Origin: Isurus oxyrinchus
Taxonomy: Eukaryota
Direction: 5' to 3'
Length of the DNA: 64,000 bases
Assembly: GCA_026770705.1 (NCBI GenBank)
Contig: JANJGN010000007.1
Location: 97,154,001-97,218,000 of the forward strand
Shown piece after piece: positions 1 through 64,000 of the stretch. The number at the start of each line of letters is the position of its first letter. The first letter of the stretch is position 1. Under the pieces are notes generated by a model. The model searched no databases and had not been told where the DNA came from. It saw only the letters and a list, made by a program, of their open reading frames with translations. The position numbers and the translations under genes were made by a program.

Positions 1-699
1 AAATCCCACAGCTCCCACTTGAAGACATTTCATGTCATAGAATCTGACGACAGCCTCACCTCGCGATGGAGCACCCCCGAGTTTAATGTAGCATCCCCCA
101 CTAGAACTTAACTACCGACGTGAGTTTTGAGGTAGAATGTTTCAATCTTCAACAACAAATCTGGACAACCCTCAAAAGTTTGAGGGCAGGCCAATCATTA
201 TATTGTGACGGGGAGGTGTGACTAATGTCTACTTCGTGCTTCATGTTAAAAATTAGGGGTAATGTTTAGTTCTGGGCAGATTGTTTTTGTGAAGATAATG
301 CAACCAAAATAATGACCTTTAAAGATTGTCAGGACACCTCAAATAGAATGGCATCCCACCTGGTTTCCAAAGTTTGTTTAATACAATCAGAATGGAAGAG
401 ATAGATCCATCAAACTGAAGGTGGACTTACTTAGCTGCAGAACTCAACGTGTCTACAGTGCTTGCAAATAAGAGTAGCCCTGGGTGATGTTGTGTTTTCA
501 GAGGTAGATTGACATAAGTTAACAAGCATTCAGCGAACCCTGGAAGTGTACATGTCATTGAGATGGGTGGAGCTTAAGGAGGTTTCCTGGTTTCAATTTA
601 CCTGTATTTTTGCTGGGTGAGGGGTTCCATGCCGTTTGGACTTCGCGCGTTTTGCAGCTCACAGAGATACCCTAGGAGCAGCCAACAGTCTAGTCTGCA

Positions 700-1130
700 G
701 GCAGTTATGGTTCAGAAAAACCCTGAGAGCCATTTATAGATGGGGCAGCCGGGAGTCTTATGGCACGAGAAACAAAGGGGCAATCTCATTTTAGTGAAAC
801 CAGCAGTCTACAAAGGAATTGGAAATGTGGCAGTAATTAGAAGTGGGAGTGCAACCTTGGGAATCCCATGGAACTCAATCTCAGAACAGACTGAATCAAT
901 AGGATGTGAGTAGTCGCTGAGGCTGTCAGAGCCGGAGTGACTTTTGTGATAATTCTGATGCTAGATCTTCGAAATTGAGGAGCTGAAATCCCTGGTGTAG
1001 GAGAAAGAGTTTTAAACACATTTTGTGACTCACAGCCGTTAATGATGTCTGAGCGATGTGCTGCCTTGGTGTAATCCGCCTTGGTCTCACGTTTCTTTAA
1101 TATGCAACATGCCATGTGTGACAATACTTT
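700..1130 (-). mobile_element. Degenerate L2-like LINE ORF2 fragment
   Basis: ORF 837..1124 (KAAHRSDIINGCESQNVFKTL...FRRSSIRII) resembles the L2 linker between endonuclease and RT; recognised by eye only. Confidence 0.35.
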
Positions 1131-2429
1131 GCCCGCTAATTATTTTGAGTTTACGTCTAAATGTGTGGTTATAAGATAGGTTGTTTTACTTTTCTGACTT
1201 TATATATTCAAGATTATTTTATTTGTATGTAACTGTGGAATAGTGTGGCTGTATTTTCCTTGTACGGAACGGGATTTCAAACTTTCTTCACTTTAAGTTA
1301 AAGAAAAATATTGACCCCTAAACGGATTGCAACAACCAGCAGAAACACAAAGCATTTGCTTTGTTTCCGTCTCTCTCATATTCAATTTCTTATTTCCTCA
1401 TCAATGTATTTGTCACCTTACGCTGTTTTTTTTTTTCAATTTAATTTCCCTCATTATCGAGGGTTGCTAATGTTTTTGGCAACATAATAATTCTCATACT
1501 TTGATCTATCATGGATTTTAAACCCACTGTTAACAATGATTGGAACACATGTTGTGTTCCCTTTCGTCCCTTAAATGGGTTTAAATTTGTTGAAAATTAT
1601 GCAGTAAGAATGTTACGTGTCCGCCTCAATGTATATTTTTACATAGTTAGGTGAAACATTATGTCCCTTCCTCCCGCCCCCACCAGCATCAGGTCACCGG
1701 GACTTATGTGTGTAGTATCTATAGGAGGCACGGCAACGAATTCCAGTGCTCCTTCGATGGCATTTTCTGAACCAATTATTTCTCCCAGACACAAAGGTGG
1801 TGGAATTATGTCAACACCATAATATGCAAATTCCTATACAAACGAAGCAATTTCCTGATTCAAGTATCACATGTTGAGGGCAGATTTCATTTCTCCAGAT
1901 GTTAAAGACTAATCAATGTAAATTCTCATTAATGTGTGTGTCTCAATGTAATTCCTCATCCTTTTCGATCTGAATAAAACAACTTCAGATGTGCTGGTAT
2001 TATTATTGGTATAAGTATATTTACTGTAAATTCAAGGTTGAGCACTTGAGTTTTATATAATGAGTATTCTAACTTTAGAATACCATGCCACTGATACAAA
2101 GCATCATATCATTGAACAACTACTTCACGCTGACTCAAACATTGGTTCCTGGAAATTGGATAATTTAACACCTCCTCCAGTATCATTTAAACTGTTAAAA
2201 ACAATGAAGTTAAATTGTTTACGAAGAGGTTTCTAGCCCATGTGATTTGGAGATAGTACTTAATGGTGAGTTGCTTGAGGAAAGAAAAGTAAAAAGTATT
2301 ATGTATCTACAGAACTGATAAAGCACGATGCAGCTGTGCTGCCTTACACATCAATTATATGGGAAGGCTTCTCGACCAGTGAAATTCCATGAAAATTTAA
2401 TCTATGCATTTTGAACGTTGACTTACTAG

Positions 2430-2546
2430 GAAGAACGATCGCTAGCTGACAACAAGCAGACTTATGCCACTCTGGATTTCATGACTCCCAAGCAAACTGC
2501 AAAAGTTAAGCAAAAAGAAGAGACTACAGTGTATGCACAGGTACAG
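2430..2546 (+). CDS. Penultimate cytoplasmic exon of an inhibitory Ig-superfamily receptor (TYATL and VYAQV motifs)
   Basis: After AG 2428-2429, 117 nt open in phase 0: EERSLADNKQTYATLDFMTPKQTAKVKQKEETTVYAQVQ, then GTGACG donor at 2547. Aligns without gaps to the next exon. The acceptor has a weak pyrimidine tract. Confidence 0.7.
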
Positions 2547-2664
2547 GTGACGTTAAATGTGAAAATTTTTGACATGTGTATGAGAATAACTTTCAGTTTC
2601 TGAGAGTTGATTTAATATAATTGTTACTTAACTTAATTTATGTTTTTTTAAAAACATTTTGCAG

Positions 2665-2793
2665 ACCAAACATAGCTCCACTGAAAACAAACTGACATAT
2701 GCGGCGTTGATCCTAACTACTTCAAAGGAAGATGCGAAACCCAAAGCGAAAGAAACGCAACTATTATACACCACAATACAGCCAAACACCTAA
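2665..2793 (+). CDS. Terminal coding exon of the same receptor (ITIM-type LTYAAL and LLYTTI)
   Basis: ttttgcag acceptor 2663-2664, phase 0: TKHSSTENKLTYAALILTTSKEDAKPKAKETQLLYTTIQPNT, TAA 2791-2793. The preceding GT-AG intron is 118 nt. Confidence 0.8.
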   Translation, partial: TKHSSTENKLTYAALILTTSKEDAKPKAKETQLLYTTIQPNT

Positions 2794-5604
2794 ACGGGGC
2801 TGGAAAGATTCAACTGATGTTGGTGTCACAGATGTGTTTACGTTGCATATCTAATTCACTTTACCGTAGTTTATTCAGCCATTGTATTCTTACCCAGTCC
2901 TCGTGGAGCTGTCAGCTTCCACCACTCTTTTTTGGACATTCCCACTTCTGACTCCTGATATCCATACTGAGTTGAATCAAAATGTTTTATTTGCAATGTT
3001 GAAGCATCTGCTGCCATACTCTTTAATCACACCATTACATTTGAGACATGAACAGTTGCACTATTCTGCAATTCTTTTAGATGCAATCTGACGCTTTAGC
3101 ATACGCTCTTGTGATTTTGGTTGTGCAGATGAAAAAGTCGAGCATTTTATACTTGTATCCATTTATTTTCACTAATTTCTTCTCCGGCTAATTTTCACGC
3201 TTAAGGAATGAACTGTCTCTTTAATTTCTTTAATTACTTTATGTATAATTCTATTTCTTGACTGATTAACGGTTCCTGCAACCTGTTACCACTCCAGCTA
3301 TCGTTCCGTTCTTTGTTTATTGCAGATCTCCAAAGCACTCTCCATGTTGAGGAACAAGGACCCAGGCATTAACTTTCAGTTTTTTGGGTAGTTTCTGTCT
3401 GGACTCTTTGTTTCCCGTTTGTTTCATGAGTTGTATTTCATAAATTGCAGTGTTGGCATTACAACATGCCCATTGCATTCTTGCCCCCTGTCTGCAATAA
3501 CAACTGAACTTTCACCCGGTAATCCCGATAATGTCACTGTTCCAATGACATTTCCTTTAATAACTTTCGATTTTATGCTTTTTTAACTTTTGCGTTAATT
3601 ATATTTATGGGTTATTGCATTATTTTATCCTCCTCTTCAAAGCTAAGCTTCAGGCACATTGGGCACACCTGTCATATGAGACTGTGGTATTCCTGTTATC
3701 TCGTGCAGTACTTCTCTGAGTGACCCGAATAAGCAACTTTGCAGTACGTTAGCTCTCAGCAGACAAGAAAACTCAAGTGAGAAGGGGCAAGTCCAAATAA
3801 GGGAGTAGAGAACTAGAGAAATCTATGGTATTCCTGGAACAGCCAACCAAAGATACTAAGCACTGTGCAAGGTCAGGATGGACAGTCAACCACCTTTGGC
3901 TAAAGTAATGAAAACCATTATGCTCCCTGAAGGCATGTATAAGGGAGGATGATTTTTCTTAACTTGTTCTTTTCAAGGGCCATGGACAAATATGGGGAAG
4001 AGGAGTTGAAACCCCAAGAAACACGGCACAGCGAAGGGGGTGGTGAAACTGGCACTTTCATTCTTACGATGTTAAAGTTATTTGGCATGTTGCAACCACC
4101 TTGTGTTTGGAATAAAATAAAACTGTTGATAATCACATTTCCTGCCCGCTATTTACAGTACTGTTAAGTCCTGGAATATGATTGATGGTTTCTGTCATTT
4201 TGTGGACGATTGGTTTCCGAAATGCCGAGGACCCATCCGTTCTGCTTGTTCAGGGAGCACACGCCTTTAAAGCTGGAGTGCAGTATTTATTGTGCTTTCG
4301 ATTTATAGACGTTGATAGACATCGACATTTCCACTCAGAGTACTTTCTCAGAGAACATTTTGAGTCCGTGTTGAACTCAGTGCTTCCTTTAATGGGTATT
4401 GAACGTAGATGAGCACTTATTCACCTAAATAATGCGGACAACAATTGGTAATTAAGTTTCATTTTGGCAATTTTGACTTCCTGCCGTGATATTTCATGGT
4501 GCCTAGAATCAATCGAGGGCCAGTCGGTCCCAAGCCTATATTCATTGCCGCGTCGCCTCTGGGCTGTCTGGAACTCCATACGGAGAAGTTATACCTAAGT
4601 ATGCGCCGGAGGGGACTTTCAATTTCGCTTAAGAGTATGATTCTGGGATTGTGTCTGACAATAGGAAGCGCTAAGATGCACTCAATTCCACCCTCATTCT
4701 AAATTCGCCATGAGTCATTTGGAAATGCAAGACAAATCAACGAGTCAAGACGTTGGATACAAGGCTAACGTTTGGGAACCAGCTGTAGTATTGCAGCGTA
4801 AAATAGTGAAAATGAAAGTCCAACGCTCACATTTACATCTTTCCGGGTTGCAGGATCAGTCACTATGTTTTAAATGAATTTTGTCGGTGGTCAAATATAT
4901 GCACCTAACGTTCACAAATGCCTTTAACAAAATGTAAATTTGTGCAATACCAAATTTACAGTAAAACGTGCGATCCCACAGTCACTTACTAACGTGCTAT
5001 TCTGTAGAACGGACATTATAATGTTGACAGTAAGGCGCGAGGACTATTGCAACGCATCACGTGCCCGTGAACTCAGCAACTTTGAAAGAAATTATTAATA
5101 CACGACACAATGTTTGAAACAGATCCAGTAAAAATATGTTACATTATTACCTCTTAGAATCTAAATTCCCACTGAGAATTTTGCACATTGATTACAACAT
5201 GTCATTCAGTTCGTATTCTTCACAATTGGCTGTTTTTTTTTCAAATGAGAATCTGTAGGAATCATATTAATTCGCTTTAAGTTAAGAGGAAACATTAATT
5301 GATAAGTGTATTTAAAAAAAGGGAAGGAAAATGCTTTCTACCTTTACCAATGTGACACACTATAGCAGGTCTTTCTTTTTCGAAACGTGGTGTCTTTGAA
5401 ATCTTAGTTAAAGTCAGGGCCCAAAAGTTATGGTAAGCATTCGTTTGAGTCATAATGTTAAAGGTTTGTTTAGTTGTGAAAAATATGTTTTTGTTCATCT
5501 ATATTGCTTATTGTACTTTTGTAGCACATATATATTGTAGTTACATATTTTAATCGACAGCTGAAGGAAGAACAAAATGGAGGATGGTGCCGCTATTGGC
5601 TCAT

Positions 5605-5810
5605 ATTACCTGCTGAAATAGGAGCAGGAGAAGACTCTTCACTCCATCACACCTTCTCCGCCCATTTAATAAGATTATTGCTGAAACTTCTGTGGTCTTG
5701 ACAACATTTTATTTTCTATCCAACACGAATATTGAATCTCTTCTCAAGCATCGAACTCTCTAAATCAGCCTTGAATATATTCAATGATCCATCCCCTATT
5801 AATACCTGTT
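5605..5810 (-). mobile_element. CR1 LINE 3' end fragment
   Basis: gaaataggagcaggag...ctccgcccatttaataagat matches the antisense of a typical elasmobranch CR1 3' terminus. Confidence 0.5.
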
Positions 5811-6242
5811 CAAGAGGAGTTCAAATACTCACTTTGAATAATAATGTTGTAATAGGCTATTAGGATAGGAATATTGAACTCCGCAATGCATTTACCTATA
5901 TGTTTCTTAACATATAATAATAAGGTGCCATAGAAGCTAAGAGTAAATGACTGACGCAGCGGCAGGGGAGGCTTTTCGAACACTCGTGCCATAGCCGTCT
6001 ATTTGACCTAGCTTGCCTTCTAATGTCATTCGCTTGGTCCTACCCCACAGCCCTGCATATTCCGCGGTATTTGTTCTAGATTTCCAGATTTTAAAGGATA
6101 CAAATATTTATAGCGTTTTTTTTATATTCAATGTATTTGTTACAAAATGTTCAGACTGCAAATTACCTAAATGCTTCAAGACAGTACGGGAGCTTTATTG
6201 GTCGCTGAACCAGCGCATCCTGATTCATATTAAATTCTTTGC

Positions 6243-7965
6243 TTTTTTTTTATTAATCCATAGGATAGGGCTTCGCTGGCTGGACCAGCATTTATTACCC
6301 ATCCCTAGTTTACCTTGAGAAGGTGGTAATGAGCTTCCTTACCGGACCGCCGCTGCCCATGTCATGTTTGTACAATCACAGTTCTATTAGGCAGGGAGTT
6401 CCAGGACTTGACTCTGCGACAGTGAAGGAACGGCGATTTAATTCATGTCCGGATGGTGATTGACCTTGGAAGGGAACTTCCAAGCGCTGTTGTTACCATG
6501 TATCTGCTGCCCTTCTCCTTGTAGGTGGTAATGGTCGTGGGCTTAGAAGGTGCTGTCGAAGGAGACTTGGTGAATTCCTGCAGTGCAGCTTGTAGATGGC
6601 ACACATAGTTGTTAATACGTGTCAGTGATGTGGGCAGGGAATGCTGGTGGATGCTGTGGCAATCAGGCAGGCTACTTTGTCATAGATTATATAACGTTTC
6701 TTGAGTATTGTCGGGGGTGCACTCATCCAGGTCAGAGGGAATTATTTCATTACACTCCTGACCTGCGCCTTGTTGATGATGGACAGGCTTTGGGGAATCA
6801 GGATGCAGGTTGCTTGTCGAACTATGCTTAGCCTGAGAACTACTTTTGTAGCCACAATATGTATATGGTTAGTACAGTTCAGTATCTGATTAATGGTAAT
6901 CCTGAGCATGTTGATAGTGGGAGATTCAGTGATGGTAATGTCATTGAACAGCCGGGCGCGATGGTTGCACTCTCTCTTGCTGGAGATGGTCATTTCCTGA
7001 CATTTGTCTGGTGTGAATATTACATGCCACTTGTCAGCGCAAGCCTGGATATTGTCATGGTATTGCTACATTTGGACAAACTGTGCCAGTGTATGGAGAG
7101 TCGCAAATGCTGCTGAACATTGTGCAATAATCAGCGAAAATCCCCAATTCTGACCTTATGATGGAAGAAAACTCACTGATGAAGCAGCTGAAGATGTTTG
7201 GGCCAAGGGCATTCCCATGAGGAACTCTTGCAGTGATGTCCTGGAGTTGCGATAACTGCCTTGAATAATTACAACGACCTTCCTTTGTGCATACTGTTAC
7301 TCCAACCACCAGCGTTTTTCCACCGATTCCTATTGATTCCAATATTCCTCGGGTCCCTTGATGCCACACTAGGTCAAATGCTCCCTTGATGTCGAGGGCA
7401 TTCACTCACACCTCAGCTCGGAAGTTCAGCTATTTTTTCCATGTTTAAACGAAGGCTGTAATAAGGTCAGGAGCTGAGTGGTCCTGGCTGAACTCCAACT
7501 GGGTATCCGTGATAAATGTATCGCTAACCAATTTTGCTTGGTGGCATTGCTGATGACTCATTTCTATTACTTTTCTGATTATTGAGAGTGAACTGATGGG
7601 GTGGTAATTGGTTGGGTTGGATTTGTTCGCCTTTTTGTGAGCAGGACATAGCAGGACAATTTTCATCATTGCCCAGCAGATACCGGTGTTGTCACTACAC
7701 TGGAACAGCTTGGCTAGGGGTGCAGCAAGATCTAGGGCACATGCCTTCAGTGCCATTGCTCGAATGTTGTCAGGGCCAAAAGCATTCGCAGTGTCCAGTA
7801 ATTCAGCTGATTCTTTATATCACGGGGATTGTATCGAATTGGCTGAAAACTGGCGTCTGTGGTGCTCGGAATTGGCGGGGTAGGCCAAGGTGGATCATTC
7901 ACCCGGTGCTTCTGGATTAAGATTATAGCAAATGTTTCAGCCTTATCGGTTGCACAAATGTGTTG
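6243..7965 (-). mobile_element. CR1-clade LINE, RT region, cut by a deletion at about 7965
   Basis: ALDIKGAFDLVWHQG, VPHGNALGPNIFSCFI, FADYCTMF, NYHPISSLS; A-rich 3' end at about 6243-6250. Confidence 0.9.
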
Positions 7966-8589
7966 GACCACAAACAAGTCTCCTTTTTTATCCCTAATCG
8001 GCCTTACCCTTCCTTGTACCACCTTTTTATTAACAACATTTTAGTAATTTGTCTAGTTTATTCAAAATTGTGAATATGTGAACTCCGAAGTGCCAATGTG
8101 TCTGCAGCTCCAAAATAATTGGACGATCTATTTTATGCTGCCAGTCATTAATGTTCCTTTCATAACGGGTTATTCACGTTTCTCTGCCTTCAACTGTGCC
8201 TTCCATGTGCTTGCCCAATTTATAATTCTGTCCATATCCATTGTAATAAGCTATCATTCTGTCATATTCCTGCATTGTTTAACCAAGATTTTTTTTTATT
8301 TTTACATTTCACTCCGAATATCCATGCCTGATTAATCGTGAAAAGCGACTGAAGTCCAAATAATAACCTATTGTGGCCCCGCTGCACACACTCCTTCAGT
8401 CAGAATGAAAGACTGTCGCCGAAATTCCCTGCTTCCTGCCTCGCAAGCTAATGACAAACCCACGATGCCATTTCAATTATAAGCCTATGGTCTTCAAAAT
8501 GTTTTTTTTTAAAATCACTTTAATGTAATCAAATGTGAAAAGCCAGTTCACATGGTGTAAATTTAAATCTATTTTCCTGCATTGGTTCT

Positions 8590-8708
8590 TCAAATCTCAA
8601 CTTTAACCTATGCATAAACTGCACTCATTTTCTTCTCGGTGTTCTCTCCAAGCCTTGAAGAGCCACAGCAGAGTATGTCACACTATTCTTGCTTGTTCCT
8701 TGCTGAGT
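8590..8708 (-). pseudogene. Copy 1 terminal cytoplasmic exon with ITIM VTYSAV
   Basis: tttgtattcatag acceptor, phase 0: TQQGTSKNSVTYSAVALQGLERTPRRK* (TGA 8627-8625). A second motif, AVYA*VKVEI*, lies in another frame ending at 8590. Tyr at codon 12, as in the plus-strand exons. Confidence 0.75.
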
Positions 8709-9289
8709 CTATGAATACAAACATTTGGGGCTAAAGTTAAACTTATGAAATCCACTTTGCGTGTTCCTATTTACTAGCAATACATGTGACCAAAGATCTG
8801 TTAACTATATGATCCTGTTACCGTAATTATTTAATGATCATGCAGTTTACAAACATTTTGCAACTCAATACTTGAATAATAAATAAGGAAAGCTTTCAGT
8901 GTCTGTCGCATAATTTGCCTACAATGTGGCTATTCCATGTAAATAATTGAACTTAACTATTGCTTTATATTTTTCATTTTCGATCTTGTAGAAATCACTG
9001 AAACTCTGTGGTGGAAATTATTTTCATGTGAATTGTCTAGCCCATTCAGTCATATAACCAATTCAATGAGCTCTGATAGAAACGAAAAGGAATGTGTACT
9101 CATTCTGCAAATATAATGGCCCACATACAGACACAACTCTACAATATTACCATAAATGTCAAGTTATTCTGGAATAGCTGATTCATTCATGCAAAAGTGA
9201 AAATACTATCGATCCAGGAATTCTGAGATAATAATATTTCTAAAAACAAGTTGTGGAAATGAGCAACAATTGTGGGAACATTGGTCGAT

Positions 9290-10450
9290 GGACATTCAAC
9301 ACAACTTTGTTACAAACTCGTGGACTCTTACAACGACAATTATTACACGCCCTCTCACCTAGCTTTCTGCAAGGATTCTATTATAATCTTTCAGTTTCTC
9401 CCTCTCCATCGCATCTGTTCAGAAAATGCAACCTTCCACACTAGCAGGACTGTATGTTTTCATTCTTTGCTCACAGAAACTTTCCCACCCGCCATAGTTG
9501 ATTGGGTTCACCACTGTGTCAGATTCGTTTCACACGTTTTGTTCTCTCCCTTCCCCTTCCAATTGGAAGGGCAAGGTTTCCCGTTGTCCCCATCTTCCAC
9601 CTAAGAGCCTCCATATTCAACATAGCAACCTCCCTTTATTTTTCAGCTGCTGTGTGAAGCCACCAGCAAACACATTTTCCCATGTCCTCCCCTTTCAACA
9701 TTGCGAAGGGACTGTTCTGTCCACGAAGCCCTCTACATTTCTCAGCAAAAACAAATGCCCACTCCATTCCTTGCAACACTTTTCCAGTCAAGCACAGAAG
9801 ATGCATCACGTGTTCTTTTACTTCTTCCCTTTTCAACATCCAAGGTCGCAGAGCCCTCTTCCAAATGAAAAAAAAAACGATTTAATGCACTCCTTCAATT
9901 TATTAAACTGTATTCCCTGCCCACTGTGTTTTCCCCTCTACATTGTGGAGAGCAAATGTTTTTTTTGGAACATCTCTCTTCAGTCTGACCCTATGCTTCC
10001 TATGGCACACGTCCAATGTTGGTTAATGCAAGTTCGAGGAACAACACCTCATCTATTGATCCAGCATTCTACAGTACTCTGTAATAAACATTGTGTTCAA
10101 AACGTTGCACTATGACATCTCCCTCCTTGTTCGACATTTTTCCTTCTTCTGGCTAGACATTGTTTCATTTTTTTTTATCCCTTCATGTTGCATTCAGATG
10201 GCTACGATATAGCTATTCACAGCACTTCTGAACACATACTTTGTTTTATTACCATAGTTATTACCAGTCCATTTGGCTACTACATCATGAATTTGCTTTT
10301 CTATTCAATCTCACGTATCCTCCACCCTATCACAGATATTTTGCTCTTCATCTCTTCTTCCCTTACCACTATCATAAAACTCTTACAGTTCGTCATCTCT
10401 TTTGTTCCAGTGTTAGCGACCTGAAATTTTAAATGTTCCTCCTACTGTTG
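9290..10450 (+). mobile_element. Penelope-like element remnant (RT C-terminus, GIY-YIG endonuclease, terminal repeat)
   Basis: SHLAFCKDSI..FQFLPLHRICS and NCIPCPLCFPLYIVESK (GIY-YIG YCIxCxxCxxxYIGET-like); also present in copy 2. Confidence 0.8.
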
Positions 10451-11789
10451 CTGCCTGGGCTATTGAATATTTCTAGTTTGCTTTCTTTATTGTTTCATTT
10501 CAGGTTGATTTAGGTTCCCCCTACCTGTGCACATATTTTGATATCATCAGTACGTCTGGATTTTGTCATTTTCTTGGGTGCCACTGAGATTCAGGGTGAC
10601 CGAAGTTAAACTCTCCTTAGCTCCTGTATATATGATCTGAAAATAACGAGATTATATTAACAAAGGATATCCATAAGCGCGGGATAAACAATAGCTTTGT
10701 GCTGTCCAGGCGAATGCAGGACTATTCTGACATAACAAACAAAATGCAAGCCCCTTGAGTTATGCATTCAGATGAATGACAAGTAAGTGTTTATAATGCT
10801 CATTGTTGTATATTCATATTGGTTGTATTGTTAGTTGAAGCTCTCCCTCACCCCCAAAATCAGTGCACTAGCAACATCGGCTCATCTCCTGCCCAGCAAT
10901 CCCCACCACCCGGCTTCAATCTTGCACGGAGTGTAGAAATCACTCAACATCCTTGATTACTATCCTCCACTCAAACTTACTCGGGCTTGCCGGCTTTTCT
11001 CTGACATCTTCGGGCCGGGGAGCTTAAAGGATCTGGATGTGCGTGGTATTGAGCAGAGCCGTTGGTGAGACTGGGGTGCCATGGTAGATGAGTAGGTCCA
11101 GGAATGTCACGTTGGTGGTGCAGCTGAAAGTGAGCTGAGGATGGGCGTACCAAGGATTCTGGAGTGCGCTGGAGCCATGCCCAATGGGTGCCAGGAGGGA
11201 TGTTGACTGTGCGAAGGGTACCTACGAGGCTAGGGTGAAGAACTGTTCGTACAATCCTGTTGCTATAAAAACTCGTGCTTCTGAGCAGGATCCACGGGGG
11301 GACCATCAGCTTGGTTCCCCTTCTCTCCTCCGCCCCACCAAACACCACTAAAACTCCAACACGCTGGAGCCACTCAGGTGCTCCACAACATCCAGATTTC
11401 AGCATAAATGGATTCCTGGGAAGATTAGATGCCTTTGGTGCGTGCATGAGAATCCAATATTTGCCACTATTTGGGCAGCATGTTACACTTCTATTAGTTC
11501 ATAAACTGTTGTTCTGCTTTCTTGAACCTCTTCTTGTTCAGTGGCTGTCTTTATCCTCATATGTCTCGATTATTATTTGTTTCCATTACATTTACTTGTA
11601 CTCTATTTGAATTTTACCTGCATTGTTATTTTGAATTTGTAGTATAATTAATTGCTAGTATCATTCAAAAAATACTCTTTGGTGAATTGAACGCCTTTGT
11701 TGTTACTTTGGGATATCTTCTGGGAATATGGCAAATTTATCTCTAATCACCTCAGAGCTGTAAATTGTTGTGCATTGTTAATCAACCAT

Positions 11790-12720
11790 ATTACATACTC
11801 TATATTCTTTCCAACGTATTAATTTCCTTTGGCTTTCATTTATGGCGCTGAAATATGTCATTCATTCCAAAAGATGATACTTAATGAAACTCCTCGCATC
11901 ATTTTCCATACAATGCTATCAACAAATCTTTTTTTTATTTTAATCTAATGCGATTATACTGTTTTTCCTTAAATACATCAATTACAGTTGCCCCCACTAT
12001 ACGTTCTGGTCGTCAGTACGGATTGTGATCATTCTCCTGAGAAAGAATTTTTTTCAGTAATTACTTTTGATCTTCTTATTGCATATCGAATGCAAACTGT
12101 CCCTACATCGGGTCTTCCCTGAAATTGGAAACATTATTTTCTTTGTCTGCCTTCTCAAGCACTTTCCCTATCTCAAACATTTCTGACAAGCCACCACTCA
12201 GTCTCCCCTTTTATCAGAGCTCAGTTCCTGGGAGTGTTCAAACTTTCCTGAAAAGTGCATCATCTCAGTCCTTGCATTGTTCCATCCACATTATTGTACC
12301 ACCAATGGTGCCTTTATATCTTATATATAACATACCGACCCGAATGTTCACGATATGCAAATGAGCTTTAATTGATGCTCGAAAGTGTTTGTGCAATATT
12401 TCTGCTTTTGAATTTGATCCCCCTAGAAATGAATTTTGTTCTTGTGGTTGTTTTTTTTTTATGGCTTACTATCCTCAATCATTATTCTAGTGATTTCTGG
12501 ATTGATATCACCAGATTCTGGATTTATTGTATTTTCAGTTTCATATTTGAACAATATTCCCATTATTGCTTCTACCACTGAAATTAAACTATTTTCTATA
12601 TTTTCCTGGTCATTTTTCTTTCTTTTTGCCAGCTTTCCACCATCGCTCACTTTATTAATCATATTTTGTCATATGTATGGAATAAATGCACAGATGCAAT
12701 CCTCCAGACCCTGTGCATGT
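11790..12720 (-). mobile_element. Degenerate CR1 LINE 3' ORF2 fragment
   Basis: Minus strand aaattctttctcaggagaatgatcacaatc corresponds to the CR1 FFSQRVV..WN region. Confidence 0.6.
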
Positions 12721-13664
12721 CCTCTCTGAATGTGAGGAGCATATGAATTATCAATTTGCTTTGTAGCTTAAATGTCCTCACTTAAATATGGAAAGAAATC
12801 TGGTCTTCTGATGTGATGCCCAGTGCGTTCGCCTGCATTTAAGTGCAGAGCGAATTTCATTATTAGCGATTTGTTGTGTGTCAGTGGCATTACCTTGTGT
12901 CAGGCCCGTGCATTCCTAGGCAGACCTAATTCTATAGCCATTTATCTTGTGCCTTTCATGCGGCTGTGCAATTCTACTTATTTTAAATTAATTGATAATT
13001 GGATTTTATACATTGTGTTTGCTTTCCTATTTTTTGGTAATATTTTACTGAGGAATTATTTTTTTCTTCCAATTCGTTTTCCACCAATGTTCTGGATATG
13101 TGTTCAGTGTATGTTATTTCCTTTATTTTCAATTCTGCTCTTATTTCGTTACTCATCCTTAATGTCGCACAGCTGGGCAGAATGTTCTTGGATAGTTTCT
13201 TTCTCATATAATTTAAGTGCCTGTTTTAGGGTTAAGTACTTGTGCCATTGACGGTTGCTTCTGCATTACAATGTAACCTAAGGACTATCTTCCCTAATTG
13301 CTAACTCTTCTAATCCAGCCAGCATCAGCAGGCTGTACTTCTCTCTATGGAACACCTCTAAATACTTCCTTTCATTTCAAGCGTTATCTAAATGGAAGTT
13401 CGTGTGTGTATAAAGATTAGATGACGGAATGGACCGGGGTTAATTATGTCTTTCAAAAGGTGTAAAGCCACGGAGTCTAAATTAATTAAGTGATAAAGGG
13501 ACATAACTTAAGTCATGGGTGGATGTTTTGGGTGTCATGGTTCCTATTTCATGTTGTCTAATTGCATCGTGCAATCATACAGGGAATTTGTGCAGAATTA
13601 ATGTTAAAAATCGCAGGGTTCTTTAAAGTGCCCACCTATTTCTAAGTATGAAATACTTGTTTAT

Positions 13665-13709
13665 CTTTTCGTTGTGCTGATTACGTTCTTTTGGGTTTGC
13701 TTAATATCT
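13665..13709 (-). pseudogene. Copy 1 juxtamembrane exon (dead)
   Basis: Homologous to 46229-46272, but acceptor AG>CG, +1 insertion and donor GT>AT. Confidence 0.65.
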
Positions 13710-14345
13710 CGAAAGGAGAAGTAAATGAGCAAATAGATGGGACAATTCCTTTGAAACCGCATATTAAAATGCGACAACCGGTACCAGGGTGGTGGGTCCT
13801 CCAGAAGACAGAAGCCTGGTTACCAAGCCCACATGCAATTCTTCATCTGCTTTGTTCAATAATACTTACAATGGTCGGTCACCTAATGTTGCGTTTTTAA
13901 GCATGTGCGTAAAGAAAAAAAAATAATAAACCCTGGAAAATGAATGATTTAAAATCCAGGCGGTACTAACAGGTCGCAATTTTAGGATATTTGCTCTGTT
14001 CAGCGTAAAACTTAAAATGGACTGTTCAAGATTAACTTCGCCGCTAACCAGTGTGCAGGGACTACTCAAGCTATCAACATACGAATTTGGTACTGGGAGC
14101 AATGCACCCGTATGGTAAAATGAATGTGCTAACTGCACTATTACACATGACAATGAGCACTGTTCTAATGAATGAACTCACCAGATGCAGATATCAGAAA
14201 CTGATATACCGCCATTAAATTGGAGCAATTATTAGCGTGCAATATATTTGTGGATGCTGTGCTTAGTATTGACACTTTGCAAGCACTGAATAACATCTGA
14301 ACAGTTCCTCAAATAGCGACTAAATAAATAGAGGCTGGTACTTAG

Positions 14346-14438
14346 CGCTTTGAATCACAATGGAAATTGTGATCAGGAGAAGTACCAATCTTCCACCAAG
14401 ACGACCGGAAATCATTGGATAAGAAAGGTCATCGTAGC
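14346..14438 (-). pseudogene. Copy 1 transmembrane exon
   Basis: tctcgcag acceptor, 93 nt, phase 1-1: GYDDLSYPMISGRLGGRLVLLLITISIVIQS. Donor reads CTAAGT where copy 2 has GTAAGT. Confidence 0.8.
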
Positions 14439-15119
14439 CTGCGAGATTAATCTGCATATATATACGTAATTTGCAAAATATATGCAGCGTTAGAAGATAA
14501 TGATAATTTCCAAAAAGTTCCAAAAGCTTCTTTTTCCTTTTGGGACACGTGTTGTATATGTAGTAAACGAACAAAAATATTGCCAATGAGGATACTGGGT
14601 TCGATACAAAGTAAATACAGGAACACATTCCTGCGAAGTTTCTTTGTTAGATCAAAGCAAGCACAGTGACATAAAAATCATATGATGGTCCACTAACAGA
14701 TAAAGTGAAAACAGGGGAATATTCCCTGTGATCACTCAGAATCGGACTGCCACTCCCAATCCTTGTTGCCCCACCTGATGATTCTGAACAAGATTCCTGA
14801 GATAGCAATGTACTGCAGGCTTTGGAAATCTGAAATACGTTTTATTTAAAGAACGGTGGAAGTACTCGCCAGTTCTGACAGTATCTTCAAAGAAAGACAC
14901 ATTTAATGTATTAGCCCTATGAACTTTCGTCAGTTTTACTTATTAGATTTGCTCATGTTGTTCTATTTGTTTTGTTATTCTGTTACAGGAAGCACATGAA
15001 ATATATCACTGATTCAGAAAAAAATTACCCAGCAGCTTTAAGTTGGACATCCACGAGACTCTGGGGAGAATATGTAGAATCATAACTACTCAACTAGAAT
15101 ATCTAAACTCATGGCCAGG

Positions 15120-16660
15120 CAGATCGGTCACTCCACCAATATCATTTTGCCTTGGTATCAACCTAGTTCAATGGGGAATGCAGGAGGGCAGCACTAATTA
15201 TAACGAAATATGATGCGCCAACCTGGTGAAAACAAAGCACAGAACATCATGCATGCTAAACACCAGAGGGAGCATGCGATAAACGTAACTCAGTAAACTC
15301 ACAATTAATTAATCAGGTCAAATTATGCAGCCTTGTCAACTTCATGCAATAATTGTTGTGGAGAAATAAACTACCAATTATACGAGTCGACTCAACCAAC
15401 ATCCCCACCCTCAACAGCCTGCACACTAATACTCAGTTTTGGTTCCATCAGGAAGACTCGAGTCCAGAAGCCATTACAGTATTAGTCGAACATGGAAAAG
15501 TAGCTCAATTACAGAGGTAAGACCAGAGAGACTGTCAACGAACTCAAGGTAACATTTCATCCAGTATGGTATCAAGGAGCCCTGCCTAATTTGAAGTTAA
15601 TGATGATAAGGGGGAAAAAAACCCTGCACTGTTTGCATTGATACCTCACGCAAAGTCGTGTTTAATGGAGGCCAATGTTCTCAACTGAAACACTTATCTA
15701 CAAGAGGTTTTTAGCCGAGACCAAAGCATAGTTAATTTATTCTTGAATGACCTTCGGTCCATAATTTGGTCAGAAGGGGGATGCTAGTTGAATATTTTAT
15801 ATAATTCGCAACCATTAGTAGCTCCTTAGGTACTGAATCAGTCAAAAGCCGCATGCTGAAGTAAAACTGGACAACATTCAGACTCATGCTGTTAGGGGCA
15901 CATAACATTCGTGCCACAGAAGCACCATCTCCAATAAGAACGAATTTAACTATCTCCAAATGACATTCAACAGCATTACCTTTGCTGAAACCAGAACCAT
16001 CAACATCGTGGGCTTTGCATTTGACCAGGTGGTCAACGCCGGCCACATACATATTCTAACAACAAAGCAGGTTAGCCTCTGGGAATTCTGCGGTCAATTG
16101 CACACCTCTGGGCTCCACAAAACCTGTTCACCATTTACAAGGCATAGATCAGTTGTCAATCACACTTGTCATGCCTATTGAGGACACATCGTTAAGGGCG
16201 GCATATGGCGAATTTCTGACCAAATTGAAAAATCTTCCCTTTCTTAAGATTATATTAAATATCCAAGATATACTGCCCTCATAAAAAATGCAGCTGATAA
16301 TGGGATATTTTCTAGCTGCTAGGATGAGTTAATCTCCAAAAACAGTGAAGAAGCCCCCCTCTGCCCACAACCTTCAACATCAACTCTGTCCACCAACAAC
16401 ACGCAGTGGACAGCAGCATTTACTATCAATGTGATACTTTGACGCAATTAGCCAAACCTCTTTCGAAAACACCTTCAAAATCCATAATTCTACCACCTCG
16501 GAAAGCAAGAGAAGCATACGCAAAGGAACATCGCCACATGCAAGCGCCCTGCCAATCCATACACAATTATGAAGTGCATCTACAAAGCCTTTATTTCATT
16601 ATCCTCGGTGAATATACTGGAACTCCCTTTCTAGCGGCACTAGAGCCTTATCTACACCAC
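15120..16660 (+). mobile_element. Degenerate CR1-clade LINE (same family as 6243-7965)
   Basis: aaccatcaacatcgtggg..tttgaccagg and the downstream thumb and 3' region match the sense strand of that family; also present at 47690-49230. Confidence 0.7.
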
Positions 16661-17732
16661 TGGACTGAGTAGTTCAGTAATATGGCTCATTCAACTCCTT
16701 TTCAAGAGAAATGAAGAATAGACCTATGCAGGCAGCAGTGCTCATTTTCCAAGAAAAGCATAATACAAGTGAACTGAATATAAAATTATTAAAGTGGAAT
16801 GGAAGATTGTGAAGGGGAAATTGCCTCTGATCCTGCTGAAAATAAATGAAATGGTTTCAAGACAAGAGTAGAATCAGGAAACAACAGGGCTCACTCTAGC
16901 CTCTCGCCCCTGAACAATAATAAAAGACTTCGTTTGGAAGTAATTGCCACCTAGGCAAATTGTCTTCTTCCGTGGTGACTCCGGTGATGCCCGAGTATTT
17001 ATGTTGCGTTGGCAGGATTGTGGTTAGTCAATTTACATTCAGAGGCATTGCTAGAAATTACGCCATTTCGTGGGTACCACAAATTTGCTTCAACAAAGTG
17101 GATCCATCAGGCACTAGAAAGGGCAATTATGAATCCCTGAACTTAATATCTCCCAGGGGTCGGCTAATGGCCAGAGTGAAAAAAACATCTCAAATTTGCT
17201 GGGTTAAACTTCTATTTGTAGCTGCATCATTAGCAGAGCAGTAACAACTGGGCATCACGCATTCTCCGACCTTTGAGTCAAATTTCCAATTATGCAACAA
17301 CAGGCAACTTTCAATTTACAGGGAGTAATCCGTTATTTCAACTAACTCACCAGCTGCATCTATCCTTTTTGTACTTGGGGATACTTTAGAGATTTAAAAT
17401 AATCCTTAGGAAGAGAATATTTTTCAATTTAGCCTAAAACCTGAAATTTGCTTACGTCTGAAAAATGGGTGAAGAGTCTTGAGGATTCATGTGTAACTAC
17501 ACTTATAAGCAACTGCTTTTAAAGGCATCATCTCCATATGCCATTCTTAAAGAGGTGTTCTAAATAGCATGTCAGGTTTGAAGCTCAGGAGGAGGGCCAT
17601 GCTCAGATACCAACCTAATCTGTGAGCAAATCTATCCGGCAAAATCGTACCATTGAACATGAGCATTAGGTCGAGCAAGGAATTCCTTTAATGTAAGTTG
17701 TCGCTTCTATGGTAGCAATGGTGCTGTGCGGT

Positions 17733-17969
17733 AGACCATCTCGCTCTCCACAGGCTCTGTCTTAATTATATTGCTCGAAACCTCATAGAGTACTGTCATG
17801 CTCTGCTGTTTGATTTGTTTCAAAGCTTCACCTGTTTCTTACTCATTTTTATACCAAGTGATTTTCAGATGATCCAGGAAAGGTGCAGCCGTTATACACA
17901 CAAGAGTCAGAGGAACTGATGAACGGCCCGCCGACCGTTTGATGACTATCTGGAAAGCTGTCAGAGTGA
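17733..17969 (-). pseudogene. Copy 1 C1-set Ig exon, truncated
   Basis: ttttgtag acceptor: VTLTAFQIVIKRSAGRSSVPLTLVCITAAPFLDHLKITWYKNE*ETGEALKQIKQQSMTVLYEVSSNIIKTEPVESEM. Stop at 17841-17839; the second Cys and donor are lost in a deletion equal to 50299-50453 of copy 2. Confidence 0.88.
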
Positions 17970-19189
17970 CTACAAAAAAAGCTTTTGGTTTTAAGTCTGG
18001 GCTTAGGTACCAGAACGGAAGCAATCTCTAACGCAGGGTAACCCAGAAAGACAACATAAAACCACAGTGAACGTTCAGAACCTAATTTCCTTTATTTTTA
18101 GTATTGTAATCGCCTCGTCCAAGTAAAGGTCGCACCTGAGACCGCAAAACTCTGACACCCACAATATTGCAACTGGATATTAAAAAGTGGGTCGAACTCA
18201 CATTCAAAGTGAAAAAACGAATTTAATGTAATTTCGATGTATGCTCAATGTGATGATTGTGTAAATAATGTGAAAACTTTACCTGCCAGTTCTACAGCCA
18301 GTCGTGGATAAAAGCCCCCGACTAAATTGCTGATTAATCTGATTGTTAACAGTGAGACCTAGATTCTGGGCAAAACATTCCAAACTATCGTCGGGACAGA
18401 ACAATGAATGCACTCTCCATCAAATAGTTGCTTGTGTGCGTTTTTTTAAACAGAAGAACTTCTGAAATTTTAGTTGAAGGATTAGAGTTTTGCATCTTCT
18501 TTCTTTATCAGTTAAATTTGCATTTTAGAGTTATCGTGATTCAAGTAAATGCTTTGTTTTTACTTTGAACCTGGCGGATAAAGGTGCACTGTCATTTCAC
18601 AACATGTAAAAAAGTGACACCGTGTATGATAAACGTTAAAAGTGATCTAACTTGGAAACTAATGCTGGCTGCAAATACAAATGCACATTGTTTTCATTTT
18701 AACGCATGGAATGAGTCATATCTCGGCTTTTTATGTAAAGCAAACATGCAGGGAGATCAAATGTATTTGGATTATCAACGATCATTTGCACATCTGAGTG
18801 CTTGGATTATTTAGTCCGTTTTATAACTCAATAAAAATTCCAGTTTATATATAAAGGTTATAGCGTAAAACAAAATGGACGCGTTTGCCATCATTTTCGA
18901 CTACTTTCCCCCAATATTTAGCTTCCTGTATATTATATTCCATTCAATTTACTTCTTGAAGCTCCGAATGGTAGTTGAATGCACACAATTCTCATTATTG
19001 ACAGAATTTCTCAAAACAAGGTGAAAGAATATGCAGAAACAATAACTAATCAATAACCTATTTCAAAAGTCTTCATGACAAATATTGAGGTGAAAAATCC
19101 GTGCTGAACTGAAATCATCCAGAATGAGGAGAAGCGCTCTTTTCTGGCTGGAGTTATACTTTATATAAAGGATAATGTTGTGCTGTTGC

Positions 19190-19640
19190 ACGACAATCAC
19201 CTCAGCATTGGTACATGTCTCCCAACTTCCACTGTACTGCGGCTTAGACACGTTCAGCTGCTTCATCAATGAACATCCATCCATCCAAAGTCAGCATTTG
19301 TCTTTGGTTCAGTTCCATTCACAATTCGGGTTCTCTGACAATTGATAAGCAGCATTCATGCGAAAAGTATGCCGAATCTATCCTTCTACACTTGACATGC
19401 AAAGGCATTACAATCAACATTCTGGATTTCACAATTAGCAATATAAACTTTCTGGCTTGTTAATGCGGTAATAGCATCTAGCGAGCAAATAAGGATTCTG
19501 GCGCGACTGACCCACCATCCAATTCCCCGATTAGTTTGCATCACCTCCACTGCGCAGTTCAGGAAAGTGAAAGAATTGTCTCCACTTAGCTGAATGATTT
19601 CAGCTATATCAACTTTCAACAAGAGATCAAACACCCAAGG
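19190..19640 (+). mobile_element. Degenerate CR1-clade LINE fragment in the V-C1 intron
   Basis: cagctgcttcatcaatgaacatccatccatc matches the FSCFINDLPS region; also present at about 52450-52950. Confidence 0.55.
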
Positions 19641-20198
19641 TGAAGTATTAAGATTGTTTGGTACCACATCCGTGACTCGAAACATTTAATCTGCCCGCCA
19701 ACGGCGCTACCGTTTCGAGTGCCTATTCTCAACAAAGAACACTGCAGCAATACGCCAAGACTGCTGCGACTACACGTTCCAACTCCTGGACCGCGAATAC
19801 CCAGAATTACATGTGTACCTAGGAATACGCAGCCGTCCAGACAGTAATTCACACATCATCCTGATGTAGGCAGATGTCGCAATTCGTCATGTCGTAGTTG
19901 GATCAAAATCCAGGAACTAACTACTTAATAGAATTGTGGCATTATTTTCAATGCGCGAGATACAAGCTTTCGTGAAGGCGACTTACCACCACTCTAAACA
20001 GAACTAACGATGGGAAGTAAATGCTGCACCTGTCATGAACGCTCAAAACTATTGAATAAATCAATAAAAATCCCTTTTCCTATCCAAAAAACAAATAATC
20101 GCCCCGAAATTATACGAAGTACGCGGTGCCCAAGGGAGTGACGGAAGAGATGGAGAGGGGTGGGAGTAGGTATGATTATGCCACTCGCTAACACCCAC

Positions 20199-20508
20199 CA
20201 TATGCAAACAGTTTAGTGCCGGATCCGTTTACATCCAATGGATATGTTACCCAGCAGCAATAGAGCCGGCAATTTCGTATTTCACGTCCTCCAAATTTAA
20301 GGCAGATCCACCTTTATTTTGGAAATAAAGCCGGATTCTACTGTCCAAACTTTCCTCCAAAAAGCTTTCCCTCCTGTCTCTCTGCCAATGAACTTTACGG
20401 GCCTCTTGTCTGAAAAGATTCGATACGTGCAGTAAAGAGTAAGTGAGTTGCCTCTCGTCACTTTGGATTCGGCAGCTTCTGTCCCGGTCGATGATGGTTC
20501 ACAGGCGC
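20199..20508 (-). pseudogene. Copy 1 V-set exon with germline J-like motif
   Basis: Frame-corrected: GACEPSSTGTEAAESKVTRGNSLTLYCTYRIFSDKRPVKVHWQRDRRESFLEESLDSRIRLYFQNKGGSALNLEDVKYEIAGLYCCWVTYPLDVNGSGTKLFAY. Needs 1-nt deletions at about 20395 and 20265; AG acceptor and GTGGGT donor. Confidence 0.9.
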
Positions 20509-20613
20509 CTGTCAAAAAAAAAATGATTAAACTCACCATTAATGAAACAAACAAAGAATTTGACAGCCTAGCTGACAAAAATTGAGATAGATAAAAGGAA
20601 CACAAATACGCAC

Positions 20614-20665
20614 CTAAAAAGGAGCAGACAGTGATGCAAAAACTAATGAAGAACTTTATATTCAT
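20614..20665 (-). pseudogene. Copy 1 leader (signal peptide) exon
   Basis: ATG 20665: MNIKFFISFCITVCSFL-G, phase-1 GTGCGT donor, 105-nt intron to the V exon. Confidence 0.75.
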
Positions 20666-20899
20666 CAATCAACATGATTAAAGAGCGTTAATTCTTAGAA
20701 AATTGGGCTACAGAGTAAATTTGCCTGTGCAACTTAATGGCAGAATAATCATGCAGTGAAGCAAGGCTCTGAACATCTTGAGTAGCTAAACTGAAGTGAT
20801 CATTTTCATTCAAATGTGTATTGAATTAAGAATACGCGAGGATGTCCGGTTCCATATGCGTTAATGTACGTGTGTTTTCCTGATACTTGAGCTCTCTAT

Positions 20900-21730
20900 C
20901 TACCAGTTGACTATAATCTAAAACTTGAACCCTCGTTATTCAAGGCTGCCGCTGAAGATATTAACGCTGAAGTTAAAGCAGTTACAAATGAAGGATTTCG
21001 TAAATTGTTGTATGGATTCTCCGGCAGGGATTTATTTGCAGATATGTGCCATTAACAAGAGTACATTCAAGCCACGTACTACCTGCGCCGGATTCTATGT
21101 CCATATCAATCTAGGGTATTTGCTTTCGACTTTCCAAATTGTTCCTTGAACTACAAGGAGACCAGCCGATTGAGTGCACATTAAGTTTTGCTATGTTTGG
21201 GCAGCGGCGATCAGAGAATGACGATCACCTTTGCCCGCAAATGAGACATTCCAGACCAACTACATTCAAAGTTCATAATGTCTGGAACACTTCCACATGT
21301 TCGGCCATTCGGTGCTAAATAGCTGAAGGGCACCTCACTTGTTGGCCTGCTGCTCTGTGCCAACATATGAAGGGAAGATTATTCCTTCTGCTCCATTCTG
21401 CCTCTTTCTTCCGAAGTCCACTGCTTCGAATAAGGTTGATCAGGAATCCATTGAGGATGCCGTTACAAACCGCGCTCATAATATTCCTTTCACCCATCCC
21501 CCTAATCAGAAGCGAAAGGAAGGTCGACGCCTGAAACGATATCGAAGCAGGCCTTACTTGATCTCAATGACAGCAGCATGGAAGGCAATGAGCTTGCCGC
21601 ACTGTGAAGTTAGGAAGTACTTGATTGATGATGCAATGTTGATTGATGATGCAATGTTGTCCAAGGCCGGGTTCATCGGCAAACCGCACACGCAGCCTGC
21701 CCCACGAATCCCACCACCTGCGGCCAATTA
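20900..21730 (-). mobile_element. Degenerate CR1-like RT fragment upstream of the leader
   Basis: Minus strand gttcaaggaacaatttggaaagtcgaaagc resembles VPxDWKxAN; also present at about 54280-55090. Confidence 0.45.
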
Positions 21731-22608
21731 AGCATTTGTTTGTTTGTTTTTTCTCATAGCTTGCTATGTGTAAGTTGTTTCAATCTGTGAAGAAGAAAGT
21801 ATGTAATGATTGGAAATTTAATTTAACGGCCTAACTAACGGGGTTGATTTCGCGTAATATCCCCTTGAGTTTCGAAGATACAGCAGTTCAATAAGGTTAA
21901 TAAATACAGATAGGCTAGATACAGGAAACTAATTCCTCTGCTGAGGGTACAGGTTCCGTTGCTATGAACGTAAAATTGGAGCGAGGTTATTCAGACCGAG
22001 ATCAGCAAAAGACGAGGAATTGTGAATTTCCCGCCGGACATAGTATGTTGGTACTCATTGATATGTGCAGAAATAAGAACGACAGAAACTTCATCCAGAG
22101 CAGTGTGCACTGAATGGACAAGGGACATTTACTTGGTGTTGATGTGCAGCTTAGTCAAGATGTAATGAAAAGGCAAAGCAGTCATGGTATCTTCATGTGA
22201 TTCCTTATCATAGCAACTATATATATTTGTTTATATCCTAATGGTGCTACCATACTGGCTTGATTTTTATTACACAGAGACCTGTGCAGAACATTGATTG
22301 CCAATGAGGGTGCGAATTAGATTCAGTGAGAATAACATAGAAAAATGAATGATTGTTGTTTTCGGTTCTCTAAATCCGGAAATCCGTTTACGCAAAATGC
22401 TAAACAAATGACAAGTGGCCTTATCTTGGGGCGGAGTGGTGGCACGGGGGAGGGGTGGGGGAGGGCTTCCTTCTCCGAATTACATGAAACTGTAATATTG
22501 CTGGCCTATTGCCGGGCATTGCCAGTATGTTGCTCGATTTATTTATTCTTTAAGCATGTTCTGCATTCCATGTAGGTAGAGTAAGTCAGCCAACAGGCAG
22601 TTCATAGC

Positions 22609-22670
22609 ATAAATATAAATATAAATATAAATATAAATATAAATATAAATATAAATATAAATATAAATAT
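22609..22670. repeat. (ATAAAT)10 microsatellite
   Basis: Ten perfect hexamer units; not expanded at the paralogous site near 55995. Confidence 0.95.
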
Positions 22671-22999
22671 ACCGTGTAGGAATCGTACAAAGAACATTGA
22701 CCAATTAGCAGACGTCGAAAACCCAAGCAGCTGGCCAGGAAACTTAACTTTCGACTGCGTCACAAAGTATGTCAGTAAGCATCAACTAATTCGAGACAAA
22801 GTAACATGCTTTTAACGGAACAGAAGGAAGACGTACGGCCCACCGTTCTCAAACACGACCCAGCGAAGCAATCCATTCAGTGGCACTTTAAGACTCAACT
22901 CTCATTACTCTGCCAGGTTATTTATTTCGAATGACTCATACTGTACTTCGCTGTATTGAATCTCCTCCACTACTAGTCTACCCATTCGCCTAGCTTGTC

Positions 23000-23900
23000 C
23001 ATGCCCTACTGCAGCCGAATGGCACCTTGCTAACTTCTTGACAATCCTCCGAGTTAATATCACCAGTACATTTTGAAATTATTGCTCCTATTCCAAGGCC
23101 GTCCTGCCACTGGCTGCTGGCGGATCGAACGGTCAAGCAACATCCATTTTGAGAAACAGCCATTTACCACGACTTCTGTTTGTCTTTAGGTCTATTGTTT
23201 TTATCCAATTGAATACTACGCCACCTATTCAATAGGGCCCACTTTTGTTAATCGTATTTTGATGTGATATTTTGTCAAACACTTCCTTGTCAAGCACATA
23301 TAGACAACGTGCACCAAATTCCTATCGTCAACCGTTATGCTGCTTGGTCAAAAAAAAGATTGGTCAAGCAAGATGGGGCTTCTACAAATTACTGCTGCTT
23401 CTCCCTAATGGGCTCACACCTGTCCAACTGCCTGTTGATTTTTATTTCCCTGATTATGGACTCTAAACACGTTGCCGACCGCTAGTGCCAAACCAAGAGA
23501 ACCGTGGGTGCTGGCTTTCTTGAATAAGGGTGTAATATTGACGTTTCTACAATCTTATGCTGCCTCCCCATATCTGGGGAAGATAGAAAAATTATGGCAA
23601 CTCCTTCCCTTATCTCCATTCGAGCTTTCTTCCACAACCATGTATGGAAGCCAAACGGACCAAGTAGCTTACTGACCTTACACATAACCATCCTTTCAAA
23701 GGCCTCATTTCTTTCAGTCCTCACAACAACCATTGCATGCATTATCTCACACTCTGCTGACATTTTGTCAGAATCATCTTCCTCAGTAAGTACGAAAGCA
23801 AAAAGGCTCATTCAGACGTCTAGCTTCATACTGCACCTCCAAGTGTATGTCACCCTCCTTGTCCAAGTTAGGACCAATCTCCTGCTAACTGCCCGCTAAC
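23000..23900 (-). mobile_element. Degenerate CR1 LINE RT
   Basis: Minus strand tccccagatatggggagg...acacccttattcaagaaag (VPEDWR.ANVTPLFKK) and gagtccataatcagggaaat (ESIIRD); also present at about 56330-57230. Confidence 0.75.
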
Positions 23901-25779
23901 TATTTAGCTGCTGGTGGAGTATGGTTGTGTTTCTTTTTAGTTGACTGCCAATCTGCCCTCATGTTCTCTTTGCCAGTCGTATTTTCATCCCCAAGTCCCC
24001 TCTCACCCAACTATATTTGAACTGCTTCTCACTTTCAAAATTCGCTTAACATACAACATATTTCCTCCGCTTTTGATTCATTATAACTACTATCTCCTTC
24101 GTCTGCCAAAGGAAACTGTTTCACTTCGTAACAATACGATCTTCTGTGAATGTACAAAATTTTGTACCTGAAACATCTCTTACTTTAAAGATTATGAATT
24201 GCTGAATTACACTTTCTCCTGTTAGTCTCTTCGATATCATTATGCTGACGAGATCCCTGGTTGCGACATTGAAATTAGTGCTCTTGCAATTCATAAATTC
24301 TATGTTTGATGTGCCCTTGTTCTTACTCCATTAATTACCATACAGTGATCACACTTATACAAGTGTTACTCCACAACTAATCGGTGCACTTCGACCACCT
24401 CATTTACCACCACTACATTACGAAATATTCCCTTCCAGTTCGAACATGAAGATATTGGTCAAGGGTGCTGTCTTGAATGCTTTACAGCAATGCATCCGCG
24501 CTCTTAACATTTACTGTAACATTGTATCAAGCTATATTTGAATGGTTAAAGTGCCCCAATTCTAGTGCAGGTACTTGGTGATTCACCGACCTTATTCATC
24601 ATACTCTACTGGTTTATGCGCATGCATCTTAGTCCTGTCATTGCATTCTTTAGTGTCCTGTTTAGCCTGCTGCAATCAAATGTGATACTATTCCCGTTTC
24701 TTAATTATGTAGCCAGGGAGGAACTTCATGTATATGTTTTTGCGCGACCAGTCGCGACACAAGACTCAACATTGAAATGACATGGCAACATTCTTCACCG
24801 TATGAACACCCGCCAGAAACGCCTTTATAATACTGGGGACATGGTCCAAGATACCACCCGGGACAGCAGGGCCAACACACTGCACATTACTTCCCACGAA
24901 CTGCTTGCCAGTTGCCCTTCTGCTCAATGTGGGTCAGGAGCTGCCACGCATTCGTGGACGATATTTAACTTCCAAGATGTCATGGGTGTTATCTCTGGAG
25001 CTCAGGGATGAATACAGTTTGTGTGGCCTGTAATGCTCACAAACAATGAACCTCGTGTCCGTTGGGAAGCAATGCTCCGCAAGGAACACCGTTGGCTGCA
25101 AGATAGCAAAGCACTCCCACTGACAAAGTAATTCAGCTTAAAAAAAAAACGAAACAAACACATCCATCTGAAATCCCGTAGCTGCTACTGGAAGACATTC
25201 CATGCCATCCAGTCTGATGATAGACCCAAATCTCGATGGTGCACCTCCGAGTTTAATGTAAACATCACCCAGAAGAATGTGACTACCGAGGTGAGTGTTG
25301 AGGGGTAAAAGGTCTAATTGTGCGCGGATATTCAGTTATCTCTTTATTCATTAATTTATTGATTTATTGGTTCTGGGGATGTGGTCATTGCTGGTTCAGT
25401 CGGCATTTACTGCCCATCCATCCCTAATGCCCTTGATATTGTTGTATCTAATTTCGATCATAGCATGATTGCAATTAAGGTTGCCTTTGGAAATAACAAA
25501 CAAGAAACAGTTGTCCAAGCCTGATATTCTCCAGAAAGAGTGCAACATAGTTAAATACAACATGTCATCTTTAGTAGAAATGTTATAAAAATATCCTTGC
25601 ATGTTCGGTCAAAACGAGTACAATAATTTTAGCAGCCAGTTTTACATTTCGTCAGATTTTTTTTTCTGGACCTCTTAATGAACAGTTGATATGCGCGAAA
25701 TGTATCATAGCTCGTTTTGTGAGTTACCTAATCTGCAGCCCGAATGTTTCAAAAGATGACCCATCTGAGTATTTTCCTT

Positions 25780-26760
25780 AGGGGCAGCATTACAGATGCT
25801 GGTCTTCAGTAAATTCGATTCACTCCAGGTGAAACCAAGAAATGGCTGAAGTCACTAGATACCGTAAAGGCCCACAGAATATCCCAGCTGTTGCACTGAA
25901 GAATTCTGTTCCAGGACTAGCCTAGGTAATAGCCACAAAGTTCCCTTACAGTTACAATGCTAGCTGGTACCTGACAACCATTGGCAGAATTGCCTCTGTC
26001 TGCTGTGTTCACAAATCATAGGACGAATCCAATTCAATATACGCACTGTAGTTATACCTTCAATGATTAACAAAGTGAGGGAAGAAATCATTATCAAAGT
26101 TATCAAGCAGCATTCCCTGAGAAATAACTTGTTAACTGTTGATCAGTTTGGGTTCTGCCATGGACACGTCTCTCCGGGCCTCAAAACATATAGTTTAATT
26201 CAAGATGTGAGGGAAGAGCGACTAGCTGTAGCATCAAGGTAGACTAGTTAAGCTGCATTAATGAAAGTCAGAGTGAAAACGCCATGCTGATTCGGTTCAT
26301 ACCTAAAACAAGGGAAGATGAAATGTGATTGTTGGAGGAGAATCATGTCAACCACAGAACATCTTTTTAGGATCTTCTCAGAGTTGTGTCCTAGGCCCAA
26401 TCATCATAAATTGCTTTACCAATGCTATCCACTATAACATATGGAGTGGGAATTTTCACTGGGTGTTGCACAGAATTCATTGCTAAATAGAGCCCTCAGA
26501 TACCAAAGAAACCCATGTCCCGAAGCAGCAAGCCTGGATAAGATTTAGTTTTTTGATGTTACATGACAAGAGCATTCACACCACACAAATGCCAAACAAT
26601 AAAAGAGCTACAAGAGAAAATCTAGCCTTACCTCGTATTTAAATTGAACGCTATTACTCTTGATGAAACCCCGGTCAATAATATCCTGGAAGTGTCTGAA
26701 TCGGCCAGAAAATTAACAGGACTAGTCATATAGTTATAGTGGATACACCATCAACTAGAT
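25780..26760 (+). mobile_element. Degenerate CR1-clade LINE RT
   Basis: ttcgattcactccaggtga...ctagataccgtaaaggc (IRFTP..LDTAKA) and gtgtcctaggcccaatcatc (VLGP). Confidence 0.65.
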
Positions 26761-26799
26761 GCTGGAAATTCTCAGGCTAGTAGCTCCCTCCCTGACGCC

Positions 26800-28260
26800 C
26801 CTCGACAAGGCACAGAGGAATGAGCAAAGAATAAATGTATACCATGAAGAGGGCGATGGCAAGGATGATGACCTATATAATGAGGGAAATACATTTCCAG
26901 TCAGAGATTGGAACAAGAGAATGTCCACTGTTAATTTCTGGGCTTACAATGGACGCCATCGTGGATTCTGCACCCGATTGTAATGCAAATAATAGGGAAC
27001 TTTGGGAAGAATTGAAGAAGAGGGTCAAGTGCATACGATGGAAACTTGTGAGTAACTTATTCCTAGTCATATTCCAAATACCTCTTCAATTTGTGGGGTA
27101 TTTCAAGGCTGTAGGTGGCAGCAAGGTAGATGCTCAATTTGAAGTAATCAAAAAGAAATTGGAGCCAGTCATCAGCTAATGGACAACTCACAATCCAGGG
27201 GTGTCATATAATAGACTGAAGATGAAATCTGAAATCACATATGCTTAACCTGTTTTCGATGGAATAACGCAGTTTCATGATCATCAGGAGTTGAACCTAA
27301 TCACTGATGTCAACTGATGCCAGTAGCTCAGCTTGTGCCAAGGTCAGCCTTTGAATTGAGGGGCAAGGTTGCATCCAAGGTACATGAGCTGGTAAACTAA
27401 GATACTGTTCAACCAGTAGAAGTACCAACAGCTTGGGTAAATCTATTTCATTTAGTGTCCCAGGCAAATGGATAGATAAGACTGTGGATCAACATTAAAC
27501 AGGGGAATGAGAGGAATGAGGCGAATTATCATGGAATGCTATTCTGCATCAACTGTAGATCAGGTGCTCTAAGATTTGTCTGGAAGCAAAGTATTCTTCA
27601 CGTTGTACCTGAAGCTTTTGTACCGCCCACCAGAACTTCACCCAGATGTCAGGAAGGTGACAGCTCCTCTCATATACTCGGAATTGAACAAAAACAAGAG
27701 GTCATCATTTGGCATAAATTCAACATCTGAGAAGTAGCAGTGCGAGATTCTTGAATAAAGTAATTCACTCTGTCCCAGAAGTGATCAATGTTTCAAATAA
27801 CATCATCGTTCATTGTGCTTCTTATGGGAAACATAATGAAAGGTTCAGGTGGGTGCTTGCTGGATCAGAAGCTGTGTTGGTAACAGTGAAAGCAGACAAA
27901 TGTGTACTCGAAGGGTGAAAACGGGTATTATTGCGGCACAAATTTGCAAGCCAAGGTATGAATCCAACCAGAGAGAAAATTAAGAAAGTGGCAATGGCTA
28001 AATAAGCAGAAAATACAAGTGAGGTGAGGTGTTTGCTTCCCCTAGTAAACTTCTGTGCAAAAGGCTGGCTTGCAGGTTTTATGCTAAAGAAATAATTTGA
28101 ATCGTGTGTGCAAATTTCGTGGTACTCTCGATGAAATGTACCAGATACATTCTTCAAGGCAATCATTGTACCAGTTGCAATTGAGTTGTCAACGAATCAG
28201 CACCCTTTTGGTTTTTGCTCAATAATATTTTGCATTCTTCATCTGTCCTGACGTGTGCAA
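26800..28260 (+). mobile_element. Gypsy LTR retrotransposon pol remnant (protease, RT)
   Basis: Frameshifted remnants of VQPVEVPTAWVN, IRLWI, SGSKVF and ADKCVL, typical of Gypsy RT. Confidence 0.75.
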
Positions 28261-30432
28261 GAGAAAAAGTTTCGACAGCATCCCTCTTTTATCGGCTACA
28301 CTCATGTTTTGTACTCATAAACGACTCTTTCTTTCCACATGCTTAATCATTAGCTTAACTATAGGGATATTAATTAAATTGAGAGTGGAATCAATTAGAA
28401 AACAAAGAGACTGGAAAACATTATAGGTAAATATGCGTCTGATTGTTCTAGGTTATTTGTGACACCAGAAATCTATGATTCATTCTATTTTTTGATTGAA
28501 AATCAACTGTAAGTGGATTGCAGTGTGCATGTGTGTGCCAAAACGATAAAGGCACAATTGATGCTATGGATCCCGTGACTCCTCCAATGACAACTGTGCC
28601 AATATATCAGATCAGAGAGCGGTTTAGGGGGCCTATTCTGAACAATAATCGCCTAGCACATTTATGCTGAACAGAACGAGTCATACATAGCCCGATGAAC
28701 TGATTGTCCAATACAACAGCAAAAAGAAACAGAGCAGCAAGCCCCTGTCCTTTGCTAATCAATAACTGAAATACTAGTCTCTGGTCCGCTTGTTGCGCAA
28801 TGTTGCTAAATGTAATATACATTTTTGAAGTAAGAAAAATGGAAATATCAATCTTACTGTCACAGCAGGCAATAAAAGTAAGCTGGATTCAAAAACCTGC
28901 TTAGACTACTTGTTTTACTGCGCTGTTTTTTTTCTTTTGCTTTTCTTTCCAAGATCGTCTCTATTATTCTCTTGGTTCGTATCAGTTGAGCATTCCAGTC
29001 GTGCCTACTGAAAATATTCTGTGGGCCATTTGCATCGTTGCCAGATTCTTTGTTTCTGTATATAATGGTGCTGAAATGTAGATATCTACTTGTTGTGAGA
29101 AAAACAGCGACAACAGACATCAGATCGTTAATGGCCGTCATTAAACAGTTTGGATATGATCCTAAGTATGCACTGGCCGTAACAATGAACACTGGGATCA
29201 TTAATACGATTCCATTGGGTATTTCGTCAGGTAGTCACATGAGAAGGAATTCAGGCTCGAACATACCTACCTGCACCAGCGTTTAATAACATTGCCTTAA
29301 TGTACCGAGTATTGCTACATGTTCGTTAGTGTCCTCAATCGAATTAAAATAATAGTCCCACCATCTCAGTATTGTAAAGTCCAACTGATTACGCGAACTT
29401 TTGCTTGGCAGACCTCAAAACTTCCTTCACGCTTTGTGCATACAAACCGTTTTGCGATTTCGGTCCTCGGGCACGTATTTCTAAGTTTAAGCGATGACGC
29501 TTTGTTTTTTACATTCCACAATGGATGAATATGTTCATCAGCTCTAGCCTATTATGCCGGAGCATGCAGCTGTTGCCCGGCTATTGTGGAGTTTCTGGAT
29601 TGGCCTTGGTGCTGCTATGTGCGTCTGAGCCGACTTTAGGGAAATACATCAGCGGCGGGAGCATGTCAGGCCCCTCTCCAGCATCTCGGCAGAAATTGCC
29701 GATTTGCAGTTGAAGCTGTCTCTTCAGGTGGGAACAGCTTTTTTGAGAGAAACCAGAGCGATCGCTTGACCAAGCATCGGGACGCAGAAGAGGCCCACGT
29801 GTTCGAAGTCGATGCGAAAAGTGGCTCAAGCCACCAGCCAGTTAAGGGGAAAAAAAGTAACGGTGCAGGTTAGAAAAAATGGTTGAGAGGAAGTTTATAT
29901 CTGAGAGTGAGAACGTTAAAAAAGAAGTTACTGCAGCTTCTTCCGTTATTTACTAAAAGCAGCGAATAATCAGAAACGAATATACAGTGCACAGGGACAT
30001 TACAGGATAAAGCAGTTTCCAGTTGACCCACGCCATTCAAACAGTCTTCAGCAGAGCCGTCCATCACTTTGGTGAAGACTGTGCGCATGGATGTTGGGTT
30101 TTCTGGGAGCTGTTGTCGCGTGAGAATTATTGGATTGACCATTGAAGAAAATGAGCTATTCTTCCATCCGAGGCTGCTTAGAGCTTTAAATAACTTAATG
30201 CCTGAAATGTGTACATATATTCCAAAATGAATTCCCATTGGCTTTGTGAGATTAATCTTTGCCGTATCCGCTATTCAATGTGCATTTCTTAATGACAACA
30301 AACTACCTGCTAGTTCATGTTAAGTTAATGCTGATTTTGATTTGATTATTGAAATAGACGTTATCAAAGATTGAAATCTTGTCCATTGGTTTGGTCGTTT
30401 GGCGCCGTTTGCTTAATCGGATTGGTAACTTT

Positions 30433-30900
30433 TGGTGTCCCCGGCGGGGACAAAGACAAAAGTGTGCCATCATCTATGAGGTATTCAGGTTAAACTGTGA
30501 ACCGGTTTCACTGGAACTTGTTTAAACAAACACCGTTTCGCATCTGTTTTTTTCTTCTTTCACTGCGGCAAGAGCAAGTGTAAATTCGCTGGGATATTAC
30601 GGCTAGAGAGGGTTTAGTACTTAGTTCCTTTTAGCATTTGAGAAAAAGAAACTCGAAGGCTGAAACAGTGGAAATGGAGATCAGCTTAAAATAAGGAACT
30701 AATAAGGCAGAGACCATTGAAGAATTGACCCACCACTTGAGTCTCCCTTAAGACAAGAATGTCTGCTCAACAGGCCAGCATTTAACAAGCAAAATAAAAG
30801 GCGAAATTAAAAATTGAAGGAAAAAGAAAAGTTATAATTCAAAAGGAAAAGGAACAGGTAACATGAAAACGAAATAGAAAAATTAGAGGGGAAAATTGGA
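30433..30900 (+). mobile_element. Possible Gypsy 5' remnant: PBS-like site and gag start
   Basis: TGGTGTCCCCGGCGGGGA resembles the complement of the tRNA-Asp 3' end; followed by a purine-rich, coiled-coil gag-like stretch similar to 61800-62100. Confidence 0.35.
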
Positions 30901-31269
30901 AAAAAAAATGTTCAACACACGCGCGTTGGAGGGGAATTGTGACGATGGCCCAGAATAAATCCCTCGTAGCATTGTTTTAGCAACGAATATACGCTTTTTA
31001 ACCATGTTTAATGAAGAAGACGTGGACATGCAGTTTGCGTTTTTCCCGACAATCGCCATAAAAATGAATTCGCGTAAATGATGTAAGACAATGCTCCTAC
31101 AAAAGTGATATCTGAGGGAAAGCTTAGGATCGTACACATCTCTTTAAGAAGCTCAATCAGGCGACTGTGACGGAGTGAACAACGCTACCCTTGGTCCCTC
31201 TGTGTTGATAACAGAGGTCAACAGGCATAAATTCAGCAATTTAGAAATGTGAAAAAGAAACAGGACCAG

Positions 31270-32700
31270 AACGAGTGAAAAACGCTAAAGGGAAGGGAGT
31301 CGTGTTTGAGAGCTTTTATGTATCGATGAAGGTGACATTTCCGAGGCTTTAATGTCCCTGCCGGAAGAAAGTTTTACCTGGAAGAGCATTTACTAGTGAC
31401 TGATGATTATGATTTTTGTAAGCACCAATGTTTTTAGGCCCAACGTATTCTATCTTTCTACATAACACCCCAGGAACGATTCGAATGAACCTTCTCTGAA
31501 CTGCTTCTAATGCAATTTTATATTTTACTCCATTAATAAAACAAAGATTGTACACAAAATTGCAGATGCTGTCTTACTACAGCAGCAGCAAGATTTCCAT
31601 ACTTCTATATTCCACACCCTTACAATAATTTACAGTATTCCATTCGCTTTCCAAATCATTTTTTGTTCTTGCATGCTATTTTTTTTGTGATTCCCAAATC
31701 CCTGTGCGCAACGAGTTCTGCAATTGCTCTCCATTTAAATGATATAGCCTTTTTCTATTCTTCCTGATAAGTGGGCCAAGTTCACATTTCGCACATTGTA
31801 TTGCATCTGCATGTTTTGCACAGTCAGTTAATCTGTATATATCCTTTTGCACGCTCTCAACCTGCCTTTTACAATGTACTTTCATACCTATCTTCGTGTT
31901 ATTGGCAAATATGGCTAACATAAGTTTGGCACCTTTATCTCAATCTTTGCTCTAGGCTGTGAATAGTTGAGGGCCCAGCACTAATCCAACTGGCACTTCA
32001 CTTATTACAGTTCCCCACCTGAAAAAACACATTTGTTCCTGCTCTGTTTCCTGTTAACTAACTAATTCTTCATCTGTGATAATATGCTAGCCCCTACACC
32101 ATGTAATATAATCATGTGTAGTAACATTTGTTGTGGCACTTTATCAAATGTCTTTTGAAAATCCAAGTATGATACATCTCCAGGTTCCTCTTTACCCAGC
32201 TTGACTGTCATTTCCACAATATCTCTAATAAATTAGTTAAACAGTGTCTTCCTTTCACAAAGCCATGTTGACTCTGTCTGATCAAATTATGATTTTCTAA
32301 GTATCCTGCTATAAACTCCTTCTTAATGGATTCTAGCAATTTCCATAGGATAGATTTTAGATTAACTAGCCTGTAGTATTCTAATTTCTGCCCCCGAATA
32401 ACCGTGTTACGTTGGTTACATCCTACTCCACTGTGTCTCTCCGGGGATCTAAGGAATTTCGAAAATTTTTAACCAATTAATCTATTATCTCTGCAGCAAC
32501 TGTTTTTTTTTAAGACAGGAGGATGCAGACCATCCTTTTCGGGAGACTTGTCAGACTTTAGGTCCAATAGATTTCCCAATGCGTTTTTCATAGTAATACT
32601 GATTGTTTGAAGTTTTTTTTCCTTCCGTTCATCCTTGATATACAAGCAGGTTTTGCAATTTTTCTAAGTATTCTGCAGTAAAAGAGACACAAAAAACAGG
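31270..32700 (-). mobile_element. Degenerate CR1 LINE RT
   Basis: IALEAVQRRFIRIVPG and IFANNTKIG (FADDTKIG) motifs. Confidence 0.8.
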
Positions 32701-33237
32701 CTCAGCGCTTCTGCCTTTAAATTGTTTGCCATTATTAATTCTCCAGACTCCCAAAGGACGAACACTGGCTTTAATTACTGTTTTTTTTCCTATTCAAATA
32801 ATTATGGTTCTTGGTCTCCCCACTGATCATAAAATATCAAAATATTGGAATAATTAGAACACCTCGTCAGGTCACCATTCAATGTTATAAACATAAGAAC
32901 GAACAATGCGTTGTAATGCACATTATCCCTATGATTTTACTCTCTAAGCTATGGCATGGTTCTATTGAATCTGTGCTGCAGGCACGCAAATGAATACATT
33001 TCCACCGTGGCAAGCTACGCCCGAAAATCACCGCAGTTTCCAAAATGTATTGAAACAAATCGTCAAATAAGTGAAGCATAAATTATTCTCTTTTGTATGT
33101 TTTTGGTAGGGAGTTTTACAAAAGTGGTAATCACAGGAAAGCCAGGCTTTCATAGAGATTATATGATCATTTTGAATAATAAAGTTGTAATAGGTTTTTA
33201 GGACAAGAACATTGAACTCCATAATGCATTAATCTAT

Positions 33238-33778
33238 GGCACTTTACAGCATTCCGGACTGACTATTGAGTTCAACAATTTTAGATCATGAACTCTCTCC
33301 TCCATCCCCACCCCCTTTCCGATTTACCCCCTCCTTTTTGTTTTTTCCAATAAATTATGTAGATTTATCTTTTCCCACCTCTTTCCATTATTTTTAAATA
33401 TATTTAGATCCATTGTTTCATCTCCCTATCTTTTAGCCTTTTTCGATTCCTTTAAACCACCCCACCCAAAGTACGGCTATCTGTACCTTGCTCGTCCTGC
33501 TTTCTACCCTTAATTAGCACATTCCTTTGGAGAATATCACCACCTTCAACACCTCTTTGTCCTTTTGTCTGTGACATATTTTGGTTATCTCCACCTGGCT
33601 GTCTATCCAGCTCTTCTTGTCACCGCCCCCGCCCCCACAAAGCCATCTTATATTTAACCCCTTTTCTATTTTACCTTAGTTCTGTCGCCGTCATGCGGAC
33701 TCGAAATGTTAACTGTGCTCCTCTCCACAGATCCTGCCAGGCTGCTGAGTTTTTCCAGGTATTTTTGTCTTTGTTTTT
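33238..33778 (+). mobile_element. Penelope terminal-repeat insertion specific to copy 2
   Basis: Ends in ctctccacagatcctgccaggctgctgagtttttccagg; flanked by cattaatctat (33227-33237) and cattaaactat (33779-33789); absent at about 5890. Confidence 0.75.
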
Positions 33779-34114
33779 CATTAAACTATATGGTTGTTAA
33801 CATATAATAAAGTGCCAAAGAATCTTAGAGCAAATGACTGACGCAGCGGCAGGGGAGGCTATTTGAGCAGTCGTGCCAATGCCAACTATTTGACCTAGCT
33901 TGCCTTCTAATCCCAATCGCACTCCCTGCATCTTCCCAACTATTTGTTCTGGGTTTCCAGATTTTAAAAGATACAAATACTTATTGTTTTTTTTAAATAT
34001 TCAAACAATGTATTTGTTACAACATATTCAGACTGCGAATTTCCCAAATGCTTCATGGAAAAGAGGGAGCTTTATTGGTCACTGAGCCAGCGCATCCTGA
34101 TTCATACTTAATTC

Positions 34115-36930
34115 TTTGTTTTTTTTCTCATTCATTCATGGGATATGGGCCTCGCTGGCTTGGCCAGCATTTATTGACCATCCCTAGTTGACCTTGAGAA
34201 GGTGCTGATGAGCTGCCTTCTGGGACAGCTGCTGCCAATGTCATGTTGGTACAAACACAGTTCTGTTAGGCAGTGAGTTACAGGTTTTGACCCTATGACA
34301 GTGAAGGATGACTATCTATTTCCAAGTCAGGATGGTGAGTGACCTTGAAGGGGAACTACAAGCTGCGGTTTTTACCATTTATCTGATAGCCTTTTCCTTG
34401 TAGTGATCGTCGGCTTGGAAGGTGCTGTCAAAGGAGCCTTTGTGAATTCCTGCAGTGCATCTTGTACATGGCACACACAGCTGTTAATGTGCGTCTGTGG
34501 TGGGGGTAGTGAATGCTTGTGGATGATGTGCCAATCAAGCAGGCTGCTTTGTCATGGATTCTATCAAGGTTCTTGAGTGTTGTGTGGGCTGCAGTCATCC
34601 AGGTAAGTGGGCGTTATTCCATCACACTCCTGATTTGTGCTGTGCAGATGATGGATATGATTTGGAGAGTCAGGAAATGGGTTTCTCGTAGAACTATGCT
34701 TAGCCTGAGAACTGCTTTTTAACTACAATATTTATATGGTAAGTACAGTTCAATTTCTGGTTAATGGCATCCCTGAGCATATTGATAGTGTGGCATTCGG
34801 TGATCACAACGTCATTGAATAGTCAGGCGCGATGTTTGCACTCTCTCTTGCTGGAGATGGTCATTTCCTGACATTTGTGTGGTGTGAATATTACATGCCA
34901 CTTGTCAACCCAAGCCTGGATATTGTCCAGGTATTGCTGTATTTGGACAAACTGCATCATTGTCTGGACAGTCGTGAATGCTGCTGAATATTGTGCAATA
35001 ATTAGCAAACACCACCAATTCTGACCTTATGATAGAAGGAAACTCATTAATGAAGCAACTGAATATGATTTGGCCAATGACATTCCCATAAGGAACTCTT
35101 GCAGTGATGTCCTGGAGTTGATGTGACTGCCTTAAACAACTACAACGATCTTCCTTTGTGCTTACTCTGACTCCAACCAGTGACGAGTTGTCCCCCTGAT
35201 TCCGATGGACTCCAATGTTGCTAGGGCCCCTTGATGCCACACTTGGTGAAATGCTGCCTTGATGTCACGGGCACTCACTTCCACATCACCTCTGGAGTTC
35301 AGCTATTTTTTCCATGTTTAAACGAAGCCCGTAATAATGTGAGGAAGTGAATGGCCCTGGCGGAATCCAAACTGGGCGTCAGTGTGAAATTTATTGCTAA
35401 GCAAGTTTTCATTGATAGCACTGTTGATGACCCATTTCCTTTACTTTACTGATGATGGAGAATGAACTAATGGGGTCGTATCTGGCCGGTTTGGATTTGT
35501 CCTGCTTTTTCTGTGCAGGACATACCTGGACAATTGGCAAATGCCAATGTTATCACTATACTGGAACAGCTTGGCTAGGGGTGGGGCAAGATCAGGGGCA
35601 CAAGCCTTCAGTGCCATTGCTAGAATATTGTCAGGGCCAATAGCATTTGCAGTGTCCAGTAATTCAGCTGTTTCTTGATATCACGTGGAGTGAATCGAAT
35701 TGGCTGTAAAGTGGCATCTGTGGTGATGGGAATCACGGAGGAGCCCAAGGTGCATATCCATTCAGTACTTCTGGATTAAGATTGGATCAATTGTTTCAGC
35801 CTTATTTGTTGCACAGATGTGCCATACTCCTCTGTCGTTAGGGATGGCGATATTTGTGGAGCATTCTCCTCCAGTGAGTTGCTTAATTGTCCACCACAAT
35901 TTACGACTGGATGTGGCAGGACTGCAGAGCTTAGATTGGTTGTGGGATGGCTTAGCCCAATCACTTGTCAATTATGTTGTCTGACATGCAAGTAACCCTG
36001 TGCTTTAACATCACCAGGTTGACACCTCATTTTTACGTGTGCCTGGTGCTGCTCCTGGCATGTTCTCCTGAACTCTTTATTAAACCAGGGTTGATCCCCA
36101 GGCTTGATGGCAATGATAGAATTGCAGATATGCCAGGCCATCCAGTGACAGATTCTGTTTGAGTATAATTCTGCTGCTGCTGTTGGCCCAAAGTGCCTCA
36201 CACATGCCCAGTCTTGATTTTCTAGGACTGTTCGACACGTACCTCATTTAGCACAGTGATTGGGCTACACAACACGATGAAGGGTATCCTCAAGTGAAGG
36301 CAGGTTTCGTCTCCACAAGGATTGTCCGGTGGTCACTCCCACTGATACTGTCATGGACAGATGCATCTGTGGGAGGTTAGTTGGTAAGGATGAGGGCATG
36401 TATGTATATGCATCTTGTTGTCTCCCTAACCATCTGCCACAGCCCCAGTCTAGCAGTTATTCCCTTAGGACTCGGCCAGCTCTGTTAGTAGTAGTGCTAT
36501 CGAGCCACTATTGATGGTGGAAATTGAAGACCCCACCCATAGTACATTCTGAGCCCTTGCCAGTTTCAGTGCTTTCCCCAAGTGCTGTTCAACATGGTGG
36601 AGCACTGATTCATCAGCTGAGAGAGGGCAGTACGTGATAATCAGCAAGAGGTCTCCTTGCCCGTGTTTGACATGAAGCCATGAGACTTCATGGGGTCCCT
36701 AGTCGAGGTTGAGGACTCCCAGGGAGACTCCAGTCCGACACTATACCACTGTGCCTCCACGTCTGCTAGGCCTGTCCTCCCGGTGGTACAGGGCATACAC
36801 AACAATGGTGATGGTGGTGTCTGGGACAAAATCTGTAATGTAGGATTCCGCGAGGATGAGTATGTCAGGCTGTTGCTTGGCTAGTCTGTGACTAGCTTGC
36901 TGCAACCAAATTGAATTAACTGAAATCAAA
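34115..36930 (-). mobile_element. CR1-clade LINE, near full-length but degenerate ORF2 (APE endonuclease and RT)
   Basis: QQPDILILAESY, TYCPLSADESVLHHVEQHL...NVLWVG, VPYGNVIGQIIFSCFINE; A-rich 3' end at about 34118. Confidence 0.9.
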
Positions 36931-38829
36931 TCTGGGAAAATCTATGTGAGTGCAGGCAATTGGCGGCCCACCAGCGGATAGCATTTAAGGCTAGATTGCT
37001 TTCTGAAATCAATCAAAAATAGATTTTATATTAAAAATCGAGTGGTGTGGGCGTCATAATTGTGACTTTCGCTATGAGTCGATGAAGATTCAATGATAAG
37101 ACCCTCGTTAACGAACTTAATGACCTTAAGAAACCATTGCTATTGCGTGGTATGGTTTTCATTTACAACATTTTATTTTGCTATTGCATGCCTACGAATA
37201 CAGAATAAGGATTATATAAACCGAGAAATGTCGGAAGAAAATGGTCACCCGGATGCGTAGAATACCCAAATATACTAACGGCAGCGCAAACGGTTATTGC
37301 GACAAACAAATGATGTTCAGCCCTCTGCAGTTGCTTGATTACAGTATTTATAAGATTTATATTATCCTCCTTATTCACTGGGCGTGGAATTCACTGTTAT
37401 TTTGCAGTTTTGCGAAAGCAATTTAGATCGCTACATGCAGCTCCATTATCAGATGTCGCTCATGTCATCTGTAATACAACATTTCTTGGTTATGATCATC
37501 CCATTTTGTTTAATTAATGTTCACCTCTCTGTTTAAGCGGTTTAAATTCAAATTAATGAGTCATTAGAGCAATTAATATTTTACTTTTAAGGATACGATA
37601 ACAATGAGCATTCTCCGAAAGCCTTGAATGTTAAAGTGCAGGAGGAAACCTTCGGCCAACGTTAACACTCTGAAAAGGCTACCAATTACTTCCACTGTCT
37701 CGCTTTCTCAGAGACGGTAAACTTAGAACCTTTATCATGAAGTTACAAGTCCCTTTTGAATTATATCACTGAATCTGCTTTCGGCATATTTTGGCAAAAG
37801 CATTCCAGATAATAACAAGACCTTGACGAAAGCAAATTCTCTTCATATTTTCCTGGCGCTTTTACAACATATTTTAAATACGTATCGTCAGTTAACATGT
37901 TCGTCTAGCGATGGAAGATGCCTCGTCATGTCTATGCCGTCAAAACAATTCACAAATTTGAACAGCTATATGATAGTTCTCTTTAATCTTCATGTCAATG
38001 AAATTGCATTGGCCTGAACCGTTAACTCGGTTTCTCCCTTGTTATATTCGGTCTGACCCGCTGACGTATTTCCAGCATTTCCGTTTCTGTCATATTAACA
38101 TTATTGGTGGTAAGGGAAGTAGTGGTACGTTCTCAACTCTCTACTGTTAGTTCGAAACCCAGTAGTCCCAGTCTGAAATCCTGTGCTGTTCTAAAAGCTT
38201 AATTAAAGGGGCACCAACCCACCATCCACCCACCCCCAAGCCCAGCCCCCACCCCCCCCCCCCCCCCACCCCCACCACCTCCCCGCACACCACGATACGC
38301 CACACCGGTCTGAGCACCGTTCAAATTGAATGCACGGCATCAAGTTACCATTCGAAATGCAGACATGGGAACAAAACACACCAGCGAAAAAACACAAAGG
38401 CTCCGTTCCAGGTTATTGACACTTCTGAGATATTGGTAAATATTGATTGTGGCCACGCAATCTCCCTGTCACGGAAAAGTATGTCTCAGTAGGATAGTAT
38501 CTTGCATCTTCAGAAGTTAATGCCTATCTGCAATTTCCGAAAATTAAAGCTATTTTTTTTATTTGCTGTCTCCTTTATCTCTCGCTATTATCCTAACACT
38601 TGACTCCCATTTGTAATGCGTACTGTACTTGATGTGGTATTAAATTCAATAGTTTGACTTGAATTCCCTAATTCATAATTTCTGTTGCTATTTAAATATT
38701 CTTCTTTATGATGTTTGAAGGGATCTGGCTTTGTTCGCATAGGTTGCCGGTGCACTGTAGTGGTTTCGGCACATTTAATTTCTCTGCTTCAATTTATATA
38801 ATCAAAGTATCGTATGTTATGTCAAACAG

Positions 38830-40640
38830 AATTAGAGAATCACAGAATCTTCACAGTGCAGAAGGAGGTCATTCGGCCCATCGAGACTGCACTAGTTAGC
38901 TGAAAGAGCAATCTACCTAACTCAACCCCTTGCCTTATCCAAGTAACCTTGCAGAATATTTCTTTTCAGACAGCAATCCAATTTCCTTTTGAATACCTCG
39001 ATCGAACCTGCCTCCACCCCCCTTTCAGGAAGCTCATTCCACTCTTCAGCCACCCTCTGTGTGAAAAAAATTCCTCACATCACTGCCATTCATTTTATCC
39101 ATTGTTTTCATCAGTGCCCGCTAGTTGCCCTAGTTCCACCAGTACCATTGAGAGGGAGCAGTTTCTCACAAATTGCCCTGTCTATACCACTCAGGATCTT
39201 GAATAACTTGGTCAACTCTCCTCTCAGCCTTCTTTTCTCCAATAAAAACAGACCTAAAATTTCCAATCTATCCTCATAGCGACAGTTGCTTATCCCTGGA
39301 ATCATTCTTCTGAAAGTCCTCTGTACTCTCTCCAAGGCCTTCACTTAATTCCTCAAGTATGGAGCCCAGAACTAGATACAGTGCCCAGATGATTCCTAAC
39401 TACTGCCTTTTTCCAATTCAACATGACCTCCTTACTCTTGTACTCTATGCCGGTTTTCATAAAGCCTAGGATACCATATGCTTTATTTACTGCTCTCTCA
39501 ACATGCCCTCCCATTTACAATAATTTATGTGTATTTAGGCCGAGGCCCTTTGATCCCGAATCTCCTTTAACGTTTCTCCCGTTATTTTATACTGTCTGCC
39601 CATATTAATCCTGCCAAAATGAATCACTTCACACTTCAGAATTGAGCTTCATCTGCCATTTGCCTGCCCAATCCACCAAGATGTCAATGTCCACTTGAAG
39701 TTCAAGACTATCCTCATTACAGGTGATAACGCTTCCAAAATTCCTATCATCCGCAAAGTTTGAAAGAATGCTCTGCACAACACAGTCTCGGTAATTAATA
39801 TATATATGTATCAATAAGAAAAAGGGTCCCTTCAGTGACCGATGGGGAACTCGCCTACAGGCCTTCCTTCCATCGGAAATGCAACCGTTTATCAGCACTC
39901 TCTGTTTCCTGTCATTCAGGCAATTTCTTATCCAAGTGCTTACTTTCCATTTTATTCCATGAACTAGACTTTTGCTCACAAGCTTGTTGTATTGCATTGA
40001 CGCAAATGCCTTTTGAAAACCCATATTCATCAATGAACAACATTGTCTTTATCAACATTCGACGCTGCAGCCTCAGAAGGCTCCAGTGACTTACTTAAAC
40101 ATGATTTTCCATTAACAAAAACATGCTGGCTTTCCTGTATTTTCCTGCATCTGTCCAGGTGACTATGAATTTTGTCACGAACAAAAGTTTCCAGAAGTTT
40201 CCCTGCCACTGAAGTCAAACTGACCGGTGTGCATATGCTGGCATTATCGTCACACCTCTTCTTGAATGAGGGTCTACCATTAATAATTTTATATCTTCCG
40301 GCACCACCCCTGTTACGAGGGAAGACTGAAAGATTATGACTAGTGCTTCCGACATTTCCGCTACGGTTCTCTCAGTGTCCTTGGATGCATCTCATCTGGA
40401 CCTAGGGACTTATCAATTTAAGTAAAGATAGCTTTTCTACTACCTCCTGGTTCTGAATTGCAAATTCCTCTCGTACAATAATTACATCTTGTCTCAACTC
40501 GGCCTGGGTAGCAACCTCTTCCTTTGTAAAAACAGATGCAAAGTATTCGTTCAATATCTCCAATACTTCTCCTGCCTTCACATGCAAGTCTCCTTTTTAT
40601 CCCTAATTGGCCCCACCTTTCTTTTTACCACCATTGTATT
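38830..40640 (-). mobile_element. CR1 LINE (RT through 3' end)
   Basis: FQKAF..., KQRVLINGC, FADD, ALERVQRTFRRMIPG; 3' end cagtgcagaaggaggtcattcggccc. Only its last about 60 bp survive in copy 1. Confidence 0.9.
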
Positions 40641-41200
40641 AACGACTTTAGCAATTTTTCTAGCTCATTCAAAATTGTGAATATATGAACTCCAAAGTGC
40701 CAATCTGTCTGCAGCTCCAAAATAATTTGACGATCTATTTTATGTTGCCGCTCATTAATCTCACTTTCATAATGGGTTATTCATGTTTCTCTGCCTTCAA
40801 CTGTGCCTTCCAAGTGTTTGCCAATTTAAAATTCTGCCCATCTCCATTGGAATAAGCTATCATTCTCTCATTGTTAATCAAAGTTCCCAGCATTGTTTCA
40901 CTAAGATTTTCTTTTACATTTCACTCCGAATATCCATGTCTGATTAATGCGTAAAAAGTAATTGCAGTCCAAATAACAACCCATTTTAGACCCGCTGCAC
41001 ACACTCCTTCAGTCAGAATAAAAGACCGTCACTGAATCTCTCTGCTTCCTGCATCACAAGCCAATGATGAACCCACGACGCCATTTCAATTATAAGCCTA
41101 TGGTCTTCAATTTGTTAAGAAAAATCACTTTAATATAATCAAATGTGAAAAGCCAGTTCACACAGTGGTTAATTTAAATTTATTTTCCTGCGTTGGTTCT

Positions 41201-41321
41201 TCAAATCTCAGCTTTACCCTGCGCATTAACTGCACTCATTTTCTTCTCGGTGTTCTCCCCAAGGCTCGAAGAGCCACAACAGTGTACGTTACATTTTTTT
41301 CTCACTTATTCCTTGCTTAGT
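41201..41321 (-). pseudogene. Copy 2 terminal cytoplasmic exon with ITIM VTYTVV
   Basis: tttgtatttacag acceptor. With two A removed from the run at 41294-41300 it reads TKQGISEKNVTYTVVALRALGRTPRRK*. The second motif has decayed to AVNAQG. Confidence 0.72.
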
Positions 41322-41929
41322 CTGTAAATACAAACATTTGGGGCTAAAGTTAAACTTATGACATCCACTTCGCATGTTCCTATTTACTAGCGATACCTGT
41401 GACCAAAGACCTGTTAAGTACGCGTTCCTGTTATCATAATTAATTAACGGTCAGGCAATTTGCAAATATTTTGCAACTCGTTACTTGAATAATAAATAAG
41501 GAAAGCATTCAGTTTCCGTCGCATCAGTTGCCTCCATTTTGCCTATTTTGCGTAAGTAATAAAATTTAACTATTGCTTTATATTTTTCATTTGTAGAACT
41601 TGTAGAAATCACTGGAACTCTGCAGTGGAATGTTATTTTCAGTGTGAATTGTCTAGCCTATTCAGACATGTACCCAATGCAATGAGCTCTGATCGAAAAT
41701 AAAAGGGATGTGTACTCATTCTGCAGATATAATGACCCACACACAGAAACAACTCTACAATATTTCCATAAATGTCAAGTTATTCTGGAATTGCTGGTTC
41801 ATTCATGCAAAAGCGAAAATACTATGGATCCAGGAATTCTGAGATAAAATATTTCTAAAAACAAGTTGTGGAAATAAGGAACAGTTGTGGCAGCATTGGT
41901 CGATGGTTATTCAACACCATATTCAATAC

Positions 41930-43050
41930 AAACTTAAGAACTCTTACAACGGTAATTATTACACGCCCTCGCACCTAGCTTTCTGCAAGGATTCTATTCT
42001 AATCTCCCAGTTTCTCGCTCTCCATTGCATCTGTTCAGAAAATATAACCTTCCACATTAGCACTACTGTATGTCTTCTTTCTTTTCTCACACAAAATTTC
42101 CCACCCACCGTAGTTGATTAGGCTCACCACTGTCTCCGATCCGTTTCACACATTTTGATATCTTCCTTGCCCTTCGAATCTCCCCATCTTGCACTGACAA
42201 GCCTCCATATTCAACATGTCAGCCTCTCTTTATTTTGTAGCTCCAGTGTGATGCCACCAGCAAACACATTTTCCCATGTGCTCCCATTCAACATTGCGAA
42301 GGGACTGTTCCATCCATGAGGCCCTGTACAGTCCTCAGCAAAAACAAATGCCCCCTCCATTCCCTGCAACACTTTTCCAGTCAAGCAGAGAAGATGCATC
42401 ACCTGTTCTTTGACCTCTTCCCTTTTCAACATCCAAGGTCACAAACCCCTCTTCCAAGTGAAAAACGATTTAACTGCACACCTTCAATTTATTAAACGGT
42501 ATTCCCTGCCCAATGTGTTTTGCGCTCTACATTGTGGAGACCAAATGGATTTTGGAACATCTCTGTTCAGTCTGACCCTAAGCTTCCTATGGCAAACGAT
42601 AGTCATCCAGTGTTGGTTAATGCAAGTTCGTGGAACAACACCTGATCCATTGATTCAGCATTCTGCAGTCCTCTGAAATCAACACTGTGTTCAAGAATTT
42701 TGGATAATGACATCTGCCTCCTTGTTCTACATTTTTTCCTTCTTCTGAGGAGACATTGTTCCTTTATTTATTCGTTCATGTTGTATTCAGATGGTTATGA
42801 TGAAGCCGTTCACAGTGCTTCTAAACACATACTTTGTTTTCGTACCATTCTTACTACCAGTCCCTTTGCGTAATACATCATGAATTTGCTTTGCTATTCA
42901 ATTTCACGTATCCTCCACCCTATCAAAGATCTTTTGCTCTTCCTCCCCTCTTCCCTTTCGACTATTATAAAACTCTAACATTTCATTATTTCTTTTGTTC
43001 CGATGTCAGCAACCTGAACTTTTAACTCTTTCTCTCCAAAGTTGCTTCCT
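41930..43050 (+). mobile_element. Penelope-like element remnant (paralog of 9290-10450)
   Basis: SHLAFCKDSILISQFLALHCICS and a GIY-YIG-like region. Confidence 0.8.
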
Positions 43051-46000
43051 AGCCTATTGAATATTTCTAGTATGCTTTCTTTATTGTATTAGTTCAGGTT
43101 GATTCATGTTCCCCCCTACCTGTGCATATATTGTGGTATCTTCAAAACGTCTGGATTTGTCATTTTCTGGGTGCCAGTGAGATTCATGGTTATATAAATT
43201 AAACTCTCCTGAGCTCCTGTATATATGATCTGAAACTAACGAGATTTTATTGACGAAGGATATCCATATGCATGGGATAAGAAATGGCTTGGCACAGTCC
43301 AGGCAAAGGCAGGACTCTTCTGATATAATGAACCAAAGGCACGCTCATTCAGTTATGCGTTCAGCTGAATGACAGGTAAGTGTTTATAATGCTCATTATT
43401 ATATGTTCATATTGGTTTTACTTTTAATTGAAGCTCCCCTTCACCCCCAACATCAGTTGTACTAGCAACACCGGCTTATCTCTTGCCCCACCAGCACAAC
43501 ACCCCTACCCCTCATTCCCACCAACTGGCTTTGTTCTTGCACGGAGTATAGATGCCACTCAACGTCCTCCATTACCATCCTCCACTCCACTTTGCTCGGG
43601 CTTGCCAGCTTTCCTCTGACATTGCAGGACTGGGGAGACTAAAGCTGCTAGAGATGCGAGGTATTGAGCGGAGCCGGTGGTGAGAGTGGGTTGCCACGGC
43701 AGATGAGTAGACCCGGAATTGTCAGAATGGTGGTGTGGCTGAAAGTGAGCTTAGGATGGGCGCATCAGGCGTTCTGGAGTGTGCTGTGGCCATGCCCAGT
43801 AGGTGCCAGGAGGTATGTTCAGTGTACCACGGGTACCTACGATGCCAGAATGAAGAACAGTTTGTACATTCCTGTCGCTTTAAAGACTCGTGCTCCTGAA
43901 CAGGATCACCGATGGGACCATCAGCTTGGTCCCCTTTCACTCTTCCATCCCCCAAGCCTGCAGCACGCTGGAGCCACTCAGGTGCTCCACAACTTTTGGA
44001 TTTCAGCATAAGTGGGATCCCGGGAAGATCAGGTACATTTGGTGCCCGCACGAGAAGCAAATATATGCTGCTATTTGGGACTGTGTAATAGGCATCTATT
44101 AGTTTATAAAATGCTGTACTACATTTTTGGCAGCTCTTGTTCAATCTCTGCCTTAATCCTCATATGTCTCCATTATTATTTGTCTCCGTTACATTTACTT
44201 GTATTCTGTTTGATTTTTACCTGCATTACTATGCTGAATTTGTAGTATAATTATTTGCTAGTGTCATTCATAAAATACTATTTGGTGAATTGACCGCCTT
44301 TGCTGTTATTTTGGGAATTCTTCTGGGAATATAGCAAATTTATATCTAATCACCTCAGAGCAGGAACTTGTTATTCATTGTTGATCAATCATATTATATG
44401 CTCATTTTTATTTCCAGTGTATTAATTTGGCTTTCATTTACTGCGCTGAAATATGTCATTCATTCCGAAATATCATGCTAATGAACCTCCTCGCATCATT
44501 TTACATATAATGCTATCAACAAATCAGCTATTCATTTATACTCGATTATACTTCTTTTTCCTTAATTACATCAATTGCAGTTACCCCAAATATACGTTCT
44601 GGTTGCGAGTTCAGATTGTGACCATTCTCCGGAGAAAGGATTTTTTTTCAGGAATTACTTTTGATCTTCTTATTGCCTATTGAATAGAAACGATCCCTAA
44701 ATTGGGTCTTCCCTGAAATTGGAAACATTGTTTTCTGTGTCTGCCTTCTCAAACTCTTTCCCTATCTCAAACATCTCCGACAAGCTACCACTCAGTCTGC
44801 TCTTTTATCCGAACTGAGTTGCTGGGAGTGTTCATTTTTTTTCCTGAAAAGTGTAACATCTCAGTCCTTTCATTGTTTCATGCACATTATTGCACCTCCA
44901 ATAATGCCTTTCTATCCTCCATATAACATACAGACTCGAATGTTCACGGTGTGCAAATGAGTTTCAATTAATGCTCTAAAACGTTTGTGCAATATTTCTG
45001 TTTTTCAATTTGATCCCCCTAGAAAGGACATCATCTTGTTGTTGTGGTTATTGTTTTATGGCAATCATTATCTTAGTGATTTCTGGATTGGTACCCCCAG
45101 ATTCTGGATTAATTGTATTTTCAGTTTCATATTTGAATACGATTCCCATATTTACTTCTATCTCTGAAATTAAACTATTTTCTATCGTTTTCTCGTCATT
45201 TTTCATATTTTTTCTTTTTCCAGAGTTCTACCGTCACTCACTTTATTGAACATATTTTGTTATATATATGGAATAAATGCACAGATGCAATCCTCCAGAC
45301 CAGGTGCACGTCCTTTCTGAATGTGAGAAGCATATCAATTATCAATTCGCTTTGTAGCCTAAATGTCCACAATTAAATCGGAAAAAAAACCTCGTCTTCT
45401 GATGTGATACCCACTACGTTCGCTTACCTTTAAGTGCAGAGGGAAGTTCATTATTTGCTATTTGGTGTATGTCAGTGTCATTAGCTTGCGTCAGCCCGGT
45501 GCATTCCTAGGCTGTTCTAATTCTACAGCCATTGTGTCCTTCCTGCGGCTGTGCAATTCTATTTATTTTAAATTAATTGATAATTGGATTTTTTACATTG
45601 TGTTTGCTTTCCTATTTTTTGCTAATTTTTTTTTCTTCCAATTAATTTTCCACTAGTGTTCTGGATATGGGTTTCGTGTATTTTATTTCCTTTGTTTTCA
45701 GTTCTGCTCTTGTTTTGTTACTCAAACGTAATGTCGCACTGCTGGGCAGAATGTTCTCGGATAGTTTCTTTTTCATATAATTTAAGTGTCTGTTTAAGGG
45801 TTAAGCATTTGTGCTTTTGACGGTTGCTTCTACATTACAAGGAAACAAGATGACTATCTTAACTACAATGCTAACTCTTCTAATCCAGCCAAAATCAGCA
45901 GGCTGTATTTCTCTCTATGGAACATCTCAAAATAATTTGTTTCATTTCAAGTGTTATCTAAATTGAAGTTCGTGTGTGTATAAAGATTACATAACGGAAT

Positions 46001-46228
46001 GGACCGGGGTTAATTATGTCTTTTGAGAGGGGTAAAGCCACGTATTCTAAATTAATTTAGTGATAAAGCGACATAACGTAAGTTGTTGGTGGATGTTTTG
46101 GATGTCATTGTTGCTGTATGATGTTATCTAATAGCATCATACAAAAATACAAGGAATTTGTGAGGAAGGAATGGTAAAAATCGCAGGGTTCTTTAAAATT
46201 CCCGCCTATTTCTAAGTATGAAATTTAC

Positions 46229-46272
46229 CTGTTCATTGCGCTGATTACGTTCTTTTGGTTTTCTGAATATCC
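46229..46272 (-). pseudogene. Copy 2 basic juxtamembrane exon
   Basis: Strong acceptor ttcctcatttacttctcctttag, 44 nt GIFRKPKERNQRNEQ, CAG|GTAAAT donor. Phase 1 to 0 links the TM exon to the ITIM exon. Confidence 0.78.
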
Positions 46273-46892
46273 CTAAAGGAGAAGTAAATGAGGAAATAGA
46301 TGCATCAATTCGTTTGAAACAGCATAGTAAAATGCTACAACTGGTATCATGAATGTGGATCCTGAAAAACACAGAAGCCTGGTTACCAAGTTCATATGCA
46401 ATTCTTCATCAGCTCTGTTCAATAATACATACAACAGTCGATCATCTACTGTTGCATTTTTAAGCATGTGCGTAAAGAAAAAATAAATCCTAGAAAATGA
46501 ATGAGTTAAAATCCAGGCGGTACTAACAGGTTGAAATTTTACGATATTTGCTGTCTTCAGAGTAAAACCTGAAACATGCTGTTCAAGATTAACTTCACCG
46601 CAAACCAGGCTCCAGTAACTGATCAAAGTATCAAAGGTACTGGGAGCAATGCAACCGCGGGGTAAATCGAATTGGCTAACTGCGCTGAAGCACATGACAA
46701 TGAGCACTGTTCCAATGAATGAACTCACCAAGTGCAGATAACAGAAACTGATATAGCACCATAAAATTGGAGCAATTATTAGTGTGCAGTATATTTGTGG
46801 ACTTTGCGCTTAGTATTGACACTTTGCGAGCAATTAACCCCATCTGAACAGTTCCTCCAATAGCGACTAAATAAATAGAAGCTGGTACTTAC

Positions 46893-46985
46893 CGCTTCGA
46901 ATCACAGTGGAAATTGCAATCGGGATAGGTACCAATCCTCCACCAAGACAAACGAATATCATTAGATAAGAAAGGTCATCGTAGC
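46893..46985 (-). pseudogene. Copy 2 transmembrane exon
   Basis: 93 nt GYDDLSYLMIFVCLGGGLVPIPIAISTVIRS, perfect GTAAGT donor, acceptor AG>CG at 46987. Confidence 0.82.
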
Positions 46986-47689
46986 CGGCGAGAATAATTT
47001 GCATATATATACGTAATTTGCAAGATATTTGCAGCGTTAGAGGGTAATCATAACTGCCAAAAGAAATTCCAAATGCTTCTTTTTCCTTTTCAGCCACGTG
47101 CTGTATTCATAGTAAACGCACATAAATATTGCCAATGAGGATTCTGCGTTAGATAGAAAGTAAACACAGGGACACATTCCTGCGAAGTTTCTGTGTTAGA
47201 TACAAAGCAAGCACAGTAAAATAAAAATCCTATGACGGTCCACTGGCAGATACACGGAAAACAGGGGAATATTCCCGGCGATTACTCACAATCAGACTGA
47301 CAGTCCCAATCCTTGTTGCGCCAACCTGATTATTCTTAACAAGATTCCTGAGACAGCAAAGTACTGCAGGCGTTGGAAATCTGAAATACGTTTTTTTAAA
47401 AAATGGTTCAAGTACTCGCCAGTTCTGACAGTATCTTCAAAGAAAGACACATTTAACGGATTAGCCCTACGGCCTTTCGCCAGGTATACTTATTAGTTTT
47501 GCTCATGTTGTTCTATTTGTTTTGTTACTCTGTTACAGGAGGCAAATGAAATATATCATGGGTTCAGAAAAAAATACCGAGCAGCTTTAAGTTGGACATC
47601 CACGAAGCACTGGGGAGAATATGTAGAATCATAACTGTACTCAACTAAAATATCTAAGCTCATGGCCGGCCATATTGCTCACTACACCA

Positions 47690-49230
47690 ATATCATCGTG
47701 CCTGGGTAACAACCTACTTCAATTGGGAATGCAGGAGAGCAGCAATAAGTATACCTAAACATGATGTGCCAAGCTGGTGAAAACATAACACAGAACAACA
47801 TTCATGCTAAACAGTAGCGGGAGCATGCGATAAACAAAAATCAGTAAACTCACAATTAATCAGGTCAAATTACGTAGCCTTGTCAATTCCATGTAATAAT
47901 TGTTGCGGAGAAATGAACCACCAATTGAAAGACTCAGCTCCACCAACATCCGCACCCTCAAAAGCCTGCACACTAATACTCAGTTTGGGCTCCGTCAGGA
48001 AGAGTCGAGTCCAGAAGCCATTAGAGCATTTGTCCCACATGGATAAAAAGCTCAATTACAGATGTGAGACAAGAGAGACGTTTATTGAACTCAAGGAAGC
48101 ACTTCATCCAGTATGGTATCAAGGAGCCCTGCCTATATTGAAGCTAATGAGAATAAGCGGGTGGGGTGGGGGGGGGGGGGGCAATACCTGCACTGTTTGC
48201 ATTCATACCTCACGCAAAGGCAAGGTGGTCGTGTTTATTGGAGGCCAATACTTCCAGCTGAAACACATAACTACTAGAGGTTTTAACCTGAACCAAAGCA
48301 TCATTAATTCATTAATGAAAGACCTTCGCTCCATAATTTGGTAAGAAGGGGGATGTTCATTAATGATTGTACATAATTCACTACCATTAGTGGCTCCTTA
48401 GGTACTGCATCAGTCAAAGGCCGCATGCTGAAATAAAACTGGACAACATTCAGAGACCTGCTAGTAGGGGCATATAACTTTCGCTCCACAGAAGCACCAT
48501 CTCTAATAAGAATGAATCTATAAATCTCACCATGACACTCAACAGCATTACGTTTGCTGAAACCACAACCATCAAACATCCTGGGGGTTGTTTTTGACCA
48601 CGTTATCAACGCCAGCCATATATATATTGTAACAACAAAGCAGGTAATTCACTGGGAATTCTGCAGCGTATAGCACACCTCCGGGCTTCACAACAACTGT
48701 TCACCTTTTACAAGTCATAGGTCAATAGTCAGTCACATTTGAGATGCCTATTCATGGCACATCCTTCAGGACGGCATGTGGAGACTTTCTGACCAAATTG
48801 AAAAATCTTCCCTTTCTTAAGATTATATTTAATAAAAAAGATATTCCGTCCTCACAAAAAAAGCAGCTGGTGATGGGATATTGTCCACCTGCAAGGATGA
48901 GTTCAGCACCAAAAACATTAAAGAAGCTCGACTCTGACCAAAACCTTCAGCATTAGCCTTGTCCACCACTGACACGAGGTGGACAGCAGCGTTTATTATC
49001 CATATGATGCATTGACGCAACTCGCCAAACCTCTTTCGAAAACATCTTTAAAATACGTAATTCTACCACCTTGTAAGGCATGGGAAGCAAACGCAAAGGA
49101 ACATCGCCACATGCAAGTACTCTTCCAATCCATACGCAGTTATGACGTCCATCTACAAAGCCGTTTCCTCATTATCCTCGGTGAATATACTGGAACTCTC
49201 TTTCTAGCCGCACCATGGACTTAACTAGAC
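47690..49230 (+). mobile_element. Degenerate CR1-clade LINE (paralog of 15120-16660)
   Basis: aaccatcaaacatcctgggggttgtttttgacc and aagaagctcgac motifs. Confidence 0.7.
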
Positions 49231-50384
49231 CCATGGACTGAGCAGTTTAATAATATGGTTCGATCAACTCCTTTTCAAGGGAAATGAAGAATAGACATAT
49301 ACACACTGAGCTAGTGGTGCTCATGTTCCAAAAGGAATAATACAAATAAACTGAATATGGAGTTATTAAAGTGGAATTGAATATTCTGAAAGGGAAGTGG
49401 CCCCCGATCCAGCTAAAAATGCACGAAATGATTCGAAGACAAGATTAGAATCAGCAAAAAGCAGGGTTCGCTGCCTCAGGACCCTGAACAATTATAAAAG
49501 ACTTCGTTTGGAACTAATTGTCATCTGGGCAAATTGTCTTCACCTGTGGTGACTCCAGTAACGCCCAAGTACATCTGCTGAGATAGTAAGATTCTGCTTA
49601 CTCAATTTCCATTCAGAGGCATTGCTGGAAATTACGCCATTTCGTGTGCACCACAAATTGGCCTAAACTAGGTGTTTCCCTCAGGCACTACAAAAGGCAA
49701 TTATGAGTCCCTGAAGTTAATATCCTCCAGGGGTCCGCTAACGGCCAGAATTTTTAAAAAAATCTCAAATTTGCAGTTTTCAACTTCTATTTGTAGCTGC
49801 GTCATGAACAGAGCAGTAACTGCTAGGCGTCGAGCCTTCTGTGGGCTACGAGTCAAATCTCCAATTACGCTACAACAGGCAAGTTTCAATTTACAGGCAG
49901 TAATCCATTAATTCAACGAAATCACTAGCTGCATCTATCCTTTTTTTGTGCTTGGGATAGTTTACAGATTTGATATAATCTTTAGAAAGGGAAGATTTTT
50001 CAATTTAGCCTTCAACCTGAAAGATGCTTACGTCTGCAACATGGGCGAAGAGCTTTGAGGATTCATTTGTAACTACCTGTATCTGCAACTGCTTTAAAGG
50101 ACTTAGTTTCCACACGCCGTCCTTAAGGAGGTGTTCTGCATAGCATATCAAGTTTGAAGCTCAAAAGGACGGCCATGCTCAAATACCAAACTGTGAGCAA
50201 ATCTACCCGGCAAAAAAATATCGTTGGACATGAGCAATAGGTCGAGCATTCCCTAACTGTAAGTCATAGATTCTACTGTTGCAATGTTGTTGTGCGGTGA
50301 TTGATGCAACTAGCGCCTGAAAATTACCATAATTGTCTAAGCATTTCACAATACAACATAATTAATATAATTTGTTCACCGTAC

Positions 50385-50690
50385 CCAAACTGAAGAAGGT
50401 CTAGTTGATATTGGTTGGCATCCGAAGAGAGATGTGAGACACCTGACACGTGAAAACTGTCTCGCTCTCCACAGGCTGTGTCTCAGTTAGATTACTCGAA
50501 ACCTCATACAATCCTGTCGTGTTCTGCTGCTTGATTTCTTCCATTGCCTCTCCAAGTTCTGATCCATTTTTATACCAAGTGATGTTCAGATGCTCCGGGA
50601 AATACGCAGCTGTTACACACACAAGAGTCAGAGGAACTGATGAGTGGCCCTCCGACCGTTTGATGACTATCTGGAGAGGTGTTGGAGGGA
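50385..50690 (-). pseudogene. Copy 2 C1-set Ig exon
   Basis: 306 nt, phase 1-1: VPPTPLQIVIKRSEGHSSVPLTLVCVTAAYFPEHLNITWYKNGSELGEAMEEIKQQNTTGLYEVSSNLTETQPVESETVFTCQVSHISLRMPTNIN*TFFSL. C1 hallmarks LVC..YFP..I.W, Y..SS.L and FTCQVSH; TAG at 50403-50401. Confidence 0.93.
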
Positions 50691-51519
50691 CTACAAAAAA
50701 AATGTTTGTTTTTAAGTCCAGTCTTAGGTACCAGAACATAAGGCAAATTCTATCGCTGGGAAACCCAGAAAGACATCATAAAACCACAGCGAACTTTCAC
50801 AACCTTATTATGTTTTTTCCTGAGTATCTGTATGGCCTCGTACAACTAAAGGCCCCTCCTGAGACCGCAAAAAGCTGCCACCCAAAACATTGTATCCAGA
50901 TATTATCAATTGGGTCGAAATCGCATTCAAAGATGTAAAACTTATTTAATGTAAATTCGATGGATGCTCAATGTGATGTTTGTGTAAATAATGTGTTATC
51001 TTTACCCTGACTGTTCTACAGCCAGATGTAGATAAAAGCCCCCGACTAAACTCCTGATTAATCTGCTTGTTAATAGTGAGAACTAGATTCTGCGCAAATC
51101 ATTGCCAGCTATCGTCGGGACAGAGCAATGACTGCACTCTCCATTAATTGGCTGCTTGTGTGCGTTTTTTTTTTAAAGAGAACAACTTGTGAAATTTGAG
51201 TTGAAGGATTAGAGTTTTGCATATTCTTTCTTTATAGGTTACATTCACATTTTAGAGTTATCGTGATTCAAGTTAAAGCTTTGCTTTTTCTTTGAACCTG
51301 GCACTCAGATAAAGGTTAACTGTCATTTCGCAACATGTAGAAAAGTGATACCCTGTAAGGTAAACGTTACAAATGATCTATCTTGGAAACCAATGCTGTC
51401 TGCAAATACAAATGCACATTGTTTTCAATTTAATGCATGGAACGCAACGACTGAGTCATATCACGGCTTTTTATGGAAAGCAAACATACATGGAGGTCAA
51501 ATGTATTTGCATTATCAAT

Positions 51520-52083
51520 ACAAAAACAAAAACAGAATTACCTGGAAAAACTCAGCAGGTCTGGCAGCATCGGCGGAGAAGAAAAGATTTGACGTTTCGA
51601 GTCCTCATGACCCTTCGACAGAACTTGAGTTCGAATCCAAGAAAGAGTTGAAATATAAGCTGGTTTAATGTGTGTGTGTGGGGGGCGGAGAGAGAGAGAG
51701 AGAGAGGTGGAGTGGGGGTGTGGTTGTAGGGACAAACAAGCAGTGATAGAAGCAGATCATCAAAAGATGTCAACAACTTGTTGACATATTTTGATGATCT
51801 GCTTATATCACTGCTTGTTTGTCCCTACAACCACACCCCCACTCCACCTCTCTCTCTCTCTCTCTCTCTCTCCGCACCCCACACACACACCTTAAACCAG
51901 CTTATATTTCAACTCTTTCTTGAACTCCAACTCAAGTTCTGTTGAAGGGTCATGAGGACTCGAAACAGCAACTCTTTTCTTCTCCACCGATGCTGCCCTG
52001 CCAGACCTGCTGAGTTTTTCCAGGTAATTCTGTTTTTGTTTTTGTTTTGGATTTGCAGCATCCGCAGTTTTTTTGTTTTTATC
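51520..52083. mobile_element. Palindromic Penelope terminal-repeat insertion with 14-bp TSD
   Basis: Inverted arms 51520-51776 and 51778-52045 with a 1-nt spacer; TSD tttgcattatcaat at 51506-51519 and 52084-52097; absent at about 18775 in copy 1. Confidence 0.9.
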
Positions 52084-53458
52084 TTTGCATTATCAATGCT
52101 TATTTGCACATCTGAGTGCTTGGCTTATTTAGTACCTTTTATAGTTCAGTAAAAAATCTAATTTATATATAAAGGTTATAACGCAGCTTCCTATAAGTTA
52201 TATTTCATTCAATTTACTTCTTGAAGCTCCGAATGCTAGTTGAAAACATAATTTCATTCATTCAATACTCATTATTGACAGAATTTCTCAAATAAAGGCG
52301 AAAGTTTATGTAGAAACAATCGCTAATCAATGACGTATTTCGAATCTGTTCATGACAAATATTGAAGTGAAAAATGGGTGTTCAAATTAAATCATCCAGA
52401 ATGAGGGGAAGTGCTCTTTTCTAGCTGGAGTTATACTTTGAATTAATGATAAGGGTTGTGCTGTTGCATGACAATCATCTCAGCACTGGCAGATCTCATC
52501 AAACTTCCACTGTTCTGCCGCTTAGGTGTAGCCACATTCAGCTGCTTCATCAATGAACATCCTTCCATCCAAAGTCAGCATTTGTCTTTGGATCAGTTCC
52601 ATTCACAATTCATGTTCTCTGAAAAATGATAAGCAACATTCGTGCGAATAGGGTGACAATTACTTGCCATCTCGCGTAAGTGTCTATACTTCTACACGCG
52701 ACGTGAATGGCATTACAATCAACAATCTGGATTTCAGAATTAGGAGTTTACACTTTCTGACTTCTTAATACGGTAATAAAATGTAGCGAGCAAATAAGGA
52801 TTCTGGCGTGAGTGACTCACCATCCAACTCTACGAATAGTTTGCATCACCTCCGCTGCGCAGTTCAGGGAAGTGAGAGAACTATCTCCACTTACCTGGAT
52901 GATTTCAGCTGTATCAAATTTCAACAAGAGATCAAACACCGAAAGTGAAGTATTCTGATTGTCTGATACCCCAGTCATGACTCGAAACATTAAATCTGAA
53001 CGCCAACAGAGCTAACGTTTCGAATGCCTATTCTCAACAAAGTACAATGCAGCAATACGTCAAAACTACTGCGACTACACGTTCCAGCTCCTGCACCGCC
53101 AATACATAGAAGTACATGTGTAGAAAGCACCTGGGAATATGCAGCCGTTCAGACAATAACTCAAACATCATCCTGATGTATGCAGCTATCGCAATTCGTC
53201 TTGTCGTGGTTGGGTCAAAATCCAGGAACTAACTACTTAATAGCATTGTGGCATTATTTTCAATGAACGAGATGCAAGGCTTCGTGAAAGCGACTTACCA
53301 CCACTTCGAAACAGCAAATAGAGATGGGAAATAAACGCTGCACCTGTCATTAAAGCTCAAAATTATTGAAATTATTGAATGAATCAATAAAGACCCATTT
53401 TCTTAATCAAAGAGCAAATAATCGCTCCGAAATTATACAACGTATGCGGTCACCAAGG

Positions 53459-53460
<2 letters not shown>

Positions 53461-53493
<33 letters not shown>

Positions 53494-53540
53494 GTGGGGA
53501 GGCGGGGGGGGGGGGTGGTGGTGGGGGGGGGGGGGGGTGG
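53461..53540. repeat. (GT)n microsatellite plus G-runs next to the V exon donor
   Basis: About 15 GT units followed by long G tracts; short at the paralogous site 20150-20170. Confidence 0.9.
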
Positions 53541-53570
53541 TGTCTGATTACGCCTCTCGCTGACACTCAC

Positions 53571-53882
53571 CATATACAACTATTTTAGTGCCGGTTCCGT
53601 TTACAACCACTGGATATGTAACCCTGCAGCAATAGAGACCGGCATCCTCGTATCTCACGTCCTCCAATTTTAAGGCAGCTCCACCTTGATTTAGGTAATA
53701 AAGCCAGATTCTACTGTCCAAACTTTCCTCCAAAATCCCTTCCCTCCTGTCTCTCTACCAATGCACTTTCGCTGGCCTCTTCTCTAAAAAGATGGGATAC
53801 GTGCAGTAAAGAGTAACTGTGTCGCCTCTCGTCACTGCGAACTCGGCAGCTTCTGTCCCGGTCGATGAAGGTTGACGAGCGC
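53571..53882 (-). pseudogene. Copy 2 V-set exon with germline J-like motif
   Basis: 312 nt, phase 1-1: GARQPSSTGTEAAEFAVTRGDTVTLYCTYPIFLEKRPAKVHW*RDRREGILEESLDSRIWLYYLNQGGAALKLEDVRYEDAGLYCCRVTYPVVVNGTGTKIVVY. B-strand Cys, C-strand Trp, DxGxYxC and GxGT are present. TAG at 53757-53755 (CAG in copy 1); GTGAGT donor. Confidence 0.93.
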
Positions 53883-53963
53883 CTGTCAAAAAAAGATTAA
53901 ACTCAACATTTAGCAGCCTAGCTGACAAAAATTCAGAGAGAGAAAAGAAACACAAATACACAC

Positions 53964-54006
53964 CGAAAAAGGAGCGGAAAGTAATGCAAAAACTAATTAT
54001 ATTCAT
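53964..54006 (-). pseudogene. Copy 2 leader exon
   Basis: ATG 54006: MNIISFCITFRSFF-G, GTGTGT donor, 81-nt intron; 9-nt in-frame deletion relative to copy 1. Confidence 0.72.
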
Positions 54007-57000
54007 CAATCAACGTAATAGAAGAGCGTTCATTCTCAGAAAAGAGGGCTACAGAGTAAATTTACCTGCGCAACTTAATGGCAGACTGGTCATGCAGTGA
54101 AGCAAGACTCCGAACATCTTGAGTAGCTGAACTGAAGTGATCATTTTCATTAAAATGTGTCTTGAATAAAGAATCAGAACGGAATTACGAGAGGATGTCC
54201 GGTTTCATGTGGGCGTTAATGTGCGTGCGTTTCCTGATACTTGAGATCTCTATCTACCAATTGACTATAAACTAAAACTTGCACCATCGTTATTTAATAC
54301 TGCCGCTGAAGATATTAATCTCTGAAGGACTTCCTGTTTGTATTTACATCTCTGCTGCAGTTACACGGAAAGGATTCCATAAATTGTTGTATGGGGCCTC
54401 CGCCAGGGATTTCTTTGCAGACATGTGCCAATGACGAGAGTACATTCAAGCCACGTAGTACCTGCGCCAGATTCCCTGTCTATTTGAAACTAGAGTAGTT
54501 GCTTTCGACTTTCCAAATTGGTCATTCAACTGCAAGGATACCAGCCGATTGAGTGCTCATTCAGCTTTGCTATGTTTGGGCAGCCGCGATCACAGAATGG
54601 CGATGACCTTTGCCGGCAAATGAGGCACTCCAGACCAACTACAATCATTGCTCATAATGTCTGAAACACTTCCAGATGTTTGGCCATTGGGTGTTAAATA
54701 GCTAAAGGGAATATTTATTGTTAGCCTGCTGGTCAGTGCCAACATATGTTGGGGGATTATTCCTTCTGCTCCATTCCTCCTCTTTCTGCTGAAGTTCATA
54801 CCTTCGACAAAAGATGATAGGAATCCATTCAAGACGCCGCTTCAAACGCGTTCATAATTTTCCTTTCACCCATCCCTCTAATTAGAAGCGAAAGGAGGGT
54901 CGACGCCTGAAAGGATATTCACTTAGGCCATACTTGACCCCAATGACAGAGTCATGGAAGGCAATGGGATTGCCACACTGTGAAGTTGGGAATGACATTA
55001 TGCTTGACTGACGATGCAATACCGTCCAAGGCCGGTTTCATCGGCAAACCCCACACCCAGCCTCCCGCACGAATCTCACCACCTGTGGCCATTGAAGCAT
55101 TTGTTTGTGTGTTTGTTTTTGTCATAGTTTGCTATGTGCAATTGTTTCAATCTGTGAGGAAGAAAATAGGTAATAATTGGAATTTAAATTCAACGGAATA
55201 ACCAACGGGGTTGATTTCGGCATGTATTTCCTTGAGTTTCGAAGGTCCAGTAGTTCAATAAGTTTAACAAATACCGATAGGCCAGATACAGGGAAACTAA
55301 TTCCTCTGCTGAGGGTACAAATTCCTTTGCTATGAACGTAAAATTGGAGCTAGGTCTTTCAGACCAAGATCAGTAAGTAAGCATTCAGAAAATGATGAGG
55401 AATTGTGAATTTCTCCCCGGAAATAATATGTGATTGCACACTGATATGTGCAGAAATAAGAACGACAGAAACTTCATCCAGAGCAGCGTCCACTGAATGG
55501 ACAACCGACGTTTAATTGGTGTTGACGTGCAGAGTAGTCAAGATGTAATGAGAAGGCAAAACAGTCATGGTCTCTTCGTGTGCTTCTTGAACATAGCAAC
55601 TATTTATGCTTGTTTACATGCTAATGGTGCAAAATTACTGTCCTGATGTTTAACCCACAGAGGCCTGTGCATAACATTGGGTGCCCATGTGGCTGCGAAT
55701 TAGATTCAATCAAGATAACCTACAAATGGAAGCATTGTTGTTTTCGGATCTGTAAACCCGGAAATCAATTTACGCAAAATATTAAACAATTGTCAAGTGG
55801 TCAAGTGGTCTTTTCTTAGCGGGGTGGGGGTGGTGGGGTTGGGGGCGGGGTTCTTCCTTCTCCTAATGACATGCATTTGTAATATTGCTGGTCTATTGAC
55901 GCGCATTGGTAGTATGTTGCTCGATTTATTTATTTTTAAAGCACGTTTTGCATTCCATGTAGTTAGAGTAAGTCAACCAGCAGACAGCGCATAGCATATA
56001 TAAATATCACTATATCTTGTTGGAATCGTACGAAGAACATTGACCAATTAGACGACGTCAAAAACTGAAGCAGCTGGTAAGAACAGTGTAACTTTCGACT
56101 GCGTCACAAAGTATGTCAGTAAGCATCAAATATTTCATTGCCTCCAAAGTGAGACAAAGTAACATGCTTTTCAACGGTACAGAAGGCAGATATATGGCCC
56201 ACCGAGCCAGCGGAATAATCCATTCAGTGGCACTCCAGCGCTCAAATCCCGCAACTCTGCGAGATTATTTACTTCGAATGCGTCATACTGTGCTTCGTTG
56301 TATTGAATTTGATCTGCTACTACTCTACCCCTTCTGCTAGGTTGCCCATGTCCCATTGCAGTCGATTGACATCTTGCTAACAGCTTGCCAAACCTCCCAG
56401 TTATTATCACGAGTACAATTTGAAATTATTGCTTCTATTCCAAGGCCGTCCTGCTGGCTCCTGGCGGATCCAACGGCCAAACACCCACCATTTTGAAGAA
56501 CTGCCAGTTACCATGACTTCTGCTTCTCTTTAAGTCTATTGTTTTCATCAAATTGATTACTCACCCACCTATTCCATCAGGCCAAGTTTTGTTAACAGTA
56601 CTTTGACGTGATATTTTGTCAAACACTTCCTTAACGCACACATAGACAACGTCCACCAAATTCCTATCGTCAACTTTCTTTGTTACTTGGTCAATAAAAA
56701 AGATTGCTCAAGCAAGATCGGCCTTTTACAAATCAGTGCTGCTTCTCCCTAATCGTCGCACACCTATCCAAGTGCCTGTTGATTTTTATTTCCCTGATTA
56801 TGGACACTAAAACCATTGCCGACCGCTAGTACCAAACCAAGAGGCCCGTTGTTGCTGGCTTTCTGGAATAAGGGTGTAATAGCGAGCTTTCTACAATGTT
56901 ATGCTCCCTCCCCCATATCTGGGGAAGATTGAAAGATTATGGCAACTCCTTCCTTTATCTTCATTCGAGCTTTCTTTAGCAACCATGTATGAAAGCCAAA

Positions 57001-58224
57001 TAGACAAAGTAGCTTACCGACTTTAGATATAGTCAGCCTTTCCAAGGCCCCATTTCTTTCAATCATCACAATATCCATTGCCTGCACTTTCTCATCCTCT
57101 GCCGATATTTTGTCAGAATCATCTTCATCAGTAATTACCAAAGCAAAAAGCCCCATTCAGAGCTCTAGCCTCATACTGCACCTTCTAGTATATGTCATCC
57201 TCTTTGTGCCAGATAGAACCACCCGCTAACTATTTACCTGCTGGTAGAGGATGGTTACGTTCCTTTATGATTGAGTGCCAATCTGCTCTCATACTCTCTT
57301 TGTCAGTCGTATTTTCTTCTCCATGTCCCCTCTCACCCTACTATATATGAACTTTTTCTCATTTTAGAAATTCGCTTAACATGCATTATATTTCCTCCGT
57401 TTTGATTCATTATAATTACTATCTCCTTTGTCTGTCAAAGCAAACTGTTTGTGGCTCGCTTTCAATTCGATCTTCCAGCAAAGTACCAAATCTGTACCTG
57501 AAACATTTCTTACTTAAAGATTACGAATTATTGCTTTATACTTTATCCTCTCAGTCTCTTCTTCTATTTCATTATGCTGACTACATCTCTGGTCGTGACA
57601 TTGAAATTAGCGCTCTTGCAATTTACAAGATCTATATTAAATGTGTTCTTGTTCTTTCTCCATTACTTACTATACAGTGATCACACTTATACAAGGGTTA
57701 GCCCACAGCTAATCGGTCCAATTAGACCAGCTCATTTACCACTACTACTTTAAGTAATATTCCCTTCTAGTTAGAATATCAAGATACTGGTCAAGTGTGC
57801 TCCCTTGAACGCATGACAGGAACCGATCCAGCCTCTTAACATTTACTCGAACATTATCTCTATCTATATTTGAATGATTAAACTGACCCAATTCTAGTAC
57901 CTGTACTTGTGACTCGCCGACCTTATTCATGGCACTCTGCTAGTTTACGCGCACGCATTTTAGTCATGTCACTGCATGCTTTAGTGTCCCTTTTCACCCG
58001 CTCCAATCAAATGTGATACTATTCCCTTATCTTATACGGCCCACGTTTTTCACCTGTGACTATTATTCTTTTTCTCTACTTGTACTTGCTGGTGTCCAAC
58101 CCTCTCCTTAATTACATTAAAAATGACCTCACCCACATTAATGGAGTTCTCCGCATGGGCATTAATTCCAGTTCCATTGAGGTGAGATGTGGCTCTTCTG
58201 ATTTTAAAAAAAATCTTTGATAGG

Positions 58225-58610
58225 ATATCGGCATTGCTGACATAGCCAGCATTTCTTACCAGTCCTCAGTTGCCTTGAATTGAGTTACTTGCTACGCCGA
58301 TTTAGAGAAAACTTAATGCTAAACCACATTACTGTGGGTTTGGGCTCACGGATAGGTCAGGCCAGGAAAGGATGGCATATTTACTCCCATAAAGAAATTA
58401 GTGAAGCAGATGTGTTCAATGCCAACCGATCACAGTTTCATGGCCACTATTAGTGAGATTGGCTTTCCATTCTAGATTTTATTAATTAAATTTAAATTGA
58501 ACCTGCTGCCATAGCGGAACTGAAACCAATGTCCAACAGAGAAAAGATTTGGTCTCCAATTTACTAATCCATGAGCAATCCATTACGGAAATTCCACCAG
58601 CTCCAACCCA
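58225..58610 (+). mobile_element. DeuSINE/SacSINE1-like SINE remnant
   Basis: gttgccttgaattgag...aaccacattactgtgggtttgg...gccaggaaaggatggca...attagtgaagcagatg resembles the shark Deu-domain SINE; recalled from memory, not searched. Confidence 0.55.
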
Positions 58611-60039
58611 CAAATATTGCCTTCTTTCGAGAACAAGTCCAGAGGCCCAATAACCTGAAGCGCTCCCGCCTGTCCAATGCAAAGTAGCGTCGATCCCTCC
58701 CTCCCTTGGTACTGGAAGTAATTAAGAGATTACTAATGAGAGGGTCTACTTGTTTCAGTTCCACATCAACCCTCAAAAATATGACCATTGCACCTAAATA
58801 ACTGCCCTTTCTACGTGGTTGGTACAAAGATATGGCTTACTACCTTTCCAAATCTGCACCCTGTCTATCATGCCTTTTACTTTGGCACCAGAGAGGGAAA
58901 ACAACATGCTGAATACATGATGATGGTTAGAAAGATGCCGGTATGCTTCTGTAACAATCGGATCTCATCTTACAACAGCATTTCTACATTTTGATGTTGT
59001 CTCCTGTACATCCCTTTGCCCATTGATACCTTGGGATGGGTGACATTACGTCAGGATAGTGTCAATTACAGCATGCTCCAACACTGTGTGCTAATTGCGG
59101 ATTGGTACACACCCTGTGGAATCCTGCACCTAATGTTTCTTCCAAATCATAGTACGGTCACCTACCTACTATCCTGACTTGCCATTGACTGTAGGGTGAT
59201 CAATTCCTGGAACGAAGAGCCCAGGAAGCTCTTGTCACCAATGATGTTTCACAGTGAGTCGAGTGCCCCTCATCAGAGGAAATTGTGAGCTCGAGTTAGA
59301 GCAACTGGAGACATTGCTTACACACGTTGTTGCACAAGGCTCGTGACGTGCCCTGAATATCTCACATGGTGCAGGAATTGCAAGCAGTAGGTCTGAGATA
59401 TCCATCCATGATGCAAAATAAATCTCTTGTACCCTGTTCATAAGAAAAATGTTGATGAATACGGCTCGACCGTGCTGATTAATGTACATACAATTGCACT
59501 AAATGAATTGAATATTTGCAATTTCCCTTCATTTTATTTGAACGAGTACTCATGTTTGGAGAAACAGAAGACAAAACTACAACTAAACACTTACCTATTT
59601 TTCTCTAACGGCCCCTTTCGTCCCTCAACCCATGTGCTCCCGCCTACTGCACGCGGTTCATTGATCTTAAATCATGCCCATCCCGATGGTCTCTGGTCTC
59701 TCTATCGCTGCTGCTGCCGCTCTTTCACTTCCACCTGATGTTTCTGACTCCCCCTGCCACCAGACATATTTTATTGTATTCCTTGTCTCTCTGTTCCAAG
59801 GCATGCCATCGTTATCCATGTCAAACATGGGTGAAATCCTGCCACAAATCCGAGTTTGTTAATTTATCAGTAAGATACTTTTAGAGCTATGTTAATTCTA
59901 TATTAGAGCAGATAGGTTTTACAACATGTAGAGTTGCAACATTGAAACGAATCTTCACTTTAATTGTTCACTGTTTAGATTTTGGTTTCAATTATGAAAA
60001 TTAATTTGAAGTGGGGAATAATATTTTGCATCCTGTTAT

Positions 60040-60130
60040 ATTCTATGTCCCCCGCCCCCATCCTCCACCCGCACCCAGCACCCCCCTCCACACCCCCACT
60101 CCGCACCCCCACCGCCACCACCCCCCACCG
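60040..60130. repeat. C-rich low-complexity tract
   Basis: Interrupted C runs, giving G-quadruplex potential on the minus strand. Similar tracts lie at 38225-38290 and 48160-48182. Confidence 0.8.
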
Positions 60131-61699
60131 TCTGTCTGTCCGTCCCACACGCATGCCAACTTTATTGAATTCGGCTTCACTTGTGCACAGTATGCATCAT
60201 AACCTTCGCCTTGTGACTATTTTGATTCAAGGAGTTTACAGTATGAATATTGGTAAATCGGCAAATTGTCGATCATAATAGTGATAAACTGTATTCTAAC
60301 CTTTGCAATACATGCTTATATATGTTCCACCAGGATTGCGTCGATCTTGAACAGTAACTGGAGTCCTGGATGAACGTTTTCCTTGCTATTGCACTCAATA
60401 GCAATCCTGCTAACTGCATGAAAAGTGTATGCGGCCATATATGATCAACTAACTTGGAACAGGAAATAATTTTGGCACGGAGCCTACATTTTCTGCATGA
60501 TGATTTAACAAACTATGGATCAGCTATCAGTTGTTAGCAGAAATCTGTTGCCCTATTGTTTGAAGAGAATGCAATATGGCTTTTAACGTTCTGCAATCAA
60601 CTGCACGTATCATCAATGCTTTGTAATGAGCATTATTTTCTGTGAGCAGCTCTGTATCTGCATTGTATTTTATAGAAGAAATAAGTCACGAAACTATAAT
60701 AATTTTCATAATATTATTGTGTTTTATTGTAAAGGGTTTATGGGTGTGATAATATATGTGTAAGCGTGTGCGGTTTGATCAAATTAGAATTGATCAAAAT
60801 AAGTTGGAGGAAAAGGCATTTGAAATGCTGATGAGTAAGCATGGATCAGGGGATAGCATCTAAGGTGTGAATCAGTTGTTTGGGTTCCAAGCGGATGGCA
60901 GGATTTTTGCAACAAGTTAGATAAACAGGGAGAGATTATTATGTTTATTTTATCCCCAAAAAAGTACTGACCATGTCGGCAACATGAAAGATTTTTATAT
61001 CCTGGTAAAAGAAAAGTTCTAAAGATAAATGGAAAAATGGAATTTAGAATCTAAAGAGAGAGAGATGCATGTATAAAGTGCAATGAATAGCCATGTTTCA
61101 AGGCCACCTAAGTTCTAATATGAATGTGTGAAACAGTCTTTAGGAAGCATCCAGACATTTTGAAAGACTCTGCTGTGTCCAACAACTAAAGTTGGAAGAA
61201 GGCTCTGGAATTCCACCTTCGATTGTGTGCAGTGGTAAACGTGCTGACTTGCGGCTTAAATTTCAAATCTATGTTGAGCAGTTGCCTTAAAGATTGTGTA
61301 TATTTGGCAGTAAGTTTAATGTAGAATTTTGGGACTTAGAAAACATTAATCATCCATAATCTTACATATGTGATTTATTTTTTTAGTCAATGTTGTAATG
61401 TACTTTTAAAATTCCCTATAGGTGTCAATGGACTCATTGATTCTGAATTCAGCGCCCAGTTATTCTCATTAAAAACAGAAGTTGAACAACTGTTATGATA
61501 GACTTGCCAAGTTTTCCATGTGGATTTCATCCACCCGGCACGCATCACCTGCCAATGCATAACAAAATTGCGAGTTATTTACGTGATATTTGAAAGTTCC
61601 TGATTGGTTTCTAGTTGGTGAATCTTCACGCTCGGAATATGAGACACGCATTAAACTCAGGAGCTGTTGTAAGTGAATTAAAACTGGTGAGACAGAAAA

Positions 61700-63990
61700 T
61701 GTGGCGTCATCCATAGCTAAGACTTTTGTGGAAGTAGAACATATACTCTGATTGGTTTACCAATGTATCTAAGGGTAAGTTTGCAGAATTTGTGGATAAG
61801 ATGCAGTTCAGATAAATGATTGCGGCAAACAATGCAAACAATGTTGAAACGATAGCACAGTATTTGAATTTGGAAAGGATACCTGAAAGTAATGAGTCAC
61901 AGTTGGAGGTAGTGAGAAATCAGCTACAAGTAAAGAAGCTTCGACATGAACAAACAGTCGAAAGACTGGAATTCGAGGCAAAGAAAAAGGAAAAAGAAAG
62001 AGGAAAGGCAATCCAAAGGGAGGAAGAAGAAAAGCAAAAATAGAACGAAAACAGGAAAGGGAGTTAGCATGGGAGAAATTAGGAAGGGAGAAAAAGGGAA
62101 GGAGAGGGAAAAAGGAAATTAGCTCAAAAAAAAACAGAAGTTCAAAAAGAGGTACCTGGGTCTGAGGGAGGTTCTAATGTGAAAATGAGGACTTCTGGTC
62201 TACAGCCCAGTGGGGAGATGTTTACATTTGTGCAAGCCCTTCCAAGGTTCTAGGAAAGCGAGGTAGAGATGCTCATTATTTCATTTGAGAAGATGGCTAA
62301 GCAAATGAAATGGCAACTAAGAAATTTAGACGTTGCTTTTACACGTTAGCTTGGTAGATGGCGGTCATGAGGTTTATGCCTTACTGTCAAAATAAGTATC
62401 AAATGACGATGCTGCCGTAAAAACGCTATTATGAGTGCACACTGGTGGCTCCTGAAACGTAGGGGCAGAAAATTAGGAATATATGGAAAGGCTCTGGCCA
62501 AATGTTCATTGAATTTGAGGGATTGAAACAAAGTAATTATTATCGGTGGACACGACCATTAACTCTGGAGACAACAACTGCAGCCCTTGGAGAATTAATT
62601 CTTTTGTGAAAATTTAAAGATTTAATTTCTTCCGTAGTGAGAGCTCATGTGGAAGAACAGAGAGGAAAAGTAGCAAGGCAAGCGGTGAAAGTCAGTGAGT
62701 TAGTTGATGGATCTGAATCTTTGCTTTTCGGCAGCCTTTTCAATCCAAGATGTTTGGAATGTGGGAAGGTATAAAGAAAGTAATTAGCCAAGAAAAATTA
62801 ATTCTTAGGTAGTTTTTTTTTTCCTCTCTCAGAACAGAAAAGAAGGTGCTGAGGGTTGAACTCACTCACGAAATCTGAGGTGCCTTCATGTATTATGTTT
62901 GGGCACACAAATTCAATGTGTTGGACGTTATGAGGAAAATCTGGTGCGGCAAATGGAATACAGAAAGGTTCTGGAAATAAGAGTACTGTAGATCCTGAGG
63001 TACAGGCACAGGATAAACCATTTGAATATGTACAAATGAAGCAGGGAGAATCAGTGATCGGTAAAGAAATTGGACTATGTTCACAAATTAACAGAATGAG
63101 TGCTGTGGGGCAGGCTACGGAAATGGTTAAAATTTTGGATATGACGGGAAGGTCTTTCCATGTATACAGGGTGGAATAGGCAAATATATTAACATTTTAA
63201 GAGACACATGACCTAGCCAATGATTAAAACATTGTTATAGTGATATTTGTTGTTCAGAGAAAGGGTTGCAGGAGGAAGTAATAATAAAGGGGGTTCATAG
63301 ATAATGAAAAATTATTCCATTTTGGAATTTAAATTTAGAGAGTATTTGGAAAACAGGTGATGTGATTGTTGGAGTAGTGCAAAAATGCACATTGTAAAGG
63401 TTAAATTTATTTTTGGTGTTGATATAGCTGTGTCACATGCGTAGCTGATGCCTTATGTAGTGGAACAGCCTGTGCAGGTGCAGTAAACAGATATCTTACA
63501 AAAAGCGGATTTGCATTGTTTCTAGATTGTGAAGTAATGAGATCACAAGCTCGCAGGTTAAATCTGGAAAAAGAGGAATTTAAAAGACACGAGTAAGATG
63601 TTGATATTCAATTAGTGGATACTTTATTTGATAAGATTGTTCGTGAATCTAGAATGAAGAAACAATAAGCTGAGGTTTTTAGCTTAAGGACGTAGGCATA
63701 GTTACAGAAGAAAGATCCACGAGAAAAAGTGTTATATCAGGCATCTTACAGAGAAACAGAGGCTAAATGCATTCTTGAATGCCATTAACTTAAGGGTGAT
63801 CTTTTAATGATGAAGCGGAGGATCAACCTCCGAATTCTGATTTTGAGAATAGCTGATGAAATTGCAATTTGGGGAAATTTAGGAATTAAGAAGATTCAGG
63901 GGAACATGCTAAAACATTTCTATTGACCTTGGCTGCATGGGGATGTTGTCGTACTTTGCGGAACATATAACACATGTCAGCTGACAGGAA
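61700..63990 (+). mobile_element. Gypsy (Gmr1-like) gag/protease remnant
   Basis: LIISFEKMAKQMKW, VPET.RQKIRN and FIEFEGLKQSNYYRW match decayed Gmr1-type gag; many stops. Confidence 0.75.
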
Positions 63991-64000
63991 AACCTTAAAT

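Follow-up and report, generated by a model that had tools for sequence, protein, structure and literature searches.

The window analysed here, the whole 64,000-nucleotide stretch of Isurus oxyrinchus DNA, contains two minus-strand paralogs of an IgSF receptor gene, copy A at ~20776-8625 and copy B at ~54117-41236. They lie in a tandem repeat, in which 5889-24703 matches 33779-58034 at 81-84% identity in self-blastn (~82% overall), with an extra 4.7-kb insertion in the second unit at 35822-40578. In both copies the exons follow the order leader, V, one C1-set exon, TM, basic juxtamembrane exon and tyrosine-motif tail. Their phases are 1 / 1-1 / 1-1 / 1-1 / 1-0 / 0 in both, as concordant as an earlier interpretation of the DNA (the sequence-only reading) had stated. 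An additional bi-tyrosine exon of phase 0-0, missed in that reading, lies between the juxtamembrane and last exons (B 43229-43120, A 10636-10525). Each copy does have a leader, as proposed, but the proposed start at 54006 falls within the leader intron and the real split leader lies ~110 bp upstream. The real leaders (B 54117-54066, A 20776-20725) were placed by homology to P0011, a protein described below. The features are as follows.

5889-24703, no strand: duplication unit 1, with copy A within (self-blastn)
33779-58034, no strand: duplication unit 2, with copy B within (self-blastn, 81-84% to unit 1)
20725-20776, minus: copy A leader exon, MFRALLHCMIILPLSCT (tblastn match to P0011 residues 1-17)
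20199-20508, minus: copy A V exon, ending VNGSGTKLFAYG, then gtgggt (homology to P0011)
17739-17969, minus: copy A C1 exon remnant
14346-14438, minus: copy A TM exon, YDDLSYPMISGRLGGRLVLLLITISIVIQS, with two Arg
13665-13709, minus: copy A juxtamembrane remnant
10525-10636, minus: copy A module exon remnant
8625-8708, minus: copy A last exon, open, TQQGTSKNSVTYSAVALQGLERTPRRK then stop
54066-54117, minus: copy B leader exon, MFGVLLHCMTSLPLSCA plus 1 nt, donor GTAAAT, phase 1 (placed by alignment to the copy A leader)
53571-53882, minus: copy B V exon, phase 1-1, ending VNGTGTKIVVYG, then gtgagt (tblastn to P0011, E 1.9e-36)
50385-50690, minus: copy B C1-set exon, phase 1-1, donor G/GTACGG (Pfam C1-set, E 4.9e-15)
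46893-46985, minus: copy B TM exon, YDDLSYLMIFVCLGGGLVPIPIAISTVIRS, donor GTAAGT intact (tblastn to P0011 residues 225-255)
46229-46272, minus: copy B basic juxtamembrane exon, GIFRKPKERNQRNEQ, phase 1-0, intact
43120-43229, minus: copy B bi-tyrosine module exon, phase 0-0, IIYTGAQESLIYITMNLTGTQKM..RRFEDTTIYAQ (tblastn to P0011 residues 274-292)
41236-41321, minus: copy B last exon, acceptor frame TKQGISEKKM then stop
2430-2540, plus: tail module exon, EERSLADNKQTYATLDFMTPKQTAKVKQKEETTVYAQ
2665-2793, plus: terminal tail exon, TKHSSTENKLTYAALILTTSKEDAKPKAKETQLLYTTIQPNT then stop

Besides the C1-set match in copy B, Pfam gave a V-set match (E 2e-5). Both V exons end in NG(S/T)GTK directly before the splice donor (NGTGTKIVVYG and NGSGTKLFAYG), in agreement with the J-like NG(T/S)GT reported earlier. 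No RSS-like arrangement of heptamer, 12/23 spacer and nonamer was found within ~1 kb of either V exon, which likewise bears out the sequence-only reading. The V exon ends with J-like residues and a donor, and is not the RSS-flanked V lacking J of rearranging Ig/TCR genes. In each copy, V and TM are separated by a single C1 exon. The transmembrane segment, described as uncharged, is so in copy B but not in copy A, where it contains two Arg.

On the plus strand, a search of the 38.5 kb upstream of the tail exons at 2430-2540 and 2665-2793 turned up no exon for V, C1 or TM, and for this reason the tail exons look orphaned. Of the convergent plus-strand gene with a related ITIM exon that had been proposed, the tail exons are present and the upstream ectodomain exons were not found.

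Lesions in the two copies

Neither gene has an open frame. Reading the sequence directly, we counted at least five lesions in copy B and at least nine in copy A, and neither copy retains the open frame and intact splice sites that a functional family member needs. In copy B, the leader exon, start codon and leader donor are all intact. The V exon, however, carries an in-frame TGG>TAG change at 53757-53755; in relatives this codon encodes the second W of VHWW, and in a third, partial copy (copy C) it is TGG. An in-frame TAY>TAG change interrupts the C1 exon at 50403-50401 (NIN-stop-TFFSLG versus NISYTFYSL in P0011), and the three-copy alignment shows CAG>CCG at the TM acceptor. A 1-bp deletion (-1 shift) separates the two halves of the module exon, and the motif VTYTVVALRALGRTPRRK, followed by a stop, lies 2 nt out of frame in the last exon (+2 shift before VTYTVV). 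The tyrosine motifs left in this copy, LIYITM/TIYAQ and VTYTVV, are out of frame or degraded.

In copy A, the leader donor is changed from GT to GC, and the V exon has two frame-shifting 1-bp deletions, one near 20397/20396 and the other near 20266/20265. The C1 remnant has a TAA at 17841-17839 (WYKNE then stop) and a 155-bp deletion that takes out the donor and the G strand along with the second Cys. The TM donor is altered (GT>CT), the juxtamembrane remnant shows acceptor AG>CG, a +1 insertion and donor GT>AT, and the module exon has a +1 insertion and keeps neither tyrosine (LTSVTL, ICAQ). The tyrosine motif left in copy A is VTYSAV, likewise counted among those out of frame or degraded.

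The lesions were polarised with copy C, and none was common to A and B; since the lesions of the two copies differ, each postdates the duplication. Two TAGs, one TAA and four splice dinucleotides among them are plain substitutions. With a stop, frameshift, deletion or lost splice site in every class of exon, the window copies are unable to make a receptor protein. The claim of two minus-strand receptor genes therefore holds for the exons and their order, but the assumption that they are working receptors does not survive the stops, frameshifts, deletion and lost splice sites in both copies.

Evidence on decay

Short-read contigs from run X1 showed 0 differences from the assembly over both copy B TAGs. 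The run is possibly from the same individual as the assembly, and any single lesion could be a null allele segregating in the population. The frameshifts lie in short homopolymers and are known from the assembly alone. A sister-species contig with 95% identity over 50394-51078 contains the C1 ortholog, with a further GAG>TAG at codon 76 and a Cys81>Ser change by which the second Cys is lost; 8/9 changed codons are non-synonymous or nonsense. Between A and B, identity is 83-87% in exons and 85-87% in introns, and pN/pS is 0.82; the divergence is neutral-like, with exons changing as fast as introns. In RNA-like runs (small, 49-151 million letters, tissue unspecified) no reads covered the copy B leader, V and C1 exons, a weak sign of no expression. 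Copy C, 46 kb downstream, and another C1 exon close by that is also broken show the local subfamily to be degenerate in this genome.

We consider it very probable that copies A and B are tandem, independently decayed pseudogenes from a cartilaginous-fish family of non-rearranging IgSF receptors. If one or both were working inhibitory receptors, the lesions would have to be assembly errors, rare alleles or spliced around. The intact last exon of A, the intact juxtamembrane exon and leader of B and the concordant phases fit such a reading, and four frameshifts fall in short stretches of A or C, which are prone to error in assemblies from long reads. It is nevertheless highly improbable, given the at least five and nine lesions in B and A, with plain substitutions and the 155-bp deletion among them, the recurrence of both B TAGs in short-read contigs, the sister-species ortholog with a further stop and no second Cys, the neutral-like divergence, and exons devoid of RNA-like contigs. 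The last two observations also speak against pseudogenes that are transcribed and serve as regulators or decoys, for instance through a truncated, secreted leader-plus-half-V peptide or a non-coding RNA. The intact leader exon, start codon and leader donor of B would suit that role, but translation of B would end after ~60 residues with the V fold incomplete, and we give the idea almost no credence. Decayed pseudogenes thus remain our preferred reading of both copies.

The chondrichthyan family

The closest known relative of the window copies is P0011 (XP_067853506.1), a 368-aa protein of Heptranchias perlo; further chondrichthyan V-C1 "SIRP-alpha-like" proteins are XP_007902825 (Callorhinchus milii) and GCC18889.1 (Chiloscyllium punctatum). 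In tblastn against the window, P0011 matched V (E 1.9e-36) and C1 (E 7.6e-34), as well as leader, TM and module in both copies. Exon order and phases are alike, and identity is 63% in V and 56-60% in C1. P0011-type proteins and the window have in common the motifs VHWWRD..FLEES.DSRI, NGTGTK.VVY, VPPTPL, TWYKNG and CQVSH, together with YDDL.Y..I.GCLG.GL in the TM and TKQGT..NK.TYAAL in the tail module. The P0011-type database entries are open gene models, whereas the window copies are pseudogenes, and the three tail modules of P0011 contrast with a single complete module exon, followed by a shortened final one, in the window. By sequence, the window copies belong to the chondrichthyan V-C1 "SIRP-alpha-like" family of the P0011 type.

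In this genome, 54/56 C1 matches (41 of the 54 open) and 42/42 V matches are on the window's own chromosome (C7), which thus carries at least 54 C1 exons of the family. Almost all C7 matches are confined to two intervals, 96.4-97.6 Mb and 108.7-110.0 Mb, and a single locus lies near 114.8 Mb; the window, at 97.15-97.22 Mb, is inside a family gene cluster. MHC class I exons were found on C21, plus one weak match on C16, and none on C7; the synteny check suggested earlier thus left MHC class I linkage unsupported, those genes being on another chromosome. For two SIRPA-neighbour marker families, matches to putative orthologs were on C5 and C12 (syntaphilin family, SNPH) and on C5 (opioid precursor, PDYN), with none on C7.

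Beyond this species, 74 chondrichthyan proteins matched at E <= 1e-54, and the next matches reached only ~1e-9. Homologs were found in chimaera, sharks and rays, and public databases contain >70 predicted family proteins from ~17 chondrichthyan species. These go by eight or more unrelated annotation names, among them SIRP-alpha-like, SIRP-beta-like, Ig lambda-like, NCR3LG1-like, tapasin-related-like, CD276 homolog, TCR-beta-like and MHC class II beta-like. We found no paper dedicated to this V-C1 family in the literature searched. The suspicion that the family is undescribed or mis-annotated is borne out by the inconsistent naming, but the proteins themselves are already in public databases as predictions.

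Family tails carry 1-3 xTYAxL...xxYAQ modules with a rough consensus of xTYAxLxL...KPK...TVYAQ. Our data support the earlier proposal of a germline-joined, non-rearranging V(J)-C1-TM family in which C1 is single and the tails are of ITIM type. Intact members start with a split leader and a V whose exon also encodes the J-like G-x-G-T; a single C1-set domain, an uncharged TM and a basic juxtamembrane segment follow, and then 1-3 exon-encoded bi-tyrosine modules. Judging from these motifs alone, intact members probably act in a SIRP-alpha-like manner: the V domain would bind ligand, and phosphorylated ITIM/ITSM-type tyrosines would recruit SH2 phosphatases, damping cell activation.

Relation to SIRP and other V-C receptors

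Outside cartilaginous fish, the best named relatives in a full HMMER scan are SIRP-like proteins of coelacanth and lungfish. Across both V and C1, a family member and coelacanth SIRP are colinear (30% identity, E 2e-18), the alignment taking in the GNGS-L-V J motif. For the predicted ectodomain, TM-scores were highest for rat SIRP-alpha (0.79) and SIRP-beta (0.77), compared with 0.67-0.72 for B7 / butyrophilin. Sequence scores were E 2.4e-13 for SIRP-gamma and E 1e-12 for B7-H6 chains, and Foldseek gave E 5e-13 to 4e-11 for PD-L1, NCR3LG1, CADM, CD276, TAPBPL, BTN and SIRP alike. A database search with the tail alone returned no match. SIRP-alpha tails typically contain tyrosine modules paired as xTYAxL / xxYAxx.

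SIRPs of bony vertebrates likewise have a J-like motif inside the V exon, followed by a C1-set domain, and an inhibitory tail of paired tyrosine motifs, as is known for mammalian SIRP-alpha. They differ in having two C1-set domains between V and TM, where the chondrichthyan family has one (a single C1 match per protein). On the C1 profile, SIRP-like proteins score <=53 bits and the chondrichthyan family 86-154 bits. Unlike SIRP, the family has dozens of copies; the matches to the two tested chr20p13 marker families, putative orthologs, are on other chromosomes. By sequence and predicted fold, the family is probably a single-C1 SIRP-like variant. The earlier view that it fits neither SIRP-alpha nor NKp30 is right as to the one C1, instead of two in SIRP and none in NKp30, but the family is not remote from SIRP. 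NKp30 (NCR3) itself, an MHC-linked V(J) without a C domain, was excluded by the C1 exon and by the MHC class I exons lying off C7.

The family could instead be not SIRP-like but the cartilaginous-fish counterpart of another V-C lineage, whether B7/B7-H6 (NCR3LG1), butyrophilin / tapasin-related, or PRARP/VJC1. B7-H6 and other B7 / butyrophilin proteins have a V-C ectodomain too, the sequence and Foldseek E-values given above are similar or overlapping, some members were automatically named NCR3LG1-like, CD276 homolog or tapasin-related-like, and PRARP has the same V(J)-C1-TM architecture. We find this unlikely, though PRARP/VJC1 stays a candidate, because the top named outsiders in the HMMER scan, the colinear coelacanth alignment with its J motif and the best TM-scores all point to SIRP. 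In addition, the family differs from B7-H6 in the J-like N-G-T/S-G-T/S motif that closes the shark V and in the SIRP-alpha-type bi-tyrosine modules of its tail. A SIRP-like variant with one C1 is thus the reading we retain.

PRARP/VJC1 genes reportedly share a V(J)-C1-TM architecture without rearrangement, in which they would resemble the chondrichthyan family. They are described from bony fish to birds (Fu et al., 2019, as cited in PMC10751288). UrIg and UrIg2 are non-rearranging shark VJ-C genes that have from several up to eleven C domains and map to the MHC or to the Ig/TCR complex (PMC12227049). Like the family, they have a germline-joined VJ exon, a split leader, C1-type C domains and a cartilaginous-fish host; they are multi-C, whereas the family has one C1, an ITIM tail and a chromosome without MHC class I genes. 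Membership in UrIg/UrIg2 was rejected on the single C1 and on the C1 scores of multi-C1 batoid proteins (at best <=58 bits, versus >=86 within the family).

Discussion

The two decayed copies in the window reflect routine birth-and-death evolution within an immune gene cluster. Of note is the family, a strongly expanded set of single-C1, germline-joined VJ-C1 genes with SIRP-type inhibitory tails in chimaeras, sharks and rays. Tentatively, and with more doubt than conviction, it may be an undescribed, chondrichthyan-wide SIRP sister lineage in which the germline-joined VJ-C1-TM plan has been retained, the minimal architecture that the pre-RAG ancestor of antigen receptors is proposed to have had. 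If so, its dozens of genes, grouped in two clusters of megabase size that lie outside the MHC, would be candidate shark NK/myeloid inhibitory receptors. Phylogeny and expression of the family could show whether SIRPs started as V-C1 receptors, and the family would be the third non-rearranging VJ-C1 set, after UrIg/UrIg2 and PRARP, in the debate on antigen-receptor origins.

Gene model of the two copies

The window is AT-rich and free of N, and comes from position 97154001-97218000 of chromosome C7 in a host genome of 4.98 Gb. Comparing the window with itself revealed a tandem duplication in which 5889-24703 matches 33779-58034 at 81-84% identity, the second unit carrying an extra 4.7-kb insertion. 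Each unit holds one minus-strand Ig-superfamily gene; we refer to the two as copy A (first unit) and copy B (second unit). To build the gene model, we mapped P0011, the 368-aa Heptranchias perlo protein that serves as reference family member, to the window by tblastn and then read the splice sites. Both copies have the same seven exons.

Exons of copies A and B and the plus-strand tail exons of the window
54117-54066, minus strand, copy B leader, ends in phase 1
53882-53571, minus strand, copy B V, phase 1-1
50690-50385, minus strand, copy B C1, phase 1-1
46985-46893, minus strand, copy B TM, phase 1-1
46272-46229, minus strand, copy B basic juxtamembrane (GIFRKPKERNQRNEQ), phase 1-0
43229-43120, minus strand, copy B bi-tyrosine module, phase 0-0
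41321-41236, minus strand, copy B last exon, phase 0
20776-20725, minus strand, copy A leader
20508-20199, minus strand, copy A V
17969-~17739, minus strand, copy A C1
14438-14346, minus strand, copy A TM
13709-13665, minus strand, copy A juxtamembrane
10636-10525, minus strand, copy A module
8708-8625, minus strand, copy A last exon
2430-2540, plus strand, tail exon, open, bi-tyrosine, family type
2665-2793, plus strand, tail exon, open, bi-tyrosine, family type

The phases reported by the sequence-only reading were correct by splice-site reading, as was its observation of a J-like V-exon end joined to a C1-set exon. The V exon ends in VNGSGTKLFAYG before gtgggt in copy A and in VNGTGTKIVVYG before gtgagt in copy B; the second half of V gives a V-set match (Pfam, E 2e-5), and in copy B the coding exon that follows encodes a C1-set domain (PF07654, E 4.9e-15). 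Likewise, no RSS-like heptamer-12/23-nonamer was found within ~1 kb of either V exon. Other details of that reading had to be revised: its leader, at 54006, falls within the leader intron, the true one being identified by P0011 homology, and its set of tail exons overlooked the bi-tyrosine module. Hydropathy by itself yielded many false TM candidates, e.g., at 2794 and 15289 (both minus strand), and P0011 homology placed the true TM exon. This segment had been described as uncharged, which does not hold for copy A, where it contains two arginines.

Several repeats accompany these genes. An extremely abundant interspersed repeat occupies 51452-52091 (also 52476-52603) inside the copy B V-C1 intron, where an inverted pair (51523-51777 and 51780-52042) flanks a GA/CT microsatellite; summed over contigs, its depth is in the millions for DNA runs from two species, and RNA-like runs contain it too. 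Directly downstream of the copy B V-exon donor, 53440-53560 is taken up by a long tract of poly-C/CCA and by a (CA)n microsatellite, over which short-read contig depth drops to 1.6-9. Degenerate LINE-type reverse-transcriptase ORFs were found on the minus strand at 7058-7405, 39632-40033 and 34908-35240 (Pfam RVT_1, E 4e-7 and 5e-5). Of these, the ORF at ~39.6-40.0 kb lies within the 4.7-kb insertion of the second unit, which has no counterpart in the first.

Both copies are pseudogenes

Two V-C1-TM-tail genes had been proposed; their exons are real, but stops, frameshifts, deletions and lost splice sites show that they are not working genes. In copy B, a TAG at 53757-53755 interrupts V at the second Trp of VHWW, which is retained in relatives and in a third copy nearby, and another at 50403-50401 falls in the G strand of C1 (NIN*TFFSLG versus NISYTFYSL in P0011). 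Furthermore, its TM acceptor has changed from CAG to CCG, the module exon has an internal 1-bp deletion, and a 2-bp insertion in the last exon puts VTYTVV out of frame with the acceptor. Copy A has a GC leader donor, two 1-bp deletions in V, a TAA at 17841-17839 in C1 and a 155-bp C1 deletion to which the second cysteine and the donor have been lost. Its TM donor is replaced by CT, its juxtamembrane exon lacks both splice sites and contains one inserted base, and its module exon carries a +1 shift with both tyrosines replaced. The two copies have no lesion in common, so every lesion post-dates the duplication.

Contigs from a short-read run showed no difference from the assembly over both copy B TAGs. 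A contig from a run of a related species has 95% identity over 50394-51078, where one copy B TAG falls at the contig end and the other outside coverage. This contig carries an extra stop at C1 codon 76 (GAG>TAG) and a replaced second cysteine (Cys81>Ser); among the nine codons changed in it, eight are non-synonymous or nonsense. When copy A is compared with copy B, identity is no higher in exons than in introns (83-87% versus 85-87%), with a pN/pS of 0.82. RNA data, to which the sequence-only reading had looked for confirmation, gave a weak negative: the C1 exon was absent from all runs recorded as RNA, and in two small RNA-like runs the leader, V and C1 exons had zero depth, with contigs on interspersed repeats only. 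Copies A and B are pseudogenes, incapable of making such a receptor.

The surrounding cluster

Homologs of the C1 exon are numerous in the genome. At E <= 1e-5 there were 56 matches, 54 on chromosome C7 (41 of them open) and two on C21; those on C7 form clusters at 96.4-97.6 Mb and 108.7-110.0 Mb plus a single locus at 114.8 Mb. All 42 V-domain matches are on C7. We examined both flanks of the window, 80 kb on the upstream side and 60 kb on the downstream side. Upstream, at window -45.0 to -38.5 kb on the minus strand, lies a family member that comprises V, C1, TM and tail exons, of which V is intact and C1 has one in-frame TAG (ITN*ANT). A third copy, which shares its subtype with A and B, lies ~46 kb downstream on the minus strand (L039:3831-6716, i.e., G000:C7:97261831-97264716, window +107.8 to +110.7 kb). 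It keeps an intact leader and an intact V exon (VHWWRD...NGTSTKLVVYG before gtgagt), the latter with 68% identity to the P0011 V; its C1 exon is lost in a 3.4-kb deletion, and homology stops within the TM exon. A V to TM splice in this copy would stay in frame (phase 1-1) and give a V-only, NKp30-like layout; it has no tail exons. A plus-strand C1 exon of the same subtype (L031:7396-7779, window +91.4 kb; 58% identity to copy B C1), with a TAA stop and a frameshift, is another dead cluster fragment. Among the matches listed, the next-best genome V match to the P0011 type reaches only 48% identity, and the orthologous subfamily therefore appears degenerate here.

A convergent plus-strand gene had also been suggested. 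Its two tail exons are of the family type (NKQTYATLDF...TTVYAQ and NKLTYAAL...LLYTTI*), but a gene body is lacking, as the 38.5 kb upstream contained no V, C1 or TM exon on the plus strand; they thus look orphaned and are probably an orphan 3' gene fragment. Minus-strand 'exons' at 2800-2430 were dropped, the coding sense being the plus strand.

A link to the MHC was not supported. MHC class I exons are on C21, plus one weak match on C16, and the family clusters are on C7. All but one of the alpha1/alpha2 exon matches are at 66.13 Mb (one intact pair) and 93.9-100.3 Mb of C21, with a large, partly degenerate class I cluster at 94-100 Mb. A Pfam MHC class II beta search had zero matches genome-wide and is hence uninformative on linkage. 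SIRPA-type synteny was not supported either, in a thin test with two marker families, syntaphilin-type and opioid-precursor, which are on C5 and C12.

A SIRP-like family of cartilaginous fish

We scanned 1.84 billion representative proteins with the copy B C1 exon using HMMER and found many proteins of 220-410 aa, each combining a single V with a single C1. The best full-length match was P0011 (XP_067853506.1), automatically named 'tyrosine-protein phosphatase non-receptor type substrate 1-like'. A 13-member profile recovered 74 proteins at E <= 1e-54, followed by a drop to ~1e-9 (teleost proteins), past which the reach of the search is limited by the word index. The 74 proteins come from chimaera, shark and ray genera, namely Callorhinchus, Heptranchias, Heterodontus, Scyliorhinus, Mustelus, Carcharodon, Cetorhinus, Chiloscyllium, Mobula, Hypanus, Hemitrygon, Pristis and Leucoraja. 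Automatic annotation has named them inconsistently (SIRP-alpha-like, SIRP-beta-like, Ig lambda-like, NCR3LG1-like, tapasin-related-like, CD276 homolog, TCR-beta-like, MHC class II beta-like). The alignment gives the consensus ...YWWK.GE..FL...DSRKRF...DSGVYYC...NGTGS.L.V for V and VPPTPL...C.TA.FYPE.L.ITWYKNG...GLYEVSS...VYTC.VSH... for C1, followed by a TM that is uncharged and by a tail in which modules of the type TKQGT..NK.TYAAL.L..SKKT.KPK....TVYAQ occur one to three times. As had been proposed, this is a genuine, mis-annotated family with a single C1. We found no published description of it in the literature searched (UrIg, PRARP, VJ-C1, B7H6 and SIRP in sharks or cartilaginous fish), but its proteins are already among public protein sets.

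The sequence-only reading had seen no fit with SIRP-alpha (V-C1-C1) or NKp30 (V only); our comparisons point to a SIRP-like family. A Callorhinchus member is colinear with a coelacanth SIRP over V and the first C1 (30% identity across 209 residues, E 2e-18), including the J-like segment (GNGSRLIV versus GNGSDLSV). With the family C1 profile, members score 86-154 bits and the best outsiders <= 58 bits, these being electric ray and skate multi-C1 proteins, a coelacanth 'SIRP-beta-1-like' and a lungfish 'SIRP-alpha-like' protein. Among solved chains, SIRP-gamma (2.4e-13), B7-H6 (1e-12) and SIRP-alpha (3.7e-12) rank top with Ig chains close behind; PDB searches with V-only and C1-only profiles were non-discriminating, multi-domain Ig chains dominating. 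The confident AlphaFold model of the P0011 ectodomain (pLDDT 89.7) has its top TM-scores with rat SIRP-alpha (0.79) and human SIRP-beta-1 (0.77). It matched every V-C protein in Swiss-Prot within a narrow range (E 5e-13 to 4e-11), which explains the scatter of automatic names. A database search with the tail only returned the query itself as sole match. UrIg and UrIg2 differ from the family in having many C domains and MHC or Ig/TCR linkage (PMC12227049).

Judged from their motifs, intact members would be type I receptors whose V domain would engage a ligand. The tail carries putative ITIM-like motifs (S/V/L-x-Y-x-x-L/V, with a second x-x-Y-A-Q ~20-25 residues on), and its tyrosines, once phosphorylated, would recruit SHP-type phosphatases as in SIRP-alpha. 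In summary, birth-and-death turnover of the cluster has left copies A and B as relics, an ordinary finding locally, and the family to which they belong is a moderately interesting, SIRP-like variant.
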